DNA of 64,000 nucleotides from a bacterium (GTDB taxonomy: Bacteria > Patescibacteriota > Microgenomatia > UBA1400 > PJMF01), in assembly GCA_017431625.1 (NCBI GenBank), contig JAFRKQ010000010.1, positions 17,503 through 81,502 of the forward strand, given 5' to 3'. Both the position numbers and the translations under genes were made by a program. Under the pieces are notes generated by a model, which was given only the letters and a program-made list of their open reading frames with translations, did no database searches and was not told the origin of the DNA. This document shows positions 1 to 64,000 of this stretch, piece after piece; positions within the stretch are counted from its first letter, which is position 1, and each line of letters starts with the position of its first letter.

Positions 1-1112
1 GAGAGGGTGGGTAAGGCGGGCGTGTGCTGAATATGATGGGCACTGATTTGCTCACCTTGACGTCGCAAGACCAAAATGAGGGTAGATTTTTGTGCAAAGC
101 CGGCTTCAATTACTCGTGGTGAGTGGGTAGTGACGAAAAGTTGTGCTCCCAACTGACCTCCATCATCAGCAAATAGTGACTGATAATAGTGGAGAATGTG
201 AGAGCGCCAGGCGGGATGGAGACTCAACTCAGGCTCATCAATCAGCACTAAGTGACCGCACATGCTGGCCCGGTTTTGCAGGAGGAAGGCACCACGAAAA
301 ACAATTTGCTTTTCGCCAGAGCTTAAATCCGCCAACTCCACCAAACGCTCACCTTTACGGAAAAAGACCTGACGCTGAGCGTCGAGGTTTTTGACCCCCT
401 CATAGTTGAGCGAACCCGAGAACATCACCTCAAAGGCGGCCTGGAATTGTTTGATTCGGCGATTGCGCAGGCTTTCTGGAGGCACTTGGCCAGCATGAGC
501 TTGCGCCCAATCATTCAGATCATTAGCGTCTCGACTTTGGATATCAATCAACAGCTGCTGAATGCTGGTGGCCAAGTCGGGCCCACTTTTGACACTAGTA
601 GTCGTGTGCGCCTCGATACTGCCATTGGTGATGGTGGGCGTGCACTGAGGCTCGTAGTTAATCTCTACTGTCGAGTAGACGGACTTGAGCAAGCCTCGCA
701 GCGTGGGATTGGCCAAAATGAGCTGACTCGCGATAGGCTGCCAAGTGCGATCAGTCGCTTGGGTACTAAATTGAAGCCGAGCCGCATCGCTAGGCGAGCG
801 ACTCAGATCTAGTGTCACTTGCCAGCTGTCGCTGGGCTGAATGTCGGGAGCATTCTGGCTGAGTTGTTCGCGCACCTGATCATACTCGGGTGCAGTCAGC
901 TGTAAGGTGAAAACCCGCTGTTCGTCGCGGACGGTCTGGAAGTCCTCAAGCAGCGAAAATTCATAGATTAGCTCCAAAAGCATGGTTTTACCACAACCAT
1001 TTTCGCCAGCGATAACGATCGTGTCGGCTACCTGACCGTCCTCAAGGGTAAAGTCAAGCGTCAGCGTGCCAAACAAAGGGTGATTGGTGAGGGTAATGTC
1101 TTTGATTTTCAT
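1..1112 (-). CDS. ABC/SMC-like AAA ATPase (AAA_21-type), partial; the C-terminus runs off the window start
   Basis: My own translation of the minus strand from ATG 1112 to position 1 shows no stop. It is not in the ORF track because no stop lies in the window. Motifs: Walker A GENGCGKT, signature-like LSSGEK, Walker B/D-loop LVLIDEPELSLHP, H-loop TTHSP. The start lies 15 nt after the malQ stop. Confidence 0.55.
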   Translation of the reverse strand, partial: MKIKDITLTNHPLFGTLTLDFTLEDGQVADTIVIAGENGCGKTMLLELIYEFSLLEDFQTVRDEQRVFTLQLTAPEYDQVREQLSQNAPDIQPSDSWQVTLDLSRSPSDAARLQFSTQATDRTWQPIASQLILANPTLRGLLKSVYSTVEINYEPQCTPTITNGSIEAHTTTSVKSGPDLATSIQQLLIDIQSRDANDLNDWAQAHAGQVPPESLRNRRIKQFQAAFEVMFSGSLNYEGVKNLDAQRQVFFRKGERLVELADLSSGEKQIVFRGAFLLQNRASMCGHLVLIDEPELSLHPAWRSHILHYYQSLFADDGGQLGAQLFVTTHSPRVIEAGFAQKSTLILVLRRQGEQISAHHIQHTPALPTL

Positions 1113-1126
1113 CGGTTTAATCCAGA

Positions 1127-2527
1127 TTAAATTTTTGCCAAATATTTTTTCACGTCAATTTGATAATCCCAGCGCGTCAACTCTTCGTGGCCCGGCACAT
1201 TAAAGCGCCAACTCTCCAGCCACCAGTCTTGCCAGGGAATCACGGTCATACGCGCCTCCTGGGTGATTAGGAGATCACGCAAAGCCCCGGCCAAAGCCCG
1301 ATCATCGAGGTTATCGCGCAGGTTGTTTAGCTTTTTGAGTCGTGCCTTGATGGCTGAGGGTAGCTTTTGTACCCAGGGGAGCAGAGGTGGGGTATCATGA
1401 GTGGAGGTAAATATGATCTTGTTGCCAGCCAATGATGCAATTTCCAATTCTTGGTCCTTGACTTTTTCGGGTGCGATCGGGTTTTGGGCTTCGATATTAT
1501 ACGCCAGTGTCAGGACACTTGAGCCAACAACGTCATATTCTTTCATAAACTGTTCAAGGCGCATCTTATCACTGGCAATATCCTCAAAGTAAACCCCAAA
1601 GCGCAAATTTTGCAAGTCACGCAATAATTCCATGACAGCTGGCTTACCGGGGCCCTGGAGTTTACGATTCCAGGCGTGGTGTTGACGTGACATCGCCCCA
1701 TATTTAAAAAAGCCATTGGCGTGATCGATCCGCACCAAATCCGTAAAACCACGCATAAATTGCAGCCGCTGATTAAAAAGCTGCATAACATCAGCGATTT
1801 CATTATTTTCCCAGTCATAAAGTGGGTGGCCCCAATATTGTTCGGCAAAAGGTTCGTCCAAAGCGGCGGGGACACCAGACTCCAGGCGCATTTGACCAGC
1901 CTCACCCAGCAAAAATAGCGGTTGGTGGGCCCAGACTAGACTACTTTCTCGGGCCAGATAAAAAGGCAAATCACCAATGAGAGTAATTTCATTTTCTAGG
2001 GCATTACGGCGCAAGTTGGTTAGCTGATTGTAGAGAAAATATTGCTGGTCAATAAAACCATTAATCGCTGCTTCTAGCCGTAGGCGACTGGTGGCAAGAG
2101 CAGCCTGCTGGCGATCGCGCAACTCTGGCGGCCAAGTCCACCACTCATCAGTACCAAGCTGCTGGACTATTGCCTGAAAATGGGCATAATCAGTCAGCCA
2201 AAAGCGATTTTGAAAGACAAATTCTTCGCGAGTGAGTGTCCAGCGGCGCCACTGAGAGGGTACCTGCGGGTCAAAAAAATACGGACTCAGGCCGACACCC
2301 TGATTGCGATAGGGCGTGGCAATCGGGTGAGAGAGTGGTAACAGCTGCCAGCCAGACTGATTGGTTTTTTTAAGCCACTGGATAAAATCGAGTGCGGCGG
2401 CAAAATTTTGCAGACAGACCAAAGGCAGTAGGGTGGCTACAGGCGTACTCATAAGAGTATTATACACCAGATTCCCGCAAATCGAGGTGCAGTTTTCATT
2501 ATTACCAGCCATTCTCTCCCAACCCAT
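1127..2527 (-). CDS. malQ: 4-alpha-glucanotransferase (amylomaltase, GH77)
   Basis: 466 aa. GH77 motifs WQLLPL, RIDHANGFFKY, GDLPFYLARESSLVWAH. The exact start is uncertain (alternatives MAGNNEN.. or MSTPV..). A consensus minus-strand promoter lies at 2545-2582. Confidence 0.8.
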   Translation of the reverse strand: MGWERMAGNNENCTSICGNLVYNTLMSTPVATLLPLVCLQNFAAALDFIQWLKKTNQSGWQLLPLSHPIATPYRNQGVGLSPYFFDPQVPSQWRRWTLTREEFVFQNRFWLTDYAHFQAIVQQLGTDEWWTWPPELRDRQQAALATSRLRLEAAINGFIDQQYFLYNQLTNLRRNALENEITLIGDLPFYLARESSLVWAHQPLFLLGEAGQMRLESGVPAALDEPFAEQYWGHPLYDWENNEIADVMQLFNQRLQFMRGFTDLVRIDHANGFFKYGAMSRQHHAWNRKLQGPGKPAVMELLRDLQNLRFGVYFEDIASDKMRLEQFMKEYDVVGSSVLTLAYNIEAQNPIAPEKVKDQELEIASLAGNKIIFTSTHDTPPLLPWVQKLPSAIKARLKKLNNLRDNLDDRALAGALRDLLITQEARMTVIPWQDWWLESWRFNVPGHEELTRWDYQIDVKKYLAKI

Positions 2528-2544
2528 TCCTTCTTAAGCTACCT

Positions 2545-2582
2545 ATATTATATCATACTATGTCAAATTTGTCAAGAGGCAA
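2545..2582 (-). promoter_or_regulatory. Consensus sigma70-type promoter (TTGACA-17-TGATATAAT), minus orientation, drives malQ
   Basis: Reverse complement reads gcctcTTGACAaatttgacatagtatgaTATAATa. The element is shared with 11 other copies in the window. Confidence 0.6.
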
Positions 2583-2624
2583 TTTTGCCAGTGAAATTGG
2601 CCAACTTTGGTGTATAATAGCGGC

Positions 2625-3140
2625 ATGAAAAAAATCTTGCGCCTACTGGCAAGTCTGTCTACACTGGTGATCGGCAGTATGGGGCTGGCGACACTCGCCC
2701 AGGCTCAAGTGTGTGCGGTCTGCACAATTGCGGTGGCCAGTGGTCTGGGTATTAGCCGGCTGCTTGGGGTTGATGATACCTACACTGGCGTTTGGTTGGG
2801 GGCAGCGGTGGTTGCTCTGCCCAGTTTTGTCAGTAGTCTGATTGCCAAAAAATGGCCCAAAGTCAAGTATTTACGGAAAATTTCCCTGGTGACAATGATC
2901 GTGGTCACACTGGTAGCCTTATATCTGGCTGATGGTTTTTACCGGGCGGGGGCACTGACTCATCTGGCTCAAGGGATGATCATCGGCGTGATTTGCTTTT
3001 TGCTGGGCTATTACTTGGATCGAGCCTTGAGAGTGCTCAAAGATGATGGGGGCAAGCCATATTTTCCTTTCCAAAAGGTAGTCTGTCCCGTTTGTCTGGT
3101 ACTGGTGGGGACGTTGGGGGCATGGATTTTGGTAAGCTAA
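2625..3140 (+). CDS. Hypothetical membrane protein (signal peptide plus several TM helices)
   Basis: The track ORF starts at a TTG (2607). The likely true start is ATG 2625 (MKKILRLLASL..), 6 nt after TATAAT at 2613-2618, so the mRNA is leaderless. Confidence 0.5.
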   Translation: MKKILRLLASLSTLVIGSMGLATLAQAQVCAVCTIAVASGLGISRLLGVDDTYTGVWLGAAVVALPSFVSSLIAKKWPKVKYLRKISLVTMIVVTLVALYLADGFYRAGALTHLAQGMIIGVICFLLGYYLDRALRVLKDDGGKPYFPFQKVVCPVCLVLVGTLGAWILVS

Positions 3141-3200
3141 AGTGAACATTTGTGTGGTATAATAGTCATTAGTTTGATAACTAAAGTAGCTATAGGATAG

Positions 3201-4616
3201 ATGATTATGACCAATCAGAAGAATAAATTGGATGAATTGGTAAGTTTTTGCAAGTCGCGTGGTTTTGTTTATCCTTCGAGTGAGATTTATGGCGGCATGA
3301 GTGCAATTTATGATTATGGTCATTATGGTATTCTCCTGAAAAATAATATTCGCGATGCCTGGTGGCGAGAGATGGTCCAGTTGCGAGAAGATGTTTTAGG
3401 CCTTGACAGTGCGATTTTTATGGCACCGATGACCTGGAAGGCGTCTGGGCACGTGGATAGTTTTGATGACCCGCAGATTGATTGCAAAAAGTGTCACGCG
3501 CGCATTCGGGCCGATCATTTGTTGGAAGAGTTTGGACTCAATGTCGATAAAGAGCCTATCGATGTGGTTAATAGCAAAATTAACGAGCTCAAGCGAGCAG
3601 GGCAAAAGATTTGCTGTCCCAATTGTGGAAGTGAGGATTTAACACCGGCCAAGCGCTTTTCCTTGATGGTGAAGTCAAATATCGGCGCGCCTACCGATGA
3701 CTTATCTGAAGAGAATGTGGTTTATCTGCGTCCAGAAACTTGTGGGGGGATCTATTTGGAGTACAAAAACACCATGGACTCCCTCCACCCCAGTTTGCCT
3801 TTTGGAATTGCTCAGGTGGGTAAGGCTTTCCGTAATGAAATTATTGCCCGGCAGTTTGTTTTCCGCACGCGTGAGTTTGAACAAATGGAAATGCAGTACT
3901 TTTTGCATCCTGACGATATGAAACAGAAGTATGAATACTGGCGCGCTCAGCGTTGGAATTGGTATTTGAGTCTGGGGATGGACGAGAAAAAAATCCGCTG
4001 GTTCAAGCATCTTAAACTCGCGCACTATGCTAGCGAGGCTTATGACATCGAGTACGACAGTCAGTTTTTGGGCGGCTTTAAGGAAATCGAAGGCATTCAT
4101 GCTCGCGGTAATTGGGATTTGTCGCAGCACAGTAAATTTTCGGGTGTGGATCTGTCATATTTTGATCCCAAAACGGGCGAGAAGTTCATTCCCCATATTA
4201 TGGAAACGTCAGTGGGCTTGGGTCGGCTTTTCTTGATGTTCTTGGATTTTGCCTATACACGGGAAAAAATTGCTGGTAAAGATGATGAGCGTTTGGTTTT
4301 GCATCTTGATCCGCGTCTGGCGCCAGTCAAGGCGGCGGTCTTCCCACTTTTGCGCAACAAACCCGAGCTGGTGACCAAAGCACGCGAGCTGGCTGGGCGC
4401 TTGCGGCCACTTTATCAGATAGAGTTTGATGATCACGGCAATATTGGCAAACGCTATCGTCGCCAAGATGAAATTGGGACTCCACTGACAATCACAGTAG
4501 ATTTTGACAGTTTGAGTGGTGATGACGTGACCGTGCGCGAGCGCGACACCATGAGTCAGGAGCGCGTGAGCATCGCCAAGTTGACGGATTATTTGCGGGA
4601 GAAACTGGGTTTTTGA
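3201..4616 (+). CDS. glyQS: Glycine--tRNA ligase (class II, alpha2 type)
   Basis: 471 aa. Characteristic GlyRS N-terminus (FVYPSSEIYGG, WWREMVQ) and class II motifs. The stop overlaps the next gene's start (ATGA). Confidence 0.85.
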   Translation: MIMTNQKNKLDELVSFCKSRGFVYPSSEIYGGMSAIYDYGHYGILLKNNIRDAWWREMVQLREDVLGLDSAIFMAPMTWKASGHVDSFDDPQIDCKKCHARIRADHLLEEFGLNVDKEPIDVVNSKINELKRAGQKICCPNCGSEDLTPAKRFSLMVKSNIGAPTDDLSEENVVYLRPETCGGIYLEYKNTMDSLHPSLPFGIAQVGKAFRNEIIARQFVFRTREFEQMEMQYFLHPDDMKQKYEYWRAQRWNWYLSLGMDEKKIRWFKHLKLAHYASEAYDIEYDSQFLGGFKEIEGIHARGNWDLSQHSKFSGVDLSYFDPKTGEKFIPHIMETSVGLGRLFLMFLDFAYTREKIAGKDDERLVLHLDPRLAPVKAAVFPLLRNKPELVTKARELAGRLRPLYQIEFDDHGNIGKRYRRQDEIGTPLTITVDFDSLSGDDVTVRERDTMSQERVSIAKLTDYLREKLGF

Positions 4617-7204
4617 TGCAAGAGTGGCTTTATCGCGCCAAGCGCTACTATCACTTTTTCAAGACCGGTCTGCGCGGTTTTTGGGCAGCGGTCCGCTATC
4701 AGCATCCAGAAAAGAAGTTGAAGGTGATTTTGGTGACGGGTACTGATGGCAAGACCACTACCTCGAGCCTGATTTATCATTTGCTCAAAAATTGTGGCTA
4801 TAAAGTTGCCCTCCTCTCAACCGTGGCGGCATATATTGGTGAGGAAAAACTTGATACGGGCTTTCACGTGACCTCGCCATCGCCGGCTGATTTATATCGC
4901 TATATGGCCAAAATGGTTGATGCTGGCATGGAATACTTGGTTTTGGAGTTGACCTCACAAGGGGCTTATCAATGGCGAGCCTGGGGTATTCAAGCAGAAA
5001 TTGCGGCCCTAACCAATATTGATCAAGAACACTTGGATTATCACTTGACATTTGAAAATTACTTGGCTGCCAAGATGTTGGTGCTCAATGCAGCGCGAGT
5101 GGCTGTGGTTAATGACGAAATGCCATGCTTTAGTCAAGTCAAAAAGAGTCTTCACTCGAGCGTGAATTTGATTACTTTCAATCACGGCAGCCGTTTTAGT
5201 GCTCCGCTAGAAAAGGCCGTGCGTGAGCATTTTCGTGAAGACTACAATCGTCTCAATGCCTTTTTGGCACTCACGGTAGCCAAACAATTCAAGTTGACGG
5301 ACAAGCAACTCGAAGAAGCTTTGCAGGATTTTCGTCTGCCAGAAGGACGACTCCAAGTGGTGCCCAATCAGCTTGGCTTTACGATGATTGTTGATTTTGC
5401 TCATACACCCCAGGCGTTAGCGGCGGTGCTGCCAGCGATTCGCAAACAGTATCTGCCAGCCGGCAAAAAACTGATTGGGATTGTTGGCTGTGCGGGTTTG
5501 CGCGATCGTCACAAACGCCCCGTGATGGGACGAATTATGGCAGAACAATGTGATATTGCGATTTTTACCGCTGAGGATCCACGAACAGAAAATATTTGGT
5601 CTATCATCGCACAGATGAAACAGGATTTGGGCACGGGACACCGGCGAGTGATCTCCATTGCCAATCGTGAAGCGGCACTGCGTTGGGCGATTGACCACTA
5701 TGGTCATGACGGCAATGTGATTGCGATTTTTGGTAAAGGTCACGAACAAAGTATGAATTATGATGGTGTTCATGAGACGCTCTGGAATGACGTGAGTGGG
5801 GCACAAAAAATTATGCGTGAGCGTGAAACGGCGGCTTTGCCTGGGATTTTAACTAAGCAACATTTCTTTTTGATGGGGGTAAAGGGAGTGGGGATGACTG
5901 CTCTGGCTTCATGTTTGCTGGACGCAGGCAAGAGTGTAACTGGCAGTGACAGTAGTGAGCGCTTTCCCACCAGTCGCAATCTTGAGCGGCTCAAAATCCC
6001 CATTATCCCTTTGGATTGCGACCTGCCAGCGGACACGCAGGTGGTGATCTACACTGGTTCTCATGGTGGTCACACCCAAAAACAAGTCAAGCAAGCCATC
6101 GAGCGCGGTCTCCCGGTCTACTCGCATATGGAAGCACTGTCGTGGTTTTTTGATCATCATCAAGGGATAGCGGTGTGTGGTGTCGGCGGCAAGTCAAGCA
6201 TTAGTGCCATGTTGGCTTTTGTGAGCCAAAAGCTTGCGCCCCAGTCGTATGCCGTGGGAGTGGGTGAGATTATTGGTCTGCCCAAAACGGGTCAGTATCT
6301 TCCCGACAGCGATTATTTTATTGCCGAGGCAGATGAGTATGTGGCTGATCCGACCACTATTGGGACTGACAAACAGCACTTGCGCTTCTTGTATTTGCAC
6401 CCGCAAATAATCATTTGTCCCAATCTGCGTTTTGATCATCCAGACGTTTACCGCGATTTTGCCCACACTAAGGAGGCATTCTTACAGTTTTTTTGTCAAC
6501 TCAAGCCCGGCGGTACTCTGATTTACAATGGTGATGATTTGCCGCTGCAAGAGGTGGTATCGCGCTTACGCGCCCAACGCCCAGATGTAAGTATTATCAC
6601 TTATGGCTTGGGTGAGCAAAACGATTATTGTCTTGCCCGGGAAAAAATCACGCTCTCAATCCCGGGAGAATACAATCGCCTCAATGCTCTGGCATGTTTT
6701 GCGGCTACGCAAAAAATGGGCTTGCCAGCCAAACAAGTACGTACGAGTCTTCATGAATATCAATCAGTCTTACGCCGGATGCAACTGATTCGTGATGAAC
6801 ATGATATTCAGATTTGGGACGACTACGCCCACCACCCGAGTGAAATTGTGGCATCGATTGCGGCCATCAAAGAGCGTACTCACAAACGACGCCTAATTGT
6901 GGCTTTTCAGCCGCATACTTATTCGCGTACCAAACAATTACTGCCAGATTTTATTGAGAGTTTGGCGGCGGCCGATAATGTGTGGCTGCTGGATATTTAC
7001 CCTTCAGCGCGTGAGAGTTTTGATCCCACCATTTCCAGTCAAATGATTGTCGATGGTCTCAAGAAAAAAAAGCCCACGATCAAAGCACGTTTGTTGGGAG
7101 GAGTGGCTGATTTGCGTGAGACGATTGCTCAGGATTTGCGCGCTGGCGACACGCTGCTATTGCTGGGAGCGGGTGATATTTACCACGCGGTGCGAGATGA
7201 TTAA
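4613..7204 (+). CDS. Fused Mur ligase: MurE-like N-terminal half plus MurC-like C-terminal half
   Basis: 863 aa in one frame. N-half: P-loop LVTGTDGKTTT, MIVDFAHTPQAL, GCAGLRDRHKRPVMG, TAEDPRTE (MurE signatures, but without the usual about 100 aa N-terminal domain). C-half: GVKGVGMTALA, GIAVCGVGGKSS, DDYAHHPSEI, FQPHTYSRT (MurC signatures). Confidence 0.75.
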   Translation: MMQEWLYRAKRYYHFFKTGLRGFWAAVRYQHPEKKLKVILVTGTDGKTTTSSLIYHLLKNCGYKVALLSTVAAYIGEEKLDTGFHVTSPSPADLYRYMAKMVDAGMEYLVLELTSQGAYQWRAWGIQAEIAALTNIDQEHLDYHLTFENYLAAKMLVLNAARVAVVNDEMPCFSQVKKSLHSSVNLITFNHGSRFSAPLEKAVREHFREDYNRLNAFLALTVAKQFKLTDKQLEEALQDFRLPEGRLQVVPNQLGFTMIVDFAHTPQALAAVLPAIRKQYLPAGKKLIGIVGCAGLRDRHKRPVMGRIMAEQCDIAIFTAEDPRTENIWSIIAQMKQDLGTGHRRVISIANREAALRWAIDHYGHDGNVIAIFGKGHEQSMNYDGVHETLWNDVSGAQKIMRERETAALPGILTKQHFFLMGVKGVGMTALASCLLDAGKSVTGSDSSERFPTSRNLERLKIPIIPLDCDLPADTQVVIYTGSHGGHTQKQVKQAIERGLPVYSHMEALSWFFDHHQGIAVCGVGGKSSISAMLAFVSQKLAPQSYAVGVGEIIGLPKTGQYLPDSDYFIAEADEYVADPTTIGTDKQHLRFLYLHPQIIICPNLRFDHPDVYRDFAHTKEAFLQFFCQLKPGGTLIYNGDDLPLQEVVSRLRAQRPDVSIITYGLGEQNDYCLAREKITLSIPGEYNRLNALACFAATQKMGLPAKQVRTSLHEYQSVLRRMQLIRDEHDIQIWDDYAHHPSEIVASIAAIKERTHKRRLIVAFQPHTYSRTKQLLPDFIESLAAADNVWLLDIYPSARESFDPTISSQMIVDGLKKKKPTIKARLLGGVADLRETIAQDLRAGDTLLLLGAGDIYHAVRDD

Positions 7205-7355
7205 AATTGACCCTTTGTTTTTTTCTGTACTGAGTTTGTCACCAAAAACCAGAGGTACGCGTTTAACAAATGTTTAACAAGTGTTTAACAAAGTCCAAAT
7301 TTGCTGGACAAATTTTAACTTGTTTGCTGGACAATAATTAGCGAGTTGGTCATCA

Positions 7356-7374
7356 TAAAAAATACCCGCTGTAT
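7356..7374. terminator. Hairpin ACCCGCTgtatgAGCGGGT flanked by A-run/T-run; likely bidirectional rho-independent terminator
   Basis: On the minus strand the hairpin is followed by TATTTTTTAT, just downstream of the phosphatase gene end (7413). It also sits about 150 nt after the plus-strand Mur ligase gene. Confidence 0.5.
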
Positions 7375-7412
7375 GAGCGGGTGTTGATCTTTTGGCGATT
7401 GGAATTGACATT

Positions 7413-7949
7413 TTAGTAATTCTCAAGGTAAGTCAATTCGTGAATCGCGGTATTGTGAAAACGTCGCCAACGATGATGTGGGTCAACGAGATGACAGAAT
7501 TCATTCATAACTCCTGCGTGAGTGATCACGACGATACGGCGCAGCTGGCGAGGAAAACTCGACAGTGAATGCAAAAAAGCGATTAATCGCTGCTTCAGTT
7601 TTTGACGAGTTTCTACTCCCAACAAATCGTATTCGGGTCCGCCGCCATCAATCTCTGTCCAGCAAACATCATGTTTGGAGCGCATCTCCAATTCGCCATA
7701 AGAGCGCTCGCGCAAAAGCCAGGTGTACATCACCGGCACGCAAATTACTTTGGCAATTGCTTGCGCTGTCTGGCGTGCGCGAATGAGATCAGAGCTAAAA
7801 ATGGCGTCGATATCAAGCTCACGACAAGTATTGGCAACACATTCCGCTTGCAAGCGTCCATCGTGATTGAGTGGCGCATCGATCCAGCCTTGAATGAGCC
7901 CCTGTTGATTGAGCTGGGTGCGACCATGTCTGATCAGCCAGATTTTCAT
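7413..7949 (-). CDS. Histidine phosphatase family protein (phosphoglycerate mutase-like)
   Basis: MKIWLIRHGRTQLNQQG.. gives the RHG catalytic motif. AGGAGG lies 9 nt upstream of ATG 7949. The track ORF is extended upstream to 7976. A consensus minus promoter lies at 7990-8030. Confidence 0.7.
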   Translation of the reverse strand: MKIWLIRHGRTQLNQQGLIQGWIDAPLNHDGRLQAECVANTCRELDIDAIFSSDLIRARQTAQAIAKVICVPVMYTWLLRERSYGELEMRSKHDVCWTEIDGGGPEYDLLGVETRQKLKQRLIAFLHSLSSFPRQLRRIVVITHAGVMNEFCHLVDPHHRWRRFHNTAIHELTYLENY

Positions 7950-8079
7950 CAATACACACCTCCTTTGAAAGAACAAGTTGGCTTGATTATATCAAATTAT
8001 GACAAACTGTCAAGAGGGTAGTAGACATATATGTCAAATTGTGAGCACAAAAAGTGGGGGAGTAAACTCCCCCAAAATA

Positions 8080-8205
8080 TTAACGATGATAGGCCGGCCT
8101 CTCCCACAGCTGCTCGCTTTCGCGCTGCTTGGCGAGCGGTTCGAGTACGAGGTTACTCATATCCGGTTGTAGTGGTGGTGTTGGCTCGCGCTGGTATTCC
8201 TCCAT
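8080..8205 (-). CDS. Small acidic protein, 41 aa (MEEYQREPTPPLQPDMSNLVLEPLAKQRESEQLWERPAYHR)
   Basis: Perfect SD AAGGAGGTGA 6-7 nt before ATG 8205. Own minus promoter (-10 at about 8232-8240). A hairpin GGGGGAGTAAACTCCCCC plus T-run immediately follows the stop. Not in the ORF track (under 60 aa). Confidence 0.35.
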   Translation of the reverse strand: MEEYQREPTPPLQPDMSNLVLEPLAKQRESEQLWERPAYHR

Positions 8206-8465
8206 GGTCGATCACCTCCTTGCTGCATATTATATCATAATATTTGTGATTTTGATTGTCAAAATCATTATGAGTAGTACAAATGCATACAAAACATAAA
8301 TATTGCTGTTGTTAGCACTAAATCAGATTTTAGTCGGATTTATCCATAGCCTGTTATCAAGAATAATTAATTTGTTTGAGGATAATTTGGTACTTGACAA
8401 AAGTAGTAGTTTGTGGTACAATAAGTACCAGTTATGGTTCTTTAAAAAATGAAGGAGGAGATAAG

Positions 8466-8846
8466 ATGTACTTTACACTCAAACAAAAAGCATTGTTCTT
8501 GCAGTGCTGTGAAGAAAAAACCAACGCCCAAATCGCAACTACATGCCTATGCATCCTCGAAGCTGGCCTGAAACTCCTTGAAGTTAACGTTAGAAATATT
8601 AACGTTTATATGTATAAAGAAGATTTCTGGCTGTTGCGCGTAGAGGATAGTAGTATGTATATAGGCATGGGTAAGACACGAGAAATAGCTGAGGCAACAT
8701 TGCGATCAGTGCATGAGGAGTTACCGCACTTCAACAATCTATTATCTCATGTTCACGGGCTCAAGGTTACCCTAAGTGATATTAATCACCGTAATGATGA
8801 GCTCGGGTTTACACTCAGTTTTGAGCCAAAAGACACGCACATCTAA
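8466..8846 (+). CDS. Hypothetical protein (126 aa)
   Basis: Promoter TTGACAaaagtagtagtttgTGGTACAAT (8395-8424). RBS GAAGGAGGAG precedes ATG 8466. The track ORF starts further upstream at 8376. A terminator hairpin lies at 8866-8896. Confidence 0.5.
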   Translation: MYFTLKQKALFLQCCEEKTNAQIATTCLCILEAGLKLLEVNVRNINVYMYKEDFWLLRVEDSSMYIGMGKTREIAEATLRSVHEELPHFNNLLSHVHGLKVTLSDINHRNDELGFTLSFEPKDTHI

Positions 8847-8865
8847 CATGAATCATAACTCAACT

Positions 8866-8896
8866 ACCCGGTCACCATACCGGGTTTTTGCGTGAC
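8866..8896 (+). terminator. Rho-independent terminator (ACCCGGTcaccatACCGGGT plus TTTTTG)
   Basis: GC stem with a T-run downstream of the 8466-8846 gene. Confidence 0.45.
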
Positions 8897-9036
8897 AAAA
8901 ACTATCTGCTTGATAGATTTGCTTTTTGGGCTGCAATTCGGTTTCTTTAACTTAATAGCATTGTACTGTCATGTCGTACATTAAAACCAAACAAAAATTA
9001 CCATCTGAATTTAGATTTTGTGACCAAAAGGAGTTT

Positions 9037-9375
9037 TCATTCGAGCAAACCCTTGAATTCTGCACCAGGTTGGTGCAGAATTGGGCTGTAGAACTCGTAA
9101 AACCGTTTCATATAGCGGATATTTCTTGCAGAGAAACCTTGTACATCAGGAAATTCCACTTTAAGATCACGACTTAAATTATCGTAAAAACGACTGCCGT
9201 ATTTGTTGTCAAACTGCTTAGTAGTAATATCTCTCCCTATCCGCCAGTAAAGTCGCAGCATCTGTTCATTAACAGCAATACTGGCTTTGATTTGAGTGTG
9301 AGCAATGTCCTTCTTGAGCGTTGATAACCAGTGAACGTATTCTTGATTTTTGCTCGCCAATAATTCACTAGACAT
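9037..9375 (-). pseudogene. Truncated YhcG/DUF1016-family (PDDEXK nuclease-associated) N-terminal fragment
   Basis: 112 aa matching only the N-terminal region of about 350 aa YhcG-like proteins (LRLYWRIGRDI.., FPDVQGFSARNIRYMKRFY). It stops early; the C-terminal nuclease domain is absent. Confidence 0.5.
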
Positions 9376-9481
9376 ATCAGACTTTCTTTTTTATACTTAT
9401 AATTTACCATAAATAGTACAAAATGTCAAATTTTCGTGCAACCTCAGTATATTTCGGAATAAAAATTCCTATCAAACAAAG

Positions 9482-10576
9482 CTATCTAAACTGACCGTTA
9501 CAATAGTGATCTATTAAAATTCTTCTGTCAATTGAATCAGTCACTTCGTTATCAATAAATTGTGCACAACTAATGTCTGTTGATTCATGCAATAAAAACT
9601 CTGTAAATATCTTGAGAACAGTTTTTATTTCGCCTGTTTGATTATTTACTGTAAAACTCACACTATAACAATGTCCCATGCAGATATCACTAAAGGGGTT
9701 AATTGATGCATCAAATCTCTCAATGTGATTAGCGTGATCTTCGTCCGTGCTGATATCAGTGATACTTCTAGTATGAATGTTTGATAAAGGATAGCTATAT
9801 TCTTGTTTATCGAAATATTCATCAACCGTACCATTAGTTTTTTGCGTGGCGGCGATCAATGAATTTCTTTGTTTTTCTTCAACTTCTTCAAACTCGTCCA
9901 GCATGCCCAATTCCCTTAAAGCTACAGCATTTGCGTCAAATATTTGCATGTCTGAGTAATAGTATGTCAAAGAATATACTTTGCCGTCATATATGTATAA
10001 TGCCAATCTATCTCCTTCTTCTATTCCACCAAAAGGATTACTTAATTGTCTGGTTTGATCTTCGATAAATCCTAACAACAATAGAGCTTTTTTGGCTTGT
10101 TCATAATAGAGTTCCATATTATCTTGATTAACTTCAATTATCCAATAGGCCAAATCGTGATCAGAACCAAAAGAATGTCTAAATTGTGGGCCACTCATAG
10201 TTAAAACAGGTTCTAGCGATTTTAACCTCCACCAAGTATCGATGCCAGCGCCATGCCAGCCTTTGGATTGGCCATATTCCCATCCATCATATAAAAGAAG
10301 ATATTTTGAAATCTTTTGATTCAGTTGTGAAGAGCTTTGATTTGCACCCTCTAAATCATCATTTTTTTCTTTCAAATTAGTCAATTCATTTTCGCCAATA
10401 TTGTCTAATTCCAAATCATGGTCGGATGTCTCTTGTAAAGAATTTTTGTCTGACTTTTCTATGGTGAAATTTAAGTACATAGCTATCACAGTCAATATAC
10501 ACAACACTGCTAAAACAAATATAACTATCCTTTTGTAAAAAGGCTCTATTGCAGTAGCTTTGTTATTATTTGGCAT
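9482..10576 (-). CDS. Hypothetical membrane-anchored protein (N-terminal TM, acidic low-complexity linker)
   Basis: 364 aa. Noticeably AT-rich compared with its neighbours. No recognisable domain. Confidence 0.55.
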   Translation of the reverse strand: MPNNNKATAIEPFYKRIVIFVLAVLCILTVIAMYLNFTIEKSDKNSLQETSDHDLELDNIGENELTNLKEKNDDLEGANQSSSQLNQKISKYLLLYDGWEYGQSKGWHGAGIDTWWRLKSLEPVLTMSGPQFRHSFGSDHDLAYWIIEVNQDNMELYYEQAKKALLLLGFIEDQTRQLSNPFGGIEEGDRLALYIYDGKVYSLTYYYSDMQIFDANAVALRELGMLDEFEEVEEKQRNSLIAATQKTNGTVDEYFDKQEYSYPLSNIHTRSITDISTDEDHANHIERFDASINPFSDICMGHCYSVSFTVNNQTGEIKTVLKIFTEFLLHESTDISCAQFIDNEVTDSIDRRILIDHYCNGQFR

Positions 10577-10653
10577 ATCTGCATTATTACATCACGTTTA
10601 TATTTCTTATTAATCAAGATTATTCACGATTGTAGCGAGAAAGACTCTCTTTG

Positions 10654-10727
10654 TGACCCCAAAGGGATTCGAACCCTTGATTTTTTGGATGAGAACCAAA
10701 TGTCCTGGACCGCTAGACGATGGGGCC
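10654..10727 (-). tRNA. tRNA-Glu: tRNA-Glu (anticodon CTC)
   Basis: Reverse complement GGCCCCATCGTCTAGCGGTCCAGGACATTTGGTTCTCATCCAAA..AGGGTTCGAATCCCTTTGGGGTCA. The cloverleaf closely matches E. coli tRNA-Glu. Minus consensus promoter -10 at 10743-10752. Confidence 0.85.
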
Positions 10728-10882
10728 ACATGTTAAAGATGAGCTATTATATCATGAAATCACACGCTTTGGGCAAGCAATTTCGTCACTAAATAATGAT
10801 ATTTTGTGATATAATAAGTGCATATTTACTGTGCTGGTAAATGTTCTTAAAAAACATACAACCAATGGAGGTGAGATAGTTG

Positions 10883-11083
10883 ATGAGTGCCGAAGGAATA
10901 CTGTTGATGATAGCAGTCTATCTGCTAGCGATCGGATCAATCATTAAGGTGCATTGGCGTGAGTTTTCGCGGCAAGATGACACTTTTGGGGCGTGTTTGT
11001 GCATGCTTTATCGCGCAATATTGACCCTGTTTGTATTGTATTATGCTTGGGTCGGCATTAAAGCGAGCCTCGAGTGCTTCTGA
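10883..11083 (+). CDS. Small hydrophobic membrane protein (66 aa)
   Basis: GGAGGTGA 9 nt upstream of ATG 10883. Upstream -10 TGTGATATAAT at about 10803-10815. Confidence 0.35.
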   Translation: MSAEGILLMIAVYLLAIGSIIKVHWREFSRQDDTFGACLCMLYRAILTLFVLYYAWVGIKASLECF

Positions 11084-11108
11084 TTTATCTTGGGCTGTAT
11101 TGTGACCG

Positions 11109-12191
11109 TCAGGGATTTCTCACTGGCGGTTTTTTTGTTGTGTCCACAAAAAAATGTAAATTATGGATACTGGCCAAGCGAGCAAAACTGTCATCACCGA
11201 TTTTGTACAAATGGTGTAAATACTCGCGAGTGGTCGTAGTGCAAGTGTGACACTGACAGTGTGGATCCAATGGCTGGCGATCATGGGTATATTGAGACTT
11301 ATTGAGATTGAGGAAAATGTAGTCTTTAATTTTTTGTGGGTCATGCACATACATGCGAGCGTGTCTGGCGTCACGAGTGGGGAGGACGCAGTCAAAAATC
11401 TGGTAACCTTGAGCGATCATCGCCTGGATTTCGTCGGGCTTACCAAAACCCATCGCGTAGCGTGGCCAATCGTCTGGCGTCAGTTGAGCATTTTTGGCCG
11501 ACCAGTCCAGATCCACACCACCGTGGTCATTAAATTTTTGTCCGCCCAAACAATAACCATCAAAACCAATTTTGAGCAATTCTTGGGCACACCAGCGGCG
11601 ACATTCCCAATCATCATGACCTTGGATGACAGCAAAAATCAAAGGACGCTCATGGTCAGTGAGACGCCAATATTTGATTTGACGGTCATATTCCTGACGG
11701 CAACGTTTGGCCCAGGAAACGGTGCGCTCAACACTCTGCTCGATCCGGGGACGCGTGGCGCTCGGAGGGGTAAAATCATCCAAACAAATGACGATGTCGC
11801 TGCCAAGGGCAAATTGCATCCTGATAGAGTCCTCAGGACGAAAGATGATCTTGTGTTGTTTTTTGGGGCCAGTATAGGTGACAAGGCCCCGATCAGTAAT
11901 TTTACCAAAACCAGGGATTTTTTGGAAAAGCGAGTGGACCTGAAAACCACCAGAATCTGAGATAATCAAACCATCAAAGCCCATGAGTTTTTTTATGCCG
12001 CCACAATCAAGTAAAAAATCGCGGCCAGGATAGTGATTGAGATGCCAGGTATTGACAATCATACCCTCAACTCCCGCCGCCAGCAAATCTGGAGTATCCA
12101 AACCCTTGACCACGCCGCGAGTGGCATCTGGACAAAAAATCGGCAGCGGATAAGTCTTGCCTTTGATTGTTAGCGACTCAATCATGAACAT
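11109..12191 (-). CDS. tgt: Queuine tRNA-ribosyltransferase
   Basis: 360 aa. NTWHL, DSGGFQV, and the C-terminal zinc motif CQCHTC. Confidence 0.85.
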   Translation of the reverse strand: MFMIESLTIKGKTYPLPIFCPDATRGVVKGLDTPDLLAAGVEGMIVNTWHLNHYPGRDFLLDCGGIKKLMGFDGLIISDSGGFQVHSLFQKIPGFGKITDRGLVTYTGPKKQHKIIFRPEDSIRMQFALGSDIVICLDDFTPPSATRPRIEQSVERTVSWAKRCRQEYDRQIKYWRLTDHERPLIFAVIQGHDDWECRRWCAQELLKIGFDGYCLGGQKFNDHGGVDLDWSAKNAQLTPDDWPRYAMGFGKPDEIQAMIAQGYQIFDCVLPTRDARHARMYVHDPQKIKDYIFLNLNKSQYTHDRQPLDPHCQCHTCTTTTREYLHHLYKIGDDSFARLASIHNLHFFVDTTKKPPVRNP

Positions 12192-12498
12192 CCTTTGCGA
12201 GTTGATAGGACCTATTTATCAAGTAAATTTCTGTTCCAACGCCAATAATAAGCCAAAAGTAAACTAGAGGGTTGCTTTGCCAAGCTGCCTGAAAGTGGCC
12301 GTGAAAAAGATGCGATAAGCCACGTAAAGTTCCACAGCCTAAGCAATCATGATGAAATATAAGTCGAAACAGGCACAACTCAAAAGGCAAATCTGACCAG
12401 AAGCTTTCTGGTAGGAAAGAAAATGATAGTAGCCCTAGCGGTAAACAAACGGCCAGCAGACGATATGCTAGTGGTTGATAGGCCAAAGAAACTCTCAT
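12178..12498 (-). CDS. Small membrane protein, DUF2752-like (C-x-x-C-G-T-L-R motif)
   Basis: 106 aa. HHDCLGCGTLRGL. Hydrophobic. Confidence 0.45.
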   Translation of the reverse strand: MRVSLAYQPLAYRLLAVCLPLGLLSFSFLPESFWSDLPFELCLFRLIFHHDCLGCGTLRGLSHLFHGHFQAAWQSNPLVYFWLIIGVGTEIYLINRSYQLAKDVHD

Positions 12499-12948
12499 TT
12501 AATCTCGCAATAAATTACCTCGAGCGTCAGTATCAAAACCAGCCGCGCCAGACAGAATTAATGCGCCCTCAATAAAAGCCCAAATACAGGCCGCGCCGGC
12601 TCCCAAACCACAAGTGATTGGGCCGATCAGGACAGTCAAAACTAACTGGCAAATTGCCCGAGTATAAAACCCTAGATAAAAATTATGAACACCCAAACTT
12701 CCCAAGAAAAAGGCCAATAATGCCGCGACCACTCGCGAATGGGTAATGTCATTACAAACTACCCCTGTGAGTGGTTCTGAGTTAGTTTGATAGGTTTCAC
12801 GTGAAGCACTGGTGCGGGTTTTGGAATTATCATCCAAGCGATGACCACAAGCAGGACAATAAACATCATCAACCCTGACATTGCGGCCGCACTGCCCGCA
12901 GGTGCGCGGTCGGCGATTTTGAGTGGTTTTATTACTATTAGTCGTCAT
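12499..12948 (-). CDS. Zinc-ribbon plus TM2-domain membrane protein
   Basis: CGQCG..CPACGH zinc ribbon. GVHNFYLGF TM2-like region. Confidence 0.55.
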   Translation of the reverse strand: MTTNSNKTTQNRRPRTCGQCGRNVRVDDVYCPACGHRLDDNSKTRTSASRETYQTNSEPLTGVVCNDITHSRVVAALLAFFLGSLGVHNFYLGFYTRAICQLVLTVLIGPITCGLGAGAACIWAFIEGALILSGAAGFDTDARGNLLRD

Positions 12949-13146
12949 TTTTTCTTTCTATCTAATGCCAATTACTAATAATATAACATACTTTGAGGTA
13001 CTTGTCAAGGGTTGACAAAACTAGCCTTGTGTGTTAGAATAGGGACTTGTTGTTACAAATATGATTGGCGAGTTTAAAATACTGATAAATGTTAAGGGTA
13101 CGGGCGAGTAAATAAAATTTTGGGTAGTTTTGAAAAAAGAGTTGGT

Positions 13147-14886
13147 ATGTGGTCGCAAATAAAAAAAATCTGGCAGTTACTTGGTGAGTATCAGAAAGTG
13201 ACAATTCTGACGCCATTTTTGGCAGTGCTGGGTGCCGGAGCGGAGACCATTGCCCCTTTGCTAATGGCGGCTATGATTGATCAGGGTGTCAATACCGGCA
13301 ATCTCCAGCAAATATATTGGTATGCTACCTGGACATTGCTCTTTTCGCTCCTGGGTATGGGAGCGTCAGCTTGGGCAGCAATTTGCGCGGCGCGGGCGGG
13401 AGCGGGGATGGCCAAGAATGTCCGTGCTGCTATGTACGCCCGTATTCAGGATTTTTCCTTTCGCAATATCGACAAATTTTCTCCGGCAAGTTTGATTACC
13501 CGTATGACTTCAGATGTCAATAGTGTCCAGAACGCTTTTAGTATATTAATTCGCATGGCAGTGCGGGCGCCAGCATCCTTGTTTTTTTCTCTCGTGGTGG
13601 CTTTTATCCTCAATTGGCGCCTAGCATTGATATTTTTAGTGCTGGCTCCAGTAATAATTATTGGTATGTATTTTATTTCTACTAGGGCTCACCCGCATTT
13701 CAAAAAACTGTTCAAAATCTATGATCGGCTTAATTTGGTAGTGGAAGAAAATGTCCGAGGGGTAAGAGTAGTCAAGACATTTGTCACCCAAAGGCGTGAG
13801 ATTAACAAATTTCATACAGTTTCTGATGAAATTTACCAGGAATTTAGTTTAGCAGAAAAGATTTTGGCAGCTACAAGTCCGCTGATGGAGATTTGTACTT
13901 ATGCCTCTATTATCGCTATTGCTTGGTTTGGTAGTCATTTCATTATTGAAGGCACGTTTACTACTGGCGAGCTGATTAGTTTGGTCAACTATAGTATGCA
14001 TATTCTAATGAGCTTAATGATGATTTCGATGATGATGGTGATGTTGGTGATGTCACGCGCGGCACTCGAGCGGATTTGTGAAGTCCTCGACGAGGTGGTG
14101 GATCTGGTCAATCCAGAACATCCCATCAAAATTGTTCCAGATGGACGTGTAGATTTTGCTTGCGTTGGCTTTAGTTATGTGGGCGATCGACGTCGCGAGT
14201 GTTTGCAAAATATTAGTTTACATGTTCCTAGTGGGCAGACGCTGGGGATTATCGGCGGCACTGGCGCCGGCAAAACATCACTAGTGCAGTTAATCCCTCG
14301 TCTTTATGATACCACACAAGGCTCAGTGCGAGTTGGTGGTCATGATGTGCGTGATTATGATCTCAAAGCTCTACGCGACAGTGTAGCGATGGTCTTGCAA
14401 AAAAATGTTCTTTTTTCTGGTACAATTCGCCAAAACTTACGCTGGGGCAATCCTCATGCTAGCGATCAAGAGATGATCACTGCCTGTCAACAGGCGCAAA
14501 TTCATGATTTTATTGTTTCGCTACCGGCCGGTTATGACACTCAAGTTGAGCAAGGTGGGACCAATTTTTCTGGAGGCCAGCGCCAGCGGCTGTGTATTGC
14601 CAGAGCACTCCTCAAACAGCCCAAAGTCTTGATTTTGGATGATTCTACCAGTGCTGTCGACACCAAGACTGAAGGTCTAATTCGTGGCGCCTGGAAAACT
14701 CAGATCCCAAACACAACCATCATCATTATTGCCCAAAGAATTCTGTCAGTACAACAAGCTGATCAGATCCTGGTCCTTGATGATGGCCAGATTTCTGGCC
14801 TAGGTACGCATGAACAGCTTTTAGCTACCAACAAAATTTATCAAGAAGTTTATGCGTCGCAAGCCAATCAGGAGGTGACATCATGA
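13147..14886 (+). CDS. ABC transporter permease/ATP-binding protein (exporter half 1)
   Basis: Six TM segments followed by an NBD. GGTGAGKTS, LSGGQRQR, ILDDSTSAVD. The track start is a TTG at 13120; first ATG at 13147. Promoter TTGACAaaactagccttgtgtgtTAGAAT at about 13010-13040. Confidence 0.85.
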   Translation: MWSQIKKIWQLLGEYQKVTILTPFLAVLGAGAETIAPLLMAAMIDQGVNTGNLQQIYWYATWTLLFSLLGMGASAWAAICAARAGAGMAKNVRAAMYARIQDFSFRNIDKFSPASLITRMTSDVNSVQNAFSILIRMAVRAPASLFFSLVVAFILNWRLALIFLVLAPVIIIGMYFISTRAHPHFKKLFKIYDRLNLVVEENVRGVRVVKTFVTQRREINKFHTVSDEIYQEFSLAEKILAATSPLMEICTYASIIAIAWFGSHFIIEGTFTTGELISLVNYSMHILMSLMMISMMMVMLVMSRAALERICEVLDEVVDLVNPEHPIKIVPDGRVDFACVGFSYVGDRRRECLQNISLHVPSGQTLGIIGGTGAGKTSLVQLIPRLYDTTQGSVRVGGHDVRDYDLKALRDSVAMVLQKNVLFSGTIRQNLRWGNPHASDQEMITACQQAQIHDFIVSLPAGYDTQVEQGGTNFSGGQRQRLCIARALLKQPKVLILDDSTSAVDTKTEGLIRGAWKTQIPNTTIIIIAQRILSVQQADQILVLDDGQISGLGTHEQLLATNKIYQEVYASQANQEVTS

Positions 14887-16751
14887 CCAATCACACAATG
14901 ACCACACGCCATCATCTTGATCATCGCTTGCTAAAGCGCTTGCTGCGTCAAATCTGGCCCTTTAGGTGGCGAGCCGCTTGTGTACTGGTGTTGATTATTT
15001 TGGCCAATCTTGATACCGTCATTAATTCCTTGTATATAGGTCTGTTGATTGACAAGTATATTCAGCCAATGCTGGCTAGTGGTAGCCACGACTTCACTCC
15101 CTTAATGCTCTCGCTTATGACAATGAGTTGCATTTATTTATTTGGTGTCGTTGTGTCATTTTTGTCTGAGTATTTGATGATTCCCGTGACTCAGGGGGTG
15201 CTTAAAAATATTCGTGACAAGATGTTTGTCCGTTTACAGCATTTGCCGTTGGAGTATTTTGACAACAATAAATTCGGCGATATCATGAGTCGTTTCACCA
15301 ATGACACTGACACCCTCGAACAGATGATTGGCCGGAGTCTACCCAACGTTATCACCTCGATCACGATGATTATTATGGTGGTAATTACCATGATTTATCA
15401 GAGTTTTTATCTGACACTGGTAGCTGCCGGTGTCATTGGAGTGATGATGTGGGTGAGTGCGATGATCCTCAAGCGCTCTGGTCGCTATTTTGTGATTCAC
15501 CAAAAGACCTTGGGCGATGTGAATGGTTTGATTGAGGAAACCATCAGTGGTCAGAAAGTGATTAAGGTTTTTTCGCATGAGCGAGAAGCTATTCGTGATT
15601 TTACGCGACTTAATGACAAACTCGCACTTAATAATCAACGGGCCAATGCTTATGCTAATGTTCTGATGCCCATTATGATTAATTTTGGGAATTTGCAATA
15701 TATTTTAATAGGTATCATTGGTGGGATTATGGCTGTCAATGGTTGGGGAGGGGTAAGTCTGGGCTTGATTGCTAGCTTTATGTATTTGAGTCGCAACCTG
15801 TCACGGCCTATAAGCATGGTTTCCCAACAGCTCAACTCAATAGTCGTGGCTTTGGCCGGTGCTAGTCGTATTTTTGCTCTTATTGATGAGCAGCCTGAAG
15901 AAGATAACGGACAAATCACCCTAGTCAACGCCAAAAAGACTCACGGCCAATTGCAAGAAACCCGTGCACACACCGGTCTGTGGGCTTGGAAAAAGCCTGA
16001 TGGTCAATTGGTTGAGCTTGAGGGTGATGTGCGTTTTGAACATGTGACTTTTTCGTATCAGCCGGGTAAACCTGTACTTAATGACGTCAGTTTTTACGCC
16101 CAGCCAGGGCAAAAAATTGCTTTTGTTGGTCACACTGGTGCCGGTAAAACTACAATCACCAATTTACTCAATCGCTTCTATGACATTGACGCGGGCACCA
16201 TTCTTTATGATGGTCTTGATATTAAAGATATCAAAAAGGCTGATTTGCGCCGCTCTTTGGGGATAGTGCTTCAAGAAACCAATTTATTTACTGGCAGTGT
16301 TCGTGACAATATCGCCTACGGCAAGCCTCTAGCCGACTGGTCAGCCATTGAGGCTGCCGCCAAAACCGCCAATGCTGATAGTTTTATTCAGCATCTGCCG
16401 CAAGGCTACCAAACCAAACTCGAGGGTGATGGCTCTGATTTATCGCAAGGTCAGCGCCAACTGCTGGCTATCGCTCGAGCCGCCTTGCTTGATCCGCCCG
16501 TGATGATTTTGGACGAGGCGACCTCGAGTATTGATACGCGCACTGAGCGATTGATTCAAGAAGGCATGGATAATCTCATGGCTGGGCGCACGACCTTGGT
16601 CATTGCTCACCGCCTGTCTACTGTCAGACAAGCGCGAGCCATAATGGTGATGGACCACGGTCGCATTATAGAATCTGGTTCACACGAGAAGTTGATGAAA
16701 CAAAAAGGCGTTTATTATCAGCTCTACACCGGTGCTTTTGAATTAGAGTAG
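14883..16751 (+). CDS. ABC transporter permease/ATP-binding protein (exporter half 2)
   Basis: 622 aa. GHTGAGKTT, LSQGQRQL, ILDEATSSID. ATGA overlap with the upstream gene gives a heterodimeric exporter pair. Confidence 0.85.
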   Translation: MTNHTMTTRHHLDHRLLKRLLRQIWPFRWRAACVLVLIILANLDTVINSLYIGLLIDKYIQPMLASGSHDFTPLMLSLMTMSCIYLFGVVVSFLSEYLMIPVTQGVLKNIRDKMFVRLQHLPLEYFDNNKFGDIMSRFTNDTDTLEQMIGRSLPNVITSITMIIMVVITMIYQSFYLTLVAAGVIGVMMWVSAMILKRSGRYFVIHQKTLGDVNGLIEETISGQKVIKVFSHEREAIRDFTRLNDKLALNNQRANAYANVLMPIMINFGNLQYILIGIIGGIMAVNGWGGVSLGLIASFMYLSRNLSRPISMVSQQLNSIVVALAGASRIFALIDEQPEEDNGQITLVNAKKTHGQLQETRAHTGLWAWKKPDGQLVELEGDVRFEHVTFSYQPGKPVLNDVSFYAQPGQKIAFVGHTGAGKTTITNLLNRFYDIDAGTILYDGLDIKDIKKADLRRSLGIVLQETNLFTGSVRDNIAYGKPLADWSAIEAAAKTANADSFIQHLPQGYQTKLEGDGSDLSQGQRQLLAIARAALLDPPVMILDEATSSIDTRTERLIQEGMDNLMAGRTTLVIAHRLSTVRQARAIMVMDHGRIIESGSHEKLMKQKGVYYQLYTGAFELE

Positions 16752-16758
16752 GAGAATT

Positions 16759-17511
16759 ATGTCAACAGTCAACGACAAGCCAGCGCTCTTAGTTCAAGGA
16801 GATTTCCAGTTTCCTTACCATTACAAATTTCCCGGTCAAGAGAGCAGTGAGGTGATTCTTTATGCCACTCGCGAGTCTCGACGACTGCTTTGGCTGCGCT
16901 ATACCTGGTTGATATTGGCCCTCTTAATCACCTATATCACCATTTATTGGTTGTGCTTTGAGCTGGGTCCTACCATTCTGGAGACTGGTCCGTGGCTACA
17001 TCTGGCACTGGTTTGCGCTCTGGTGAGTAGTACCTGTGGTTTGGCGGTCTACTATTATCTATCGCTGACCTGGCGCAAGACAGTGGGGATTCTTACCAAT
17101 TACCGCTTGGTAAAAATTGTCCAATACGGACTTTTTAATCACGCCACTCAGACTCTACCGCTTGATGAGGTGGTGGACACCAGTGTTGGCAATAAAAAAA
17201 TTTGGGAACGACTGCTTGGGGTCGCTACTTTTACGGCCCGCTCGAGCGCAGCTAGCTCTGGTCTGGCCACCGATGATGCTAGTGAGGGACGCTTTCGGAT
17301 CAACAAAAAGTATTTTTATTGGGAAAATATTGAGTATGGTGAGGACTTTGAAAACTATCTACACAAAATCCTCAAGCTCAGACATGACAATCCGATGCTA
17401 GATTTAACCTATTTTCGCCCATTTATCGGTAATTTAAAGGGAGATGAGCGTGAGCGGTTTATGCAGCGGTATCCTCAGTACTGGAGTCGCTCAACACAAA
17501 TTGCCCCTTGA
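16759..17511 (+). CDS. Membrane protein with bacterial PH-like domain (YdbT-like)
   Basis: 250 aa with TM helices. RBS AGGAG. The stop overlaps the -35 of promoter A. Confidence 0.45.
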   Translation: MSTVNDKPALLVQGDFQFPYHYKFPGQESSEVILYATRESRRLLWLRYTWLILALLITYITIYWLCFELGPTILETGPWLHLALVCALVSSTCGLAVYYYLSLTWRKTVGILTNYRLVKIVQYGLFNHATQTLPLDEVVDTSVGNKKIWERLLGVATFTARSSAASSGLATDDASEGRFRINKKYFYWENIEYGEDFENYLHKILKLRHDNPMLDLTYFRPFIGNLKGDERERFMQRYPQYWSRSTQIAP

Positions 17512-17537
17512 CAAAAAAGCAATAGTATGATATAATA
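17500..17537 (+). promoter_or_regulatory. Consensus promoter (TTGACA 17508-17513, TATAAT 17531-17536)
   Basis: aaATTGCCCCTTGACAAAAaagcaatagtatgaTATAATatagggt. Followed 7 nt later by a 32-codon ORF and then murA. Confidence 0.6.
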
Positions 17538-17643
17538 TAGGGTATGAAAGAACAATTAAGAGTCTGTCGAGTCCAGTCAAGCCGAGCTGATATCGGTCTT
17601 GGTGAGTATCAAGTAGCTTGGCTTTTTGCCTGGAGTCAATGAA

Positions 17644-18972
17644 ATGTCAAAGTTTGTGGTCACAGGTGGTACACCGCTTTATGGTTCAGTAAGAGTTGGA
17701 GGGGCGAAGAATTCCTCCTGGAAAATAATGATCGCCAGCCTCCTGGCTAGCTCCCCTTCACGTCTGCTCAATTTACCGCATATTGCTGATGTCGCATTTG
17801 TGGCGGATTTGATTCGTACTCTGGGTGGACGGGTCGAGTGTCGTGGCGAGCGAATGTTTGTCATTGACCCGAGTGGTCTTAAGGCTGACCAGATTGATTC
17901 TGACAAAGGTGAGTTTTCGCGCTCATCCGTGGCCTTTTTGCCAGTGCTTTTGGCTCGTTTTGGCGAGGCTTGTGTGCCCTTGCCTGGGGGTGATAAAATT
18001 GGCAAGCGACCACTAGAGCGCCATTTCCAAGGTCTAGAGACACTGGGGGTCAACCTCGAGGTCAAAAATGGCTTGGTCAAGGCTAGTTTGCCTGGGGGAC
18101 ATTTTCGCGCAGGTCAGTATCGCTTTGCCAAAAACTCTCACACTGGCACCGAGACACTCTTGATGGCTGCTAGTCTGGCTCGTGGTACTACGATTTTGGA
18201 GAATGCTGCTGTTGAGCCAGAAGTTCTCGATTTAGTGGGTTTTCTCAATAGCTGTGGGGCGCAAATTCGTCTGATTCGGCCACGCACTTACGAGATTCAT
18301 GGAGTGGAACGACTCTATGGTAGCATCTATAAGATCATGCCTGATCGTAATGAGACTGTTTCTTACGCGTGCGCGGCGATTGCCACCCGTGGCGATGTTA
18401 TTGTTGAAAATGCCCGCGCGGCTGATTTAACGGCTTTTTTGGCAAAATTGGCTGATATTGGTGCTGGCTTTGAGGTCGGTGATTTTGGGGTGCGATTTTT
18501 TTACTATGACACCTTGCAGGCCACTGACGTGACTACCTCGATTCATCCGGGGTTTATGACGGACTGGCAACCGCTTTGGGCCACACTTTTGACACAATGT
18601 AAGGGAGTGAGCACAATTCATGAGACGGTCATGCAGTCACGCTTTCAGTATGTAGCACCACTGCAAGCCATGGGGGCGCAAATGGAGATTTTCCAGCCAG
18701 CAGTCACTGATCCTGATCGGACTTATAATTTTAATTTGAGTGACGATAAACCTGATGCCTGTCACGCCGTGCGTATTACTGGCCCAACCCGTTTCCGAGG
18801 TGGCGAGTTTGCGGTCCATGATCTACGTGCGGGAGCAACATTGATTTTGGCGGGACTAGGTAGCAGTGAGCAGTTGACACTCACCAATATCGAGCAAATT
18901 GATCGTGGTTACGAGCATTTTGACGAAAAACTGCGCACCTTGGGAGCAAAGATTGAGAGGGTAGAGGACTAA
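17644..18972 (+). CDS. murA: UDP-N-acetylglucosamine 1-carboxyvinyltransferase
   Basis: MSKFVVTGG..GAKNSSWKIMIASLLA.. (MurA/EPSP-synthase fold). GGAG 8 nt upstream of ATG 17644. The track ORF starts 18 nt earlier. Confidence 0.85.
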   Translation: MSKFVVTGGTPLYGSVRVGGAKNSSWKIMIASLLASSPSRLLNLPHIADVAFVADLIRTLGGRVECRGERMFVIDPSGLKADQIDSDKGEFSRSSVAFLPVLLARFGEACVPLPGGDKIGKRPLERHFQGLETLGVNLEVKNGLVKASLPGGHFRAGQYRFAKNSHTGTETLLMAASLARGTTILENAAVEPEVLDLVGFLNSCGAQIRLIRPRTYEIHGVERLYGSIYKIMPDRNETVSYACAAIATRGDVIVENARAADLTAFLAKLADIGAGFEVGDFGVRFFYYDTLQATDVTTSIHPGFMTDWQPLWATLLTQCKGVSTIHETVMQSRFQYVAPLQAMGAQMEIFQPAVTDPDRTYNFNLSDDKPDACHAVRITGPTRFRGGEFAVHDLRAGATLILAGLGSSEQLTLTNIEQIDRGYEHFDEKLRTLGAKIERVED

Positions 18973-18973
18973 A

Positions 18974-20026
18974 ATGACACCGGCTTTGTATTTTGGTTTT
19001 CTCTTTCTGGCACTAGCGGTATCAATGGTTTTGATTGTGCCTTTTATTGGTTTGCTCTATAAACTCAATTTTAAGCGAGCCCGGCAAAAAACGATTGATC
19101 CTTTTGGCCGTCCTACCCCGATTTTTGATAAATTTCATGCTGGTAAGGCCGGGACACCAGTGGGTGGTGGTATTTTGGTGATTTTGGTAGTGAGTGTGCT
19201 GATGATTTTGGCGATGGCACTTATAAACGCCTTACAATTACCGATGACCTATAATTACACAAACAAAAATGCAGAAATCTTTGTCCTTCTATTTACGTTT
19301 TTGTCTTTTGGGGCTTTGGGGCTTTATGACGACGTGAAAAAATTTTTTGGCTTTGAAAAAACGGGTTTTTTTGGGATGCATATGCCACAAAAGTTGGCAA
19401 TTCAAGTTATTTTGAGTTTGATTATCGCTTGTACGATGTACTGGGCACTGGGGATTGATTTTATCAATATTCCCTTGATCGGGGAGATCCAGCTGGGGTG
19501 GCTGTATGTACCTTTCGCCGCTTTTGTCATTGTTTCGTTTACCAATGCCGTGAATATTACTGATGGCCTCGATGGTCTTGCTGGTGGGGTGATGCTCATT
19601 AGTCTTTTTGGTTTTTGGCTGATTTGCACTATGTCCTCTACGGTGGGGCTTGATGGGCCACTGTCACTTTTTATTACTCTTTTTATTGGCACTTTGATTG
19701 CTTTTGTTTATTTTAATGTGTACCCGGCACGGATATTTTTGGGGGACGTGGGGGCATTGTCTTTTGGCGCGATTTTAGCGGTGATGGGCTTGCTGGTCGG
19801 CAAGCCAGCTGCCCTGGTGGTTATGGGTGGGATTTTTGTGGTGGAGATTTTTACCTCACTAGTGCAGCTTTTGTCCAAAAAATTCCTTCATCGCAAGTTT
19901 TTTCCGGTGGCGCCACTACATTTATTCTTTCAAAAAATCGGCTGGCAAGAACCAAAAATTGTCCAACGTTTTTGGCTTTTGCAAATTGTCCTCACTCTTT
20001 TTGGCATTTGGCTAACTTTGTTCTAA
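18974..20026 (+). CDS. mraY: Phospho-N-acetylmuramoyl-pentapeptide transferase
   Basis: NAVNITDGLDGLAGG motif. Polytopic membrane protein. Confidence 0.9.
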   Translation: MTPALYFGFLFLALAVSMVLIVPFIGLLYKLNFKRARQKTIDPFGRPTPIFDKFHAGKAGTPVGGGILVILVVSVLMILAMALINALQLPMTYNYTNKNAEIFVLLFTFLSFGALGLYDDVKKFFGFEKTGFFGMHMPQKLAIQVILSLIIACTMYWALGIDFINIPLIGEIQLGWLYVPFAAFVIVSFTNAVNITDGLDGLAGGVMLISLFGFWLICTMSSTVGLDGPLSLFITLFIGTLIAFVYFNVYPARIFLGDVGALSFGAILAVMGLLVGKPAALVVMGGIFVVEIFTSLVQLLSKKFLHRKFFPVAPLHLFFQKIGWQEPKIVQRFWLLQIVLTLFGIWLTLF

Positions 20027-20057
20027 AAGCACACATTTTTGTGGTAAAATAAGTCTC

Positions 20058-21191
20058 ATGCGCAATCATGAGTCCCAATTATTACTACTGACTGCTGCCC
20101 TTTTGGTGGGGGTGGGAACACTCTTGGTTTTTGATGTCTCAGCACCGGCCTCGATTGAAATTATCCACTCTCATGACCCTTATTATGTCATTAAACATCA
20201 ACTTCTCACCGTGGTGTTTGGAGCAGTGGCTTTGTCGCTGGGAGTGTTAATCCCGATTGTCTGGTACCAGAAAATTCCGCGCTTGATTTACTTTGTTGGC
20301 CTGGGGGTGTTGCTGCTCCCGATTATTTTTCCTGATGCCAGTCATGGTGCCATGCGCTGGATCAGGATTTTTGGCTTTTCCTTTCAAACAAGTGAGCTAA
20401 CTAAATTTTGCCTAATAATTTTTTTTGCTCATTTGGTCCAAAAAACCCAAAATGAATGGATATTTTTGGCCTGGTTAATTCCCCCAATGCTCTTGATGAT
20501 GTGGCAGCGAGATTTAGGGACATTAGTAGTCATGGGCGCGAGTTGTTTGGCGATTTATTTCCTGGCGTCACCCTCGTGGACAAGTATTTTCAAGGTGGTC
20601 GGCCTAGTGCTACTCTCCTTTTTGGTATTGATTATGTCTGCCAGCTATAGACGAGAGCGGATTATGACATTTTTTCGCGGATTTATCAATAATAGTCAGA
20701 CACAAAACGAAAGTGTACGTGCAGCTATTGATGACTTTCACGTCCGTCGCTTGCGCTTAGCTATTGGTCGGGGCCAGGTCTTTGGTCAAGGTATTGGTCA
20801 GTCGCAACAAAAAACCCGTATCCCAGAGGTACACACCGACTCGATTTTTGCAATTTTTGCGGAAGAGACTGGCTTTTTGGGGGTAACGGTCTTGCTGGGA
20901 CTTTTTGGCTTTTTCCTCTTTTTACTCGCTCGCATTGCCAGTTTGGATGCTCTTGCTCGAGAACAACAACTGATTGCTTATGGTATCTTGGTCTGTTTTG
21001 CCACACAAATTATTATCAATCTGGGGGCTATTAGCGAATTACTGCCGCTGACCGGCATTACTTTGCCGTTTATCTCTTATGGCGGTTCCTCCTTGATCGC
21101 TTCGCTGTTTTTAACCGGGGTGGGGATCAATTTGGGCATGAGCGAGCCAGTGACGACCAGACAGAGCCTGACAAGGAGGCGGTATGCCTAG
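20058..21191 (+). CDS. ftsW: SEDS-family peptidoglycan glycosyltransferase FtsW/RodA
   Basis: GQGIGQSQQK..PEVHTDSIFAIFAEETGFLG. Leaderless: -10 TGTGGTAAAAT is 7 nt before the ATG. Confidence 0.85.
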   Translation: MRNHESQLLLLTAALLVGVGTLLVFDVSAPASIEIIHSHDPYYVIKHQLLTVVFGAVALSLGVLIPIVWYQKIPRLIYFVGLGVLLLPIIFPDASHGAMRWIRIFGFSFQTSELTKFCLIIFFAHLVQKTQNEWIFLAWLIPPMLLMMWQRDLGTLVVMGASCLAIYFLASPSWTSIFKVVGLVLLSFLVLIMSASYRRERIMTFFRGFINNSQTQNESVRAAIDDFHVRRLRLAIGRGQVFGQGIGQSQQKTRIPEVHTDSIFAIFAEETGFLGVTVLLGLFGFFLFLLARIASLDALAREQQLIAYGILVCFATQIIINLGAISELLPLTGITLPFISYGGSSLIASLFLTGVGINLGMSEPVTTRQSLTRRRYA

Positions 21192-22323
21192 ATTATTGAT
21201 CACTGGTGGACATTTGACGCCGGCGCTGGCTTTTATTGATTGGCTGCGCCATGAGCATCCGGATTGGTCGGTAGTTTTTGTGGGCCGTGAATACGCTCAA
21301 GTACAAACTAAGCAACCTTCTTGGGAGCGGGAGGAAATTAGCAAAAGAAGCTTGCAGTTTATTCCTTTTGAAGGGCAAAAAACAGGACATTTCAATCCTT
21401 TCACCTTTACTCAAACTGTCGGCCAAGCGGCGCGAATCTTGCGTGAACAAAAAGTCAACGTCGTTTTGAGTTTTGGCGGCTATTTGGCTGTTCCTTTTGC
21501 CATAGCGGCTCGCTATTATCACCTTGGCGTCGTCACTCACGAGCAAACTCGCGTCCTGGGTCGCAGCAATCGACTTTTATCGTTTTTGGCGGGCAAAACT
21601 GCTATTTCTTATCCAGACACTCAAGTTCCTTTTTATGTGGGCGTGACCACTCTCACCGGTAATCCCTTGCGCAGTCAACTTTTTGTCGCCAATAGTCCTC
21701 AACCCACCTGGTTTACACCGACACTGGCCCGCCCAGTGCTTTATATTTCTGGCGGTTCTCAGGGAGCGAAGGCACTCAATGAGTTAATTTTACCGATTTT
21801 AGCTCATCTCACTCAAGATTTTTTGGTGATTCACCAGGTGGGACGGCGCAGTAGTCTGCGTGATCCTTTAGGTGAAATCAATCAGTACATTGAGCAGCAT
21901 TATCCCAATTTAACCAATTATTTCCCACGAGAATTTCTCAGTGTAGTGGAGCTGGCCTATTTTTATCCCCGCATTAATATTGCTTTGGGTCGCAGCGGAG
22001 CCAATACGGTGGCGGAGTTGACCGCTTTTAAAATCCCAGCCCTCTATATCCCATTACCCCAAGCCAATTACGATGAACAGTATCTTAATGCCGCCGCCCT
22101 GGCCCAAAAAGGTGGGGCCATTGTGGCCCGACAAGAGGAGCTGACGCCAAGCCGAGTCCTTGAGCTGGTCCGCCAGCTGGAAAAGCAACAAGAGTCTATG
22201 AGTCAGGTTTTGGGCCAGCAGCCAACTAGTTTTGACGCCTGTGATAAGATTTTTGCCCTCCTGCTTGCAGTCCTAAACCCCACACCACCAGTCAAATCGT
22301 CTCCAAATGATTCTAGGGCGTAG
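21184..22323 (+). CDS. murG: Undecaprenyldiphospho-muramoylpentapeptide beta-N-acetylglucosaminyltransferase
   Basis: ITGGHLTPALA.., GGSQGAKALNE. AGGAGG RBS. Overlaps the ftsW 3' end. Confidence 0.85.
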   Translation: MPRLLITGGHLTPALAFIDWLRHEHPDWSVVFVGREYAQVQTKQPSWEREEISKRSLQFIPFEGQKTGHFNPFTFTQTVGQAARILREQKVNVVLSFGGYLAVPFAIAARYYHLGVVTHEQTRVLGRSNRLLSFLAGKTAISYPDTQVPFYVGVTTLTGNPLRSQLFVANSPQPTWFTPTLARPVLYISGGSQGAKALNELILPILAHLTQDFLVIHQVGRRSSLRDPLGEINQYIEQHYPNLTNYFPREFLSVVELAYFYPRINIALGRSGANTVAELTAFKIPALYIPLPQANYDEQYLNAAALAQKGGAIVARQEELTPSRVLELVRQLEKQQESMSQVLGQQPTSFDACDKIFALLLAVLNPTPPVKSSPNDSRA

Positions 22324-22351
22324 CGCATGATAAAATCATCCTCTCCAGGCT

Positions 22352-22392
22352 AAATTGCCACTTGACAAAAACGTAATAATATGATATAATAT
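22352..22392 (+). promoter_or_regulatory. Consensus promoter (TTGACA 22363-68, TATAAT 22385-90)
   Basis: aaATTGCCACTTGACAAAAacgtaataatatgaTATAAT. Followed by an about 85-nt noncoding segment containing CTTAAG and CTGACTGGAC. Confidence 0.6.
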
Positions 22393-22479
22393 GGGTCTTA
22401 AGAATTGGTATTAAGGCGTAAAGCCTGACTGGACAAAACTGAGCAGCAAAATTAACTAAATTATGGTACAATAGGGCGT

Positions 22480-24489
22480 ATGCAGAAATTGAGTTTAAAT
22501 CAAGCCAGTGATAAGTCTGTGGCCAAACCTGTCCGTTCCCAGGCAAAAAAGTCTGATTGGTCACTTCCATGGTGGGGCTGGGTTTTGTGTGTTTTGATGA
22601 GTTTAGTGATATTTGTTCTGACCGTGGCGGTGACTATTTATCTGAGTGTCAAAAGTAGTATTACCAAATTCCGCCTTCAAGCCACTGATACCTATATTAA
22701 AGCTCAAGCGGCCTATCAGGCCTTTAAGGATCAAGACCTAGAACTTACCCGCACTAGGCTCGCCGAGGCAAAAACCAGTCTGGACTATACCCAAAAACGT
22801 TTTGCTCGCTTGCAGTCACCACTGACAGTTTTGGGTTACAAACAATATTTTGCTGATGGTCAGGTGCTGATGGCGGCAGCCAGTGAAGGTTTGGATTTGG
22901 GCGATCACATCATTGAGATTGTGGAGCCAGCCGCGGAAATGTTGGGCTTTACTGATGACAAGCAGGAAGATGGCGATGGCACCACTGAAGATCGGGTCAA
23001 ACGTCTTTTGGATACACTCCAGATTATCGGACCGCAACTAGACGAGGTGATTACGGGCTTAGAGGGCATTAGTACCCATCTCAAGACTATCGACCCTCAA
23101 AACTATCCCGAAAAATTAGGCAAATTTTTCGGCGCCAAAATACTCCTCGGCTATCTCGGACGGCCAGAATTGGCTGATTTTGCCGTGCGTGAGCAAATTG
23201 CCAGTGGCCAACAGTCGCTGACAGATGCGATTGGCACGCTGAAGGAATATCGGCCGATTCTCGACAAGATCCCCCAAATGGCTGGTGGGACGGGCGAGAG
23301 AATGAAGTATCTAGTCATCTTTCAAAACAACAACGAACTGCGCCCCACCGGTGGTTTTTTGACCGCTTATGCCTTGATTTATATTGAAGATGGCAAGGTC
23401 ATGCCGGAAAAATCCGATGATATTTATGAGTTGGATAAGAAGTTTAAAAAGAAAATTACCATTCCGGAAAAACTGGGCAAATATCTCACCACTGAAAAAT
23501 ATTGGAACTTACGTGACATGAACATTGATCCGGATTTCTACCGCTCCATGACCACCTTCATTGAAAATTATGATCTGGTACCTGACGAACCACATGATAT
23601 TGATGGCATTATTACCATTGATACGATGGTTTTGACTGATTTGATAGATCTTTTGGGCCCGATACAAGTGGAGGGCTATGGTGAGTTTTCAACCGAGCCG
23701 GATGCTAAATATAATGCTCCACAAATTATTGTGGCTTTGTCGGAGATTATTACTCGTCCTACGCCTTACATTCGCGAAGATCGCAAGGGTATCCTCGGGC
23801 CGATGATGAAGGCAATGCTAGAGAAGGTTTATGGCGCCAGCAAGGATAAATTTCCTGGACTTTTTGCCACCATGCTCAAGCTGATTGATGGTCGGCATAT
23901 CCAGACCTATTTTATTGATAAGCAGCTTCAAGAGTCGGCGGAAATGATTAATTTGGCCGGACGGATGATTCCTCCCGATGATGGCAGCGACTTTATGGCC
24001 ATTGTGGATGCCAATCTAGGTGGTGCTAAGTCCAATCTTTTTATTGACTATGAAGTTGAGCAGACCATTCTCCCACCAGAAAACGGTATCCTCGAAAAGC
24101 GGGTGGTGATCACCTATACCAATTCTCAGGCTGGCGACAATTGTAATCTCGAGGCCGGTCTTTTATGTCTCAATTCGGTCAATAATGATTGGTTCCGCCT
24201 GTATTTGCCTGAGGGCGCCAAGCTTATTAGTGCTAAGGGCTTCAAGGGTGAGGCCGAGACTTACGATGAAAATGGCTTTACCGTGATTGATGGCTACTTT
24301 TCTCTCAATCCCAAGAGTACCACCAAAATCGATCTTGAGTACACTGTCCCATATGAGGATACTCAAGAGTATCGCCTCAAGATTTGGCAACAAGGTGGCT
24401 TGCGCGAGGTACCACATCTACTTGATGTTAATGACAACCAAGAACAGATCGTGGTTACTGGTGATACCAACTATAAAGCTAAGTTTTGA
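22480..24489 (+). CDS. DUF4012-domain membrane-anchored protein
   Basis: 669 aa. YLVIFQNNNELRPTGGFLTAYALIYIEDG is the DUF4012 signature. N-terminal TM. A second -10 (TACAAT 22467-72) sits 7 nt before the ATG. Confidence 0.65.
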   Translation: MQKLSLNQASDKSVAKPVRSQAKKSDWSLPWWGWVLCVLMSLVIFVLTVAVTIYLSVKSSITKFRLQATDTYIKAQAAYQAFKDQDLELTRTRLAEAKTSLDYTQKRFARLQSPLTVLGYKQYFADGQVLMAAASEGLDLGDHIIEIVEPAAEMLGFTDDKQEDGDGTTEDRVKRLLDTLQIIGPQLDEVITGLEGISTHLKTIDPQNYPEKLGKFFGAKILLGYLGRPELADFAVREQIASGQQSLTDAIGTLKEYRPILDKIPQMAGGTGERMKYLVIFQNNNELRPTGGFLTAYALIYIEDGKVMPEKSDDIYELDKKFKKKITIPEKLGKYLTTEKYWNLRDMNIDPDFYRSMTTFIENYDLVPDEPHDIDGIITIDTMVLTDLIDLLGPIQVEGYGEFSTEPDAKYNAPQIIVALSEIITRPTPYIREDRKGILGPMMKAMLEKVYGASKDKFPGLFATMLKLIDGRHIQTYFIDKQLQESAEMINLAGRMIPPDDGSDFMAIVDANLGGAKSNLFIDYEVEQTILPPENGILEKRVVITYTNSQAGDNCNLEAGLLCLNSVNNDWFRLYLPEGAKLISAKGFKGEAETYDENGFTVIDGYFSLNPKSTTKIDLEYTVPYEDTQEYRLKIWQQGGLREVPHLLDVNDNQEQIVVTGDTNYKAKF

Positions 24490-24491
24490 TC

Positions 24492-25232
24492 ATGCTAACA
24501 CTTTTATGGCAGACGGCCTTAACAGTTTTGAGTGTGATCGCGGCAGCTGTCGTTTATGCCTTGCCAGCGCGCGAGCAATTGCTTTTGCCAACGCTCGGAG
24601 TCTCGCTTTTGGGTTTTTTGCTGGCCAATCACGTCTTGAGACACCGACAAAAAAAGCTCTTGACCCAGGCGAGTCGTCATAATTTTTTGCCCACGCTGGA
24701 GGTGAGCTTGATTGCCTTTGCGCTACTACTGGCGATTGCTATTACTGGCGGTTACTCGAGCTGGCTGTTGCCGTTGTATTTAATCTATTTTTTGTTGCTC
24801 AATTTTGTTTGTCCGCTTTTTCCTACACTCACGAGTTTTGTTTGCACCCTGGTGTTTTTTTATCTCAGTACCCCTGATTTTGGCCGCGCTGACTATGGTA
24901 GCCTTTTGTCACTAATTGTCTTTGCGCCAATTGCCATTGCGCTCCAAAATATCTACGCTAAGCTGCTCTTGGAACAGCAAAATGCCAAGCTGGAGCGTGA
25001 AAAAGTCGCCTATTATAACCTCTATGCCGAAAAGCAACAGGCTCAGTTACTGGCCAGTGGGCAAGATCAAAGTCTGCGCGAGTTTGTGCAGGCCTTGGTG
25101 CCACAAATCGACGAACTCCAGAAAATGAGTCGTTTTAGCGAAAACCAGCTCATAATTTCGGCCACGCTCACCAAACTGGGTCTCTCAATCCGCCAAGCTC
25201 TCAAAAATGACGAACACAACCATCACGCCTAG
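24492..25232 (+). CDS. Hypothetical polytopic membrane protein with C-terminal coiled coil
   Basis: The track ORF starts at TTG 24486. First ATG at 24492. Confidence 0.5.
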   Translation: MLTLLWQTALTVLSVIAAAVVYALPAREQLLLPTLGVSLLGFLLANHVLRHRQKKLLTQASRHNFLPTLEVSLIAFALLLAIAITGGYSSWLLPLYLIYFLLLNFVCPLFPTLTSFVCTLVFFYLSTPDFGRADYGSLLSLIVFAPIAIALQNIYAKLLLEQQNAKLEREKVAYYNLYAEKQQAQLLASGQDQSLREFVQALVPQIDELQKMSRFSENQLIISATLTKLGLSIRQALKNDEHNHHA

Positions 25233-25340
25233 TCTAGCAGCGAATCAAGATTACTTGCGGTTATTATGCCAGAATAATTTTATTATTTCATAATTTGCGT
25301 GATTATTGCGGTAAATATGCGGTAATAATTAGCCAAGACA

Positions 25341-25703
25341 CTAGGTGCTAGCCAGCTCGAGTGTAGTCTGGTGATAACCGATATAGTCAATAAGTTTGGC
25401 TGGATCCAGTAATTCTCCAAGGTAGGTATAGCGATAACTCGTTCGGGCCGGTTGGTAAAATAGCACCAAGCAATTATCCTCATAAAGATAGAATTGCCCC
25501 GGAGTGATCTGTTCAGGTCGTCTAGCATCCGTGGGGAGTTTGACGCCTTCAAGCAGACAAAACTTTGCCAGCCGATCTTGATCGGCCAGCTCTAGTCGCC
25601 AGGGACAACCGCTTTTAAGCTTACGCGTCGTGGGATTGTCTTCAAAACGACCCAGGTATTCGTGTCCGCCCAGGCGGACTCGTAGATCAAAGGTTTGCAT
25701 GGG
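25341..25703 (-). CDS. Hypothetical protein (about 120 aa)
   Basis: The likely start is internal: Met MQTFDLRV.. at 25703, 7 nt after the minus -10 TGGTATAAT at 25712-25720 (leaderless). The track ORF is extended upstream to 25751. Confidence 0.45.
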   Translation of the reverse strand, partial: PMQTFDLRVRLGGHEYLGRFEDNPTTRKLKSGCPWRLELADQDRLAKFCLLEGVKLPTDARRPEQITPGQFYLYEDNCLVLFYQPARTSYRYTYLGELLDPAKLIDYIGYHQTTLELAST

Positions 25704-25835
25704 GTGTATTATACCACCAAAAAGTGTTTTTTGGCGTGTCAATCGGGACAATTGCTAAATACTTGAGAATTGGCATCATTTGCCTGTGTTTTTTGCCAAC
25801 ATTTGTGTTATAATACGAATTGTTCTTTATCTCAT

Positions 25836-25908
25836 GCCGCGCTAGTCAAGGTGGTCACGACACGTGTCTGAAAAACACGGGATCTTGGTTCGATTCCAAG
25901 GCTCGGCA
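25836..25908 (+). tRNA. tRNA-Phe: tRNA-Phe (anticodon GAA), atypical D-arm
   Basis: T-arm CTTGG-TTCGATT-CCAAG. Anticodon stem CGTGT/ACACG with loop CTGAAAA. Acceptor GCCGCGC/GCTCGGC (one mismatch). Only a 3-bp D-stem. Upstream -10 TGTTATAAT at 25806-25814. Confidence 0.55.
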
Positions 25909-25994
25909 CAAAATAATATTGATGTATCAATTTTTATTTCCCATCCAGAATATCCAGTGTCATTCTCATCGGCAGTAACTATATTTTTTGTTGC

Positions 25995-26034
25995 TTATTA
26001 TATCACAATATAAGTCTTTTGTCAAGAGGCAATT
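25995..26034 (-). promoter_or_regulatory. Consensus promoter, minus orientation, between the convergent tRNA-Phe (+) and pnp (-) 3' ends
   Basis: Reverse complement gacacAATTGCCTCTTGACAAAAgacttatattgTGATATAATaag. There is no downstream gene in that direction. Confidence 0.5.
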
Positions 26035-26115
26035 GTGTCTGAATAGTGAGACCAATGTCAGGCCCCATCGTGATTAACGATGGGGCCGGTTCTTTCAAAT
26101 CTGGTTTGGAGGACA

Positions 26116-28350
26116 TCAATACTTAAAATTCGGTCGACGGGGACGATTGTTGTTGGGGCGTTGTCGACCGCCTTTGAAAGGTGGACGCCGATTGCCACCA
26201 CCATTCTTATTACTCTTGGCCTCAGCCTCTTGTTCGGCGGTCAACATGGACATCTTGACCTTGCCGTCATCTTGAATGCCACTAATTCGGCAGTGGACAA
26301 TATCTCCCAAGGCAACTACCTTGTGAGGATCATCCAAGTAACCAGTGGTCATTGCTGAGACATGAATCAAACCTTCTTTCTTGTAGCCATACTCGACAAA
26401 GGCACCATAGCTCTCAATCCGGGTGACTTTAGCATCAAATTCATCACCAACGGCATCTTCCTTCATCATTGACTCAATCATAGCGCGCGCACGATCAATC
26501 GCTTCCTGATCTGGAGAGCTGATATTGACCTCGCCAATTTTTTTGTCTTCATTTTCTTCAATATCCACCTCAGCGCCAGATGCTTCAATAATCGCCTTGA
26601 TATTTTTACCACCAGGACCAATCAGCTCGCCAATGCGATCTGCCGGGATCACCAACTGAACAATTTTGGGCGCGTACTGGCTGATATGGTCACGTGGTTG
26701 GGGGATAACAGCCAACATCTTACTTAAGATAAACAGGCGACCCTCGCGGGCTTGAGCCAGGGCTTGAGTAAGAATTTCAATACTAATGCCCTTAATTTTG
26801 ATATCCATCTGCAGGGCAGTAATGCCTGTCTCGGTGCCAGCGACCTTAAAGTCCATATCGCCACAGTGATCCTCGACGTCTTTAATGTCTGAAAGCACTT
26901 GATAGCGCTCACCATCAGTGATCAAGCCCATAGCAATACCGGCTACTGGGCGTTTGATCGGAACACCGGCGGCCATAAGCGAGAGGGTACTACCACAAAC
27001 ACTGGCCTGAGAAGTTGAGCCATTGGAACTGAGAATTTCAGAGACGACATGAATGGTGTAGGGGAAGTCCTCCTGGGAAGGTAGGACTGGCACCAGCGCC
27101 CGCTCAGCCAAAGCTCCATGACCGATTTCACGACGTTTGGGCGCACCAATCCGACCCGCCTCACCAGAGGCATAGGGGGGCATCGAGTAGAAATGCATAT
27201 AATGGCGGATGTCCTCACCACCCATATCCTCGATCATTTGCCCCAAGGACGGTGAGCCAAGGGTGGTAATGGTAACGGCTTGAGTGGCACCACGTTTGAA
27301 CATCGCGGAGCCATGAGTGCGCGGGAAGAGATCGACCTCGCAAGTGATGGGGCGAATTTCCGTGGTCGCACGGCCATCAGAACGTACCCCTTCATCGAGG
27401 ATTTTTGCCCGAATATAGTCTTTTTGCATTTGATGCCAAACTTCCTTGACATCGTCAATGGTGTACTCCTTGGCAGCGACGGCCTCTAAAGCCACAATAG
27501 CCTCAAAATCGGCTTTAAGATCCACTGTCTCCAGACGAGCCTCTCGGGCAACAATGTCTGGTAAATCAAGCTTTTCACGCAAAATTGGCTCCAAAAGCGC
27601 CCGCTTGTCAGCAAAACCCTCCGTGCGATCCTCATAAGTGAGGAGCGGCTTTTTGAATTGCGCGGCAATTTGGTTGATTTGGACACAAATTTCGTGAAGC
27701 TCACTTTGAGCTGTCGCCAGTGCTCGCAACATCACGTCTTCGGGGATTTCATTGGCTCCAGCCTCCACCATGACAATTGAGTCTAGGCCACCAGAGACAA
27801 TCAAATCAAGGTCACTCAAGGCGCGCTCTTCCTCGGTGGGATTGATGACAAAACGGTCTTCATCCTTGATGTAACCTACACGAATTCCAGCGATCGGTCC
27901 ATCAAAAGGCACGCCACCAAGGGCCAGAGCAATGCCGGTCGCCAACATGCCGAGCATGTCGTCAGGATTGGATTTGTCATACGAAAAAACGGTGTTGACC
28001 ACTTGCACTTCACGGCGGAAACCCTCTGGGAAAAGCGGACGGATCGAGCGATCAATCACTCTCGACTTGAGAATACAAGCATCAGAAGGCCGCCCCTCAC
28101 GTTTCACCCAACGCGAGCCTTTGATAATTCCGCCAGCGTAGAGCTTTTCGATAAAATCAACTGATAGGGGGAAATAGCCCAGTTGTGATTCACCACCCAC
28201 AGCCAGGGTGCAATTAACTACGGTATCACCGCATTGGACCAAAACATCACTGCAAGTCTGTTCACCAAACTTACCAAGGTTGACGTGAACCAACTTATCG
28301 CCCACATGAATATCAGTATTAAACTGATGAGAAAAATCTGGATAATTCAT
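26116..28350 (-). CDS. pnp: Polyribonucleotide nucleotidyltransferase (PNPase)
   Basis: 744 aa. Two RNase PH domains, KH, S1 and an RGG-rich tail. Minus -10 TGTGGTATGAT at about 28497-28508 gives an about 150-nt leader. Confidence 0.9.
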   Translation of the reverse strand: MNYPDFSHQFNTDIHVGDKLVHVNLGKFGEQTCSDVLVQCGDTVVNCTLAVGGESQLGYFPLSVDFIEKLYAGGIIKGSRWVKREGRPSDACILKSRVIDRSIRPLFPEGFRREVQVVNTVFSYDKSNPDDMLGMLATGIALALGGVPFDGPIAGIRVGYIKDEDRFVINPTEEERALSDLDLIVSGGLDSIVMVEAGANEIPEDVMLRALATAQSELHEICVQINQIAAQFKKPLLTYEDRTEGFADKRALLEPILREKLDLPDIVAREARLETVDLKADFEAIVALEAVAAKEYTIDDVKEVWHQMQKDYIRAKILDEGVRSDGRATTEIRPITCEVDLFPRTHGSAMFKRGATQAVTITTLGSPSLGQMIEDMGGEDIRHYMHFYSMPPYASGEAGRIGAPKRREIGHGALAERALVPVLPSQEDFPYTIHVVSEILSSNGSTSQASVCGSTLSLMAAGVPIKRPVAGIAMGLITDGERYQVLSDIKDVEDHCGDMDFKVAGTETGITALQMDIKIKGISIEILTQALAQAREGRLFILSKMLAVIPQPRDHISQYAPKIVQLVIPADRIGELIGPGGKNIKAIIEASGAEVDIEENEDKKIGEVNISSPDQEAIDRARAMIESMMKEDAVGDEFDAKVTRIESYGAFVEYGYKKEGLIHVSAMTTGYLDDPHKVVALGDIVHCRISGIQDDGKVKMSMLTAEQEAEAKSNKNGGGNRRPPFKGGRQRPNNNRPRRPNFKY

Positions 28351-28597
28351 TATTATTCTTGAGTTTGAGTAATTTTTTTACTCACTCACCTTTCTAATTT
28401 TTGTCAGGTCAGTCTTAAAAGATTCAGTATGAAATCACGAATTCCTTCCTGACTTCATTAAAATCCTCAAGCCTCCTGACGTCTTCTTGTTAAACCCTCC
28501 TATCATACCACAAATGCGGCCAAAAAGCAAGTGTTGACAAAAAACATCTGGGAATTATAATGGAGGCCAAAATGCAAAAATAAAAAGAAAGGCGTTA

Positions 28598-28759
28598 ATG
28601 AGAAGATCAAGCGGAATGTCACCGGCAGTCGCATTGTTGATAGTAATAGCGATCGTGGGGGCACTTTTGTATTTTGTGTGGCATCTTTTTGGTAATGGCC
28701 CGGTAGGCGACGCTTTTTGTGGTGCAATCCAGATTTGTGAGCAAATCGGCCTGCGTTAG
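28598..28759 (+). CDS. Small hydrophobic protein (53 aa)
   Basis: Promoter TTGACAaaaaacatctgggaatTATAAT at 28534-28562. AAAGAAAGG precedes ATG 28598. Not in the ORF track. Confidence 0.3.
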   Translation: MRRSSGMSPAVALLIVIAIVGALLYFVWHLFGNGPVGDAFCGAIQICEQIGLR

Positions 28760-28821
28760 CTTGACAAAAACCAATTCTGTGATAAACTCACCCTAATTGC
28801 CGGTTAATTTAGAAAGAATGT

Positions 28822-29706
28822 ATGACACCCATTGTCTATATGACCAAGGAAATTACTCCAGCTTCGCTGCTGGCTATTTACGAAAAGCTTGGTGTACCGC
28901 TTACGGATAAAATTGGCATTAAAATCTCCACGGGTGAGCCAGGTGGCCATAACTACCTCAAGCCCGAGCTTATTGGTGGTTTAGTCAAGAAATTATCGGC
29001 TAATATTGTTGAGTGCAATACCGCTTATGCTGGTCGACGTAATGATGAGGCTGAACATCTCAAGGCCGCAGCTGAACATGGCTTTACCCAAATTGCCACC
29101 GTTGATATTATGGATGGTCACTCAGAAAGAGAGATTCCGGTCAAAAACGGTCAACACTTAGACGTGGATATTATTGGCGCCAATTTTGATCACTATGACA
29201 ATTTTATCAATTTGGCTCACTTCAAAGGTCATGCTATGGGTGGCTTTGGGGGTGTGCTCAAAAATCAGTCAATTGGTTTTGCCTCGCGAGCTGGCAAAGC
29301 CTATATCCATTCAGCTGGTGGCACTCGCGATGCCAATGCAGTCTGGGGGAGTCTAGCAGCCCAAAATGATTTCCTAGAGAGCATGGCTGAAGCTGCCAAA
29401 GCAGTGGCTGATTATGCGGCCGACAGTGGTAAAAAAATCCTCTATATTGACGTTATGAACAATCTTTCCGTCGATTGCGACTGCGACTCTGACCCAGAAG
29501 ATCCCTGTATGAAAGACATTGGGATTTTGGCGAGTTTGGATCCTGTTGCTTTGGATCAGGCTTGTATTGACCAGATCTGGGGCAGTGATGACCCGGGCCG
29601 TGATCACTTTATTGCTCGGGTGGAACGCCAAAATGGCCGTCATATCTTACCTTATGCCGAAAGTTTGGGCTTGGGTAGTCGTCAATACACCTTAGAAATG
29701 ATATAG
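28822..29706 (+). CDS. DUF362-domain protein
   Basis: 294 aa. C-terminal SLDPVALDQACID is DUF362-like. Upstream promoter TTGACAaaaaccaattctgtGATAAACT. Confidence 0.5.
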   Translation: MTPIVYMTKEITPASLLAIYEKLGVPLTDKIGIKISTGEPGGHNYLKPELIGGLVKKLSANIVECNTAYAGRRNDEAEHLKAAAEHGFTQIATVDIMDGHSEREIPVKNGQHLDVDIIGANFDHYDNFINLAHFKGHAMGGFGGVLKNQSIGFASRAGKAYIHSAGGTRDANAVWGSLAAQNDFLESMAEAAKAVADYAADSGKKILYIDVMNNLSVDCDCDSDPEDPCMKDIGILASLDPVALDQACIDQIWGSDDPGRDHFIARVERQNGRHILPYAESLGLGSRQYTLEMI

Positions 29707-29777
29707 ACACACACCAGGCAGGCTACCTGTCAGTTTCAGTTTTTGTTGGCATTTTTGTCTGCTAGACCAACCAAAAA

Positions 29778-29800
29778 CCCCTCCCGGATAGAGAGGGGTG
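29778..29800. terminator. Hairpin CCCCTC-ccggata-GAGGGG with flanking A/T runs (bidirectional terminator between convergent genes)
   Basis: On the minus strand it is followed by TTTTTGG, downstream of the recombinase gene end. Confidence 0.45.
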
Positions 29801-29826
29801 TCTTGGTTGACTAACGAATACCAAGC

Positions 29827-30699
29827 TTAAAGGGTTTCGATTTTGATGTTGGCATCATACTCAGGCATTTTGACAAAAGCCAAGTATTTTTCGGTGGTCG
29901 TCAGGCGTTTGTGACCCACAATTTGGGACACATAGACCATCGGCAAACCAGCGCGCAATTGCTCAACAATGAAAGTGTGACGCAGGTCATTGACCTTGAC
30001 ACCTGCTCCCAAGCCCGCCAAACGGAAGTAACGATCCAGTGACTTGCGGATATTGCGCACCAAAAATGGCTTGCAGGTCTTGGTCAAAAAGACCGTCTTT
30101 TCCCGGGCACGCGGGCGTACCTTGAGGTAAGCCTGAAGCGTCTTTTTGGCCGTCTCATTAAGCGGCACCTTGCGATTGAGATGAGTGTCTTCAGTCTCAA
30201 TATTGATAATTCCCCGATCAAAATCGAGGTCATCAAGCTTGAGATTGGCCAACTCACTAATGCGCATCCCAGTCTGGAGGAGAGTTTCCACCACGGCCAA
30301 CATCCGGACGTCACCACGGCAGGCATCACGCAGGGCGCGATACTCAGTTTTGCTCAAAACCCGAGGTGGAGTCTGCTCACATTGAGGTTGTGACACCAAA
30401 CGTGAGGGATTATCCGGGATGTAGTGATTATCACTCAAATAGCGGAAGTATGACTTGACCGAGTTGACCTTGCGTGAGACCGTTTTATCTGAGCGGTAAA
30501 CTTTGCCCAAATAATCTTTGTAGGCCTCAAGGTCATCAGCGGCCACGCTGGCAATTTCGTTTTTGCCCCGACCAGCCAAAAACTCGGTGAGTTGCTCGAT
30601 GTCTTTGGTGTAAGCGATGATCGTGGCGTGAGCCTTGCCAGAGGCACTTAAGTAATCGTTGAATAGCTTTTCGCGATCCTGAATTGTCAGATTTGACAT
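29827..30699 (-). CDS. Tyrosine site-specific recombinase (XerC/XerD/phage-integrase family)
   Basis: 290 aa. C-terminal LRHTFIVEQLRAG..VSQIVGHKRLTTTEKYL, with the catalytic R..HxxR..Y arrangement. Confidence 0.8.
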   Translation of the reverse strand: MSNLTIQDREKLFNDYLSASGKAHATIIAYTKDIEQLTEFLAGRGKNEIASVAADDLEAYKDYLGKVYRSDKTVSRKVNSVKSYFRYLSDNHYIPDNPSRLVSQPQCEQTPPRVLSKTEYRALRDACRGDVRMLAVVETLLQTGMRISELANLKLDDLDFDRGIINIETEDTHLNRKVPLNETAKKTLQAYLKVRPRAREKTVFLTKTCKPFLVRNIRKSLDRYFRLAGLGAGVKVNDLRHTFIVEQLRAGLPMVYVSQIVGHKRLTTTEKYLAFVKMPEYDANIKIETL

Positions 30700-30824
30700 A
30701 TCTACCTTCTTCCTATATAATAACTAACTAAAATTAATCAAATGCCAGGTGTAGCCTGGGGCTACAAGACTAGCGACTCGACTAATATGACTTATATTAA
30801 CAATATTTATTCACTTTATCAAAC

Positions 30825-31190
30825 ATGAAAAAAGCCCTACCATATATTATTTCGGTACTTTTTTTGCTCATTTGGCTGGCGTCTTTTGAGTCTTTGCGCC
30901 AAAGTGCTGCTAAGCGAGCCGCCCAAAGGCAGACGATCTTGGCAGGTCAAGCCCAACTAGAAAGTCTACAGCTGGAACAGCAACAAAAAGAGCATGAGTT
31001 ATCACTGGCTCAAAGTCAACAACAACTCAAAATTGACAAATCGCTACGCGACACCCTGGCTGGTAAAAAACCAGGCGAAGAGAATCTGAGCCGACTCAAT
31101 TTTACCTATACACCGCGTGAGGTGCCAGTAGTTATTCCCACCGATCCGGATTTCCGACAGCAGTGGCATGATCTCCTCTGGCCATTATAG
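30825..31190 (+). CDS. Small membrane-anchored coiled-coil protein (FtsB/DivIC-like architecture)
   Basis: N-terminal TM followed by a Q/L-rich coiled coil. Confidence 0.4.
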   Translation: MKKALPYIISVLFLLIWLASFESLRQSAAKRAAQRQTILAGQAQLESLQLEQQQKEHELSLAQSQQQLKIDKSLRDTLAGKKPGEENLSRLNFTYTPREVPVVIPTDPDFRQQWHDLLWPL

Positions 31191-31333
31191 CCTTGAGGGG
31201 AAAACCCCGGCTTGACAAACTGCGATTAAAATACTTTATAAGATAATTTGTGTTTACCTATAATTTATAATCATAGGCCGCTTCTGAGTGATATTCGTTA
31301 GTTAAAGATCAGTAATTTTTGATTACTAACGTT

Positions 31334-31373
31334 TATTATATCACATTATCGGTTATTTGTCAAGGGGCAATTT
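31334..31373 (-). promoter_or_regulatory. Consensus promoter, minus orientation, between convergent genes
   Basis: Reverse complement aaATTGCCCCTTGACAAAtaaccgataatgTGATATAATaaa. Confidence 0.5.
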
Positions 31374-31387
31374 TAGGAATATACTTA

Positions 31388-32089
31388 TTAAGTAGTCACA
31401 CCCGCTAAAAATAGTAAAAGTTCCTGCGAAAGTGGGAGGGCTAATTGACCACTTTTTGCCCGATAATCAAGCCAAATTAACTGACGATAAAAATCCGCTA
31501 ATTCTCGAGGGGTAAACTTTTTCGCCTGATTTTGGCAAGCCAAGCGCTTAAAAGGAATGCCGTGGTAGTTATTCATTTGGCTATCCAAAAGCATTTGTGT
31601 GTGCCACAATAAAGTAGCCAAAATATAGATGCCGGGGTCACTAGCACTAGCCGCTTGATTGACTGTTTGCTGGTACTTTTCGATAAACCTTGCTGATTTA
31701 TTATCGGGTTCAATGAGGCTCATTAATTCCCAAATGCTTTTGTCGTCACTTGTCACCAAATTTTGTACATTTCCCAGCGATTTGATGGCTGTAGAGGTAA
31801 CTTTTTTACCTTCCCAAATAATAACATCCCCACTGGCTGTCTTGACGAGGTGGATTAATTGGTCGCGAGCCTTGGACTTGGGACCGATCAGTAAATTGGT
31901 AAGAGTGACGAGCTTGGGGTTGGCAAAAAAATCATCTTGACTGAGAGCTTCTTCTAGCTGGGCTGGGGTGATTTTCTTGGCATCCAGACTGATAATTTTG
32001 ACTCCTCGCTGTCGATATTGCTGGACTTTTTGTTCAAATGTGGCTAGAGATTGATCTTTTTTGTCGCCGTGGCATACAATAATAGTCAT
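31388..32089 (-). CDS. holA: DNA polymerase III delta subunit-like protein (short)
   Basis: 233 aa. Weak resemblance to the HolA N-terminal/clamp-loader fold. The assignment is tentative. Confidence 0.4.
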   Translation of the reverse strand: MTIIVCHGDKKDQSLATFEQKVQQYRQRGVKIISLDAKKITPAQLEEALSQDDFFANPKLVTLTNLLIGPKSKARDQLIHLVKTASGDVIIWEGKKVTSTAIKSLGNVQNLVTSDDKSIWELMSLIEPDNKSARFIEKYQQTVNQAASASDPGIYILATLLWHTQMLLDSQMNNYHGIPFKRLACQNQAKKFTPRELADFYRQLIWLDYRAKSGQLALPLSQELLLFLAGVTT

Positions 32090-32298
32090 TTTAACCCCCT
32101 CATCTATCTAGCTTATTATATCATGTCAGGCGGGTTTTGTGGTGAGGGGAAAATTGCTTACGAATTTTGTCAAATCTGCGGTATAATAGCCAGTGTTAGT
32201 TACGGAGAAGAGTTTATGACACAATTGTTGTTTAGAGGTTTAGTTGATGTACTGCCAGTGATATTTATGGCGATGTATCTGAGTTTTTGAAGGAGATT

Positions 32299-32850
32299 AT
32301 GTTTAATTTTAGCCGTTTTCGTGATAATGGTCGCAAGACCCTTGAGGTGATCCGCACCGACATTGGGAGTCTGCGCACTGGTGGGGCAAGCCCTCAGCTT
32401 TTGGACGGAGTCAAGGTGGAGGCTTACGGTACGAGCATGAAGGTGACCGAGTTGGCTGCCATTAGTGTTCAGGATCCCACCATGATGGTGGTCTCGCCCT
32501 GGGACAAATCGGTCTTGGGAGCAATTGAAAAAGCAATTCAGACTGCAGGTATTAATCTCAATCCCGTCGTAGACGGTGATATTATTCGTATCAGCGTACC
32601 GCCGCTGACTCAAGAAGGACGTGAAAAGCTCGTCAAGACGCTCCACCAAAAAGTTGAGGCGGGCAAAGTGATGTTACGGACCTTGCGCGGCGAGTGCAAA
32701 AAAGAGATTGAGGCCCAAAAGGGAACGGCGGGTATTTCTGAAGATGATATCAAGAGTGATCTGACAACACTGGAGGAAGAGACCAAAAACTTGATTGGTC
32801 AAGTTGATGAACTTGAAGCGGCTAAGCAAAAAGAATTATTGAAGGTATGA
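32299..32850 (+). CDS. frr: Ribosome recycling factor
   Basis: The track start is TTG 32287. ATG at 32299 is preceded by AAGGAG. Typical RRF sequence throughout. Confidence 0.85.
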   Translation: MFNFSRFRDNGRKTLEVIRTDIGSLRTGGASPQLLDGVKVEAYGTSMKVTELAAISVQDPTMMVVSPWDKSVLGAIEKAIQTAGINLNPVVDGDIIRISVPPLTQEGREKLVKTLHQKVEAGKVMLRTLRGECKKEIEAQKGTAGISEDDIKSDLTTLEEETKNLIGQVDELEAAKQKELLKV

Positions 32851-34004
32851 CGTTAATCACAATCGTTCTCTACTTGTTGATTTTGGCAGTGCTGGTGATT
32901 TGGCACGAGTTGGGTCATTTTAGTGTGGCTAAGTTCTTCAAGATCAGGGTTGACGAGTTTGGTATTGGTTTTCCTCCACGCATATGTCAGCTTTTTCGCT
33001 GGCGGGGGACAGATTTTACTCTCAATCTGATCCCTATGGGCGGTTTTGTCAATCTTGCCGGTGAAAGTGCGCCCAGCAATGAAGAACAAGATAGTCAATC
33101 GACGCCGGTTGACACACAAGGCCAAGCCCTTTTTTACCAAAAGAAGGCGTGGCAGCGATTTTTGGTGATTTTGGCCGGACCAGTGATGAATATTTTTTTG
33201 GCTCTAGCAATTTTTGTCTTGGTCTATAGTCTCGAGGGAGTCCCGGAACGTTTTCCTGGCCAGACATTTATTGATTTTGTGGAGCCAGACTCACCCGCAC
33301 AGATGGCAAATTTGCCGGTCAATGGGCGTTTATTGGCCTTGCAGGATGCTACTGGCGCGGCCGTGGAAGTGACTAACATTGACGCAGCGCTGGATTTTTT
33401 GCGTGGGCGCCACGGACAAACGGTCACGCTGACTCTCAATCCCGATTGTAAGCGTGGTGTTTGCACTGATCAGATAGCAACTTATGCAGCGACACTGCGG
33501 ACCGACGAGCAGATCCCAGCAGGCGGTGGGGCACTGGGGGTAAGTTTTACTGATTATCAATTTGTATTTTACCCTTGGTATCGACACATTCCTCTTAGTC
33601 TCTACTATGGCTGTCGTGAGTCATTTTACATGATCAAACAGCTATTGCTAGCTATCTGGCAAGTGATTATTGATCTTTTCCAGCCTGGACCCAACGAGGC
33701 GGTTCTCATGGGACCAGTTGGGATTGTCAGCGAGTTAAATCGCTCGAGGTTGTTCCAACAAGGACTGGTGACGATTTTGAGTTTTGCTGGCATGCTGTCA
33801 CTCAATCTGGGTGTCGTTAATCTTTTGCCGATCCCCGCTGTTGATGGTGGCCGTCTGTTTTTGATCATGGGCGAGAAAATAGTGGGCAAAACAAGAATTA
33901 ATAAGATCGAAGGCTGGCTCAATTACGTCGGAGTGATTCTCATTATCGGTCTGACGATCCTGATTACTGGAGCTGACATCTGGCGTTTGTTTGGCAAAAA
34001 TTAA
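32847..34004 (+). CDS. rseP: RIP site-2 metalloprotease (M50)
   Basis: HELGHF zinc motif near the N-terminus. Multi-TM. ATGA overlap with frr. Confidence 0.8.
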   Translation: MTLITIVLYLLILAVLVIWHELGHFSVAKFFKIRVDEFGIGFPPRICQLFRWRGTDFTLNLIPMGGFVNLAGESAPSNEEQDSQSTPVDTQGQALFYQKKAWQRFLVILAGPVMNIFLALAIFVLVYSLEGVPERFPGQTFIDFVEPDSPAQMANLPVNGRLLALQDATGAAVEVTNIDAALDFLRGRHGQTVTLTLNPDCKRGVCTDQIATYAATLRTDEQIPAGGGALGVSFTDYQFVFYPWYRHIPLSLYYGCRESFYMIKQLLLAIWQVIIDLFQPGPNEAVLMGPVGIVSELNRSRLFQQGLVTILSFAGMLSLNLGVVNLLPIPAVDGGRLFLIMGEKIVGKTRINKIEGWLNYVGVILIIGLTILITGADIWRLFGKN

Positions 34005-34019
34005 GACAGTGAAAGATTT

Positions 34020-34319
34020 ATGGGTGCACGACCACACAAAAACAAAAAAAAGAATAAAAACCAGCTGCTAAGGGGAAAAAACCAGGTGTCAAGCAAGCAG
34101 TTGCCAGTCAATACTGGACTGTCTGCCCGCAAAGATCGTCCGGTGCCAGCTGCCCCAATTGCCGTGACAAAATCCGCGAAAAGTGGTACAATAGCGGCTA
34201 TTGACTACTTCGGTTTTCCTGTTAGTGTCTTTGGAGCTGACTTGAAGAGAACCGGCTGGGCAACCCTGGTGATCCTCGCTATTTTGGCAGCGATTACTAT
34301 TGTCACCAGAGTGAGCTGA
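34020..34319 (+). CDS. Hypothetical small protein with K-rich N-terminus and C-terminal TM
   Basis: A 99 aa ORF between rseP and the DUF3048 gene. No domain evidence. Confidence 0.3.
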   Translation: MGARPHKNKKKNKNQLLRGKNQVSSKQLPVNTGLSARKDRPVPAAPIAVTKSAKSGTIAAIDYFGFPVSVFGADLKRTGWATLVILAILAAITIVTRVS

Positions 34320-34329
34320 AAGGAAAAAG

Positions 34330-35532
34330 ATGCAAAAACAAAATAATTGGCTTTACTTAATCCCCGTGGCTCTATTCATCGTTTCTTTGTGTGCTTCGAT
34401 GATTGTTTTCCGTGTCACCTCGGGCTTGAAGCCAGCTCAAGTCACGCCCTCACCCGTGGCTGAGACACAGGAGTCGGAGCCAGAAGATGAGTCACTAATT
34501 GCCGGCGTCGATACTCTCCCCAAAACTGAGGCCTGCCCACTCAACGGTGTACTTTACTCCCAGCCTGAGCGTGAAGCTTGGGAAAGCCGGCGCCCTTTGG
34601 CCGTGATGATTGAAAACTCTGTTGATGCCAGGCCACAATCTGGTCTTGCCGATGCTGATCTTGTTTTTGAAGCGGTCGCTGAAGGTGGCATTACCCGGTT
34701 TATGGCGATGTATTATTGTGATGCTCAAAGCGCTGATGTCACCTTAGCTCCAATTCGCTCGGCTCGAACCTATTTTATCAATTTGGCCTCAGGCTTTAAT
34801 CGCCCGATGTACGTTCATGTTGGCGGTGCCAATCTAGAAGGGCCGGCAAACGCCTTGGGCCAACTCAATGACTATGGTTGGACAGGGACTAACGACATTA
34901 ATCAATTTAGCGTTGGTTATCCCACCTTTATTCGCGATTACAATCGCATTCCTGGTAAGGACATTGCGACTGAACACACCATGACTACCAGCACCGAAAA
35001 ACTTTGGGAAGTAGCCCAAAAACGTGGCTGGACTAATGTATCACCCAAAACCAAAGTTGGTTCGCGCACGGTGGATGGCGAAGACTGGGCTGAAGGCTTT
35101 ACCGGCTGGGATTACAACGATGATCAAGCTGGCAGCGGCAGCCAGACAGTGAGCTACCAATTTTGGTCAGGTTTACCCAATTTTGATGTCAGCTGGAAGT
35201 ATGACTCTGCTAGTGGTAAATACCTGCGCAGTAATGGCGGCGAGCCAGCTACTGACCTCAACACCGGCGAACAGTTGGCCTATGACAATGTGATTGTGAT
35301 GTTTGTCGAGGAAGAAGGGCCCATTGATGAGCTCAAGCACATGCTCTACACCGTGATCGGTAAGGGTGATGGCCTTTACTTTTTTGGTGGTGAGGCGACA
35401 CCGATCAAGTGGTCAAAAAAGTCTCGCGAAAGCGAACTCCAGTTCACTGACAAAAACGGTAAACCGTTGACCTTTGCCCGCGGTACTTTCTGGATTAGTC
35501 TCGTGCCCGACACCAATGACGTTGACTACTAG
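34330..35532 (+). CDS. DUF3048-domain lipoprotein/secreted protein
   Basis: RPLAVMIENSVDARPQSGLADADLVFEAVAEGGITRF is the DUF3048 signature. N-terminal TM/signal. A terminator-like hairpin lies at about 35561-35583. Confidence 0.65.
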   Translation: MQKQNNWLYLIPVALFIVSLCASMIVFRVTSGLKPAQVTPSPVAETQESEPEDESLIAGVDTLPKTEACPLNGVLYSQPEREAWESRRPLAVMIENSVDARPQSGLADADLVFEAVAEGGITRFMAMYYCDAQSADVTLAPIRSARTYFINLASGFNRPMYVHVGGANLEGPANALGQLNDYGWTGTNDINQFSVGYPTFIRDYNRIPGKDIATEHTMTTSTEKLWEVAQKRGWTNVSPKTKVGSRTVDGEDWAEGFTGWDYNDDQAGSGSQTVSYQFWSGLPNFDVSWKYDSASGKYLRSNGGEPATDLNTGEQLAYDNVIVMFVEEEGPIDELKHMLYTVIGKGDGLYFFGGEATPIKWSKKSRESELQFTDKNGKPLTFARGTFWISLVPDTNDVDY

Positions 35533-35653
35533 TCCCATTAGATCAGACATTGACTCTCAGCCCCGAGGCCAGAAACTTCGGGGTTATGTTTGGACCACTG
35601 ACCGATAGCTCCACCCCCAAGCAATTGTCGTCACATTCCGGTTTTATTGACTT

Positions 35654-35693
35654 ATATTATATCACAAAGTATCACTTTTGTCAAGTGGCAATT
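35654..35693 (-). promoter_or_regulatory. Consensus promoter, minus orientation (points at the 3' end of the DUF3048 gene)
   Basis: Reverse complement ggcgtAATTGCCACTTGACAAAAgtgatactttgTGATATAATat. Confidence 0.5.
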
Positions 35694-35751
35694 ACGCCTG
35701 GGGTAGCAAACTGGATCAGAATTTGCCATTTTTTGTAGTATAATAGTGACT

Positions 35752-36933
35752 ATGTCGCAAAACGCAACTATTGGTATTGATTGCCGGCTAGCTGGCCTCA
35801 AAAACGCTGGCATTGGTCGGCATATTCTCAATTTATGCTTGCGCTTGCCCTTTATGGCGCCAGGGGAATGGCGTTTGGTTTACTTTTTGGCTGACAAGGC
35901 CCAGTGGGCCGAGTTGATGAGCCATCTGAGTGAGATAAATTTGCCGGCTGGTACCAATGCTCAGGATTACTTGGGTCGGGTCCAGACCGTCATCGCTCCA
36001 ATCAAACATTACACGCTCCAAGAACAACGACAAATGCCCGCTATTTTTGCCGGTGCCAATTTGGACTTACTTCACGTACCGCATTTCAATCTCCCGTATC
36101 TGACCAAGATCCCTCGCGTCGTGGTGACTATCCATGATTTGCTTTGGCATGAAAAAAAAGGTAAGGATGTCACCACGCTACCAGCCTGGCAGTATTATCT
36201 CAAGTATCAAGGTTACAAGATCATTACCAAACACGCGGTCCAATCCGCACGGGCGATTATTACCCCGAGTAAAACGATAGGTGAGACTGTTGGTCGCTTT
36301 TATCCCCAAGTGAAAAATAAGATTCGGGTAATTTACAATGGGGTGAATGATTTTCACCTTGACAATTGTCCCCCTTTTTACCTGAAAGTGCCGGAACAAT
36401 ATCTGCTTTATGTTGGCTCACTTTATCCGCACAAAAATGTTGGTTTACTGCTGCAGGCTCTAGCCCAAAATCGCGATCTCAAGCTAGTAATTGTCTCTGC
36501 ACGTGACGCTTTTTGGGAACAAACCCAGGCTCAAATTAAAAGTCACCAACTAGAATCACAAATAACTTTTTTGGGACAAGTCAATGATTGTCAGCTGAGT
36601 TATTTATACGCTCACGCTCAGGCACTGATCCAACCCTCATTGTCAGAAGGTTTTGGTCTGACAGGAATTGAGGCCATGCGGGCTGGTTGTCTTGTGATGG
36701 CCTCAGATATTCCGATTTTTCAAGAAATTTATGGACGTAATTTTGTGAAATTTGACCCCCTGGATGTCAATTCTTTTTTGCAGTCAGTCCAAGATTTGCG
36801 CCGCTGGCGCACTCCGGAAATTATTGCTGCCAATCGTCAACTGGCCGCAGGCTATACATGGGAGCGCATGACTGAACACACCATTCAAGTCTATCAAGAG
36901 GTATTAGGCAGTAGCGCCGCTCAAAACACCTAA
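35752..36933 (+). CDS. Glycosyltransferase family 4 (GT1 clan)
   Basis: EGFGLTGIEAMRAGCLVMASD. Leaderless: TATAAT 35739-44 lies 7 nt before ATG 35752. The track start is GTG 35746. Confidence 0.8.
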   Translation: MSQNATIGIDCRLAGLKNAGIGRHILNLCLRLPFMAPGEWRLVYFLADKAQWAELMSHLSEINLPAGTNAQDYLGRVQTVIAPIKHYTLQEQRQMPAIFAGANLDLLHVPHFNLPYLTKIPRVVVTIHDLLWHEKKGKDVTTLPAWQYYLKYQGYKIITKHAVQSARAIITPSKTIGETVGRFYPQVKNKIRVIYNGVNDFHLDNCPPFYLKVPEQYLLYVGSLYPHKNVGLLLQALAQNRDLKLVIVSARDAFWEQTQAQIKSHQLESQITFLGQVNDCQLSYLYAHAQALIQPSLSEGFGLTGIEAMRAGCLVMASDIPIFQEIYGRNFVKFDPLDVNSFLQSVQDLRRWRTPEIIAANRQLAAGYTWERMTEHTIQVYQEVLGSSAAQNT

Positions 36934-36935
36934 TT

Positions 36936-38045
36936 ATGCCACAAAAAAAAGTTGCTATTATTTATGATTGGGCCGATACGCGTTATGGGGGAGCGGAGAA
37001 AGTATTGTTGACTCTCCAGCAAATCTATCCTCAAGCTACGCTTTTTACTTCATTTGTCGAGCCGCATGCAGTCTGGACGCAAAAATTTAAGCAGGTGAAG
37101 ACGAGTTTTTTGCAGCACTGGCCCAAATTTATCCGTCGCCACAAAAAGTGGTTGGCAGTTTTTTTGCCGTTGGCTTTTGAGCAATTTGATTTGACTGGTT
37201 TTGAGTTGATAATTTCAGTGACTAGCTTCGCTGCCAAGGGAGTATTAACCAAAGACAATCAGCTCCATATTTGCTACTTACTCACACCAACGCGTTTTTT
37301 GTATTCTCACACACATGAGTATGTCCACCAGGCGCGAGGGATAAGAAAGCTACTGCTCAATTACCTGCGTCGTTGGGATCAGGTCGCCGCCACCAGACCA
37401 GATTATCTGATCGCTATTTCTCAATTGGTGGCCTCTCGAACAGAACACTATTATGGGCGAAAATGCGCTGCTGTCATTTATCCCACTATTATTGATGATG
37501 ATAAAAATATTGATAAAAAGGAAAAAAATATAGACATTGATCACAAATTTTTTCTATGCGTTGGTCGTCTAACACCTTACAAACACATTCATCAGGTCGT
37601 TGATATTTGTGGCCGGCGTCAGTGGCCACTGGTGATTATCGGCAGTGGTGTGCAAAAGCAAATACTTACAAAGTCCATTGACTCTCACGGCTGGTCGCAC
37701 ATCAAACTCTTGGGCAATCTCGATGATGAATCAATCAAAAAATATTATCAGCAGGCACTAGCGCTGGTAGCACCGGGACTGGAAGACTTTGGCATTAATA
37801 TCCTTGAGGCAAATCAAGCGGGTACACTGGTTATCACCCATCCAGATTCGGGTGCGCGTGAGCTTTTGACCAGCAATATGGCTCGTGATCTTGACAGTCA
37901 ACAGCTTTCGGTGAGCCTGGAGACTGTCATGGCCCGAGTCTATGATCAAGGAAAAACATTGATACCAAGTCAAAAATTATCAAGAAGTGATTTTGTGCGC
38001 CTCTGGCGCGAGAAAGTAATGACTTATGAAAAAATGTTCGTGTGA
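36936..38045 (+). CDS. Glycosyltransferase (GT4-like)
   Basis: 369 aa. GT-B fold-like C-terminal half. Confidence 0.6.
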   Translation: MPQKKVAIIYDWADTRYGGAEKVLLTLQQIYPQATLFTSFVEPHAVWTQKFKQVKTSFLQHWPKFIRRHKKWLAVFLPLAFEQFDLTGFELIISVTSFAAKGVLTKDNQLHICYLLTPTRFLYSHTHEYVHQARGIRKLLLNYLRRWDQVAATRPDYLIAISQLVASRTEHYYGRKCAAVIYPTIIDDDKNIDKKEKNIDIDHKFFLCVGRLTPYKHIHQVVDICGRRQWPLVIIGSGVQKQILTKSIDSHGWSHIKLLGNLDDESIKKYYQQALALVAPGLEDFGINILEANQAGTLVITHPDSGARELLTSNMARDLDSQQLSVSLETVMARVYDQGKTLIPSQKLSRSDFVRLWREKVMTYEKMFV

Positions 38046-39141
38046 TAATCAATACGTGGTGATTTTGGCTGGAGGTAGTGGCACTCGTCTCTGGCCACGC
38101 TCCAGAGGTGAAACGCCAAAACAGTTTTTACAGTTGGTGGGGGACAAAACCATGCTCCAACGCACGGCCGATCGTGCCCTTCAAGTGACTGATTGGGATC
38201 ATATTATTGTCATCACCAATCAAGCTCACGCTCAGGTAGTTCGCCAACAACTGCCCCAGCTACAAAACGATCACGTTTTACTTGAGCCAGAGAAAAAGGA
38301 TACTGCTCTAGCGATGTTGGTTGGAGCCTTGTTTGCCCGGAGTTTCAATCCCGAAGCGGTCATTATCAATAGTGCTTCTGATCACTATGTCCCACAAAAA
38401 GATTTGGCGGAGTTTGGTCGCACCATGACTAAAGCCTGCAATATCGCCGCCAGTCACCAGAATTTAATCACTGTGGGGATTGCTCCGCGCCGCCCTGAGA
38501 CTGGTTTTGGCTATATCAAGGTGGGTGAGCAAATCGATAATGACAAAGCTCTACCAGTTTTTAAGGTGGACAGCTTCACCGAAAAGCCCAATCTAGCGAC
38601 CGCTACCGCCTTTATCGCTACGGGCAAGTACTTTTGGAATGCCAATATGTATGTCTGGTCAGCCACGGCGTTGCTGGCCGCCTTCAAAAAATATGCCCCC
38701 CAAACTTATCAAGCCGTCCAACCGCTACTTAAGGCAAAACCTGAGGATTTCGCCCGTCTGCTGCCTCAAGTTTATGCCCAGAGCCCGTCAATCTCGATCG
38801 ACTACGCGATATCAGAAAAAGCAGACAATCTCTTGCTGATTCCGGGTAACTTCAGTTGGTCAGATGTTGGTGATTGGCGAGTGGCCTATGAGCTGGGGCA
38901 AAAAAATGCCGATGGCAATGTGATCACTACAGAGAACCAAGCCGCTAGTGTCATAGTCCATGGGGCCCGGGAAAATCTGATTGCCTCATCTGACAAACGT
39001 CTCGTGGCATTAGTAGGGGTCAATGATCTGGTGATCGTGGATACACCAGAGGTTTTACTCGTGTGTGATAAAAACAAGAGTCAGGACGTCAAAAAAATTG
39101 TCGAAACACTCAAACAAGACAAAAAGGAAGAATACTTATAA
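38026..39141 (+). CDS. manC: Mannose-1-phosphate guanylyltransferase (NDP-sugar pyrophosphorylase)
   Basis: VVILAGGSGTRLWPRSRGETPKQF. A 20-nt overlap with the upstream gene. Confidence 0.75.
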   Translation: MKKCSCDNQYVVILAGGSGTRLWPRSRGETPKQFLQLVGDKTMLQRTADRALQVTDWDHIIVITNQAHAQVVRQQLPQLQNDHVLLEPEKKDTALAMLVGALFARSFNPEAVIINSASDHYVPQKDLAEFGRTMTKACNIAASHQNLITVGIAPRRPETGFGYIKVGEQIDNDKALPVFKVDSFTEKPNLATATAFIATGKYFWNANMYVWSATALLAAFKKYAPQTYQAVQPLLKAKPEDFARLLPQVYAQSPSISIDYAISEKADNLLLIPGNFSWSDVGDWRVAYELGQKNADGNVITTENQAASVIVHGARENLIASSDKRLVALVGVNDLVIVDTPEVLLVCDKNKSQDVKKIVETLKQDKKEEYL

Positions 39142-39144
39142 TTT

Positions 39145-39783
39145 ATGACAAAATCACGTTGCTACCAGCTGGGCAAACGACTGCTTGATATTGTGGTTTC
39201 GCTTGTTTTGATGATTGTCTTTATTCCTGCCTGGATTTTGGTACCCCTGGCAATTTATCTAGAATCAGGCCGACCAATTTTTTTCAAGCACAAGCGTGTT
39301 GGCCTGGGTGGGACGGAGTTTTATTTGTGGAAATTTCGCTCGATGGTCAAGGATGCCGACAAAATTCTTCACGAAAACGATGATGTCTTATTGCGCAAAT
39401 TCAAAAATGGCGATTGGAAAATGAAAGCCAGCGAGGATCCGCGGATCACCAAACTAGGCAAATTCCTGCGCTCGTTTACTATTGATGAGTTTCCACAATT
39501 ATGGAATGTCTTGCGTGGTGAGATGAGTATGGTGGGACCACGCGCCTATTTGCGCGAAGAGCTTGAGGAGCAAACAGCTCGCTATCCCGAGACCAAAAAA
39601 TACATCAAAGACATCATTTCTGTCAAACCAGGTATCACTGGTCCCTGGCAGGTGAGCGGTCGCAACGAAATCCCCTTTTCCAAAAGAGCCGAGCTGGACG
39701 CTCAATACGCGCGTCAGCAATCTTTGTGGAAAGACATTATCATCCTATTCAAGACCCCGCGGGCAATGCTGTCTAAGTGGTGA
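39145..39783 (+). CDS. Bacterial sugar transferase (undecaprenyl-phosphate glycosyl-1-phosphate transferase, WbaP/ExoY family)
   Basis: KFRSM..DEFPQLWNVLRGEMSMVGPRA. Confidence 0.8.
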   Translation: MTKSRCYQLGKRLLDIVVSLVLMIVFIPAWILVPLAIYLESGRPIFFKHKRVGLGGTEFYLWKFRSMVKDADKILHENDDVLLRKFKNGDWKMKASEDPRITKLGKFLRSFTIDEFPQLWNVLRGEMSMVGPRAYLREELEEQTARYPETKKYIKDIISVKPGITGPWQVSGRNEIPFSKRAELDAQYARQQSLWKDIIILFKTPRAMLSKW

Positions 39784-39821
39784 TTTTGACAAATCCCTAC
39801 TTGTCGTTTATAATGGGGATT

Positions 39822-40910
39822 ATGTATCCGCTGGTACAAAACATCTCGCTTTTTCTTCTGGGGGTTGGCTTTACGCCATTTGGCTTGTGGATTCTAGCCG
39901 GCCTGATTGTGGCCAGTGTAATTAGCCTGCTGCTTTTTTTTCAACTCTTGGCCAGTCTCACGTGTCAGCTGCTGGCCAAAAAATATCCTCACTCACACCG
40001 CTTGGAGTTATGGCGCTTGATTATTGATAAGTTTCGTCCTAGTTGGATTGGTTTTAATGGTGTTTACTACGCGATTTTGGTGTTGCCGCTGGCTGGCGAA
40101 ATCAAAATCTTTTTTACTGTTGGCTATTTAGTCTTAATGACGCTATTTTTGATTGACCTTTTGCGGACTATTATTTTGGGAGCGATCCGCATCTATCTGG
40201 AAAAGCGCGGCAAAGTCTCTCAGGAAGCCATCGAGACGGTCATTAATTTTTTCCGTGTGGTGAGCACGATTTTACTCTGGCTTTTGACCGGGGTGATTGT
40301 TTTGGTGATTTTAAATGTTGATATCAAGGGTCTACTTAGCGGTCTGGGTATTGCCTCGATTGTTGTGGCTTTTGGCTTCCAACAGGTGCTCAAAGACATT
40401 TTGGCTTTTTTTACGCTTTATATTGACCGTTCCTTTGCGGTGGGAGACTATGTGACTTTTGGTGATTATGAGGGTACTATCAAGGAAATTCGCATCAGGA
40501 CTACACGGATCAAGGCTCTTTTGGGCAATGAGCTGATTGTCCCCAATGAGGTCCTTATCGGTGGTGTGATTCAAAATTATAATCGCTTTGGGCAACGCCG
40601 GGTCTCATTTACTTTCAAAACACGAGTAGTTCCGGCCGATAGACTCCAGGCTGCCTTGGAAGAAATCCGCCAGACTTTTGCCAATGGGGACTTAGGTGAG
40701 CGGGTGAGCCTCACCAGTCTCACCCTCGAGTCAATCACAGATTATGGCCTACAAATCAAGATAATTTTCCGTTTTAGTTATATTCACGGCCAAAAAAACT
40801 ACACTCAATATCTCCACAAGCGTCAAGAAGTTAACACCCTGATCCTCAACACTCTGGCCAAATACCAAATTCCCTTGGTAGAGCTCTCTTGTGCTCACAC
40901 CCAGGCATAA
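39822..40910 (+). CDS. mscS: Mechanosensitive ion channel (MscS family)
   Basis: MscS beta-domain signature GDYVTFGDYEGTIKEIRIRTTRIKALLGNELIVPNEVL. Leaderless start 7 nt after TATAAT 39809-14; that promoter is embedded in the previous gene's 3' end. The track start is 39777. Confidence 0.75.
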   Translation: MYPLVQNISLFLLGVGFTPFGLWILAGLIVASVISLLLFFQLLASLTCQLLAKKYPHSHRLELWRLIIDKFRPSWIGFNGVYYAILVLPLAGEIKIFFTVGYLVLMTLFLIDLLRTIILGAIRIYLEKRGKVSQEAIETVINFFRVVSTILLWLLTGVIVLVILNVDIKGLLSGLGIASIVVAFGFQQVLKDILAFFTLYIDRSFAVGDYVTFGDYEGTIKEIRIRTTRIKALLGNELIVPNEVLIGGVIQNYNRFGQRRVSFTFKTRVVPADRLQAALEEIRQTFANGDLGERVSLTSLTLESITDYGLQIKIIFRFSYIHGQKNYTQYLHKRQEVNTLILNTLAKYQIPLVELSCAHTQA

Positions 40911-40948
40911 TTGCCTCTTGACAAAAGTGATGTTTTGTGATATAATAT
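40909..40948 (+). promoter_or_regulatory. Consensus promoter (TTGACA 40918-23, TATAAT 40941-46) facing the 3' ends of minus-strand tRNAs
   Basis: taATTGCCTCTTGACAAAAgtgatgttttgTGATATAATatagg. Followed by ATTAAG..CCTTAAGG and then CTGACTGGAC at 40975-84. Confidence 0.55.
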
Positions 40949-41026
40949 AGGATATTAAGGGACACACCTTAAGGACTGACTGGACAATCAAAATCATCAC
41001 CTGGCCAATAAAACGCTGTGCGTGAG

Positions 41027-41100
41027 TGCGTCGGGCGGGGCTCGAACCCGCGACATCCTGCTTAGAAGGCAGACACTCTATCCAACTGAGTTACCGACGC
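41027..41100 (-). tRNA. tRNA-Arg: tRNA-Arg (anticodon TCT)
   Basis: Reverse complement GCGTCGGTAACTCAGTTGGATAGAGTGTCTGCCTTCTAAGCAGGATGTCGCGGGTTCGAGCCCCGCCCGACGCA. Confidence 0.85.
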
Positions 41101-41130
41101 CAGATTGTAAGCTAGATGTGAAAGTTCGGG

Positions 41131-41214
41131 TGCCCCAGGCGAGACTCGAACTCGCATGACCTTGCGATCGGCAGATTTTAAGTCTGCTGTGTCTACCATT
41201 CCACCACCAGGGCC
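41131..41214 (-). tRNA. tRNA-Leu: tRNA-Leu (anticodon TAA), long variable arm
   Basis: Reverse complement GCCCTGGTGGTGGAATGGTAGACACAGCAGACTTAAAATCTGC..GCGAGTTCGAGTCTCGCCTGGGGCA. Minus -10 TGTGGTATAAT at 41222-41232. Confidence 0.85.
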
Positions 41215-41265
41215 TGTGAGGTATTATACCACAAAAGCGATGACTTTTGGGTGTATAATCAAGCC

Positions 41266-41856
41266 ATGGACAAAATTGGCATTACTGGGCTGATAGCCAC
41301 GGGCAAAACATCAGTCGCTACGGTCCTGGCGGGGCAGCAACTGGCCTGTCTAGACTGTGACAGTGTGGTCGCGCGCCTATACCAGTCGCCAGAGGTCAAA
41401 GACATCATTCAGTCACGTTTTGGCTACAGTTTTTTCACCCCTGGTGGTAGTCTTGACCAGAAAAAACTGGGTGCTTTTGCCTTTGAACATGAGCCGGTAC
41501 TCCACTGGCTCGAGCAGATTCTTTGGCCGCGAGTGAGTGAGCAAGTCGCCCTTTGGCTTTTTGGTCAACAAAAAAAAGGTCTGCCAGTGGCCTTTGTTTT
41601 TGGTACGCACTTGGTGGCCAGTGGCATCCACACCCAAATCGACGAGCTTTGGCAACTAACCAGCCAACGCGAGCTGGTCCTAGAGCGCGTCCAGGCCCGC
41701 TATCACCTGAGCCGCTTGCAAGCAGCCACTAGACGACGTTTGAGTCGCGACCCGATGCTGACAAGCCAAAACGTCACGCTTGTTATTGAAAACTACGACA
41801 CGATCCCACAGCTACAAGCCCAAATTATCAAATTGATACGTCAGCGTGGCTGGTGA
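41266..41856 (+). CDS. coaE: Dephospho-CoA kinase
   Basis: IGITGLIATGKTS P-loop. Leaderless: TATAAT 41254-59 lies 6 nt before ATG 41266. The track start is GTG 41251. Confidence 0.75.
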   Translation: MDKIGITGLIATGKTSVATVLAGQQLACLDCDSVVARLYQSPEVKDIIQSRFGYSFFTPGGSLDQKKLGAFAFEHEPVLHWLEQILWPRVSEQVALWLFGQQKKGLPVAFVFGTHLVASGIHTQIDELWQLTSQRELVLERVQARYHLSRLQAATRRRLSRDPMLTSQNVTLVIENYDTIPQLQAQIIKLIRQRGW

Positions 41857-41858
41857 AT

Positions 41859-42425
41859 CTAGTTGGCACGAGAGACATACTCACCAGTGGTAGTATCAAC
41901 CAGCAGAGTCTCGCCAGTTTTGATGAAAATCGGCGCCTGGACCGTGAGGCCGGTTTCCATGACTACTGGTTTTTTGCCCGCGGTCACCCGGTCGCCTTTG
42001 ATTGCCTCGGGGGCTTCAGTGACTTTGAGCTTGACTTTGGGTGGGAGGGTGACACCAATGGGTTGATCATCAAGGAACATGACATAAACCTTGACCTCTG
42101 GAGTCAAATAATTGATCGCGTCACCCACCAAAGACCGTTTGACCTCAAATTGCTCATACGTGCGCATATCCATGAAAGCAACAACGTCGTCGTCATGATA
42201 AGAATAAGTCAATTCTCTGCTGGGAACATCCAAAACCTCGACATTCTCATTAGTTTTGAAGGTAAACTCCAGGGTATTGCCGGTGAGAATATTGCGCAAT
42301 TTGGCCCGAGTAAAAGCTGAACCTTTGCCAGGAGAAACAAATTGCGTGCCCGTCACCTGATGTGGGGCGCCACGAAAGTCAATATACATGCCTTTTTTGA
42401 GGTTGCCACCATTCACTGTTGCCAT
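41859..42425 (-). CDS. efp: Elongation factor P
   Basis: KGSAFTRAKLRNILTGNTLEFTFK. AAAGGA RBS. Two tandem minus -10 boxes (42451-64 and 42569-82). Confidence 0.85.
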   Translation of the reverse strand: MATVNGGNLKKGMYIDFRGAPHQVTGTQFVSPGKGSAFTRAKLRNILTGNTLEFTFKTNENVEVLDVPSRELTYSYHDDDVVAFMDMRTYEQFEVKRSLVGDAINYLTPEVKVYVMFLDDQPIGVTLPPKVKLKVTEAPEAIKGDRVTAGKKPVVMETGLTVQAPIFIKTGETLLVDTTTGEYVSRAN

Positions 42426-42717
42426 AAATCCTTTCTGTTTGAACAAGAGGACTTATTATACCACACAAATAACCCTTGAGTGGGAGCAATTTGCCCAAAC
42501 AATCACCCCCTGTCGGGGGGCAAAAGATTTTCGTTAGCACTTATTTGAACTCGTCGTGTAACTTCATTTATTATACCACACACTGAGGCTCTTGCAAGTA
42601 TGAGTTTTGGCCAATTATCCTCAGCAACTGCAAAGTTTAACTCTACTCAAGCAAAAGATCAATTGCCTTCGGCTACCGGTCAAATAAATCGAGCAACAAG
42701 TAGGCCACCAATTACTG

Positions 42718-42800
42718 TGCCAGAGACAGGACTCGAACCTGCACGTCCTTGCAGACACACGGTTCTAAGCCGTGCTTGTCTACCATTCCAACACTCTGGC
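42718..42800 (-). tRNA. tRNA-Leu: tRNA-Leu (anticodon TAG), long variable arm
   Basis: Reverse complement GCCAGAGTGTTGGAATGGTAGACAAGCACGGCTTAGAACCGTG..GCAGGTTCGAGTCCTGTCTCTGGCA. Minus -10 TGTGGTATAAT at 42811-42821. Confidence 0.8.
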
Positions 42801-42811
42801 GCCAAGCCTTA

Positions 42812-43306
42812 TTATACCACATCCTCGTCAATCTTGAGAGTGTAAAGCCGACGCAAAATCCCATCAGACTTATACTCCGTTGACTCTTCAAGAAACGTCC
42901 AGCCAAATTTTTCGTACAAACCCTGGTGGCGCGAGTGTAAATACAGCTGTCGCAGGCCAAATTGCCGTGCGTGCCCAGGGACAGCGGCCATCAACTGGCG
43001 AAAATAGCCGCAGCCACGATACTCGGGAGCAATAAAGGCAAAACCAAACCACGGTGTCAGATCAGGGCGGGTAAAAAGATCATTGGGAATGACTTGATAG
43101 AAGCCCACCAAAGTCTCACCCAGATAGGCCAAAAAAGTATAAGGCACACGGTCAGGGCAAATACTATGAGCCATATAAAGGGTCACTTGCTCGCGGCTCA
43201 TCCCAAATTCCTCACCCCACCAGCCATGCTGCCAGCAAACAACCGGCTCAAAGGCAGGATCAGTGCTATCAACAAGCTGGCGAAAGGTAAGCTTATGATC
43301 TGACAT
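42812..43306 (-). CDS. GNAT-family N-acetyltransferase
   Basis: 164 aa. Acetyl-CoA binding region RQLGLRQLYLHSRHQGLYEKFGW. Minus -10 TGGTATAAT at 43311-43319. Confidence 0.7.
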   Translation of the reverse strand: MSDHKLTFRQLVDSTDPAFEPVVCWQHGWWGEEFGMSREQVTLYMAHSICPDRVPYTFLAYLGETLVGFYQVIPNDLFTRPDLTPWFGFAFIAPEYRGCGYFRQLMAAVPGHARQFGLRQLYLHSRHQGLYEKFGWTFLEESTEYKSDGILRRLYTLKIDEDVV

Positions 43307-43322
43307 GAGTCTTATTATACCA

Positions 43323-43541
43323 TTAATTTGAGGTCATGAACACGGCATTTGACCACCACGAAGGCAGCAGGATCGCCAAGGCAGCGATTAGCACCAGCAA
43401 CAAACCCAGCCAAACAACCACTCGGGGTGAACAGGATTGATTGCCCCAGGGGAAAAAGGGCCCCACCTCATCCTGCCAGCTTAAGCTCTCATCAGGATCA
43501 CCCAAAAACTTGCCGCTTGCGCGTCTATTCGATTTTGCCAT
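43323..43541 (-). CDS. Small hypothetical membrane protein (about 72 aa)
   Basis: Likely start MAKSNRR.. The track ORF starts further upstream at 43577. Confidence 0.3.
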   Translation of the reverse strand: MAKSNRRASGKFLGDPDESLSWQDEVGPFFPWGNQSCSPRVVVWLGLLLVLIAALAILLPSWWSNAVFMTSN

Positions 43542-43599
43542 GTCCTGATGATAACACCTCTGCCAATTCCTTGTCAAGAGTCAAAATATCTTATATTAA

Positions 43600-43638
43600 T
43601 TTGCTACTTGACAAAATTGATAAAGTGTGATATAATAG
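43600..43638 (+). promoter_or_regulatory. Consensus promoter (TTGACA 43608-13, TATAAT 43631-36) facing the 3' end of a minus-strand gene
   Basis: aaTTTGCTACTTGACAAAAttgataaagtgTGATATAATagg. Its downstream segment is homologous to the segment after promoter E (50033-50135). Confidence 0.55.
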
Positions 43639-43717
43639 GACACAACTATAAATAGTCGGTGAAATAGCTAAGGGTGGATACTCGCCGGTGAGAGGCTGAT
43701 TGACATCTGGCCATTGG

Positions 43718-44302
43718 CTAAAAGAGGCTGTCTTGAGTGCCAGCCGAGTGCGTGGGCTTAAAACTAAAATCCACCGGGCAGTTGACCAGGCGATTCCATT
43801 TGTTATAAAACTTGATCTCGCCGTGATTGCGACCATAATCATACAGCTCGCGGGTGAGCTTGACATCTTGATTGCAATAAGCTGCCAACTCGTCAAAACG
43901 CTTCTCGTTGTAGTAGCGGATGGCATCCAGTCCATCGCCAGTTTTGTGATCATTGAAAGTACCACTAGCACAAGCGTCTAGACTTATCCGGTGGCCAGAG
44001 GACTTTTTGATCTGGAGCATCAGGTCAAGAGTAGGAAATTTGCTGACATCACCGTCATAATAATTGGTAAATGTGGGCATGTCAAAGTGATCAATATTAA
44101 AGCCAATCAAAACATCAGCTGACTCAAGAATAGGGAAAAGCTTTGGCAGATCATCTTCAAAAAAACCCATAATTTTACCCTCACCCTCAAAGCCCTCGCG
44201 CACACATATTCCAACGTAAGAAATCCCCAGCTGTTCAGGGAAAAAACCACCCACTTGATCAAATGCTTTTTTGGTCTCGACATCAAGTACCACTTGTTTC
44301 AT
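43718..44302 (-). CDS. DEDD-family 3'-5' exonuclease (RNase H-like fold)
   Basis: LDVETKK (Exo I), GFNIDHFDMP (Exo II), YCNQDVKLTRELY (Exo III, DEDDy type). AAGGAGAAG RBS before Met36 of the track ORF. Confidence 0.55.
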   Translation of the reverse strand: MKQVVLDVETKKAFDQVGGFFPEQLGISYVGICVREGFEGEGKIMGFFEDDLPKLFPILESADVLIGFNIDHFDMPTFTNYYDGDVSKFPTLDLMLQIKKSSGHRISLDACASGTFNDHKTGDGLDAIRYYNEKRFDELAAYCNQDVKLTRELYDYGRNHGEIKFYNKWNRLVNCPVDFSFKPTHSAGTQDSLF

Positions 44303-44400
44303 GCTTCTCCTTGCTTTTTTGTTTGGACCCCTTTTTTTACCATGAAACCTCACAAAAATCAAGAGACAAAAGTAGTTGATTTTGCGGTATAATACACGGT

Positions 44401-46113
44401 ATGTCATTTTTGCGGCGTTTTATCCGGCTTCCGAGTTATCTTTTTTCCAATCGCTGGCTGGCCTCACAACAACGCTCCATTATGTCCGCCGCCAGTGTCA
44501 TTACCGCCGCCAATATTCTGGTGTCACTCTCGGGACTGCTTCGCGATCGGTTTATGCTTTCGCTTTACGCTGGTCACGAAGAACTCCTCCAGGCTTATGA
44601 CGCTTTTCGGGTAGCCTTTCAGGTGCCAGATTTGATTTACCAATTGCTGATCGTCGGGGCTTTATCGGCCTCGTTTGTGCCAATGTTTACTTTTCTCAAG
44701 CGTCGTGATAAGGCCAATGCCTTTCGCATGACTAATATTTGCATGAATTATCTGTTGGCTTTTTTTCTTGGTCTGTCAGTTTTGATCATGATTTTCGCCC
44801 CGCAGATCACTCGGGCTCGCATTGGCGATGCCTACTCAAGCGAGCAAATCCAGACTGTCATCAATCTCACCAGGCTCATGATGGTGGGGCAGTTCTTTTT
44901 TGCGATTTCCAGTTTTTTTACCGGCATGCTGCAAAGTTACCAGCGTTTTGTCATTCCCGCCCTAGTGCCACTTTTTTACAATGCCAGTATTGCCGTGGGT
45001 GCCTGGGCGCTTTTTCCTTATTGCGGTATTTACGGGGCGGGCATCGGCGTGGTTTTTGGGGCTTTTGCCCATATGGCTATCCAATTGCCATTTGTCCGCC
45101 AGCTGGAGTGGGCCTATCAGTGGTGCTGGGATTGGAGCCAACATGGGGTCAAACAACTTTTTGCGATGATGCCGGCGCGCACTCTCACTCTGGGCATGAG
45201 CGAGGTGCAAAGTTTTGGTTTGTCCTATTTTATCACCAGTGTTGATCGCGTGGGCTACACGATGTTTCTTTTGGCGCGGACACTGATCAACTTGCCAATT
45301 CGCTTTGTCGGGGTCCCGATCGGTCAAGCAGCCTTGCCTTTTTTGTCCAATCTTTCTGACGATGACCGGCTGGAGCGCTTTAAAAAAGTGGTCCTCCAAT
45401 CACTCAATCAAATTGCTTATCTAGCCTGGCCAATGGCGGTAATGTTGATGATCTTGCGCATTCCCACTGTGCGGCTGGTATTTGGCACCCGATCATTTAC
45501 CTGGGAGCGGACGATATTGGTGGGGCGACTGATTGCCTTTATGGCGATTTCCATTCCGGCCCAGGCGATGTTTCACCTGCTGGTGCGCGCTTTTCACGCC
45601 CTGCGTGACACGCTCACGCCCTTTTTGATTTCCCTGTTTACAACCTCAGTGTTTTTTATCGGCTGCGGGCTGGCAATTAAACTGCCAAGTAATCAGCTTT
45701 ATGGGATTGCTATTAGTATCTCACTCACCATGATTGCCGAGAGTCTAGTGTTTATTTTTTTGCTCGATCGCAAACTCAAGGGACTGATAAACTTCAACTT
45801 TCTGGCCACCCAAGCCAAAATCCTGCTGGCTAGCGGTCTAACAGCGATTGCCCTGTATATCCCCTATAAATTGCTAGACAATTTTGTCTTTGAGACCACC
45901 AGAGTCGTACCATTGATCATGCTCACTGGTATTACTGGTGTCGTTGGCCTGAGTGTTTACATTGGTTTATCTAAGCTCTTCCGCATCGAGGAGATGAATA
46001 TCCTCATTCACCTTTTTACCTCCTTCACGCGCAAACCCAAGCAGACAGTCCAGCTGGCCCTGCCACCTACCGAAATCGTCTCTGACCCCGTTGACAGTAA
46101 TGATTTAGTTTAG
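44401..46113 (+). CDS. murJ: Lipid II flippase MurJ (MviN family)
   Basis: 570 aa polytopic protein. Leaderless: TATAAT 44388-93 lies 7 nt before the ATG. Confidence 0.8.
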   Translation: MSFLRRFIRLPSYLFSNRWLASQQRSIMSAASVITAANILVSLSGLLRDRFMLSLYAGHEELLQAYDAFRVAFQVPDLIYQLLIVGALSASFVPMFTFLKRRDKANAFRMTNICMNYLLAFFLGLSVLIMIFAPQITRARIGDAYSSEQIQTVINLTRLMMVGQFFFAISSFFTGMLQSYQRFVIPALVPLFYNASIAVGAWALFPYCGIYGAGIGVVFGAFAHMAIQLPFVRQLEWAYQWCWDWSQHGVKQLFAMMPARTLTLGMSEVQSFGLSYFITSVDRVGYTMFLLARTLINLPIRFVGVPIGQAALPFLSNLSDDDRLERFKKVVLQSLNQIAYLAWPMAVMLMILRIPTVRLVFGTRSFTWERTILVGRLIAFMAISIPAQAMFHLLVRAFHALRDTLTPFLISLFTTSVFFIGCGLAIKLPSNQLYGIAISISLTMIAESLVFIFLLDRKLKGLINFNFLATQAKILLASGLTAIALYIPYKLLDNFVFETTRVVPLIMLTGITGVVGLSVYIGLSKLFRIEEMNILIHLFTSFTRKPKQTVQLALPPTEIVSDPVDSNDLV

Positions 46114-46132
46114 TCCAGTCAGTATATCCCAT

Positions 46133-46172
46133 ATTATATCACAAGTAGTCATTTTTGTCAAGAGGCAATTAC
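46133..46172 (-). promoter_or_regulatory. Consensus promoter, minus orientation, pointing into the murJ 3' end
   Basis: Reverse complement ggcgtAATTGCCTCTTGACAAAAatgactacttgTGATATAATat, followed at +12 by ATACTGACTGGACTAAA (plus 46113-46122). Confidence 0.5.
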
Positions 46173-46209
46173 GCCTGGACATTTGTTGCCAATGTGCTAT
46201 AATCATTTT

Positions 46210-47067
46210 ATGACAGAAACGAATATCGATTTGAGTTCAGTGGCACCCGCGGAAGCGACCACCCCACCTGCGACCCCTGAACAGACCGATAATAATCAGC
46301 CCGAAAATGCACCCGAAAATGAACTGATTGATATCGAAACCGCCACCTTTGCGCCCATCAGCCTTGAGGGCCAGACTCCACAGGTGCAAGTCACGGATGC
46401 CCGTGGCCACCAAGAAACTATCAGTCTGGATGATTTTAAGAAAAAATATGGCGGTCTTGAAAGTGCCCGGGTGTTTTTGGAGCAGTGGCGGACAACACTA
46501 GAGGATAACGATACAAAACCACCAACTCAATTTGACTCCGCCCCTCAAGAGCTTCAAGGTGTATTGATCAATCTTGGTTTACCCATAAACATGGAAGGAG
46601 TACAAATAGTAGATGCAGCCACTAATGCGGCCGTTTTAAATATTAATGGCAGACTAATTAAGGTTGATAAACCATGGGAAATTAAAGTGTTGCGTGAATC
46701 ATTACCCGGTTTTGAAGAGTCATTTTTGCACGCACAACAACAATTCGGCAATGATGGTCGGGCCAAGGATGCACTCACCTTTGTCAATCCAGATGTAGAT
46801 TTATCAAAATTACACGTTACGTACAGCTACGAAGGTGGCGATGCGTATACGATAAGTGATGGCCAAGCGACAATCAGATTATCGCGAAAAGAGTTTGCTC
46901 AATGGCTGGATCGTCAGCCCCAAGATATTCAAGCTCGATACCAATATTTGCGTCCGGAATATAATGGCGATGTCTACGAGTCAGCCCAATACCGCCTGCA
47001 GCTGGAAAATTCACCTGACAGACGTGTGCACATCGTTGAGCACGTTCGCAATTTTTTTGAGGGTTAG
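46210..47067 (+). CDS. Hypothetical protein (285 aa), acidic/Pro-rich N-terminus
   Basis: Leaderless: TATAAT 46198-203 lies 6 nt before ATG 46210. The track start is TTG 46183. Confidence 0.5.
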   Translation: MTETNIDLSSVAPAEATTPPATPEQTDNNQPENAPENELIDIETATFAPISLEGQTPQVQVTDARGHQETISLDDFKKKYGGLESARVFLEQWRTTLEDNDTKPPTQFDSAPQELQGVLINLGLPINMEGVQIVDAATNAAVLNINGRLIKVDKPWEIKVLRESLPGFEESFLHAQQQFGNDGRAKDALTFVNPDVDLSKLHVTYSYEGGDAYTISDGQATIRLSRKEFAQWLDRQPQDIQARYQYLRPEYNGDVYESAQYRLQLENSPDRRVHIVEHVRNFFEG

Positions 47068-47079
47068 ACAGCACCAGCA

Positions 47080-48054
47080 ATGCCACGCGAAGCAATTGAT
47101 CAGTTTCGACAACGAATTATGGATGGCAATCCGCAAGAATTGCTGGCTAGATATCGTGGCGATGAGATTTTTAATCAGCTTGTAGAACAACACCAGATTG
47201 GCACGAATCCTGACGGCAGCCCGCAGATAGTCCTCACCCTCAATGAGGCTGGCGTGAGTACACTTTTAGAGGGACTAGCTCCATCAGCACTGCTAGCCAA
47301 TCACAGCGACAGTCAATTTTTACGCGACATGTTTGGCTCTGTCCCAGAATTAGCGCGTACTTACCAGCAATTTGAGCAATTTGAAGGTAATCTTAGGGAA
47401 ATTGAACAGGATATTGAGAATGAAATAGTTCGTCTTGGTCAAAAATATAATTTTCCTGAAAATGTCAATACTTTGCCGTCTCCTGCACGCGAACAAGAGT
47501 CTTTGCGCATTGCCACTATTTTGTGCCGTGAACTCGCGAATCGCAATCAGTATCAGTATGACCAAATTTATGCTAACAATAATGAGTACATGGCTATTCC
47601 CGCTAAGTACCAGCGTACGTATGAGGAAGGATTGGTGGCCAATCAAAAGCGCGGGATGTGTACCTCGTTTTCATCGTTCTATCAGCATGCTCTCGAACAT
47701 TATGGAGTGAGCTCGGTTTTACTTAATGGGACGCGCTTGAATTTATTTGGGTCTTCCGATGGTGACAGTCCGTCAATTGCTAGCCGACACGCCTTTGTCG
47801 GTGTCAGAGTGAGTGGCGACAGCGAAAATCCCATCTACCATATTTTTGACCCAACACAAGGGCGTTACGGCGAAGGAACCTCAGATTATAGCTATTATGT
47901 TGAGCCCTCGGCATATACATATGCCAGCAGTATGCTGCGAGGCGCATTTACTGGTGGTTATCAACAATACCATCGTCTCAGTGCATGTCAGGCCTTCCTC
48001 AAGACAATCAGCGGTACCAGCATTGATCGTGACATCATCGACCAGATTAAATAG
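47080..48054 (+). CDS. Hypothetical protein, possible transglutaminase-like/papain-fold cysteine peptidase domain
   Basis: The order KRGMCTSFSSFY (Cys), SRHAFVGV (His) and IFDPTQG (Asp) fits a transglutaminase-like core. This is inference only. Confidence 0.45.
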   Translation: MPREAIDQFRQRIMDGNPQELLARYRGDEIFNQLVEQHQIGTNPDGSPQIVLTLNEAGVSTLLEGLAPSALLANHSDSQFLRDMFGSVPELARTYQQFEQFEGNLREIEQDIENEIVRLGQKYNFPENVNTLPSPAREQESLRIATILCRELANRNQYQYDQIYANNNEYMAIPAKYQRTYEEGLVANQKRGMCTSFSSFYQHALEHYGVSSVLLNGTRLNLFGSSDGDSPSIASRHAFVGVRVSGDSENPIYHIFDPTQGRYGEGTSDYSYYVEPSAYTYASSMLRGAFTGGYQQYHRLSACQAFLKTISGTSIDRDIIDQIK

Positions 48055-48109
48055 AACTAAATTCACTGCCGATAATCAGTTATATTGACTAAACTAGTCA
48101 TAATATAAT

Positions 48110-48150
48110 TTATTATATCACATCTACTCATTTTTGTCAAGAGGCAATTT
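48110..48150 (-). promoter_or_regulatory. Consensus promoter, minus orientation, pointing into the 3' end of the 47080-48054 gene
   Basis: Reverse complement gcaaAATTGCCTCTTGACAAAAatgagtagatgTGATATAATaaa. Confidence 0.5.
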
Positions 48151-48201
48151 TGCTTCAAAATTACTACTGCTTTTGGCTCAATCTTTTGGTATAATACCGC
48201 C

Positions 48202-49989
48202 ATGGGCACAGGAACCGACTATCTTGACCATCTCGCCAATGACACTCGGGCAGAGGAGGAGTACATGTACACTAGTAATCGACGTTGGCAACATGACTAT
48301 GATGATTGGGACGATTGGAATCGCTGGGACGGTGACGATGATGACTATCAAAACACCTGTCCAGATGACGCTCCGCCGCCAGTGTTTATGATCGACCCGC
48401 AAGTGTATGAATTTGGTGGCTTCAAGCCGGTTTCGACCAAAAAACCCGCTCAGCCAAGCAAAAAACAGCGCCAAGCTCAGTCTCCAGTCAACCATCAGGC
48501 CAATACCAATTACTCTTTAGATCTTGATCCTCGTCCCGTGACTGTTTCTGGGCCTGATTTCCAATCGCAGCCGGTCGCGCCAACACCAGATAGCTGGCAA
48601 GATGACCCGGACAATCAGCCGCTGATGAGTGCCTGCTCAGATTTGCTCAAAACCGACAAAAACGCCTTTATTTTTGGCTCGGCTGGCACCGGCAAATCCA
48701 CGCTCTTGCGCCACATTTTGCACGAAATGAGTGATATTTTTGCGATTGTTGTCCTCGCGCCCACTGGGGTGGCGGCCATTAATGTAGGTGGCGAAACCAT
48801 TCATCACTTTTTGCATCTCAAGCCCGCAGCCGACGAGCAAGACACCAAAAGAGCCGCTAACAAAGCCAGAATGGAGCGACCCGAGATCTACACGCGCGTG
48901 GACTGGATTATTATTGACGAGATTTCCATGGTGCGAGCAGATCTTTTTGACAGTCTCAATCTTTTTTTGCAAATCGTGCGCGGCAATCGCCAGCCTTTTG
49001 GTGGTGTCCGGCTGATTTGTTTTGGTGATCTTTTCCAACTGGCGCCCATTGTCCGTCAACAGGAGGCAGCGGCCTTCAGTGAATACTACCAGACACCTTA
49101 TTTTTATGGTAGCCATGCTTTTGATCAGCTCATGATCCAGCAACAAGACGATGTCATCTTTATCGAGTTGAGCAAAATTTATCGCCAGAGTGACCCAGAT
49201 TTTATTAATTTGCTACAAAAAATTCGCCGTCGCGAGCTTTCGGCTGGTGACCTCGAGCAGCTCAATCGCCAAGTCATCAGTCACGACCAGCTCAAAAACT
49301 TGAGTCATCAGTGCGTCACCCTGACGGCCACCAAAGCCGCCGCCAAGGTCATCAATGACCGGCATATGAACAAACTCCAAGGCCAAATCAACCGCTATCA
49401 AGGTACAATTGAGGGCAATTTTAATTACAACTCCATGCCCACTGACAAGGTCCTTGTCTTGCGCCCCGGTGCTCGGGTGATGTTGCTTAATAATGATCCG
49501 GAAGGACGTTGGGTTAATGGCACGATGGGCACAGTGGTCAGCCTCCAGGCTCAGGAAGTTAGCGTGCGCCTGGACGATGGACCGCAGGTGAGTGTCCGTG
49601 AGGTCAGCTGGGAGGAATCAACTTCCAGATATGACCGGCTCAATCACCGCATTGTCCGAGAAGTAGTCGGCAAATTTACCCAGATCCCGCTTAAACTTGC
49701 CTGGGCGATCACCATTCACAAGTCTCAGGGCCAGACTTATGATGAGGTGGCTATTGACCTGGGCGAGCGGGCCTTTGCCGAAGGACAGACCTATGTGGCG
49801 CTCTCGCGAGCCCGCACCCTCAAGGGTATACATCTGGTGCGACCAGTGACTCTCGACGATATTTATTGCTGTCAGGATGTAGTCAATTTTGAGCGCAAAT
49901 TCTCGACCACGCCCGATGGTCGACGACGCTTCAAAGGCTTAACCGGCACCAAGGTCTCCAAATCAGGTGTCCAAGAAACTATCCTCTAA
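48202..49989 (+). CDS. Pif1/RecD-like superfamily 1 DNA helicase with acidic W/D-rich N-terminal extension
   Basis: GSAGTGKST (motif I), IIIDEISMV (II), GDLFQLAP (III), YRQSD. N-terminal about 150 aa DDWDDWNRWDGDDDDY low-complexity region. Leaderless: TATAAT 48190-95 lies 6 nt before the ATG. Confidence 0.75.
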   Translation: MGTGTDYLDHLANDTRAEEEYMYTSNRRWQHDYDDWDDWNRWDGDDDDYQNTCPDDAPPPVFMIDPQVYEFGGFKPVSTKKPAQPSKKQRQAQSPVNHQANTNYSLDLDPRPVTVSGPDFQSQPVAPTPDSWQDDPDNQPLMSACSDLLKTDKNAFIFGSAGTGKSTLLRHILHEMSDIFAIVVLAPTGVAAINVGGETIHHFLHLKPAADEQDTKRAANKARMERPEIYTRVDWIIIDEISMVRADLFDSLNLFLQIVRGNRQPFGGVRLICFGDLFQLAPIVRQQEAAAFSEYYQTPYFYGSHAFDQLMIQQQDDVIFIELSKIYRQSDPDFINLLQKIRRRELSAGDLEQLNRQVISHDQLKNLSHQCVTLTATKAAAKVINDRHMNKLQGQINRYQGTIEGNFNYNSMPTDKVLVLRPGARVMLLNNDPEGRWVNGTMGTVVSLQAQEVSVRLDDGPQVSVREVSWEESTSRYDRLNHRIVREVVGKFTQIPLKLAWAITIHKSQGQTYDEVAIDLGERAFAEGQTYVALSRARTLKGIHLVRPVTLDDIYCCQDVVNFERKFSTTPDGRRRFKGLTGTKVSKSGVQETIL

Positions 49990-49992
49990 TAA

Positions 49993-50031
49993 TTTGCTAC
50001 TTGACAAAAGTGACATTGTATGATATAATAC
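49993..50031 (+). promoter_or_regulatory. Consensus promoter (TTGACA 50001-06, TATAAT 50024-29)
   Basis: aaTTTGCTACTTGACAAAAgtgacattgtatgaTATAATacg. The transcribed segment 50033-50135 has no ORF. Confidence 0.55.
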
Positions 50032-50107
50032 GGGTGAATGGCAAGAGTGCCGGTGAGAGTTTGTAGGGTCTAATGATCGTGAGGCTAGTTTTTTGCTGGC
50101 CAAAAAG

Positions 50108-50132
50108 ATAGGCCCCTGCTAATTAAAGCAGG
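50108..50132. terminator. Hairpin GCCCCTGC-taattaaa-GCAGGGGC; on the minus strand it is followed by CTATCTTTTT, so it terminates the phosphomannomutase gene
   Basis: Strong GC stem 30 nt downstream of the minus-strand gene's stop. It is also the likely 3' end of the plus-strand small-RNA candidate. Confidence 0.5.
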
Positions 50133-50160
50133 GGCATACCAAGCTTGAAAGCTAAATGAA

Positions 50161-51591
50161 TTAGTCAAAAGCGTGGGTATTGACGCCTTGACTCCAGTCA
50201 ATCTCCTCGTGAGACGAAAGGATTTTTTTGAGGAGTTTTTTGAGGGCCTCGTACTCTTTTTTGGTTTTGGCCTCAAACTTGATGGTAATATAAGGACCAT
50301 TTTGGGAGGCGCGGATCGTCACCATTTGCGTGGGTGTATCCAGACGAATACCATCAATGGTGTTGTAATCGGCCTTGGGGAATTCCTTCTTGAGGTCCTT
50401 GGTAATCACGTTTTTGATGAACTTAAACTTGATCTCATCAGCCAGACCCAATTTGATCTCGGGACTGGTGGTAAACTTAGGCAGACTGTCTACCGCCTCA
50501 CCCAGAGTCAAGCCCTTGCGCTCAAGATATTGGAGCAGGCGCAGTGAGGCATAGGCGGCATCATCATGACCAAAGAAATTGTCATTAAAGAAAATGTGAC
50601 CCGAAAGCTCACCACCAAAGGGAGCGTTGAGTTCCTTGATTTTGGCCTTGATAAATGAGTGGCCTGTAATCCACATCACTGGCTGACCACCGCGTTTTTC
50701 GATCGTTTGGCTGACGGCCTTGGAGCAGAGATTGTTGAAGACAATTGGCGCCCCGGTCATGGTGTCAAGGACATCATCAGCAAAAAGAGCGACAACACTA
50801 TCCATCCATAAAACTCGCCCAGCTTCATCGACCACGGCCATACGGTCACCATCAGCGTCATAAGCCAGACCCAAATCAGCCTCATGTTTGAGGACACCCT
50901 CACGCAGGCGATTGAGGACCTCGACCTCGGTGGGATCAGGTACGCCCAGAGGGAAATTGCCATCGGGCTTGCAATTTTGCTCAATGACACTGCAACCAGC
51001 CTCATGCAAAATCTCGGGATAGAACATGCCACTAGTGGTGTTACTGGCATCAATGACCACTTTCCATTTTTTGCGCAGGCTGAAGTTTTTGAGAATTGTG
51101 CGCAAATATGAATCAAAAATATTGACTTTATGATTGGCCGCGGGCGTGGTGGCCGTCACGAAATCTGCCTTGTTGCACAGCTCGCGAAAGGCAATCACCT
51201 CCTCGGATAGCATGGTCTCGGAATAGCCAGTACCGAGTTTGAGACCATTGTATTGGCGCGGATTGTGAGAGGCGGTGATCATGGCGTAGCCTTTGGTCTT
51301 GTATTCATAAGCGGCATAATAAACCATCTGTGAGAGGGCATAACCCATGTCATAGGTCTCAATGCCACCATCGTTGAGGCCCTGGATAAAGGCTTTTTTG
51401 TAATCTTTGGAGGTGATGCGATTGTCGTGACCGACCGCGCAATCAACGATCCGGTGGATCGAAAGCCAAGTGGCATAAGCCCGACCAAAAGTGTAGTAAA
51501 CATCGGGGTTGAGATCCACGTCCATCACTCCACGGATATCATAACCCCGAAAAATATTGGGATTGATATTGGTGACAATTTTGTAAGCCAT
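50161..51591 (-). CDS. manB: Phosphomannomutase/phosphoglucomutase
   Basis: TASHNPRQYNGLKL (active-site Ser loop). GGELSGHIFF. 476 aa. Minus promoter variant at about 51611-51650. Confidence 0.85.
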   Translation of the reverse strand: MAYKIVTNINPNIFRGYDIRGVMDVDLNPDVYYTFGRAYATWLSIHRIVDCAVGHDNRITSKDYKKAFIQGLNDGGIETYDMGYALSQMVYYAAYEYKTKGYAMITASHNPRQYNGLKLGTGYSETMLSEEVIAFRELCNKADFVTATTPAANHKVNIFDSYLRTILKNFSLRKKWKVVIDASNTTSGMFYPEILHEAGCSVIEQNCKPDGNFPLGVPDPTEVEVLNRLREGVLKHEADLGLAYDADGDRMAVVDEAGRVLWMDSVVALFADDVLDTMTGAPIVFNNLCSKAVSQTIEKRGGQPVMWITGHSFIKAKIKELNAPFGGELSGHIFFNDNFFGHDDAAYASLRLLQYLERKGLTLGEAVDSLPKFTTSPEIKLGLADEIKFKFIKNVITKDLKKEFPKADYNTIDGIRLDTPTQMVTIRASQNGPYITIKFEAKTKKEYEALKKLLKKILSSHEEIDWSQGVNTHAFD

Positions 51592-51659
51592 AAAGCCTTT
51601 CTGTTACCGATTCGAGACATTATATCACGGATTTTGCTATTTTGACGAGCAATTTGGCA

Positions 51660-52751
51660 CTAAGTCAGTTGGGCTAGCTCAGCATCAATAAAAGGACGGA
51701 TCTTACCGTCTAAAACTCCAGCAGTATCACTGGTCTCTACACCGGTGCGCACATCTTTGACCAATTGATAAGGGTGGAGAACATAATTGCGGATTTGGGT
51801 GCCCCAACTAGCCTGAGTGTTATCGCCCTTGAGAGCCGAGAGTTCTTGGGTCTGTTGCTGCTCCTGCATGAGCGCTAGCCTGGAGCGCAAAATTTGTAGG
51901 GCGCGTTCTTTGTTTTGGGCCTGGAAGCGCTCCTCACGACAGCGCACCACAATCCCCAGTGGTAAGTAGGTCAGCTCCACCGCGGTATTGACTTTGTTGA
52001 CATTTTGCCCGCCGGCCCCGCCACTTCTGGTAAAATGCCACGATAAATCAGCTTCATTAAGAACAATGTCTTTGCTGTCGCTCTCAATAGCGGGCATCAC
52101 CTCGACCAAGCAAAAAGAAGTTTGTCTGAGATTGTCAGCATTAAAAGGTGACAATCGCACCAAGCGGTGAGTCCCGGCTTCGTGCTTGAGCAAACCATAG
52201 ACATGGCGGCCAGAGACCTCATAGGTAACGGCTTTAATCCCGGCCTCCTCGCCACGCGACTCGTCCAAAAGCTGATATTTCCAGCCCTCGCGCTCAAAAA
52301 AACGGGTGTAAGCGCGTGCCAGCATACTCGCCCAGTCCATCGCCTCGGTGCCACCCTGGCCCGCGTGAATGCTAAAAATCGCATCGTGACGGTCATATTT
52401 ACCTGTGAGGTATTGCTCCAGCTCCAGCGACTTGACCAAAGAGCGCAAACGCGCAAAAATTTCCTCCAGAGCTTTGATATAGTCGGGATTGTCAGGTTCT
52501 TCTGTCTGTAAAAATTGCGCTGTCTCCAGCTCGTCTAGCAAATCTACCAACCTCTGGCCAGTCTGCTCGCGCTCTCGCCACTCACCCAAGGCTTTCATGA
52601 TCTGTTTGGCATCTGGACGCGTCCAAAAATCGGGCAGGAGCGTTTGTTGCTCCAGCTGCTGGATCTTTTGGCCAGTCTCCTGACGGTCCAGGCGCACCAA
52701 AAGCGCTCGGGCCTTGTCCTGATAAAGCGAGATTTCCCTGGGCTCTAACAT
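51660..52751 (-). CDS. prfB: Peptide chain release factor 2
   Basis: GGQ motif (GGAGGQNVNKV) and SPF motif (RLSPFNAD). Encoded in a single frame with no programmed frameshift site. Confidence 0.85.
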   Translation of the reverse strand: MLEPREISLYQDKARALLVRLDRQETGQKIQQLEQQTLLPDFWTRPDAKQIMKALGEWREREQTGQRLVDLLDELETAQFLQTEEPDNPDYIKALEEIFARLRSLVKSLELEQYLTGKYDRHDAIFSIHAGQGGTEAMDWASMLARAYTRFFEREGWKYQLLDESRGEEAGIKAVTYEVSGRHVYGLLKHEAGTHRLVRLSPFNADNLRQTSFCLVEVMPAIESDSKDIVLNEADLSWHFTRSGGAGGQNVNKVNTAVELTYLPLGIVVRCREERFQAQNKERALQILRSRLALMQEQQQTQELSALKGDNTQASWGTQIRNYVLHPYQLVKDVRTGVETSDTAGVLDGKIRPFIDAELAQLT

Positions 52752-52754
52752 AAA

Positions 52755-53348
52755 TTACATGAATTGACCGCGTTCCACAAAGGCTTCTTCATCGCCAATA
52801 ATCATCAGCCGTTTGCCATACATCACTTCCATGATGAAAGGATCACGCCGTTGCTTGCGAAATTTGAACTCATTGGCATCAAAAATGGCAAAATTAATCT
52901 CACGGCCCATTTTTTTCTCTTCTTCTTTGATCAAAGCCTCAAGCTCAGGGATGACTACCTCACCAATCACCAAAATATCCAAGTCATCGGATTTGGGATG
53001 ACGATTGAAAAAAGCCGGCGTAAAAACGACGTAGTCAAGCTTGCCAAGTTTGCGACGCAGACGGCGAATTTTTTTGCCCAGACCATTCTCCTTAAAGACT
53101 ATCTGCTGGAGCTCAGCAAAAAAGGGATAGGCTTTATTGACGCGGTAATAAGTGCGATTGCCCCGATCTTCAGTGACCAGAACGCCATTTTTGGTGAGAT
53201 TCATCAACTCACGCCTGACCGCATTAATTTCCTCATCAATCAAGCGAGTCGCCTCGCGCACATAATAAACCTCACCGGGATTGAGGAAAAAAAGTCCCAA
53301 GACCTTCACTCGCACTCGACTGGTTATCAAATCTTGTAATTTCGCCAT
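52755..53348 (-). CDS. Winged-HTH transcriptional regulator with C-terminal nucleotidyltransferase-like (D-x-D) region
   Basis: N-terminal wHTH (EVYYVREATRLIDEEINAVRRELMNLTKNGVLV). C-terminal DLDILVIG resembles a minimal-NTase motif. Minus -10 TGTGGTATAAT at 53396-53406. Confidence 0.5.
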   Translation of the reverse strand: MAKLQDLITSRVRVKVLGLFFLNPGEVYYVREATRLIDEEINAVRRELMNLTKNGVLVTEDRGNRTYYRVNKAYPFFAELQQIVFKENGLGKKIRRLRRKLGKLDYVVFTPAFFNRHPKSDDLDILVIGEVVIPELEALIKEEEKKMGREINFAIFDANEFKFRKQRRDPFIMEVMYGKRLMIIGDEEAFVERGQFM

Positions 53349-53460
53349 ATTTTCATCTTTCGATTACATTTTGTCCTTTACACAAATCTTTCCTATTATA
53401 CCACAATTTGTGAAAAGTTATGTATTAACTCGCATTGAGTTTTGTCAAACAAAAAAATAT

Positions 53461-53620
53461 TTTAACACTGCGGCGCTTCGTGCATATCTCCGCAGTGGAG
53501 TGCGGAGCTCCGCGCGGAGCTGTGCAATACAGTGCGTCGCTTGGTGCTAAGCGGCGAAGTAGAGTGCGGAGCTGTGCGCGCAGCAGTGCAGTAAAGTGCA
53601 CAGCGGTGCAAGGCAGATAA
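53461..53620. repeat. GC-rich palindrome-dense repeat block L (contains the perfect palindrome GCGGAGCTCCGC at 53502-53513 and internal direct repeats AGTGCGGAGCT..GTGC)
   Basis: About 65% GC in an AT-rich intergenic region. Inverted repeats CACTGCGG/CCGCAGTG. Related to block R at 59086-59185 (both carry TGCATATCT...TGCGGAGCTCCGC). No coding potential. Confidence 0.5.
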
Positions 53621-53650
53621 CAATAAATTTATTACAAGAAAAAAATTGCC

Positions 53651-53690
53651 TCTTGCATTTTATTTTTTGCGTGCTATAATTAAGAGTGAT
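53651..53690 (+). promoter_or_regulatory. Promoter for the giant gene (ATTGCCTCTTGCAT-17-TGCTATAAT) with an about 250-nt leader
   Basis: aaATTGCCTCTTGCATtttattttttgcgTGCTATAATtaag shares the ATTGCCTCTTG upstream half with the consensus promoters. Confidence 0.5.
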
Positions 53691-53944
53691 CATAGTACAA
53701 GGTAAATCAAAGAAAGGATAATTCAAAAACTAAATTACAGCTCCATACCCTAAGCGTAATTTAGACCGCAAGTAAATTTAGCTCGGACACACAAAAAGAC
53801 ACATGACACAGTCACAGGGGAGTGCCTGAGCGGAAATTTTGATGATTTCCATGAGGTTTACTTTGTCTATGATCAGTGACAGTCGTGTGTCTTTTTGTGT
53901 GAGCAAAAGGTCACAAACAGAAAAAAACAAAGAAAGGAAACCTG

Positions 53945-56900
53945 ATGTCCAGGTGGTGGTTTTGGCATATCATTGTTTGCAAGAAGGCGTGTTGGCTAAT
54001 AGTAAATATCTTACTGTTAGGTTTGTTTTATACACACCGAATTCAAGCAACATCAATGCCCAACAATTGTCCTCCGGTAGTACAATATGGCAATCCGAGG
54101 CTTAAAAGCGGTAATGGAAGATTTATTAATAATAGTTATGCTTATAGAACTATTTGGCCACCAACAGGTTTTGAAAATTGCCAACGATATCGTTTGCCTG
54201 AAGAATTTTTTTGTCCCACTTCTCAAGGATGGTCGACAACCAAACCGACAAATTGTCCTGGTGGAAATATCATGATGATGCGTGTTGGTGGCGTTGGTAC
54301 ACCATATTTACTTTCTTCATCAACCTCAAATTCTACAATTGATGACGCACACGTAATTGTTGAAAATTTTAGACGTACTGAAAATGCAAACGAATTCGAA
54401 TCTTATTATGGAAATAACGTCTTTATTAATTTATCTAATGCATACGTGGAAGGCATTATTCCTTATAGTTGTTACAAATGCGGAATTTGTATATCTGGCG
54501 GCGGCACCAGCAGTTATAGAGATGGTAACAATAGAAAAGAATATGGTGCTAGCCCAGAAGCAGTTTCTAATGGCATAGGTCGTATCAACCTCGAACGATA
54601 CCTTCAACAATTAAAAGAGGAAGGAATATATGAATGTTTAGGCACCGATGTTATCCCAAATAGCAGTGGTGGAATCGCATATTTAGGCGGTCCAGGTAGT
54701 TCGATCGGCTGCCAAAATTCAGATGAATACACGTTATATTTACCGCAGTTTTATCGCAATTATAGGGTCAAACTCAATGGTATCTATTCAAAATACAGTT
54801 ACAGTACTGAAAGGGTAACTGAGGGTTACATTTTCCCTGGAGACAATAGTGCTTGGGAGCAGTCATTTGGCAATTATATTGCAGCTGGTTATTGCGTTCA
54901 CAAATGTTATTTGGCTGGCTATTTCAAGCCAAATACTCAATGTGCAGGTGCGCAATCAGTAAAAATCTGGTATGGCGGCAGCGGAATAATGAATAGACCG
55001 TCTGACAATCCCACTGATAATCTCCAGCAAATTACCTGTACCTACTGTCCGCCCTGTACCGAAGCAACCACTTGTACTCAAGCCTCAAACGAAACGACAG
55101 TTTATCATGAACCTACTTATCGCTGTAGTGAGGGGACATATGCTCAAGAGGCGCAACTCAAACAATGCAATGGCGATACACTCCAATGCAGAACTTGCGA
55201 GTGCGAAACATGTGAGCACCAAAATCTCACCGAAAAAACCTGCAGTGGTGACCGGCTGACACTCGACAAAACCATCAAAAGTTGTGACCAAAATCTGACT
55301 TGCCCCAAAAGTGTCTGTACTCGCAACTGCGAAGAACAAGGACAAGCAGATAGTCGCACTTACTACAGTCTCGCCACTAAGACTTGTGCCAACAACACCG
55401 CTGGCAACACCGAACCCAATATCATCACCGTCTATGACAGCCTCAACAAAGTATATTTGCGTGACGATAACGGCAATTCAATGTGCTTTGCTGGTTGTTC
55501 TGATCCGTGTCAAAGTACCGCACGCGGCGGACAGTCTTCGTGGAGTTTTTTTGCTGGACGCTACGCCAATGATAATTGTGGTCTGAGCTACACACCAACT
55601 CTGCGCGCAATCACCAATTACTATGGCGCCGAAGTCACCTGCCAAACCGATAGTTGCCAAGACCAATGCACGGCGCGGGGATTTACGCCCACAGACCGTA
55701 TTTCTTGTCCGGCAAATCAAGTGCCTAATTTAGTCAATCTATCTGTACCAATCAATGGTAAAACCATTATTTGCGCCAATGGTTGTCGTGACAATAATCC
55801 TGATGCTGGTTGGTGTACGAGTGTGGGCACCCCCACTTATGGCAACCAATGGCAGATCAAAACTAGAAAGACAGTACTCGTGAGCGACTATTATCAATAC
55901 CAAGCTGGTTACCCTTATCCTCATGGTAAAACTGGCCCTAGTACCACTATCAATAGTCATACTTATCAAGTGCTTTACGCGCCGCGCGGAGAAAAGAAAA
56001 ACGGCATCGCATATACCAATGGCGATTGTTTTTATGGCGGTTGCCGCGCTCAAGGGCGCACTTGTACGGCCCAGACTTGTGATACCAGCAACAATGTCAT
56101 TCGCTACGGCACTGGCGGCACCACATCCTGTCAACCAACAACGGCTTACAAAACTGACTGGTGTCAAAATGGTTGTGCTGCTATTCCCACTTTCACCACT
56201 CGCAGTGTCACCCAAACCCTTGATGACGCCAGCGTCACTTGTACCATGATCAATGGCTGTGGCCCACAGTATTTAGCCAGCACAGCTCCAAGTTGTACTT
56301 CACATTTGTGCGCCGGCTGGACTTGTAAAGAATATAACAAAAAAGATGGTACCACTTGCGAAGAAAGATATACCGACGACGAACATTGTGAAACTCGCAA
56401 TGAAGAAACCAAAGTGTGTACCTCATACCAATGTAAAAAATGGCAACAGGTGGACGACACTAGTAGCTGCAAAACATGGTACGATGCTAACAACGGTGGT
56501 GGCACCTATTATGAAAACAATACTCTCTGCACCACGGCTGGTCGATGTCAGTCAGCCACTTGTGTTGTGACCGCGTGCACCACACCGTGTCCAATGGTGA
56601 GTCAAACTATCGATAATGATCAAGGTTTTGGCACTTACAAGTTTTTGCGTCCCACCAAATATCCCAGCGGCACCACTTATTCGGTAAGCGGTGCAGGTAG
56701 TGATATGTGTGGCACCACTGACTACACCAGCACTCGCGCTTGTCGAGAGCCAAGCTGTACCCACGGCGAAGTTAATGCCAATACCGGCAAACGTCTGACT
56801 TACACTCTTAATACCGATATCGCTTATGACAGTGGCACGTCGACAGCGGCCAATTATTCTGATTATGTCAAATGCTCTCACCAATCAGGTCGTATCGGCA

Positions 56901-58054
56901 CCGACAATATGTGGACTGGTGGCACCTGGATGTGCGACTACAACTCCGAAAAAGTCGTCTATAGTCCCAGTGACCTATATGGTAGTAACACTTGCAACAA
57001 GGGAGACTACAATATCCGTTGCTTTCATCGCTACACCTGCAAAGAACTCTTGGGCGATAAACACAGTGATGAATATCACACCACTCTTCCCGCCGGCACT
57101 CAAGTTTTCATTCCTGAAATTGTCAATAAAGTCGCTGGGTGGGACTATCAAGGTGGGCGCTGCGGTAAATACGTGACCAGTAATTTGCCACAATGGCTAC
57201 AAGCCGGCGGCAATCAAGTAACTACAAGCGGTTCACGCTATGGCACAGGGGCCATGTATGATAGCTGTCCCGACGTTATCACTGCTCGGGCCGCTAGTAA
57301 TTTCTCGACAACAATCAGCAACATCCGCCGTGGCAACGATATGGTACCACTAAGCTACAATTACTTCGCCGAAAGACTCAATATCGATAGTTTGCCGTCA
57401 TGCACTAGCGCTACTATTGATAGTGAAGGCTTTTATGTTTGTCAAACAACAGGCCGAAAGCTTTCCGAACTGAGTACCTTTTTGCCGGCCAATATCAATG
57501 CTGTTATTTTTGTTACCAGTGGCGACCTGATCATTGACACCAATTTTCAAACAGCTCAAGGGTATTTTAAAGCTTTGATTGTTCGCGACAAAATCAAAGT
57601 GGACAAGCACGTCGGCACCAGAGCCCAAGATGCTGTCACTGGCAATATTACGAGTGGTTTGAGTATCAAGTGCCCACAACAAATTGACGCTCACTTGCAA
57701 GGGATTTTTATTGCCAGCAGTTTTGAGTTTGAAAGAAATCCTGTAGTCGATAGCGACATGGTAGCTTTTAATGGTAAGGAGCTTTATTGCGACCGTCAAT
57801 TGATAATTGCCGGCAGTTTGATTTCATACGGGAGCGATCTCAGGCTCGATCGTACTTTCCGCGGCTGCATTCAAGTTGCAGGCACTCGCGACGAAAATAA
57901 TGGCGGTTGGGACGATCTCAAAAACGACCCCAGCCTTTATCCCAATTACAATATCTACGCCATGCCATTTGTCTTTTTTGAACGCGCTGATTTCAATCGG
58001 ACCGCACCTTTGTGGATGAAAAACACCAACCTGGAACGGGTAGAAAACAATTAA
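53945..58054 (+). CDS. Giant cysteine-rich secreted/surface protein (1369 aa), N-terminal signal anchor
   Basis: AAAGGAAA RBS. N-terminal hydrophobic anchor WWFWHIIVCKKACWLIVNILLLGLF. Extremely Cys/Thr/Gly/Tyr/Asn-rich with many CxxC, C-T-x-C and EGF-like spacings. No enzymatic motifs recognised. Confidence 0.7.
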   Translation: MSRWWFWHIIVCKKACWLIVNILLLGLFYTHRIQATSMPNNCPPVVQYGNPRLKSGNGRFINNSYAYRTIWPPTGFENCQRYRLPEEFFCPTSQGWSTTKPTNCPGGNIMMMRVGGVGTPYLLSSSTSNSTIDDAHVIVENFRRTENANEFESYYGNNVFINLSNAYVEGIIPYSCYKCGICISGGGTSSYRDGNNRKEYGASPEAVSNGIGRINLERYLQQLKEEGIYECLGTDVIPNSSGGIAYLGGPGSSIGCQNSDEYTLYLPQFYRNYRVKLNGIYSKYSYSTERVTEGYIFPGDNSAWEQSFGNYIAAGYCVHKCYLAGYFKPNTQCAGAQSVKIWYGGSGIMNRPSDNPTDNLQQITCTYCPPCTEATTCTQASNETTVYHEPTYRCSEGTYAQEAQLKQCNGDTLQCRTCECETCEHQNLTEKTCSGDRLTLDKTIKSCDQNLTCPKSVCTRNCEEQGQADSRTYYSLATKTCANNTAGNTEPNIITVYDSLNKVYLRDDNGNSMCFAGCSDPCQSTARGGQSSWSFFAGRYANDNCGLSYTPTLRAITNYYGAEVTCQTDSCQDQCTARGFTPTDRISCPANQVPNLVNLSVPINGKTIICANGCRDNNPDAGWCTSVGTPTYGNQWQIKTRKTVLVSDYYQYQAGYPYPHGKTGPSTTINSHTYQVLYAPRGEKKNGIAYTNGDCFYGGCRAQGRTCTAQTCDTSNNVIRYGTGGTTSCQPTTAYKTDWCQNGCAAIPTFTTRSVTQTLDDASVTCTMINGCGPQYLASTAPSCTSHLCAGWTCKEYNKKDGTTCEERYTDDEHCETRNEETKVCTSYQCKKWQQVDDTSSCKTWYDANNGGGTYYENNTLCTTAGRCQSATCVVTACTTPCPMVSQTIDNDQGFGTYKFLRPTKYPSGTTYSVSGAGSDMCGTTDYTSTRACREPSCTHGEVNANTGKRLTYTLNTDIAYDSGTSTAANYSDYVKCSHQSGRIGTDNMWTGGTWMCDYNSEKVVYSPSDLYGSNTCNKGDYNIRCFHRYTCKELLGDKHSDEYHTTLPAGTQVFIPEIVNKVAGWDYQGGRCGKYVTSNLPQWLQAGGNQVTTSGSRYGTGAMYDSCPDVITARAASNFSTTISNIRRGNDMVPLSYNYFAERLNIDSLPSCTSATIDSEGFYVCQTTGRKLSELSTFLPANINAVIFVTSGDLIIDTNFQTAQGYFKALIVRDKIKVDKHVGTRAQDAVTGNITSGLSIKCPQQIDAHLQGIFIASSFEFERNPVVDSDMVAFNGKELYCDRQLIIAGSLISYGSDLRLDRTFRGCIQVAGTRDENNGGWDDLKNDPSLYPNYNIYAMPFVFFERADFNRTAPLWMKNTNLERVENN

Positions 58055-58111
58055 TTAGCAGTCTGTACCCTTATAAGTTTATTCAATTCACAAAAAATCT
58101 CTCACAAGAGA

Positions 58112-58140
58112 GATTTTTTGTTGGTAACAATCAAAAAACT
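58112..58140. terminator. Bidirectional rho-independent terminator AAAAAATCTCTCacaaGAGAGATTTTTTG
   Basis: Perfect 8-bp stem flanked by an A-run and a T-run, 60 nt after the giant gene's stop. Confidence 0.55.
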
Positions 58141-58205
58141 TAAGTTTGTGCTTACTCTTATTTTGACTCATAAAAACATCATCAATATGTTATAATACCA
58201 CTTCT

Positions 58206-58790
58206 ATGAATCAAGTAGAAAAAGACACTATAGAACTTTTGCAATTGCTTGATAAGCGTTCAATCATTGGCCGCCAAATATCAATCGATGTGCTCGCACA
58301 ATTAAATAAAATGTCCACTCAACAGCTATATGTCTACGCACAACAGCAAGTTCAACATTACCTCAATTTTATGTTTGTCGGTTACGATCATCAGGCCAAA
58401 ATATATTTTCATCCCGGTAACACTGAATCAGTTGCTAAATACACTCAACATCTAATTGCAGGCAAAAATAGTGATATTAACCAAATTAAAACCGCTAGAG
58501 TATTGGGTTTAATTCTCACTCCACAAACAATTGCGCAACCATTGCAAGTGATTATTCAGGAAAACAATCGCCTTGCTTATAATTGTCTCTACCAACTGAG
58601 ATTTAAACAACTATCGCATACTGTCATTATTGGGACTGAAAATGGACAGGTGGGTCGAGTAATCACCTCAATTGTTACCATTGATCAAAAGAGAGATAAA
58701 CACGCCTCATTGCGTGACGTCAAAAAACTGTGTACACGGGCAAAAGAAATTTTAGTGGTAAATCTTGATCAACAAAAACGCGCCGCCTAG
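58206..58790 (+). CDS. Hypothetical cytoplasmic protein (194 aa)
   Basis: Own promoter TTGACTcataaaaacatcatcaatatgTTATAAT, 9 nt before the ATG. No recognised domain. Confidence 0.5.
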   Translation: MNQVEKDTIELLQLLDKRSIIGRQISIDVLAQLNKMSTQQLYVYAQQQVQHYLNFMFVGYDHQAKIYFHPGNTESVAKYTQHLIAGKNSDINQIKTARVLGLILTPQTIAQPLQVIIQENNRLAYNCLYQLRFKQLSHTVIIGTENGQVGRVITSIVTIDQKRDKHASLRDVKKLCTRAKEILVVNLDQQKRAA

Positions 58791-58892
58791 CAGCGCGTCT
58801 TAATTCTAGGCCGGACTGTCCAGGTATCTGCGTCCCGCAACCGACCAGCAAAGGTCAACGATTGATACCAATCTGACTATGCTCGGTAATCA

Positions 58893-58923
58893 CATTATAC
58901 CATAAAATTGCGATTTGTCAACT
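58893..58923 (-). promoter_or_regulatory. Strong minus-orientation promoter (TTGACA-17-TGGTATAAT) pointing into the 3' end of the 58206-58790 gene
   Basis: Reverse complement TTGACAaatcgcaattttaTGGTATAATg. The transcribed antisense segment contains CCTGGACAGTCCGG and TTAAG. Confidence 0.5.
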
Positions 58924-59085
58924 ATTTATATGACAATGAAAAAACTGCTTTATATCCACTAATCTTTATGATTAACACTTAGCTCAGCTGCACTAGCACT
59001 TTCACCCAACTAGAATTATTTTTTCGGCAAGTACCAGCACCTAGTCTGTCACAAAAAAACATTTCTTTACTTCAGTCACTCACGA

Positions 59086-59185
59086 GTCTGCATATCTATG
59101 TGCGCAGCTCGGCAGTAAATTGCGGAGCTCCGCACACATCTCGGCATTACACTGCCGAGCTCCGCACCGAGCTGCGCAGTGCTTA
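59086..59185. repeat. GC-rich nested-palindrome repeat block R (GCGGAGCTCCGC at 59122-59133, GCCGAGCTCCGC at 59155-66, arms GCGCAGCTCGG/CCGAGCTGCGC)
   Basis: Related to block L (shared TGCATATCT, TGCGGAGCTCCGC, GAGCTGCGCAGTGC). Upstream of the 59323 gene. Confidence 0.5.
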
Positions 59186-59322
59186 GATAGAATAACCAAT
59201 ACATCTAACAAGTAAAAAACAATCCGACAATTATTGCCCGAGGTAAAAATATTGGTAAACTTTGAGGCAGTTGCAACTATTGCAATTATACCTGTGTTGT
59301 GACAAAATAGAAGGCGATAATT

Positions 59323-60477
59323 ATGAAAACTAGTGTTAGTCAACCACCAAAAATTGACAAAAAAATTTATTTAATCGGCATTGGTTTGGCTATTGGCATT
59401 ACCTTGATGATTGTGATTGGCTTGAGTGTGAAAAATTATCTTTTGGGTACAACACCCACCTTTGTGAGCACTACTACTAATAATAGTATTGACAACAGCT
59501 CACTGGCTACCAGCCGTCAAGCCCGACAAGTAGAGGAAAAATATTTACAGGCAGCACGCCAACTAATAGGACAAGTAGACGAGTCGCTTATCAGTGAATC
59601 GCTTGATCATGCTTTAGCGGCCGCTTGGGCCTGGCATGAATACGCTGTCGCTACCAATGAGCAGTCAGCCTATCGCCGATCGGCAGAAATTTTGACCACT
59701 GCCAGTCAACTGATGGCCAACGGTGAACGCGTTAATTATTTCAATTGTCTGCTGATGAAAGATATCATTAACGATAAAACTGTCAGCGAGTCAGTCCGTG
59801 AACAAGCCCGACATCTGTGCTTGCAGGCGCCACGCAATTATTATATTGACTCCACGCTGTCGCAACTCCAGGAACAAGTAGCAATAGGTCTAAGCAGTGA
59901 CGATGGTTACTCACTATTTATGCACACACCCGGATTTTTAATCAATGAGCGTGAGGGGGAGTTTTTTGCTCAACTCGAGTCGGCAGCCATGTCGGGTGAG
60001 TTTGTGCCGGCAGCGGAAATCGACCTGGATCGAGAAATGGCCGATCTCTACCTGCCACGCCAGCTTATCACTGCCCTTGACTGGACCGCGATGAGCCGAG
60101 AGGTGATCGACCGACAAAAACCTAGTGAGGCCAAAATAGATGACACGCGAGATTTGGACCGTTTTTACTTGACCCAGCAGACTTACGCGTGGGTGAAAAT
60201 GGCAAATCACCCGGTCATTTCTGGTCAAACCCAGTGTCTGCTTTACCACAACTTAAAGGATTATTTTGCTCACTATGGTGATGATTTATCATCAACAACC
60301 CAAACTCTCACCCTCAATCAGTATGAAGGTCCTACCAGTGGGATTTTGTGTCGTCACGTCGCTTTTTGGCATGATCCGACGTCACTGGAAAAAGAAGTGT
60401 TGCTGGCGGAGGCCGAGTCACTACCGGACGAGGAAACCTACAAAATGTTAATTAGTGCGGGACTTTTGTGTCAGTGA
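59323..60477 (+). CDS. Hypothetical membrane-anchored protein (384 aa)
   Basis: AGAAGG RBS. N-terminal TM (IYLIGIGLAIGITLMIVIGL). No recognised domain. Confidence 0.55.
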   Translation: MKTSVSQPPKIDKKIYLIGIGLAIGITLMIVIGLSVKNYLLGTTPTFVSTTTNNSIDNSSLATSRQARQVEEKYLQAARQLIGQVDESLISESLDHALAAAWAWHEYAVATNEQSAYRRSAEILTTASQLMANGERVNYFNCLLMKDIINDKTVSESVREQARHLCLQAPRNYYIDSTLSQLQEQVAIGLSSDDGYSLFMHTPGFLINEREGEFFAQLESAAMSGEFVPAAEIDLDREMADLYLPRQLITALDWTAMSREVIDRQKPSEAKIDDTRDLDRFYLTQQTYAWVKMANHPVISGQTQCLLYHNLKDYFAHYGDDLSSTTQTLTLNQYEGPTSGILCRHVAFWHDPTSLEKEVLLAEAESLPDEETYKMLISAGLLCQ

Positions 60478-60488
60478 TCAAAGGTAAT

Positions 60489-63400
60489 ATGTCAAAGCGA
60501 TATTGCTGCTACCACCACTTAAAAAAACTCACGGTCTTATTACTTTTGGTTGTGGGCATAAGCGATAAATATGTGAGTATCGCTCAAGCCGAAATCCCCG
60601 AAAACGAGTGGCAATGTCCTCATGACACCAGCCACCTTCCCAATGGCAATCCTGGTTACAATCAATATTTGGACAACCGGTATTTACCGCGCAGCAAATT
60701 CAGAAAATTTGTCGAAAAATGTGGCAATGAAAACGGTCAGTTGTGGTATGATCAGCTCCACACGCAATATGGTAATAGCGGTTGGATGCTGAATTGTTCC
60801 AAAAATATGTTGTATAGTTTTTGGGACTACCGCTACTTGGATAGCAGCGGTTGTGGACACAAAGAATTTGCCTTGTGTATGCGTGAGCGTGATTGTGACG
60901 GCACTTATCAGACTTGCCCCGATGGTTATATGAGTGCTCCTGAGTTTTACCAACACCGGTGCGAAATTCCTTGCAAGCTTTACGAAACTTTAACTGGTCG
61001 CTCATGTGAGAGTATCCTGTTGCAAGCTAGCGGCACTATCGGCGATGATCTTGATAAATTCAAGGACTACAAACTTTCTTTTGACGCCAGTGGTAAAGCC
61101 GCGCTCAAACTCCTGCGCGAAAAGGTAGACACCGCCAACCAAAAACTACGTGATTTTCTGCAAGCCTATGGTGATGGTGATGACTTTCAAATCTCTTTCC
61201 CCACCGGACAAAATATACCGAACGTTCGCAAAGACATTACGACCGCCCAAAACAAAGTTAAAGCCGTCGCCGCTCCGAGCTCACTAGAGCTGACTCTCTA
61301 TCAAATGAGGCGCGATAGTGCCGAAACGCTTTATAATAATTACGTCAGTTTATACAATAACGCCAATAATCCTAATTATTACGAGCAACGCCGCCAATAT
61401 ACTTTTAAGTGGAGTGACTATGCTTATACTTGTGATTGGGGCAAGAGTGTGAGCGAATGTCAAAACGAGATTAGCGACAGACTCACGCAATCAACTGCTA
61501 CGTTCTGGAAGTGGTATCATTTAAACCGCTCTGGCAACTATAACGATTATCATTACGAAAGCTCAGATTATTGTACTGTGACTTATGGTGAATATAGTCA
61601 CATTTGCTGGTCCAATTGTGCTACCTGCCGGAATACAGTTAATTCTAATCTTACTGGCGCTACTAATAACTATCGCCAGTGGTATTTTCTTAATGAACAC
61701 AACAGTAATTACACCTATGACTATTACTACTACTATCATTATGGTAATGTCAGCTATACTTGTCCCCAGGCGACTGCACATAGCACTTGTCGAGAAAATA
61801 TTGCTCAACTGCGTGATGCGGCCAAACAAGACTATGAAGAGAAAAAAGCACTCTATGAAGGTGCGCGCAATTTTGATAATAACAAGGCTGATGTCGTCTA
61901 TGCGCTCACCCAGGCATCTAATGCCCTTACTGATTATGAACTGTCAACAACAGCGACAAAGGGCAATTGGTTGGATGGCTTTTGTACCAATATCAATAGC
62001 AACACCCGCAACTGTATCGTCGCGCGTCTGATGACCCGTTGTCTTAATCGCGCCAATAGTTATTTTACCTCAAGCACGCCGCCTGATTATGCTACCAATG
62101 GTGTTGTCACCGCCAATCGTGAAAGTCACACTTGCAATCACGGTCACAACAATACTTTGAATCCCAGCACCTGCGAGAAATTTGCCTGCTACCTAGAGCG
62201 TCAGGAATGTAGTGACTACAATCCTCTTTATGTGGAGAAGGGTGAGTCATGCGTAGTTGGCAATAGTCTTGGGAGTATCTACGTGCCCGAGCTTGGTCGC
62301 AGCTGCACTCAATGTGGTGCCGGTAATACTTGCCAGGAGGCGAGCACCTACGGCTGGTATTATGACTCCCAGCGCGAAAAGCAAGAGGGAGTGGGTACTG
62401 ATAGTCAGCAAAAAACACGCTGGAAGCTATTCTTCTACAATGAAAGTGTTGATGCTGGTCGCTGGTGGTCGGTGCGCACCAGTTGTGCTCCCGGACAAAC
62501 ACCCACTTATCGAGCCTTCGGTGATGAGCGTTGCATAGTCGGCTGCTCGCAATCATGCAGCGAAATTCCTGATCCGGATACTGGTGGCATGATGGAGGAC
62601 GACAAGGACACCAACTCTTGCGCCAGACGTGGCTGGAATCCACGCTACAAGCAAGTGACCGATGCTTATGGCAACAGACTCCAGTGTGTTGGCGGCTGTA
62701 TTGAACCTTGTCGCGACAATGGCCTGTTTACCCTGGCTGAAACTGGTTGTGATATCTACACTGACAGCGCTTTCTTGACAGCCAATACGCAAACTATCAC
62801 TCGCCACTATGGTGGCAGTGTGACCTGTTATAAAGATCGCTGCAAAAAGTCACCCGGTCCAATTGACAATGGCAATGAATGTGAAAATCAAGGTTATCGT
62901 GCTCAGTGCGATTCGGCCAGTGCTAGTAGTTGTCATTGGACTTGTTCAACCAACGAGCAACTCATCGCTCCAGAAGAAGTCATAGACAAAGACGGTAATA
63001 CTATTTACTGTACGCCCGGCTGTCAAGTAATCAGTGATCCGCCCCGACCTGCAGTTGATTGCGACACCCTCGGCCTCAACACCGATCCTTCAACTCTCAG
63101 TACTATTGCTCGTGAAGATGATAGCAGTCCAGTTTTCAATGATCTTTATAAAGACAAGAGTGAAGTTTTGTATGTGATTCGCAATGCGTGGCTGATTAAA
63201 AAAGCCCAACGAAAAATCGTGTACACTATTGGCGGTCGTAATTATTACGTTGTCTATGGACCCAAAGCGTCAGAGTTGCCAGAAGTCACCCGCACTCATA
63301 TTGTCTGTCGCTACGATAAGTGCCAACCTAATGACGCCGCTGTGCGCGCGAGTGAATTTGATCGTAGTCATGAATGTGCTAGTGATGATATCCGTGTTTA

Positions 63401-64000
63401 CGGCAAAGTCGATGATCGTTGCGGTCGCAGTTATCCTTTTGTGCGGACTTGCTATAAAGTACCGGAACCCAATCGACAAATTTCCTACGGTAAATGTCCC
63501 AATTACCGCTGCGGACGCCAACTGCGTGAAGAATGGGATGAAGACAGAAGCTATTGCGTCTACACTGATATTTGCAACACCTGCACTCCCGTGTGTCGTC
63601 ATGATACTGATCGCGGCTATGGTGTTTACCGGACAGCTTGTGTTGGCCCTGGAGGTGAGTCCACCCACTCTGACTATTGTAGTAGTACTTATTATGAAGC
63701 CACCATTGCCTGTAGCGTGCCTACTTGCACCAAGCTAGCAGACCACTTAAGTGATCTTGACCGGACTAATTACCTCAAATGCGATGCCGCTAGCACTACC
63801 CATAATACCATTGACCTAGATGACACCCATCACAATGAACAATCTTATGGCGTGGGTGGTAAATACCAATGTACCAATAACAATCCCGTGATTGATACGC
63901 ATAGTGGCTGTCATGACAATGGCGCGCGCTGCTTCCATGTCTTGGAGTGTGGCGAAGAGTTGGATAGTAGCGGTAATATCAAAGTGGCTGCCGATGGTAG
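60489..64000 (+). CDS. Second giant cysteine-rich secreted protein, partial (more than 1170 aa, continues beyond the window end)
   Basis: Manual translation from ATG 60489 shows no stop to 64000 (MSKRYCCYHHLKKLTVLLLLVVGISDKYVSIAQAE.. signal peptide). Cys/Tyr/Asn/Thr-rich like the 53945 gene. Not in the ORF track because no stop lies in the window. Confidence 0.65.
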   Translation, partial: MSKRYCCYHHLKKLTVLLLLVVGISDKYVSIAQAEIPENEWQCPHDTSHLPNGNPGYNQYLDNRYLPRSKFRKFVEKCGNENGQLWYDQLHTQYGNSGWMLNCSKNMLYSFWDYRYLDSSGCGHKEFALCMRERDCDGTYQTCPDGYMSAPEFYQHRCEIPCKLYETLTGRSCESILLQASGTIGDDLDKFKDYKLSFDASGKAALKLLREKVDTANQKLRDFLQAYGDGDDFQISFPTGQNIPNVRKDITTAQNKVKAVAAPSSLELTLYQMRRDSAETLYNNYVSLYNNANNPNYYEQRRQYTFKWSDYAYTCDWGKSVSECQNEISDRLTQSTATFWKWYHLNRSGNYNDYHYESSDYCTVTYGEYSHICWSNCATCRNTVNSNLTGATNNYRQWYFLNEHNSNYTYDYYYYYHYGNVSYTCPQATAHSTCRENIAQLRDAAKQDYEEKKALYEGARNFDNNKADVVYALTQASNALTDYELSTTATKGNWLDGFCTNINSNTRNCIVARLMTRCLNRANSYFTSSTPPDYATNGVVTANRESHTCNHGHNNTLNPSTCEKFACYLERQECSDYNPLYVEKGESCVVGNSLGSIYVPELGRSCTQCGAGNTCQEASTYGWYYDSQREKQEGVGTDSQQKTRWKLFFYNESVDAGRWWSVRTSCAPGQTPTYRAFGDERCIVGCSQSCSEIPDPDTGGMMEDDKDTNSCARRGWNPRYKQVTDAYGNRLQCVGGCIEPCRDNGLFTLAETGCDIYTDSAFLTANTQTITRHYGGSVTCYKDRCKKSPGPIDNGNECENQGYRAQCDSASASSCHWTCSTNEQLIAPEEVIDKDGNTIYCTPGCQVISDPPRPAVDCDTLGLNTDPSTLSTIAREDDSSPVFNDLYKDKSEVLYVIRNAWLIKKAQRKIVYTIGGRNYYVVYGPKASELPEVTRTHIVCRYDKCQPNDAAVRASEFDRSHECASDDIRVYGKVDDRCGRSYPFVRTCYKVPEPNRQISYGKCPNYRCGRQLREEWDEDRSYCVYTDICNTCTPVCRHDTDRGYGVYRTACVGPGGESTHSDYCSSTYYEATIACSVPTCTKLADHLSDLDRTNYLKCDAASTTHNTIDLDDTHHNEQSYGVGGKYQCTNNNPVIDTHSGCHDNGARCFHVLECGEELDSSGNIKVAADG

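Follow-up and report, generated by a model that had tools for sequence, protein, structure and literature searches.

A family of near-consensus sigma-70/sigma-A type promoters in a Patescibacteria genome, most of them facing the 3′ ends of convergent genes or tRNAs

A 64-kb window of an uncultivated Patescibacteria genome (the whole stretch of 64,000 nucleotides analysed here) contains eleven closely similar elements which, by every sequence criterion, are near-perfect housekeeping promoters of the sigma-70/sigma-A type. According to the gene map of the window, three of the eleven are genic, i.e. they drive a gene, and eight are stranded, with a convergent gene or tRNA ahead of them. We consider it about an even chance (roughly 50%) that the stranded copies are displaced but intact promoters, which were separated from their genes by rearrangement and would now fire antisense. 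Stranded sites make up 8/11 of the family vs about 2/22 of the ordinary promoters of the window (p = 4e-4). The excess of intact, strong promoters that are stranded and aimed at gene ends is statistically real. An earlier note on this DNA had stated that only some copies lie upstream of a co-oriented gene and that others face convergent gene ends; both statements hold, and an ordinary strong promoter at 58894-58921, which is not part of the family, likewise faces a convergent 3′ end.

The family was defined by a position matrix scan of the window, using a matrix derived from the scored copies themselves. Its consensus is AATTGCCnCTTGACAAA(A/T)-N11-TGATATAATA. Eleven sites scored 55-72 bits and the runner-up, a genic site at 8393+, scored 30 bits; between 30 and 55 bits the scan of the window gave no site, i.e. 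no partly decayed copy. Copies are named here after the coordinate of the C of CTTGACA and the strand. Those on the plus strand are 17507+, 22361+, 40917+, 43607+ and 50000+, and those on the minus strand 2576-, 26026-, 31364-, 35685-, 46162- and 48141-. Exact matches to TTGACAAAA-N11-TGATATAAT occur nine times in the window (0.01 expected from shuffles), and AATTGCCnCTTGACAAAA is found 13 times when up to three mismatches are allowed (0.5 expected). The earlier count of at least 12 copies is thus reduced to 11 by the matrix. The claimed twelfth copy (7986-8016, minus strand) is only a partial match, having CTCTTGACA and TGATATAAT without AATTGCC and the A-run, and was rejected as the ordinary leaderless promoter of a histidine-phosphatase gene (7413-7976). 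The gap, previously given as N13, measures 11 nt between CTTGACAAAA and TGATATAAT, which places the two hexamers at the canonical distance of 17 nt. Assembly artefacts do not account for the junctions at 43607+, 46162- and 50000+; these recur in independent assemblies from other samples. At the right end of the window, a large ORF from 60489 onward extends past the border and affects no family copy. Protein look-ups aimed beyond the window led to short contigs only, all of them from the same strain.

The elements are composed of an UP-like upstream module, AAATTGCC, an extended −35 module, CnCTTGACAAAA, a 17-bp spacer that ends in a ‘−16’ TRTG motif, and the −10 sequence TATAATA. An A/T-rich block is located at about −46 to −42, an A directly follows the −10 hexamer, and the start is predicted 6-8 nt past the −10. 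Hexamers and hexamer spacing are identical in all 11 copies, and T(G/A)TGATATAAT, with the extended −10 (TGn) and the −16 motif, is present in 11/11. The seven copies in the scanned region 34000-52000 match TTGACA-17-TATAAT at 12/12 positions and carry the TG extension. Two copies, 43607+ and 50000+, represent a ATTTGCTA variant with the common two-base change TAATTTGCTACTTGACAAAA. With modules of this kind, RNA polymerase would be expected to bind and initiate at every copy. The ordinary genes of the window are preceded by −10-dominated, often leaderless promoters (TATAAT-N6/7-ATG). Together with the family, all other TGnTAYAAT sites account for essentially every intergenic −10 motif of the window, and these non-family sites are located 0-260 nt upstream of genes or tRNAs.

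The 25-base family pattern also recurs in environmental contigs (at least 99), whose lineages are varied and span several phyla; it is therefore not a private repeat. In these contigs AAATTGCC, CnCTTGACAAAA, TRTG and TATAATA recur together, TRTG being present in 72/83 environmental copies. The conservation well beyond the hexamers that had been remarked on earlier is not special to the present genome. Among 74 unique environmental cases with enough downstream sequence, a co-oriented tRNA within 300 nt was seen in 23/74, a co-oriented ORF in 35/74 and an antisense tRNA in 0/74. Likewise, 13/16 copies in three related MAGs have a co-oriented ORF within 250 nt. The genes behind family copies in the relatives gave no indication of a regulon, since most are without a Pfam domain and no common theme emerged. 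Outside the three Patescibacteria MAGs, a scan of the genome collection yielded single hits close to the number expected by chance (17 bases, estimate about 70), which were for this reason not counted as evidence of homology. A full-text literature search found no study of Patescibacteria (CPR) promoters or start sites.

The three genic copies are closely packed against their neighbours. Copy 2576- (2546-2584, minus strand) drives the 4-alpha-glucanotransferase gene 1127-2527; the 2607+ gene has its leaderless promoter back-to-back with this copy. Copy 17507+ (17499-17537, plus strand) serves murA (17626-18972); the gene upstream of it, 16759-17511, extends into the element with its 3′ end. 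The element of 22361+ (22353-22391, plus strand) begins 30 nt past the murG stop codon and is directed towards a DUF4012 gene (22480-24489), for which a second, leaderless promoter is present at about 22470.

The stranded copies adjoin either the end of a co-oriented gene or, in a back-to-back arrangement at a distance of 35-53 bp, the leaderless promoter of a neighbour, and the gene that they face is 13-138 nt away. On the minus strand, 26026- (25996-26034) is located behind the terminator of PNPase and has the 3′ end of tRNA-Phe (25836-25909, +) ahead of it; for the next gene in its own orientation (25341-25751), a separate leaderless promoter is present. The element of 31364- (31334-31372) begins 16 nt past the stop of a holA-like gene (31388-32089, −) and points to the 3′ terminus of a gene for a 121-aa TM/coiled-coil protein (30825-31190, +), whose translation suggests a DivIC/FtsB-like protein and which gave no Pfam hit. 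Three further copies on this strand are arranged back-to-back with leaderless promoters: 35685- (35655-35693) with that of a glycosyltransferase operon (35746+), facing a DUF3048 gene (34330-35532, +) and its terminator; 46162- (46132-46170) with the one at 46176-46203(+), facing MurJ (44401-46113, +) with a predicted start 13 nt from the MurJ stop; and 48141- (48111-48149) with that of a PIF1-like helicase gene (48202+), facing the 3′ end of a 324-aa gene, 47080-48054(+). On the plus strand, 40917+ (40909-40947) overlaps the stop of an MscS-like gene and faces tRNA-Arg and tRNA-Leu (41026-41213, −), beyond which CoaE has its own leaderless promoter. Copy 43607+ (43599-43637) is back-to-back with the promoter 43548-43577(−) of a 72-aa membrane ORF and a GNAT gene, and faces the 3′ end of an RNase_H_2-fold gene (43718-44302, −). 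Finally, the element of 50000+ (49992-50030) begins 3 nt past the helicase stop codon and faces a gene of the phosphoglucomutase/phosphomannomutase (PGM/PMM) family (50161-51591, −), here called GlmM-like, whose strong terminator hairpin (50112-50135) lies ahead of the promoter. The facing MurJ, GlmM-like, DUF3048 and RNase_H_2-fold genes are supported by Pfam, as is PNPase, and the facing tRNAs are real, five tRNAs of the window passing Rfam. In about half of these eight convergent arrangements a stem-loop lies between the promoter and the opposing gene. Additionally, a TGACTGGAC box, absent from the relatives, occurs in five exact copies in the window, 4/5 of which follow a family promoter at a distance of up to about 70 nt (46113-46121-, 17571-17579-, 22426-22434+ and 40977-40985+).

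The arrangement of the stranded copies may well have arisen in the following way. The genome is compact, and its promoters are packed against their neighbours, on a co-oriented stop codon or back-to-back at the 35-53 bp given above. Whenever gene blocks are rearranged or inserted, which has occurred here repeatedly in comparison with the nearest relatives, such a promoter would move along with its neighbour and be parted from its cargo. On this account, 8/11 copies have become cargo-less and would fire into the 3′ ends of convergent genes or tRNAs, which would probably lead to head-on traffic and to RNA that is antisense or short and non-coding.

Comparison with related genomes supports the idea of displacement. 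At 35685-, 43607+ and 46162-, at least, the local gene order differs from that of the nearest relatives. In the latter, MurJ is 77-79% identical, gene order is different and the compared loci contain no family copy, which includes the MurJ loci of three relatives. Copy 43607+ and its partner 43578- are located inside an insert of about 400 bp, the flanking genes being adjacent in the relatives, and none of the matches to the helicase between 48141- and 50000+ is a close ortholog (best, 53%). At 35685-, the promoter of the neighbouring glycosyltransferase operon is about 93% identical to that of the relative L116, and in both L116 and L120 the position of 35685- is occupied by a promoter driving tRNA-Cys, a tRNA that is missing in the window. 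From this comparison of sequences, 35685- is orthologous to the tRNA-Cys promoter of these relatives. A putative tRNA-Cys remnant, AGTGGTCCAA, follows 35685- as a 10-nt exact match and was discarded, not being significant once 17 tRNAs had been tried; the orthology thus rests on position and promoter similarity. A change of downstream gene is seen for a genic copy. In the relative JAZQJV01, a family copy (L031 4973+) is kept at the end of the homolog of 16759-17511, the downstream gene differs, and murA, which stands behind a further inverted copy, is at a distance of about 16 kb.

Several observations speak against displacement. Stranded and genic copies match the matrix equally well (55-72 bits) and none is decayed, and among the non-genic copies motif positions are 97% identical, the central spacer 34%. 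Neutral leftovers of mixed age should decay; hence the displacements would all have to be recent, unless the copies are selected. The excess of stranded sites is specific to the family, and orthology to a genic promoter was found for one stranded copy only.

Selection would be expected if the stranded copies were cis-acting opposing promoters that act as insulators or aid termination against read-through, a reading that we consider rather unlikely, if worth weighing. Polymerase collisions, a tightly bound polymerase or antisense RNA would then halt incoming transcription and protect what is behind the copy, be it the next gene's leaderless promoter or a co-oriented gene's 3′ end. The intactness of the copies and the lack of decayed intermediates would fit such a role. 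All backward-facing copies in tandem gaps (4/4) immediately precede a leaderless promoter (TATAAT-N6/7-ATG), which read-through would occlude while giving transcripts that could not be translated. Family copies also oppose 2/2 tRNA operons that meet a convergent gene and 0/2 of those followed by co-oriented genes. The predicted RNAs have no common sequence, so that any function would reside in the act of transcription; what the regions upstream and downstream of the copies have in common is limited to a short leader segment with CTGACTGGAC and to a likeness between the neighbouring leaderless promoters. There is precedent in E. coli, where head-on polymerase collisions terminate convergent genes (Wang, Watters, Ju and Liu, bioRxiv 10.1101/2022.10.23.513370). 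However, these samples are small (four tandem gaps, four tRNA operons). In a test of whether the copies substitute for terminators, the hairpin strength of the 3′ ends facing them did not differ from that of other operon ends, and the DUF3048 and GlmM-like genes already have strong terminators. Wherever a stranded copy was open to comparison with the relatives, it proved not to be conserved in them. That perfect-consensus, cargo-less promoters are kept by selection as boundary elements in the present Patescibacteria lineage is put forward with a little more reserve still.

As the stranded copies have no co-oriented ORF, no small ORF led by a Shine-Dalgarno (SD) site and no known RNA downstream, antisense or non-coding RNA, as the earlier note proposed, would be their only output if they are active. 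It is improbable that this output consists of products that escaped recognition, such as small RNAs, very small proteins or cis-antisense regulators of the facing MurJ, GlmM-like, 121-aa TM/coiled-coil and DUF3048 genes. Several of the facing genes are cell-envelope genes, and two apparent orphans in the relatives do precede possible products, one a 58-aa ORF with a Shine-Dalgarno site and the other an RNA of about 75 nt with a strong terminator. Similarly, the ordinary promoter at 58894-58921 (TTGACA-17-TGGTATAAT, minus strand) has a predicted transcript of about 115 nt (58772-58921, minus strand), which ends in a clean hairpin-plus-U terminator, has no Rfam match and is a candidate stand-alone small RNA; 50000+ could yield an RNA of about 60-100 nt. 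For the stranded copies themselves, Rfam searches at the gathering score and at E<=1 returned nothing downstream of any of them, and no convincing SD-led small ORF was found. The sole ORF call of the genic/stranded classifier among them, a TTG-started 93-aa ORF after 43607+, was judged spurious, as it lies antisense inside the RNase_H_2-fold gene, and a 41-aa SD-led ORF near 31169 has its own promoter. No terminator on the promoter strand follows 43607+, 46162- or 48141-. Only the predicted transcripts of 58922- and 50000+ fold better than shuffles, the latter because it includes the terminator hairpin of the GlmM-like gene, and 6/8 regions fold no better. Moreover, no homolog of the downstream regions was present in the loci retrieved for comparison, and only 13-138 nt are available before the facing gene.

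The earlier suggestion of a repeated mobile promoter cassette fared worse. Identity among the copies is 97% at motif positions, 36% in the central spacer and 26-39% in the flanks (26% in the far flanks). Beyond about −50 and +8 the copies are no longer homologous. The identity is position-specific, confined to functional promoter positions and near random in spacer and flanks, which argues against a recently copied cassette. In the definition of Matus-Garcia, Nijveen and van Passel (2012, PMC3488235), putative mobile promoters are at least 80% identical over 50-100 nt. Over the 52 nt compared here, pairs of copies average 70% identity, only 3/55 pairs reach 80%, and only 3/11 copies are located upstream of a gene, so that similar promoters before non-homologous genes are not the rule. 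Neither defined ends nor unit-wide identity, as in MITE- or Correia-like elements, was found, and inspection by eye revealed no terminal inverted repeats or target duplications. Many unrelated lineages use the motif with different spacers, and one stranded copy is orthologous to a promoter still in place in relatives. Nevertheless, the most similar trio (35685-, 40917+ and 46162-; 81-87% over 52 nt) is entirely stranded and has CCAGGCRTAATTGCC in common, a leader segment of 16-27 nt with CTGACTGGAC is common to 40917+, 46162- and 22361+, the TAATTTGCTACTTGACAAAA variant is identical in 43607+ and 50000+, and several copies lie at synteny breaks. On balance, a mobile or recently propagated cassette, MITE-like or otherwise, that inserts at gene boundaries appears distinctly improbable. 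Least probable is that the element merely resembles a promoter and primarily binds a nucleoid, partition, recombination or other non-polymerase protein, as the partly conserved spacer word TGAYA one helical turn past the −35 and the three TGAYA words about 10 bp apart could suggest, since every conserved block is a known promoter module at canonical spacing, and three copies of the window and most of those in relatives and environmental contigs are correctly placed upstream of genes or tRNAs.

Transcription signals of Patescibacteria (CPR) are almost unknown, and the window provides a clean working promoter model for one lineage, with a strong form composed of AAATTGCC, CnCTTGACAAAA, TRTG and TATAATA and a common weak form that is −10-only and leaderless (TATAAT-N6/7-ATG). 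The strong form is common to many uncultivated lineages and should be useful for annotation and expression tools. The stranded excess may have been left by rapid rearrangement of a compact genome, or it may hint at a use of convergent promoters as boundaries. If the latter were true, a promoter would act as a terminator or insulator, shielding the leaderless promoter or gene behind it.

Consensus sigma-70/sigma-A promoters of E. coli and B. subtilis combine a proximal UP-element subsite, an extended −10 and, in Gram-positives, the ‘−16 region’ TRTG. The family resembles them in TTGACA, the 17-bp spacer, TATAAT, TG at −15/−14 and TRTG at −18 to −15, as well as in the expected distance of genic copies upstream of genes or tRNAs; it differs in having a fixed word, AAATTGCC, as its upstream block in place of a loose A-tract, and in that the best matches of the window mostly have no gene downstream. 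With putative mobile promoters (PMC3488235) it has in common that similar promoters precede unrelated genes in one genome and that some copies mark rearranged junctions. Here, however, the likeness is limited to functional positions, 80% identity is the exception and most copies are not upstream of any gene. Correia elements of Neisseria are promoter-bearing miniature repeats and, like the family, short repeats able to launch transcription into neighbouring DNA in either orientation, whereas the family unit of about 55 bp contains promoter modules only, and no defined ends or uniform identity were seen. ‘Excludon’-type systems are characterized by antisense overlapping transcription. As in these and in convergent termination (bioRxiv 10.1101/2022.10.23.513370), a promoter is directed head-on at the 3′ terminus of a second unit, and several of these pairs have an intervening stem-loop; there both units are genes, whereas here, as far as can be read from sequence, one of the two is a promoter without a gene.

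The element recurs in the window far above chance, as had been claimed from the sequence. The exact pattern TTGACAAAA-N11-TGATATAAT was found nine times against 0.01 expected, and AATTGCCnCTTGACAAAA, with up to three mismatches allowed, 13 times against 0.5 expected. A position matrix, derived from the same aligned family copies that it scores, returned 11 sites at 55–72 bits; the next site scored 30 bits and none lay between. Named by the coordinate of the C of CTTGACA and the strand, these are 2576-, 17507+, 22361+, 26026-, 31364-, 35685-, 40917+, 43607+, 46162-, 48141- and 50000+. Of the at least 12 copies listed in the earlier note, 11 were therefore borne out; the twelfth (7986-8016, minus strand) has only CTCTTGACA and TGATATAAT in common with them. 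The two blocks are separated by 11 nt and not by the 13 nt stated there, which gives the canonical 17-nt spacer between the hexamers.

Only three copies precede a gene and are termed genic: 2576- (4-alpha-glucanotransferase), 17507+ (murA) and 22361+ (a DUF4012 gene). The other eight, termed stranded, have no cargo and are aimed at the 3′ end of a convergent gene or tRNA, so that the proposed antisense geometry holds. Four of them come immediately after a gene of their own orientation, with a convergent gene ahead: tRNA-Phe for 26026-, which is preceded by the PNPase terminator; a 121-aa gene for 31364-, 16 nt beyond a holA-like gene; tRNA-Arg and tRNA-Leu for 40917+, which overlaps the stop codon of an MscS-like gene; and a GlmM-like gene for 50000+, 3 nt beyond a helicase stop. 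The translated 121-aa gene contains a transmembrane segment and a coiled coil, has no Pfam match and, in our own reading, may be DivIC/FtsB-like. The remaining four (35685-, 43607+, 46162-, 48141-) are located between two co-oriented genes and aimed back at the first, each standing back-to-back, at 35–53 bp, with the leaderless promoter that serves the second gene, that is, a −10 box 6–7 nt before ATG. CoaE and a cyclophilin-like gene, which lie beyond the antisense tRNAs, each have their own leaderless promoter and hence do not need 40917+ and 26026-. The ratio of genic to non-genic copies was 3/8 in the family compared with about 20/2 for ordinary window promoters (Fisher p = 4e-4), and the genic share also differed from that of copies in environmental contigs (p = 0.001). 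The excess of cargo-less copies pointed at gene ends is real and lineage-specific.

We give a probability of about one half to the reading that the stranded copies are displaced yet active promoters. Gene order around them is unlike that of the nearest relatives. In MAG JAZQJV01 (locus L116) and in a Logan contig (L120), a divergent tRNA-Cys precedes the glycosyltransferase operon, whose leaderless promoter is nearly identical to that of the window (AATTTGCACTTTTTTGTAGTATAATAG against AATTTGCCATTTTTTGTAGTATAATAG). The tRNA-Cys promoter of both loci occupies the exact back-to-back position of 35685- and is similar in sequence (GGAAATTGCGTGTCAAAAATGAGATTTTTGTGGTATAAT); the tRNA-Cys itself is absent from this position in the window. 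A 10-nt D-arm match downstream of 35685-, considered as a tRNA-Cys remnant, was not significant after correction. At the 3′ end of gene 16759-17511 the family copy is retained in JAZQJV01 (locus L031, 4973+) and stands before an unrelated 171-aa ORF; murA is found there about 16 kb off, inverted, behind another family copy. Judging from these arrangements, the promoter evidently moves together with the gene upstream of it. An insert of about 400 bp, between RNase_H_2-fold and GNAT genes that are adjacent in L116 and L120, contains the pair 43578-/43607+. Besides these two back-to-back promoters, the lineage-specific insert (43307-43717) carries a predicted 72-aa membrane ORF (43323-43541, minus strand). 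For the helicase bracketed by 48141- and 50000+ no ortholog above 53% was found, and the MurJ loci of three relatives showed no family copies. Promoters here are embedded in the ends or promoters of their neighbours, and a rearrangement keeping the neighbour intact would tend to move the promoter along with loss of the cargo. Because of this embedding a promoter could be carried off without its gene, and a single mechanism would account for both stranded geometries.

The host is a Patescibacteria (CPR) bacterium. An NCBI '[bacterium]' protein encoded on a contig of 123.6 kb matches its MurJ with 100% identity; identity is 77–79% to proteins of the MAGs JAZQJV01 ('Patescibacteria group bacterium') and CAYQLH01 and of one Logan contig, and 45–48% to proteins of Microgenomates, Pacebacteria and Woesebacteria. 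The junctions at 43607+, 46162- and 50000+ recur in independent assemblies of other samples with 99.7–99.9% identity and are thus real, not assembly artefacts; no SNPs were found within the family elements in these assemblies.

All stranded copies are intact and half-decayed copies were not found in the window; in a related MAG, one copy (L036 5893+) is decayed. The displacements are either all recent, or the copies are maintained by selection. In the latter case transcription itself, or the presence of bound polymerase, would have to be the function, since the products have nothing in common. Selection for an opposing or insulating role at gene boundaries is possible and is ranked second. Compatible with such a role, all four backward copies would shield leaderless promoters, both tRNA operons meeting a convergent gene face an opposing family copy, and convergent units in E. 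coli are terminated by head-on polymerase collisions (bioRxiv 10.1101/2022.10.23.513370). Against it, the terminators at the facing 3′ ends are of unremarkable strength and the counts are low, and for these reasons we place displaced promoters first.

Any RNA made from the stranded promoters would be antisense to the 3′ ends of three tRNAs and of MurJ, DUF3048, the GlmM-like gene, the RNase_H_2-fold gene, the 121-aa gene and a 324-aa gene; the predicted starts are 13–138 nt from the facing gene. That they drive unrecognised RNA or peptide products of their own is doubtful. Downstream of the stranded copies we found no Rfam families, even at E ≤ 1, no convincing small ORFs led by a Shine-Dalgarno sequence and no homologs in any fetched locus. 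The only ORF calls, a TTG-started 93-aa frame after 43607+, antisense within the RNase_H_2-fold gene, and a 41-aa frame near 31169, which has its own promoter, were not convincing. No same-strand terminator was found after 43607+, 46162- and 48141-, and the putative transcripts showed no folding signal unless the hairpin of the facing gene was included and no common sequence beyond a short box. Elsewhere in the window, a strong promoter is followed by a candidate stand-alone small RNA (58772-58887, minus strand; about 115 nt, folding z-score −2.5, no Rfam match) that ends in a clean hairpin-plus-U terminator and is convergent with gene 58206-58790. Another candidate small RNA, of about 75 nt, is located in JAZQJV01 (L022 3345-3440, plus strand) between a family-type promoter, itself back-to-back with another promoter, and a strong terminator (CCCCCTTGTCATTGGCAAGGGGG plus U-tract).

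A mobile promoter cassette, also suggested in the earlier note, is improbable. Putative mobile promoters have been defined by at least 80% identity over 50–100 nt (PMC3488235); only 3 of the 55 family pairs reach 80% over 52 nt. At motif positions the 11 copies are pairwise 97% identical; the figure is 36% for the central spacer, 38–39% in the adjoining 6–7 bases on each side and 26% further out, and alignment homology stops at about −50 and +8. Identity confined to the motif positions argues for constraint on functional sites rather than recent cassette duplication. The exception is the trio 35685-, 40917+ and 46162- (81–87% identical); 40917+, 46162- and the genic 22361+ also have a common short leader segment containing CTGACTGGAC. 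These similarities make some duplication inside the family likely. The word TGACTGGAC occurs exactly five times in the window (17571-17579(-), 22426-22434(+), 40977-40985(+), 46113-46121(-), 60078-60086(+); estimated chance expectation about 0.5), and in four of these cases a family promoter lies about 70 nt or less upstream. None of the related loci contains the word, which could be a species-specific operator or leader motif. A GC-rich palindromic word, GCGGAGCTCCGC, is repeated in a degenerate 32-nt tandem array and recurs about 5.5 kb away (53492-53599, 59122-59165), each time 150–350 nt upstream of a large Pfam-less gene (53945-58054, 1369 aa; 59323-60477), and might serve as a common operator or recombination site. 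A large cysteine-rich ORF (60489-64000, plus strand) continues past the right end of the window; in the assembly of another sample (L223) it is broken into two genes, of 895 aa and 623 aa, which implies a frameshift difference between strains.

That the element is a binding site other than a promoter is highly improbable, since by sequence all the conserved blocks correspond to known promoter modules with canonical spacing, as the earlier note had assumed. The hexamers TTGACA and TATAAT are the same in all 11 copies, and the seven in the scanned region score 12/12 for −35, 17-bp spacer and −10. They are accompanied by a TG extension with a TRTG '−16' motif, which is typical of Gram-positive-type promoters, by an A following the −10 box and by an A/T-rich block at the position of the proximal UP subsite. 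The window contains 35 TGnTAYAAT sites, nearly all intergenic; the approximately 22 outside the family lie almost all 0–260 nt upstream of a co-oriented gene or tRNA, and many are leaderless (TATAAT-N6/7-ATG). Ordinary promoters of the window, for example those of the GlmM-like gene, tRNA-Glu and EF-P and the one at 53687+, carry AATTGC(C) at the matching register, so the family represents perfect matches to the general promoter consensus of the organism and no separate signal. Many window genes seem to be leaderless, with TGnTATAAT or TATAAT 6–7 nt before ATG; they lack a Shine-Dalgarno sequence and have a weak −35 or none (for example 46176-46212+, 48170-48204+, 35715-35748+, 42446-42480-, 43306-43340-, 58170-58208+, 41240-41280+). 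The usual gene promoter of the organism seems to be of this type. The very beginning of the MscS-like ORF (39777-40910) contains a perfect TTGACA-17-TATAAT without TG extension (39786-39814, plus strand); the start codon may be further downstream, or this may be an internal promoter.

The extended conservation is shared by other genomes. Scanning metagenome contigs with 25 fixed bases (AATTGCCNCTTGACAAAA-N11-TGNTATAAT) yielded at least 99 loci of 28–58% G+C (chance expectation about 0), with the consensus aAAATTGCCyCTTGACAAAA-N4-AAAAgTGTGgTATAATAtA at unfixed positions and TRTG in 72 of 83 copies. Among 74 unique cases with enough downstream sequence, a co-oriented tRNA followed within 300 nt in 23 and an antisense tRNA in none; a co-oriented ORF followed in 35, by a noisy classifier that also scores 36% of random positions as positive, and 16 had neither. 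The full pattern is present in named genomes of Patescibacteria, Chloroflexota, Clostridia and others, with more than one copy per genome seen only in three related Patescibacteria MAGs. In these, a co-oriented ORF follows 13 of the 16 copies within 250 nt; two seeming exceptions precede a 58-aa ORF with a Shine-Dalgarno sequence and an RNA of about 75 nt with a strong terminator. By sequence, the element itself is an ordinary but unusually clean promoter form, common to many uncultivated lineages.

Follow-up and report, generated by a model that had tools for sequence, protein, structure and literature searches.

A single reading frame in the window (the whole 64-kb stretch of DNA analysed here) appears to encode two peptidoglycan-precursor ligases at once, and the locus raises the question of whether the two are genuinely one gene and what a MurE stripped of its N-terminal domain could do within it. 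The ORF listing gives 863 aa from a TTG (4613..7204, + strand) with no stop inside the translation. The uninterrupted frame described by the initial annotation stands, but its start is more likely the ATG at 4616, giving 862 aa; this ATG shares one base with the TGA stop of glyS (TGATG) and its product is 100% identical to the deposited protein MBQ6449544.1 (P0001). The proposed architecture, a MurE without its N-terminal domain followed by a full MurC, was borne out by the translation and by Pfam and NCBIfam matches; all eight motifs quoted for it (GTDGKTTT, DFAHTPQAL, GCAGLRDRHKRPVMG, TAEDPRTE, GVGMTALA, GGKSS, DDYAHHPSEI and FQPHTYSRT) are present, and the P-loop, placed about 40 aa from the N-terminus, has its glycine at residue 42. 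Pfam scans of the other long ORFs detected no further Mur ligase in the 64-kb window and tblastn with parts of MurD matched the fusion gene only, in agreement with the earlier remark that no separate murC or murE is seen in the dcw-like cluster of the window. Upstream, glyS lies directly 5' of murE in every clade relative examined, fused or unfused (loci L001-L004, L006, L008 and L009). Downstream, the fusion gene and a His_Phos_1 gene converge with a hairpin between their 3' ends, and L008 has a hairpin with a nearly identical stem.

Table. Features of the fusion gene and its surroundings (positions in the window).
Feature	Position	Strand	Basis or content
glyS (dimeric-type glycine--tRNA ligase)	3201..4616	+	NCBIfam NF003211, 577.9 bits
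Fusion gene	4616..7204	+	862 codons and stop; short MurE, linker, MurC
N-terminal cap, aa 1-27 (MQEWLYRAKRYYHFFKTGLRGFWAAVR)	4616..4696	+	AF2 helix 2-27; profile of 49 short forms
MurE central ATPase domain, aa 28-243	4697..5344	+	PF08245; invariant columns; mapping onto 2WTZ
MurE C-terminal (amino-acid-binding) domain, aa 244-400	5345..5815	+	PF02875 at aa 245-376
Junction and linker, aa 401-415 (...RERETAALPGILTKQ...)	5816..5860	+	Junction comparison, pN, pLDDT
Complete MurC module, aa 416-862	5861..7201	+	TIGR01082; PF01225; Foldseek; phmmer
GC-rich hairpin (AATACCCGCT / AGCGGGTGTT)	7361..7385	.	Inverted repeat; likely terminator
MurA, MraY, FtsW, MurG	17626-22323		
MurJ	44401-46113		

MurC adds L-Ala to UDP-MurNAc, and the C-terminal module reads as an ordinary three-domain MurC. 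It matches the murC model TIGR01082 over aa 417-860 (positions 1-445 of 449, 382.3 bits against a cut-off of 335.1; NCBIfam) and is composed of a Rossmann-type N domain (PF01225, aa 421-515), a central domain with the GVGGKS P-loop, EADE and DHPD, and a C-terminal domain with DDYAHHP and FQPHTYSRT; phmmer against the PDB matched this half to MurC chains. Structural modelling, which had been suggested as a check, agreed with the assignment of both halves. The AF2 model (mean pLDDT 89.8, about 68 for aa 401-410) places the MurC half on H. influenzae MurC 1P3D (target TM 0.86, rmsd 2.7 Å; Foldseek), and its MurE half aligns to MurE structures over ~420 columns (Foldseek); with a pTM of 0.63, the placement of the modules relative to each other is uncertain.

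The N-terminal module passes the murE model TIGR01085 over aa 25-401 (model positions 74-471 of 472, 339.8 bits against a cut-off of 257.3; NCBIfam) and scores below the cut-off of every DAP- and Lys-specific MurE equivalog model. Its central domain contains the P-loop (G42-T49), E111, T113, S114, R121, H139, H143 and a putative carbamylated K153, and GTDGKTTT (K46), E111, H139, H143 and K153 are invariant in an alignment of 52 MurE sequences. The clade of the window reads TSQG (Q115) at a site where nearly all other MurE read TSHG. The C-terminal domain holds DFAHTP (D260), GCAGLRDRHKRP, EDPR (R323, a DNPR-type arginine that is invariant in the aligned MurE) and GKGHE. When mapped onto M. tuberculosis MurE (2WTZ), K46, T47, T86, S87, E111 and T113 align with K157, T158, T195, T196, E220 and S222, and R121, K153, Y210, D260 and R323 with R230, K262, Y343, D392 and R451, several of which have roles summarized in a review (PMC6736417). 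A DNPR-type arginine marks meso-DAP specificity in MurE (PMC6736417), but is not fully diagnostic: T. maritima MurE (4BUB), the nearest homologue with a solved structure, was named an LD-lysine ligase by its depositors. The catalytic residues checked appear intact in both modules, and we infer both enzymatic activities as well as the amino-acid specificity.

Domain 1 of MurE is missing. The Pfam Mur_ligase N-terminal domain was found in the MurC half only (aa 421-515) and not in the MurE half, where the TIGR01085 match skips the start of the model and no UDP-binding domain 1 was recognized. Further, a domain-1 profile HMM, which picked up all 18 independent full-length MurE tried (58-128 bits) but none of 32 short forms, had no match in a six-frame translation of the 64-kb window or of loci L001-L005, and glyS ends where the fusion gene starts. 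In M. tuberculosis MurE, domain 1 carries a described diphosphate-binding loop (PMC6736417); we assume that a UDP-linked substrate is used efficiently despite the loss of this loop. The truncation is thus confirmed, but it is not special to this gene. Stand-alone short MurE (390-490 aa) form a large family, found in Patescibacteria and in one or more genomes of Chloroflexi. Among the top 150 representatives (50% clustering), no fewer than 31 stand alone, at 389-454 aa, and have their P-loop at aa 30-57; all six of the short MurE tested exceed the TIGR01085 cut-off, with matches that start at model position 68-77. Loss of domain 1 is not a result of the fusion. The short gene follows gltX, away from murC, in L012 and L013, lies between murF and mraY in the dcw-type cluster of the Chloroflexi locus L005, and is followed by murC in the case of P0015, the nearest outgroup in the MurE tree.

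In place of domain 1, a single long helix is predicted for aa 2-27 (AF2). All MurE proteins have a helix just before the P-loop strand, and residues 19-30 are its homologue here, while residues 1 to ~18 are specific to the short forms (alignment). Across a profile of 49 short forms this cap has the consensus (K/R)NxYHLxxAxxAxxrYGFP, with His in 45, and its residues are 18% basic, 22% aromatic and 2% acidic; its dN/dS is 0.10 (window vs L008). Such a helix may have a role in substrate binding.

The absence of the UDP-binding domain invites the reading that the short MurE is not a UDP-MurNAc-dipeptide ligase at all, and that it acts on a lipid-linked (MurT-like) or a free or recycled peptide substrate, or is a non-catalytic scaffold for MurC. 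We regard this as unlikely, since all MurE-specific motifs are kept, including the DNPR-type arginine, the retained domain-2 residues match those through which M. tuberculosis MurE contacts the MurNAc-peptide, and the MurE HMM cut-off is passed by a module ending in Mur_ligase_C and not in a MurT-type domain, the sole MurT model match being weak and in the MurC half. MurT does offer a precedent, as according to the literature it also lacks the N-terminal domain and works on lipid II instead of a UDP-linked substrate, and a basic, aromatic cap with almost no acidic residues could suit binding at a membrane surface. Against this, a module in decay or of purely structural use would not be expected to show a dN/dS of 0.038, the short MurE of L005 is encoded directly upstream of mraY in a dcw-type cluster, and the neighbourhoods examined (64 kb for the window, ~20 kb per relative) contain no other MurE candidate.

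It is quite improbable that MurE is instead split, with domain 1 made as a separate small protein elsewhere or its role filled by the Rossmann domain of the fused or adjacent MurC. The domain-1 HMM, despite its recovery of every full-length control, matches nothing in the window or L001-L005, and the short family has an N-terminal motif of its own. A physical partnership would fit the constant proximity of the two genes in the clade and its nearest outgroup (L010), where short murE without exception neighbours murC, overlaps it or is fused to it, but the short genes of L012, L013 and L005 are located away from murC. The preferred reading remains that of a MurE ligase joined to a MurC ligase.

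The comparison with orthologues that the initial annotation proposed places the junction in an evolutionary context. The gene is also fused in L008 (P0002, 88% identity), L009 (P0003, 71%) and L001 (P0004-like, 69%), and all four fusion genes, drawn from four sources (an NCBI MAG; ENA ERZ1667847; Logan SRR33322312; JGI together with the GTDB MAG JAZQJV01), are 2586 nt long, align without gaps and have a common in-frame junction, with 147 nt from FGKGHE to G[IV]KGV in each. In sister lineages the glyS-murE-murC order is found with short murE and murC separate, overlapping or abutting. L002, L003, L004, L006 and L007 have a murE with a stop and a murC in a different frame, and the same spacing is 143 nt in L002, 139 in L003, 196 in L004 and 172 in L006. 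Such homologues with separate genes, which had been named in advance as evidence against a fusion, do exist, but they do not refute it; their arrangement shows the ancestral state from which one sub-clade fused. The linker combines the old MurE tail with the old MurC start and is the fastest-evolving part of the gene (pN 0.20-0.42), its sequence differing at many positions among the four fused genes while its spacing is identical. A vestige of the former gene border survives in L009, whose junction reads MLEKNNFF and matches the MLEKNNFY with which the separate MurC of L004 begins. At the codon of the old MurC start the remaining three fused genes now have ATT (window), GTA or GCG, so MurC cannot begin at that codon there, and this loss in three of four genes lends indirect support to a single polypeptide being made in the cell.

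In neighbour-joining trees of MurE and of MurC alike, the fused genes group as a single clade (bootstrap 157/200 and 161/200). With unfused sister lineages of the same gene order around it, the fusion is a single event inside this clade, caused by loss of the murE stop codon. Identity among relatives is higher in the MurE half (65-75%) than in the MurC half (49-66%), and comparing the window with L008 gives a dN/dS of 0.038 in the MurE core and 0.045 in MurC (dS 1.4-2.0 in both cores), indicating strong purifying selection on both halves. The suggestion that a sequencing, assembly or frameshift error had joined adjacent murE and murC genes is rejected as extremely improbable: in close relatives the two genes are indeed separate and overlap at precisely this site, where an error of 1-2 nt would yield a fusion, but the in-frame junction recurs with identical spacing in four organisms, three of them diverged relatives of the window, with linkers that differ at many positions and genes 69-88% identical, P0385 of the same 90% cluster is likewise 862 aa, the fused genes are a clade in both gene trees, three of the four no longer have the ancestral murC start codon, and selection is purifying. 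The fusion is real, conserved and maintained by selection.

We consider it very probable that the gene is a true fusion, kept by selection, whose product is a bifunctional ligase for peptidoglycan precursors. The ancestral layout was glyS followed by short murE and murC, the last two lying in different frames and either abutting or overlapping. Within Patescibacteria associated with gut and rumen, one sub-clade then underwent a small indel that deleted the murE stop and brought murC into frame. The MurE contributed to the fusion would already have lacked domain 1, with a helix of ~27 residues, basic and aromatic, in its stead ahead of the ATPase and amino-acid-binding domains. MurD acts between the MurC and MurE steps, and the fusion thus cannot channel substrate directly. 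The product is most likely a bifunctional MurC/MurE enzyme of fixed 1:1 stoichiometry, and the likely effect of the fusion is that the two ligases are always co-expressed 1:1 and co-localised, which has also been proposed for other non-consecutive Mur chimeras. More tentatively, and with considerable doubt, the short MurE may be the sole housekeeping MurE in much of the Patescibacteria and some Chloroflexota, with a new mode of recognizing the UDP-substrate, either through the basic, aromatic helix and its near-invariant histidine or through an obligatory neighbouring Mur partner; the MurE-MurC fusion would then be the covalent end-point of a Mur partnership. Should this be true, it would represent a distinct substrate-recognition mode in a family of essential enzymes targeted by antibiotics.

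The fusion is a modest addition to the known Mur enzyme chimeras, and with fused and unfused sister lineages at hand its origin can be read straight from the sequences, as abutting or overlapping genes and one lost stop. Of more interest is the short MurE family, in which an essential ligase appears to work without the textbook UDP-binding domain. This bears on how small-genome bacteria trim essential enzymes, and on annotation, as short MurE proteins are labelled ordinary MurE.

A published survey of UniProt sequences from identified species lists six types of Mur chimera, and the MurE-MurC pairing is not among them (PMC10214165); no description of a MurE-MurC chimera (full text, either order of the names) or of a MurE lacking domain 1 was found in the literature searched. 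Natural chimeras have been taken as evidence that the cytoplasmic peptidoglycan enzymes form a complex and have served structural work as stable targets (PMC10214165). The mostly proteobacterial MurE-MurF (PMC10214165; Bordetella pertussis, PDB 8F5D; NCBIfam NF008896) likewise has MurE as the N-terminal partner, its C-terminal domain joined head-to-tail to the N-terminal domain of the next ligase with little or no linker, and has two catalytically complete modules, as predicted here. Unlike the window protein, MurE-MurF retains MurE domain 1, and its partner is the next step of the pathway, making channelling conceivable, whereas MurC is two steps earlier. The fusion model and 8F5D align over 768 columns, but only at an rmsd of 20.6 Å. 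MurG-MurC (Actinobacteria), MurC-Ddl (Chlamydiae, Firmicutes) and MurD-FtsW join non-consecutive steps as MurE-MurC does, though none of them pairs MurE with MurC, and such chimeras have been read as serving stability, stoichiometry or complex assembly and not channelling (PMC10214165).

Enzymes outside the MurE family provide a second comparison. MurT, a subunit of the lipid II-amidating enzyme, and FolC/FPGS also have a short segment before the ATPase domain and no N-terminal UDP-binding domain; they work on lipid II and folates, respectively, whereas the window module carries motifs specific to MurE and scores above the cut-off of the MurE HMM. The C-terminal domain of MurT also differs (DUF1727). 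MurT and FolC models gave only weak partial matches to the fusion protein (NCBIfam). A MurT identity was rejected, with NF052464 scoring 48.5 bits against a cut-off of 800 in the MurC half and the C-terminal domain of the MurE module being Mur_ligase_C (PF02875).

Full-length MurE-MurC and MurE-MurC-MurB fusions of other uncultured lineages (e.g., Candidatus Woesebacteria KKR63216.1 / UniRef100_A0A0G0SLG7; P0005, P0007, P0008 and P0013) share the order of MurE then MurC and a similarly short junction, with a full-length identity to the window protein of 35-39%. They differ in that they retain domain 1 (TIGR01085 from model position 4 in P0005), and some carry MurB. Databases label these proteins simply MurE. 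In the MurE tree they branch at three or more other points, and they probably arose independently, though this neighbour-joining topology is weak at depth. The stand-alone short MurE (P0015, P0243, P0246, P0290, P0084, the L005 ORF and others) have the same truncated architecture in unfused form, are 40-56% identical to the MurE half of the window protein, and share its N-terminal motif, which reads LYWLKRPYHFVKTGL in P0015 and LYRAKRYYHFFKTGL in the window.

The gene at 4616–7204 (+) encodes a genuine Mur chimera of recent evolutionary origin. Its pairing has not been described before, nor has the truncated but widespread form of MurE on which it is built. All of the MurE and MurC motifs quoted in the initial annotation were recovered in the translation of this single frame, which has zero internal stops and is split by NCBIfam models into a MurE and a MurC half. 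The frame is listed from a TTG (4613..7204 (+), 863 aa), as initially annotated, but the ATG at 4616 (862 aa) is more likely to be the true start. The preceding glycine--tRNA ligase gene (glyS, 3201..4616) ends ...GGT TTT TGA, the A of its stop being the first base of the ATG CAA GAG (M Q E) of the fusion gene, and the database protein MBQ6449544.1 (P0001, 862 aa, 100% identical) and all close homologues use this start. With glyS abutting and the start common to the homologues, the upstream sequence leaves no space in which a lost N-terminal exon or domain could lie. Pfam recognized Mur_ligase_M and Mur_ligase_C twice each and the N-terminal Mur_ligase domain once, at aa 421–515 in the MurC half; as first proposed, the MurE half lacks its N-terminal domain, its TIGR01085 match beginning at model position 74, and the MurC half is complete, covering positions 1–445 of 449 of TIGR01082 above the cut-off and aligning over its whole length with MurC proteins of solved structure.

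Domain matches, window genes and mapped MurE residues
Feature	Position	Match or counterpart	Remark
murE half, TIGR01085	aa 25–401	model 74–471 of 472	339.8 bits, cut-off 257.3 (NCBIfam)
murC half, TIGR01082	aa 417–860	model 1–445 of 449	382.3 bits, cut-off 335.1 (NCBIfam)
MurE residues	K46, T47	M. tuberculosis MurE K157, T158	P-loop
MurE residues	T86, S87	M. tuberculosis MurE T195, T196	substrate site
MurE residue	E111	M. tuberculosis MurE E220	
MurE residue	T113	M. tuberculosis MurE S222	substrate site
MurE residue	R121	M. tuberculosis MurE R230	substrate site
MurE residue	K153	M. tuberculosis MurE K262	carbamylated lysine position
MurE residue	Y210	M. tuberculosis MurE Y343	adenine stacking
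MurE residue	D260	M. tuberculosis MurE D392	
MurE residue	R323	M. tuberculosis MurE R451	DNPR-motif arginine
ORF	window 8376–8846	no or only weak Pfam family	low-GC stretch
ORF	window 9037–9375		low-GC stretch; outside Pfam scans
ORF	window 9482–10576	SpoIIIAH-like, sub-threshold	low-GC stretch
tRNA gene	window 10654–10727		adjoins low-GC stretch 8001–10576
MurA	window 17626–18972		
MraY	window 18974–20026		
FtsW	window 20058–21191		
MurG	window 21184–22323		
MurJ	window 44401–46113		

The closest solved structure to the MurE half is T. maritima MurE (4BUB; aa 24–402 against 92–481). Residues were mapped via alignment to M. tuberculosis MurE (2WTZ), and the mapped residues are invariant in a 52-sequence alignment, with the exception of S87 and Y210. 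K262 of the M. tuberculosis enzyme is the carbamylated lysine. Among relatives the MurE half is 65–75% identical, compared with 49–66% for the MurC half, and a clade-specific TSQG (Q115) replaces the usual TSHG. Judged by its residues, the MurE module has everything that a MurE needs save domain 1, and activity is predicted. The roles of T158, T195, T196, S222, R230 and Y343 in M. tuberculosis MurE have been reviewed (PMC6736417), as has domain 1 itself, which binds UDP and includes a diphosphate loop (G83, S84) (PMC6736417). This is the portion that the module lacks, and the catalytic positions are conserved; that it uses a non-UDP substrate, or acts as a scaffold, is improbable. The DNPR-type motif reads EDPR which, under the rule relating the motif's arginine to meso-DAP specificity (PMC6736417), would predict a meso-DAP-type substrate, tentatively so because the depositors of 4BUB called it an LD-lysine ligase.

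Alignments indicate that the loss of domain 1 is not peculiar to the fusion and extends to stand-alone MurE proteins. P0015, P0039, P0078, P0084 and a Chloroflexi ORF (L005 10001–11347), and likewise the MurE module of P0017, lack the domain, carry the P-loop at residues 34–73 and share an N-terminal motif related to that of the window clade (M[QK]E[WL][LI]YR.KR.YHFF.TG). An exhaustive homology search covered 1.84 billion representatives, and architectures were counted among the best 150 matches: 31 of these 150 were stand-alone MurE proteins of 389–454 aa with the P-loop at aa 30–57, about five were full-length MurE-MurC fusions (P0241, P0242, P0244, P0251, P0263), and the short-MurE-MurC architecture was represented by P0001 only. 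A normal N-terminal domain of ~90 residues is kept by the distant MurE-MurC fusions P0005–P0013 (864–1253 aa, 35–39% identical), some of which also include MurB. Every short form tested (6/6) passed the TIGR01085 cut-off, with the match starting at model position 68–77, and mis-called starts are excluded by the upstream gene calls, as the short murE is abutted by glyS in the window and by gltX at locus L012, and overlapped by a MurF-like gene at L005.

The short form could conceivably draw on a domain 1 encoded as a separate polypeptide, or depend on MurC, though both are quite unlikely. Single MurE N-domain sequences gave no tblastn match in the window or the related loci L001–L005, a search that had no positive control, L005 itself being a short MurE. 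A profile HMM of 103 MurE N-domains, which detected all 18 of the independent full-length MurE proteins tested (58–128 bits) and none of 32 short forms, likewise had no match in the six-frame translations of the window and L001–L005, and thus no split-off domain 1 is encoded nearby. In place of domain 1, the short forms begin with a cap (aa 1–27 in the fusion protein). Anchored on the P-loop, the consensus of 49 short forms is (K/R)NxYHLxxAxxAxxrYGFPxKKLKVIGVTGTDGKTT, with the cap histidine present in 45, and the composition of the unique caps is 18% K/R, 22% F/W/Y/H and 2% D/E. This basic, aromatic cap is an obvious candidate to substitute for the nucleotide/diphosphate contacts of domain 1. 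The Chloroflexi locus (L005 8772–12369, MAG JAADYX01) was considered as a fusion relative and rejected, as it is an unfused dcw-type cluster of a short MurF-like ligase, an overlapping short MurE (448 aa) and MraY. The MurF-like ligase (429 aa) is itself missing the N-terminal domain, matching TIGR01143 at positions 58–414 with 254 bits, under the 288.6 cut-off. Both ligases of this genome are truncated.

Homology searching recovered another three proteins of 862 aa, P0002–P0004 (identity 88, 71 and 69%), from ENA, Logan and JGI assemblies, and a P0004-like protein is also present in a GTDB MAG (L001). Comparison at the DNA level with L008 (P0002), L009 (P0003) and L001 revealed a length of exactly 2586 nt for all four fused genes and a gap-free alignment. 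In each of the four, the FGKGHE codons at the end of MurE lie 147 nt from the G[IV]KGV codons of the first MurC strand, in frame and stop-free, and the linker, the fastest-evolving segment of the gene, differs at many positions. Between the window and L008, dN/dS is 0.038 in the MurE core, 0.045 in MurC and 0.10 in the first 30 codons, while dS is 1.4–2.0 in the MurE and MurC cores, such that silent sites are near saturation yet the reading frame has been retained. The possibility raised initially, that a sequencing or assembly error joined murE and murC, can be dismissed with near certainty, since such an error cannot account for the same junction, spacing and length, under selection, in four diverged organisms.

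Separate murE and murC homologues, which the initial annotation took as potential evidence against a fusion, do exist at the same position (L002, L003, L004, L006 and L007), but they show the ancestral state and not an error. The order glyS, short murE, murC is the same in these unfused relatives, but the ligases are two genes. At L002, L003, L004 and L006 the murE frame closes with a stop and murC begins in another frame, with an overlap of 8 to 20 nt or a gap of a few to ~30 nt, and the motif spacing (143, 139, 196 and 172 nt) is never divisible by three. The short contig L007 has the overlapping arrangement too, and at L010, the locus of the nearest outgroup P0015, murC follows the short murE ~100 nt downstream. 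The L009 linker still reads ...GE-MLEKNNFF-LVGIKG, which corresponds to the start of MurC in L004, where the genes are unfused (MLEKNNFYLVGIKG). The former MurC-start Met codon is now ATT in the window, GTA in L008 and GCG in L001, and therefore MurC can no longer be produced from the old start in these three. An in-frame ATG in the window (the Met of 'KIMRER') was considered as an internal translation start for MurC and rejected, as it is not conserved in L008. In neighbour-joining trees of both halves the four fused genes form one clade (bootstrap 157/200 for MurE, 161/200 for MurC) with unfused lineages as sisters. The simplest history would be one fusion event, in which the murE stop was lost from an abutting or overlapping gene pair, with the fusion then kept through several speciations.

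A MAFFT alignment combining fusions, MurE-only and MurC-only proteins (A2) placed every MurE on the MurC half, a consequence of the paralogy between the halves. It was discarded, and the whole protein was modelled with AlphaFold2 from a 52-sequence alignment of fusions and MurE-only proteins (A3). In the model (mean pLDDT 89.8, pTM 0.63) residues 2–27 form one long helix, and the C-terminal helix of MurE leads through a short, lower-confidence linker (~aa 401–415) to the first MurC strand (aa 416–420). Foldseek superimposed the MurC half on H. influenzae MurC (1P3D) with a TM of 0.86 and matched the MurE half to MurE structures over ~420 columns. The arrangement of the modules either differs from that of the MurE-MurF chimera (8F5D) or is not reliably predicted. 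By alignment the N-terminal helix is an N-ward extension of the helix lying between domain 1 and the P-loop strand of full-length MurE proteins, and we infer its position relative to the substrate cleft.

The fusion protein is most likely a bifunctional ligase. The MurC module would produce UDP-MurNAc-L-Ala, MurD, encoded elsewhere (none was seen in the window), would add D-Glu, and the short MurE module would then add the diamino acid. Direct channelling is excluded because the MurC and MurE steps are non-consecutive; the fusion would fix a 1:1 ratio and hold together two members of a presumed Mur complex. Translational coupling of the whole unit is suggested by its one-base overlap with glyS.

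The initial observation of no separate murC or murE in the dcw-like cluster held for the whole window, as Pfam scans of the other long ORFs and tblastn with MurD parts, for which the fusion gene was the sole gene matched, found no other Mur ligase, MurB or Ddl in the 64 kb. Elsewhere, a MurB homologue lies directly downstream of the fusion gene on the opposite strand at L001, and ~3.7 kb downstream, also on the opposite strand, at L009. Next to the fusion gene on its 3' side, L009 (10174–12400) encodes a 7TM_transglut protein and then an ATP-grasp enzyme (ATPgrasp_ST/RimK-like). Close relatives occur in GTDB representative genomes, some labelled 'Patescibacteria group bacterium' and one from goat jejunum. 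The fusion gene and a His_Phos_1 gene converge at their 3' ends, and the gap between them holds three tandem 11-nt copies of GTTTAACAA(A/G)(T/G) (7261–7293). These are also found at L008 4971–5003, kept in this 88%-identical relative despite diverged flanks, and might serve as a protein-binding site or belong to a small RNA; two copies of TTTGCTGGACAA (7300–7345) and a hairpin (7361–7385) follow. ORFs scanned in a low-GC stretch (0.372) at 8001–10576 have weak or no Pfam family. Directly 3' of murG, a position usually occupied by ftsQ-type genes in dcw clusters, are a 669-aa DUF4012 protein and a 248-aa ORF with no Pfam match (22480–24489). A 1369-aa ORF (53945–58054) and, after it, five more of 148–384 aa, all lacking Pfam matches, lie in the region 53945–63738, and GC dips to 0.405 at 58–60 kb against ~0.46 overall.

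The C-terminus of MurE is joined to varied partners in uncultured lineages (P0040–P0072 of ~670 aa, P0017, P0018, P0014/P0016/P0019/P0020/P0023/P0028 and P0008/P0010) and appears to be a fusion hot-spot. The partners include the N-terminal uridylyltransferase half of GlmU in many clusters (P0017 being a short-MurE version), a MurL-like UDP-MurNAc-L-Ala-L-Glu epimerase in P0018 (225 bits against a cut-off of 700), MurD, and MurC-MurB. A survey of natural Mur chimeras, which left out sequences from unidentified species, lists MurE-MurF, MurC-Ddl, MurC-MurB, MurG-MurC, MurD-FtsW and MraY-MurG (PMC10214165), and the only bifunctional NCBIfam models among those matching the fusion protein are MurE/MurF and MurC/Ddl. 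Neither 'MurE-MurC' nor 'MurC-MurE' turned up in full-text searches of papers, and public databases name the full-length MurE-MurC fusions of Candidatus Woesebacteria plainly MurE. No description of a MurE without its N-terminal domain was found in the literature searched, where MurT alone among the family is said to be without it. The fusion itself extends the known theme of Mur chimeras, and the domain-1-less MurE is the part for specialists to test.

What the first reader, a model, noticed from the sequence alone, without database searches (positions are those of the whole stretch)
22393..22440. Conserved 10-mer CTGACTGGAC (and CTGGACAA variants) just downstream of consensus promoters
CTGACTGGAC occurs three times in 64 kb, against about 0.1 expected by chance: 22425-22434, 40975-40984, and the reverse complement at 46113-46122. 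Each lies 12-45 nt downstream of a consensus promoter on the transcribed strand. In two copies it is preceded by a CTTAAG-containing hairpin (22398-22420; 40954-40974). CTGGACAA recurs at 7299 and 7323, CCTGGACAT at 46172-46180, CCTGGACAGTCC at 58812-58825 (minus transcript), and CTGGAT twice in the transcript from the 25995 promoter. This looks like a shared 5' module of a small-RNA/cis-regulatory family or a regulator binding site placed at +10 to +45.
Basis: seen in the sequence. Interest (0 to 1): 0.6.

Follow-up and report, generated by a model that had tools for sequence, protein, structure and literature searches.

The report
Shared 10-base box after strong promoters
A 10-base sequence really does recur just downstream of three near-perfect promoters in this candidate-phyla-radiation bacterium, but it is a strain-lineage-specific add-on to one subclass of the organism's standard promoter, with no sign of a conserved RNA family, and its function remains unproven.

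Summary
CTGACTGGAC occurs exactly three times (22425-34 +, 40976-85 +, 46113-22 -). Each copy lies 34, 29 or 10 nt after the -10 box of a perfect sigma70-type promoter, on the transcribed strand. The positions are not chance.

It has 11 copies in the window, among 16 perfect promoters in 64 kb. This is the consensus promoter of a Patescibacteria (CPR) lineage.

The box marks one subclass: CCAGGC-N2 upstream, ATRGG after the -10, 0-2 TTAAGR words, then the box.

- It is absent downstream of about 36 homologous promoters in related genomes, and from the orthologous murG-DUF4012 and murJ junctions.
- A promoter-plus-box scan of JGI metagenomes and IMG/VR found only two unrelated hits.
- The leaders show no shared or stable RNA fold and no Rfam hit.
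- There is no excess of degenerate copies, no dyad symmetry and no fixed position.

Most likely it is a young, lineage-specific promoter-proximal cis-element. A functionless relic of promoter-module copying is nearly as likely. Interest is modest.

The parts
22345..22434 (+). Site 1 unit. CCAGGC (22345-50), extended -35 AATTGCCACTTGACAAAA (22353-70), TGATATAAT (22382-90), ATGGG, TTAAGA (22398-403) and TTAAGG (22413-18), then the box CTGACTGGAC (22425-34).
   Evidence: The unit lies between the murG stop (22323) and the DUF4012 ATG (22480). It is absent from the syntenic 41-nt intergenic region in L122 and L123.
22464..22482 (+). Proximal leaderless-type promoter TGGTACAAT, 7 nt, then the ATG of the DUF4012 gene. 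This is the conserved, ancestral promoter of the gene.
   Evidence: L122 has TGTGGTAAAAT-7nt-ATG and L123 has TGTGGTACAAT-7nt-ATG at the same junction.
40901..40985 (+). Site 2 unit. CCAGGC (40901-06, inside the last mscS codons), extended -35 (40909-26), TGATATAAT (40938-46), ATAGGATA, hairpin TTAAGG/CCTTAA (40955-72), then the box (40976-85). The transcript would run antisense across tRNA-Arg and tRNA-Leu (41026-41213, minus strand) towards coaE (41251, +).
46113..46180 (-). Site 3 unit. GTCCAGGC (46180-73), extended -35 (46170-53), TGATATAAT (46141-33), ATGGGATATA, then the box (46122-13), which abuts the murJ stop codon (46111-13). The transcript would be antisense to the murJ 3' end.
   Evidence: The unit is identical in an independent assembly, L116. 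No cassette follows murJ in L117-L120.
17499..17636 (+). Related ATAGG-type cassette upstream of murA. Its leader carries TTAAGA and an inverted 9/10 copy of the box (GTCCAGTCAA, 17571-80) inside a long hairpin followed by a U-run.
   Evidence: (z -2.16).
35653..35701 (-). Fourth CCAGGC-type cassette, which lacks the box. Its promoter block is the closest to that of site 2 (82% over 62 nt).
2540..2584 (-). ATAGG-type cassette with one TTAAGA word and no box. It is the promoter of a GH77 4-alpha-glucanotransferase gene.

Best explanation
CTGACTGGAC is a discrete 10-bp box at the downstream edge of one subclass of this CPR bacterium's consensus promoter.

**Architecture.** CCAGGC-N2-[AATTGCCnCTTGACAAAA-N11-TGATATAAT]-ATRGG-(0-2 TTAAGR words, which can form a small stem-loop)-CTGACTGGAC.

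**Shown.**
- The architecture above.
- The non-random link between the box and these promoters.
- Its restriction to this strain-level lineage.
- The absence of any RNA-family or RNA-structure signal.

**Inferred.**
- The box, and the TTAAGR words, are kept as short conserved islands while the sequence between them differs. I therefore read it as a young promoter-proximal cis-element, not as neutral sequence.
- It was spread among a few strong promoters by copying or recombination of promoter modules.
- It is bound by a trans-acting factor after initiation. I favour a DNA-level site slightly, meaning a roadblock-type operator or a -35 look-alike: ACTGGACA against ACTTGACA. The alternative is a site on the unstructured 5' end of the nascent RNA.
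For: **Positional link.** All 3 copies lie within 34 nt after the -10 of perfect promoters, on the same strand.

**Association with the upstream element.** The box is present at 3 of 4 CCAGGC-type cassettes and at 0 of the 7 others. My Fisher calculation gives p = 0.024.

**Island pattern.**
- The box is 10/10 identical in all three copies.
- The promoter spacers are only 3/10, 3/10 and 5/10 identical, no better than the 47% background between any two cassettes.
- The segments between the -10 and the box differ in length and sequence.

**A second short module.** TTAAGR is enriched in the same early-leader zone: 6 observed against 0.23 expected, p = 2e-7.

**Inverted near-copy.** A 9/10 copy sits downstream of a fourth ATRGG-type cassette, in the murA leader.

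**Resemblance to the -35 box.** In site 1, ACTGGACAAAA matches its own ACTTGACAAAA at 10/11 (p = 0.015). TGGACA serves as the predicted -35 of the promoter at 46176.

**The cassette is the organism's normal promoter, not a transposon.**
- 16 of 31 TGnTATAAT sites carry A[AT]TTGC at the same offset, against a 1.3% background.
- The same consensus occurs in distant MAGs and in GC-33% contigs.
Against: - Only three copies are available, from 64 kb of a genome whose size is not known here.
- There are no degenerate copies, which is unusual for a transcription-factor regulon.
- There is no dyad symmetry, and the position varies (about +4, +23, +28).
- The targets are heterogeneous, and two of the three transcripts would be antisense.
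- The box is absent downstream of about 36 homologous promoters in related genomes.
- It is absent from the orthologous junctions.
- It is absent in promoter context from JGI metagenomes and IMG/VR.
- Outside their inserted stem-loop segments, sites 2 and 3 are nearly identical from the -10 to the box. Recent copying followed by insertions or deletions could therefore explain the pattern without any function.
- A relative shows the same kind of promoter-plus-leader duplication with a different leader sequence (L123, 121+ and 4288+).
- No transcription data exist. The start sites are predicted only.
Confidence: 0.42

Rival explanations
1. Functionless relic of promoter-module copying (promoter propagation or gene conversion). 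One promoter-plus-leader segment was copied to other strong promoters in this lineage. The box simply travelled with it, or is a decayed second -35 box from a tandem promoter. The differences between copies come from later insertions or deletions of a palindromic TTAAG segment.
For: - There are exact copies with no degenerate tail.
- The box is lineage-specific and missing from the orthologous sites.
- Sites 2 and 3 match 8/9 after the -10 and then 10/10 in the box. An anchored stretch after the box also matches 12/15.
- The site 2 promoter block is 79-82% identical to those of site 3 and 35676.
- Relative L123 has two cassettes sharing a different downstream module of about 27 nt.
- The box resembles the -35 region.
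- The phenomenon is documented as putative mobile promoters (PMC3488235).
Against: - Spacer identity among the three copies is at background level.
- The site 1 promoter block is only 66-71% identical to the other two.
- The loops and the inter-box segments of sites 1 and 2 are unrelated while the boxes are intact. That pattern looks like constraint.
- The sequence after the box at site 3 is native murJ coding sequence, and at site 1 it is the native proximal promoter. The shared unit therefore ends sharply at the box.
- No mechanism is known that copies a 10-bp word alone.
Confidence: 0.33
2. RNA-level module. The box is an unstructured 5' seed or protein-binding site shared by three RNAs: one 5' UTR and two antisense or small RNAs. 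It could, for example, pair with the complementary GUCCAGUCAA in the terminator-like stem of the murA leader.
For: - All three exact copies are on the transcribed strand, near the predicted 5' end.
- The box is unpaired in most of the predicted folds. In site 2 it follows a 5' stem-loop.
- A complementary 9/10 word lies in the murA leader hairpin.
Against: - No Rfam family matches.
- Folding is no better than shuffles.
- No terminators were seen on reading the three leaders.
- The murA leader is not an outstanding duplex target for these 5' segments: -32, -26 and -21 kcal/mol, against many unrelated windows scoring -35 to -40.
- Nothing is conserved in relatives.
Confidence: 0.12
3. Terminal inverted repeat of a miniature mobile element, or of an invertible promoter. 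The upstream CCAGGC/GTCCAG and the downstream GACTGG/CTGGAC would be the two ends.
For: - A 6-bp inverted pair flanks site 3 (GTCCAG/CTGGAC) and site 1 (CAGGCT/AGCCTG).
- Several cassettes point 'the wrong way', into the 3' end of the neighbouring gene.
- A tyrosine recombinase gene lies at 29827-30699.
Against: - The flanking inverted repeats are no longer than at random positions (median null score 6; sites 1-3 score 6, 6 and 7).
- No target-site duplication is visible.
- The CCAGGC of site 2 lies in native mscS codons, and the protein has the same length as in relatives.
- An independent assembly has the same orientation.
- The same promoter consensus occurs in distant taxa.
Confidence: 0.05
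4. Chance recurrence of a 10-mer.
For: About 310 10-mers recur at least 3 times by chance in 64 kb, and 960 do so in the real sequence.
Against: All three copies fall in the roughly 1% of strand-specific sequence that lies just downstream of 11 cassettes. They share orientation and the upstream CCAGGC.
Confidence: 0.01

Closest known systems
Putative mobile promoters / promoter propagation (Matus-Garcia, Nijveen & van Passel 2012, PMC3488235)
   Same: Highly similar promoter-containing segments of 50-100 nt lie upstream of unrelated genes in one genome. There are no transposase or MITE features. Copies are lineage-specific.
   Different: - Most of the similarity here lies in the functional promoter boxes of the organism's general consensus, so it may be convergent.
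- Only the site 2 / 35676 pair reaches the 80% identity over at least 50 nt criterion.
- Several copies are not upstream of a gene at all. They face the 3' end of one.
Promoter-proximal operators acting as roadblocks (for example lac O1 centred at +11; from my own knowledge)
   Same: A short, specific DNA word placed between about +4 and +40 of a strong sigma70 promoter.
   Different: - There is no dyad symmetry and no degenerate family.
- The position is variable.
- No candidate regulator has been identified, and binding has not been tested.
Sigma70-dependent promoter-proximal elements: promoter-like hexamers in the initially transcribed region, as at lambda PR' (from my own knowledge)
   Same: A promoter-box look-alike (TGGACA/TGGACT against TTGACA) sits just downstream of the start site of a strong promoter.
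   Different: Known sigma-dependent pauses are driven by -10-like elements, not -35-like ones. No -10-like partner lies at the right spacing (read from the sequence).
Promoter-bearing dispersed repeats such as Neisseria Correia elements (from my own knowledge)
   Same: Short dispersed intergenic repeats carry outward-firing promoters and can generate antisense or read-through transcripts.
   Different: Correia elements have clear terminal inverted repeats and target-site duplications. Neither is found here.

Membership tests
Sigma70-type promoter (the cassette preceding each box) | TTGACA, a 17-nt spacer, TATAAT, and a TG extension | tested here: met
   All three score 12/12 with the TG extension. 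The window holds 16 perfect promoters against 0.03 expected.
Sigma70-type promoter (the cassette preceding each box) | Demonstrated transcription start | not testable with these tools
   No transcriptome exists for this MAG. Only one CPR species has start-site data in the survey I read (PMC12641261).
Putative mobile promoter (PMC3488235) | Alignment over more than 50 nt at 80% identity or better between the promoter regions | tested here: inconclusive
   Over the 62-nt ungapped block: site 2 vs 35676, 82%; site 2 vs site 3, 79%; site 1 vs sites 2 and 3, 66-71%.
Putative mobile promoter (PMC3488235) | Flanking coding sequences are not homologous | tested here: met
   The flanks are murG/DUF4012, mscS/tRNAs/coaE, and murJ/unknown.
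MITE or other non-autonomous transposon | Terminal inverted repeats clearly longer than chance | tested here: not met
   The best flanking inverted repeats score 6-7. The null median is 6 and the 95th percentile is 8.
MITE or other non-autonomous transposon | Target-site duplication at the ends | tested here: not met
   No direct repeat is seen at the unit borders (sequences).
Invertible promoter (inverton) | Flanking inverted repeats, and both orientations present in the population | tested here: not met
   Flanking inverted repeats are not enriched. The independent assembly L116 has the same orientation. Read-level data were not available.
Curated RNA family (Rfam 15) | Covariance-model match | tested here: not met
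   Only tRNAs reach the gathering threshold. Nothing lies near sites 2 and 3 at E <= 1.
Structured cis-regulatory leader or sRNA | A fold more stable than shuffles, shared among members | tested here: not met
   z = +0.36, +0.62 and +0.67 for the three leaders, with no common structure.
Transcription-factor regulon motif | A family of degenerate copies near promoters, usually with dyad or direct-repeat symmetry | tested here: not met
   There is no excess of 1-2-mismatch copies beyond the three exact ones. The word has no dyad symmetry. Only 64 kb was searched.

The most novel reading that the evidence does not exclude
The box, together with the TTAAGR words, is the recognition signal of a lineage-specific post-initiation control system in a CPR bacterium. 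A few very strong consensus promoters launch short RNAs or leaders that share the same unstructured 5' box. Two of these are antisense to the 3' ends of tRNA or murJ genes. The complementary word sits in the terminator-like stem of the murA leader. On this reading the box couples the expression of cell-envelope genes (murA, the murG-DUF4012 region, murJ) through RNA-RNA or RNA-protein contacts.
Probability: 0.08. Interest if true: 0.7.

Novelty: new member of a known kind. Interest (0 to 1): 0.33.

Why it matters
Gene regulation in Patescibacteria (CPR) is almost unstudied. Only one species has any start-site data in the survey I read (PMC12641261).

If the box is a real cis-element, it would be one of the first candidate regulatory motifs in this group. 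It is attached to cell-envelope genes, which matter for the group's epibiotic lifestyle.

If it is a copying relic, it still documents how promoter modules are reused in a very small genome.

The larger observation around it may be of more general interest than the 10-mer itself:
- an extended -35 element, AATTGCC;
- 16 perfect promoters in 64 kb;
- many of them facing the 3' ends of genes or running across tRNA genes on the opposite strand;
- widespread leaderless genes.

Tried and rejected
1. **Conserved RNA family.** Rfam at gathering and E-value thresholds found nothing.
2. **Shared RNA structure.** Single-sequence folds are no better than shuffles.
3. **Wider distribution.** The promoter-plus-box pattern was scanned in JGI metagenomes. 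It gave 2 hits, both unrelated and without the AATTGCC cassette. IMG/VR gave 0 hits. The 10-mer occurs once in the 113 genome loci fetched by then, and no cassette in any of the related loci examined has it downstream.
4. **Orthologous conservation.** The murG-DUF4012 junction in L122 and L123 and the murJ 3' junction in L117-L120 lack the unit.
5. **Strain-level polymorphism.** L116 and L121 are 99.7-99.8% identical with no SNP in the sites, which is uninformative.
6. **MITE or inverton.** The flanking-inverted-repeat test was negative.
7. **Trans pairing with the murA leader.** The duplex energy is unremarkable.
8. **Second functional promoter, sigma54-type or ECF-type promoter using TGGAC.** No suitably spaced -10 or -12 partner was seen on reading the sequences.
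9. **Leader peptide.** Only CTG-initiated 5-11-codon frames exist, without a convincing ribosome-binding site (read).
10. **Extended homology after the box.** The evidence is marginal (p = 0.05-0.8). At sites 1 and 3 that sequence is native to the locus.
11. **Mobile copy of the hairpin segment.** No other copy exists in the window or in the fetched loci.
12. **Retrieving more of the source genome.** The 123.6-kb NCBI contig is not indexed. Only 3-kb ENA contigs were returned.

Full report
**1. Observation**

CTGACTGGAC occurs exactly three times: 22425-34 (+), 40976-85 (+) and 46113-22 (-). Only 0.08 copies are expected.

The count alone is weak evidence. 960 different 10-mers recur at least three times in this window, and about 310 do so in Markov-1 simulations.

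The positions carry the signal. All three copies lie on the transcribed strand, 34, 29 and 10 nt after the -10 hexamer of a 12/12 consensus promoter with a TG extension. Apart from the cassette core itself, only this word and (G)CCGGTGAGA(G) have two or more copies in the 60 nt downstream of such promoters.

**2.

The three promoters belong to a larger repeated feature: AATTGCCnCTTGACAAAA-N11-TGATATAAT. It has 11 copies in the window. The window holds 16 perfect TTGACA-N16-18-TATAAT promoters, against 0.03 expected.

The cassette is not a transposon-like repeat. It is the consensus form of this organism's promoter.
- A[AT]TTGC sits at the same offset in 16 of 31 TGnTATAAT sites, against 1.3% of random windows.
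- The same extended consensus occurs in Anaerolineae, Levybacteria, Shapirobacteria and other MAGs.
- It also occurs in two GC-33% IMG/VR contigs.

**3. Source organism**

- The MurJ protein of the window is 100% identical to a protein from an NCBI 'bacterium' contig of 123,587 bp.
- Independent ENA assemblies (L116, L121) are 99.7-99.8% identical to the window.
- The nearest species-level genome is a Patescibacteria MAG, JAZQJV01, at about 74% nucleotide identity in coding regions.
- More distant homologues are labelled Pacebacteria, Woesebacteria and Microgenomates.

**4. Anatomy of the three sites**

Alignment and segment-wise comparison give a common plan: CCAGGC-N2, extended -35, spacer, TGATATAAT, ATRGG, a variable insert, then the box.

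| Site | Sequence after TATAAT |
|---|---|
| 3 | ATGGGATATA-box |
| 2 | ATAGGATA-TTAAGG-GACACACC-TTAAGG-A-box |
| 1 | ATGGGTC-TTAAGA-ATTGGTA-TTAAGG-CGTAAAGC-box |

- The box is present at 3 of the 4 cassettes that have CCAGGC-N2 upstream, and at none of the other 7. My Fisher calculation gives p = 0.024.
- TTAAGR is itself strongly enriched in the first 45 nt after perfect promoters: 6 observed against 0.23 expected, p = 2e-7.
- Those six copies sit at four promoters, all of the type with ATRGG after the -10: sites 1 and 2 (two copies each), 2575- and 17508+.
- The 17508 (murA) leader also contains an inverted 9/10 copy of the box, GTCCAGTCAA at 17571-80. It lies inside a long hairpin followed by a U-run.

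**5. Gene context**

- **Site 1** lies between murG and a DUF4012 gene. It is followed by a second, proximal promoter, TGGTACAAT-7nt-ATG.
- **Site 2** overlaps the last codons and the stop codon of mscS. It points across tRNA-Arg and tRNA-Leu, which are on the opposite strand, towards coaE.
- **Site 3** abuts the murJ stop codon and points back into murJ.

The predicted transcripts are therefore one 5' UTR and two antisense RNAs.

**6. Comparison with relatives**

- In two syntenic relatives (L122, L123) the murG-DUF4012 gap is only 41 nt. It contains just the proximal leaderless-type promoter. The roughly 115-nt distal promoter with its box is therefore specific to the window's lineage.
- No cassette follows murJ in L117-L120.
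- MscS has the same length in relatives, so the CCAGGC of site 2 lies in native codons.
- The sequence after the box at site 3 encodes the native MurJ C-terminus, VDSNDLV.
- The sequence after the box at site 1 is the native proximal promoter. The shared unit therefore ends sharply at the box.
- None of about 36 homologous cassettes in related genomes carries the box.
- A promoter-plus-box scan found two unrelated hits in JGI metagenomes and none in IMG/VR.
- Relative L123 has two cassettes that share a different downstream module of about 27 nt. Promoter-plus-leader duplication therefore does occur in this group.

**7. Tests of the RNA reading**

- No Rfam family matches.
- The three leaders fold no better than shuffles (z +0.36, +0.62, +0.67) and have no common structure. 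Only the 6-bp TTAAGG/CCTTAA stem of site 2 is robust.
- Duplex prediction does not single out the murA leader as a target.

**8. Tests of the DNA-site and mobile-element readings**

- There is no excess of 1-2-mismatch copies.
- The word has no dyad symmetry, and its position varies.
- Flanking inverted repeats (GTCCAG/CTGGAC at site 3, CAGGCT/AGCCTG at site 1) are no longer than at random positions.
- No target-site duplications are visible.
- The box does resemble the -35 region: ACTGGACAAAA against ACTTGACAAAA at site 1 (p = 0.015).
- TGGACA is the predicted -35 of the neighbouring promoter at 46176.

**9. Descent or constraint?**

*For constraint.*
- The box is 10/10 identical in all copies.
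- The spacers are only 3/10, 3/10 and 5/10 identical. That is the background level between any two cassettes, 47%.
- The inserts of sites 1 and 2 share only the TTAAGR words.

*For recent copying.*
- Outside the inserts, the -10-to-box stretch has at most one substitution.
- Sites 2 and 3 also match 12/15 in an anchored stretch after the box.
- The copies are exact, with no degenerate tail.
- The element is absent from all relatives.

With three copies and no relatives of intermediate distance, I cannot separate the two. I give a functional promoter-proximal element 0.42 and a functionless copying relic 0.33. The remainder goes to an RNA seed (0.12), a mobile or invertible element (0.05) and chance (0.01).

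**10. Comparison with known systems**

The closest documented phenomenon is promoter propagation, also called putative mobile promoters (PMC3488235). Its criterion of 80% identity over at least 50 nt is met only by the site 2 / 35676 pair, at 82%. Site 2 / site 3 is borderline at 79%, and site 1 fails it. Roadblock operators, sigma-dependent promoter-proximal elements and Correia-type promoter-bearing repeats are functional analogies only. Their defining features were not met, or could not be tested.

**11. Verdict**

The feature is real and non-random. It is young and confined to this lineage, and it is a small appendage of the organism's standard strong promoter. The RNA-family reading is not supported. 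The regulator-site reading is open. Interest is modest. The surrounding promoter biology of this CPR genome is the more notable observation.

Noticed in passing
Whole window. Cassettes at 2567-, 17499+, 22353+, 26017-, 31355-, 35676-, 40909+, 43599+, 46153-, 48132-, 49992+: The window holds 16 perfect TTGACA-N16-18-TATAAT promoters in 64 kb, against 0.03 expected. Eleven of them share an extended -35 element, AATTGCCnC. A[AT]TTGC sits at the same offset in 16 of 31 TGnTATAAT sites. The same consensus occurs in Anaerolineae and other CPR MAGs and in two GC-33% IMG/VR contigs. It looks like a clade-wide extended -35 or UP-like promoter element.
   Followed up: partly
35676-, 43599+, 46153-, 48132-, 49992+, 58921-; also 26017- and 40909+: Many of the strongest promoters point into the 3' end of a convergent gene. 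Pfam supports the strand of four of those genes (DUF3048, RNase_H_2, MurJ, PGM); the ORFs 47080-48054 and 58206-58790 had no Pfam hit. Others run antisense across tRNA-Phe or tRNA-Arg/Leu. Possible roles are antisense RNAs, small RNAs or head-on transcription blocks. An inverton test based on flanking inverted repeats was negative. L123 shows the same arrangement at its 121+ cassette.
   Followed up: partly
44380-44403 (murJ), 22464-22482, 25716-, 43322-, 46195+, 48187+: Leaderless-type promoters, with an extended -10 placed 6-9 nt before the start codon, are common. The murJ promoter is conserved in four genomes, and the DUF4012 promoter in three.
   Followed up: partly
41223-41231 (-) and 42811-42819 (-): The two tRNA-Leu genes have a TGGTATAAT box ending only 9-10 nt before the mature 5' end. 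This implies pre-tRNAs with almost no 5' leader.
   Followed up: no
43599-43790 (+) and 49992-50165 (+): A second cassette subclass has the ATTTGCTAC variant. Its two members share the 11-mer GCCGGTGAGAG and further similarity over about 100 nt downstream. No convincing common fold was found.
   Followed up: partly
58775-58921 (-): Candidate small RNA of about 110 nt. It has a perfect promoter (TTGACA...TGGTATAAT) and a GC-rich hairpin with a U-run terminator, z = -2.55, and no Rfam match.
   Followed up: partly
7255-7340 (+): A convergent intergenic region carries GTTTAACAA three times at an 11-nt period, followed by TTTGCTGGACAA twice and an inverted GTCCA/TGGAC pair. It could be an iteron-like or operator-like array.
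   Followed up: no
17569-17636 (+): The murA leader forms a long hairpin ending in GGCUUUUUG, a terminator- or attenuator-like structure (z -2.16). In relatives, murA instead has a leaderless-type promoter directly at the ATG.
   Followed up: partly
L120 ends; L117 11612-11822: Relatives carry a different dispersed repeat...GTACTCAAAATGCCACACGCTAA or AATGCCACAC, at gene 3' ends. Both ends of contig L120 stop in it.
   Followed up: no
2533, 17558, 22398, 22413, 40955, 40969: TTAAGR words are concentrated 7-22 nt after the -10 of the promoters that have ATRGG after the -10: 6 observed against 0.23 expected, p = 2e-7. They may mark the start site or early transcribed region of this promoter subclass.
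   Followed up: partly
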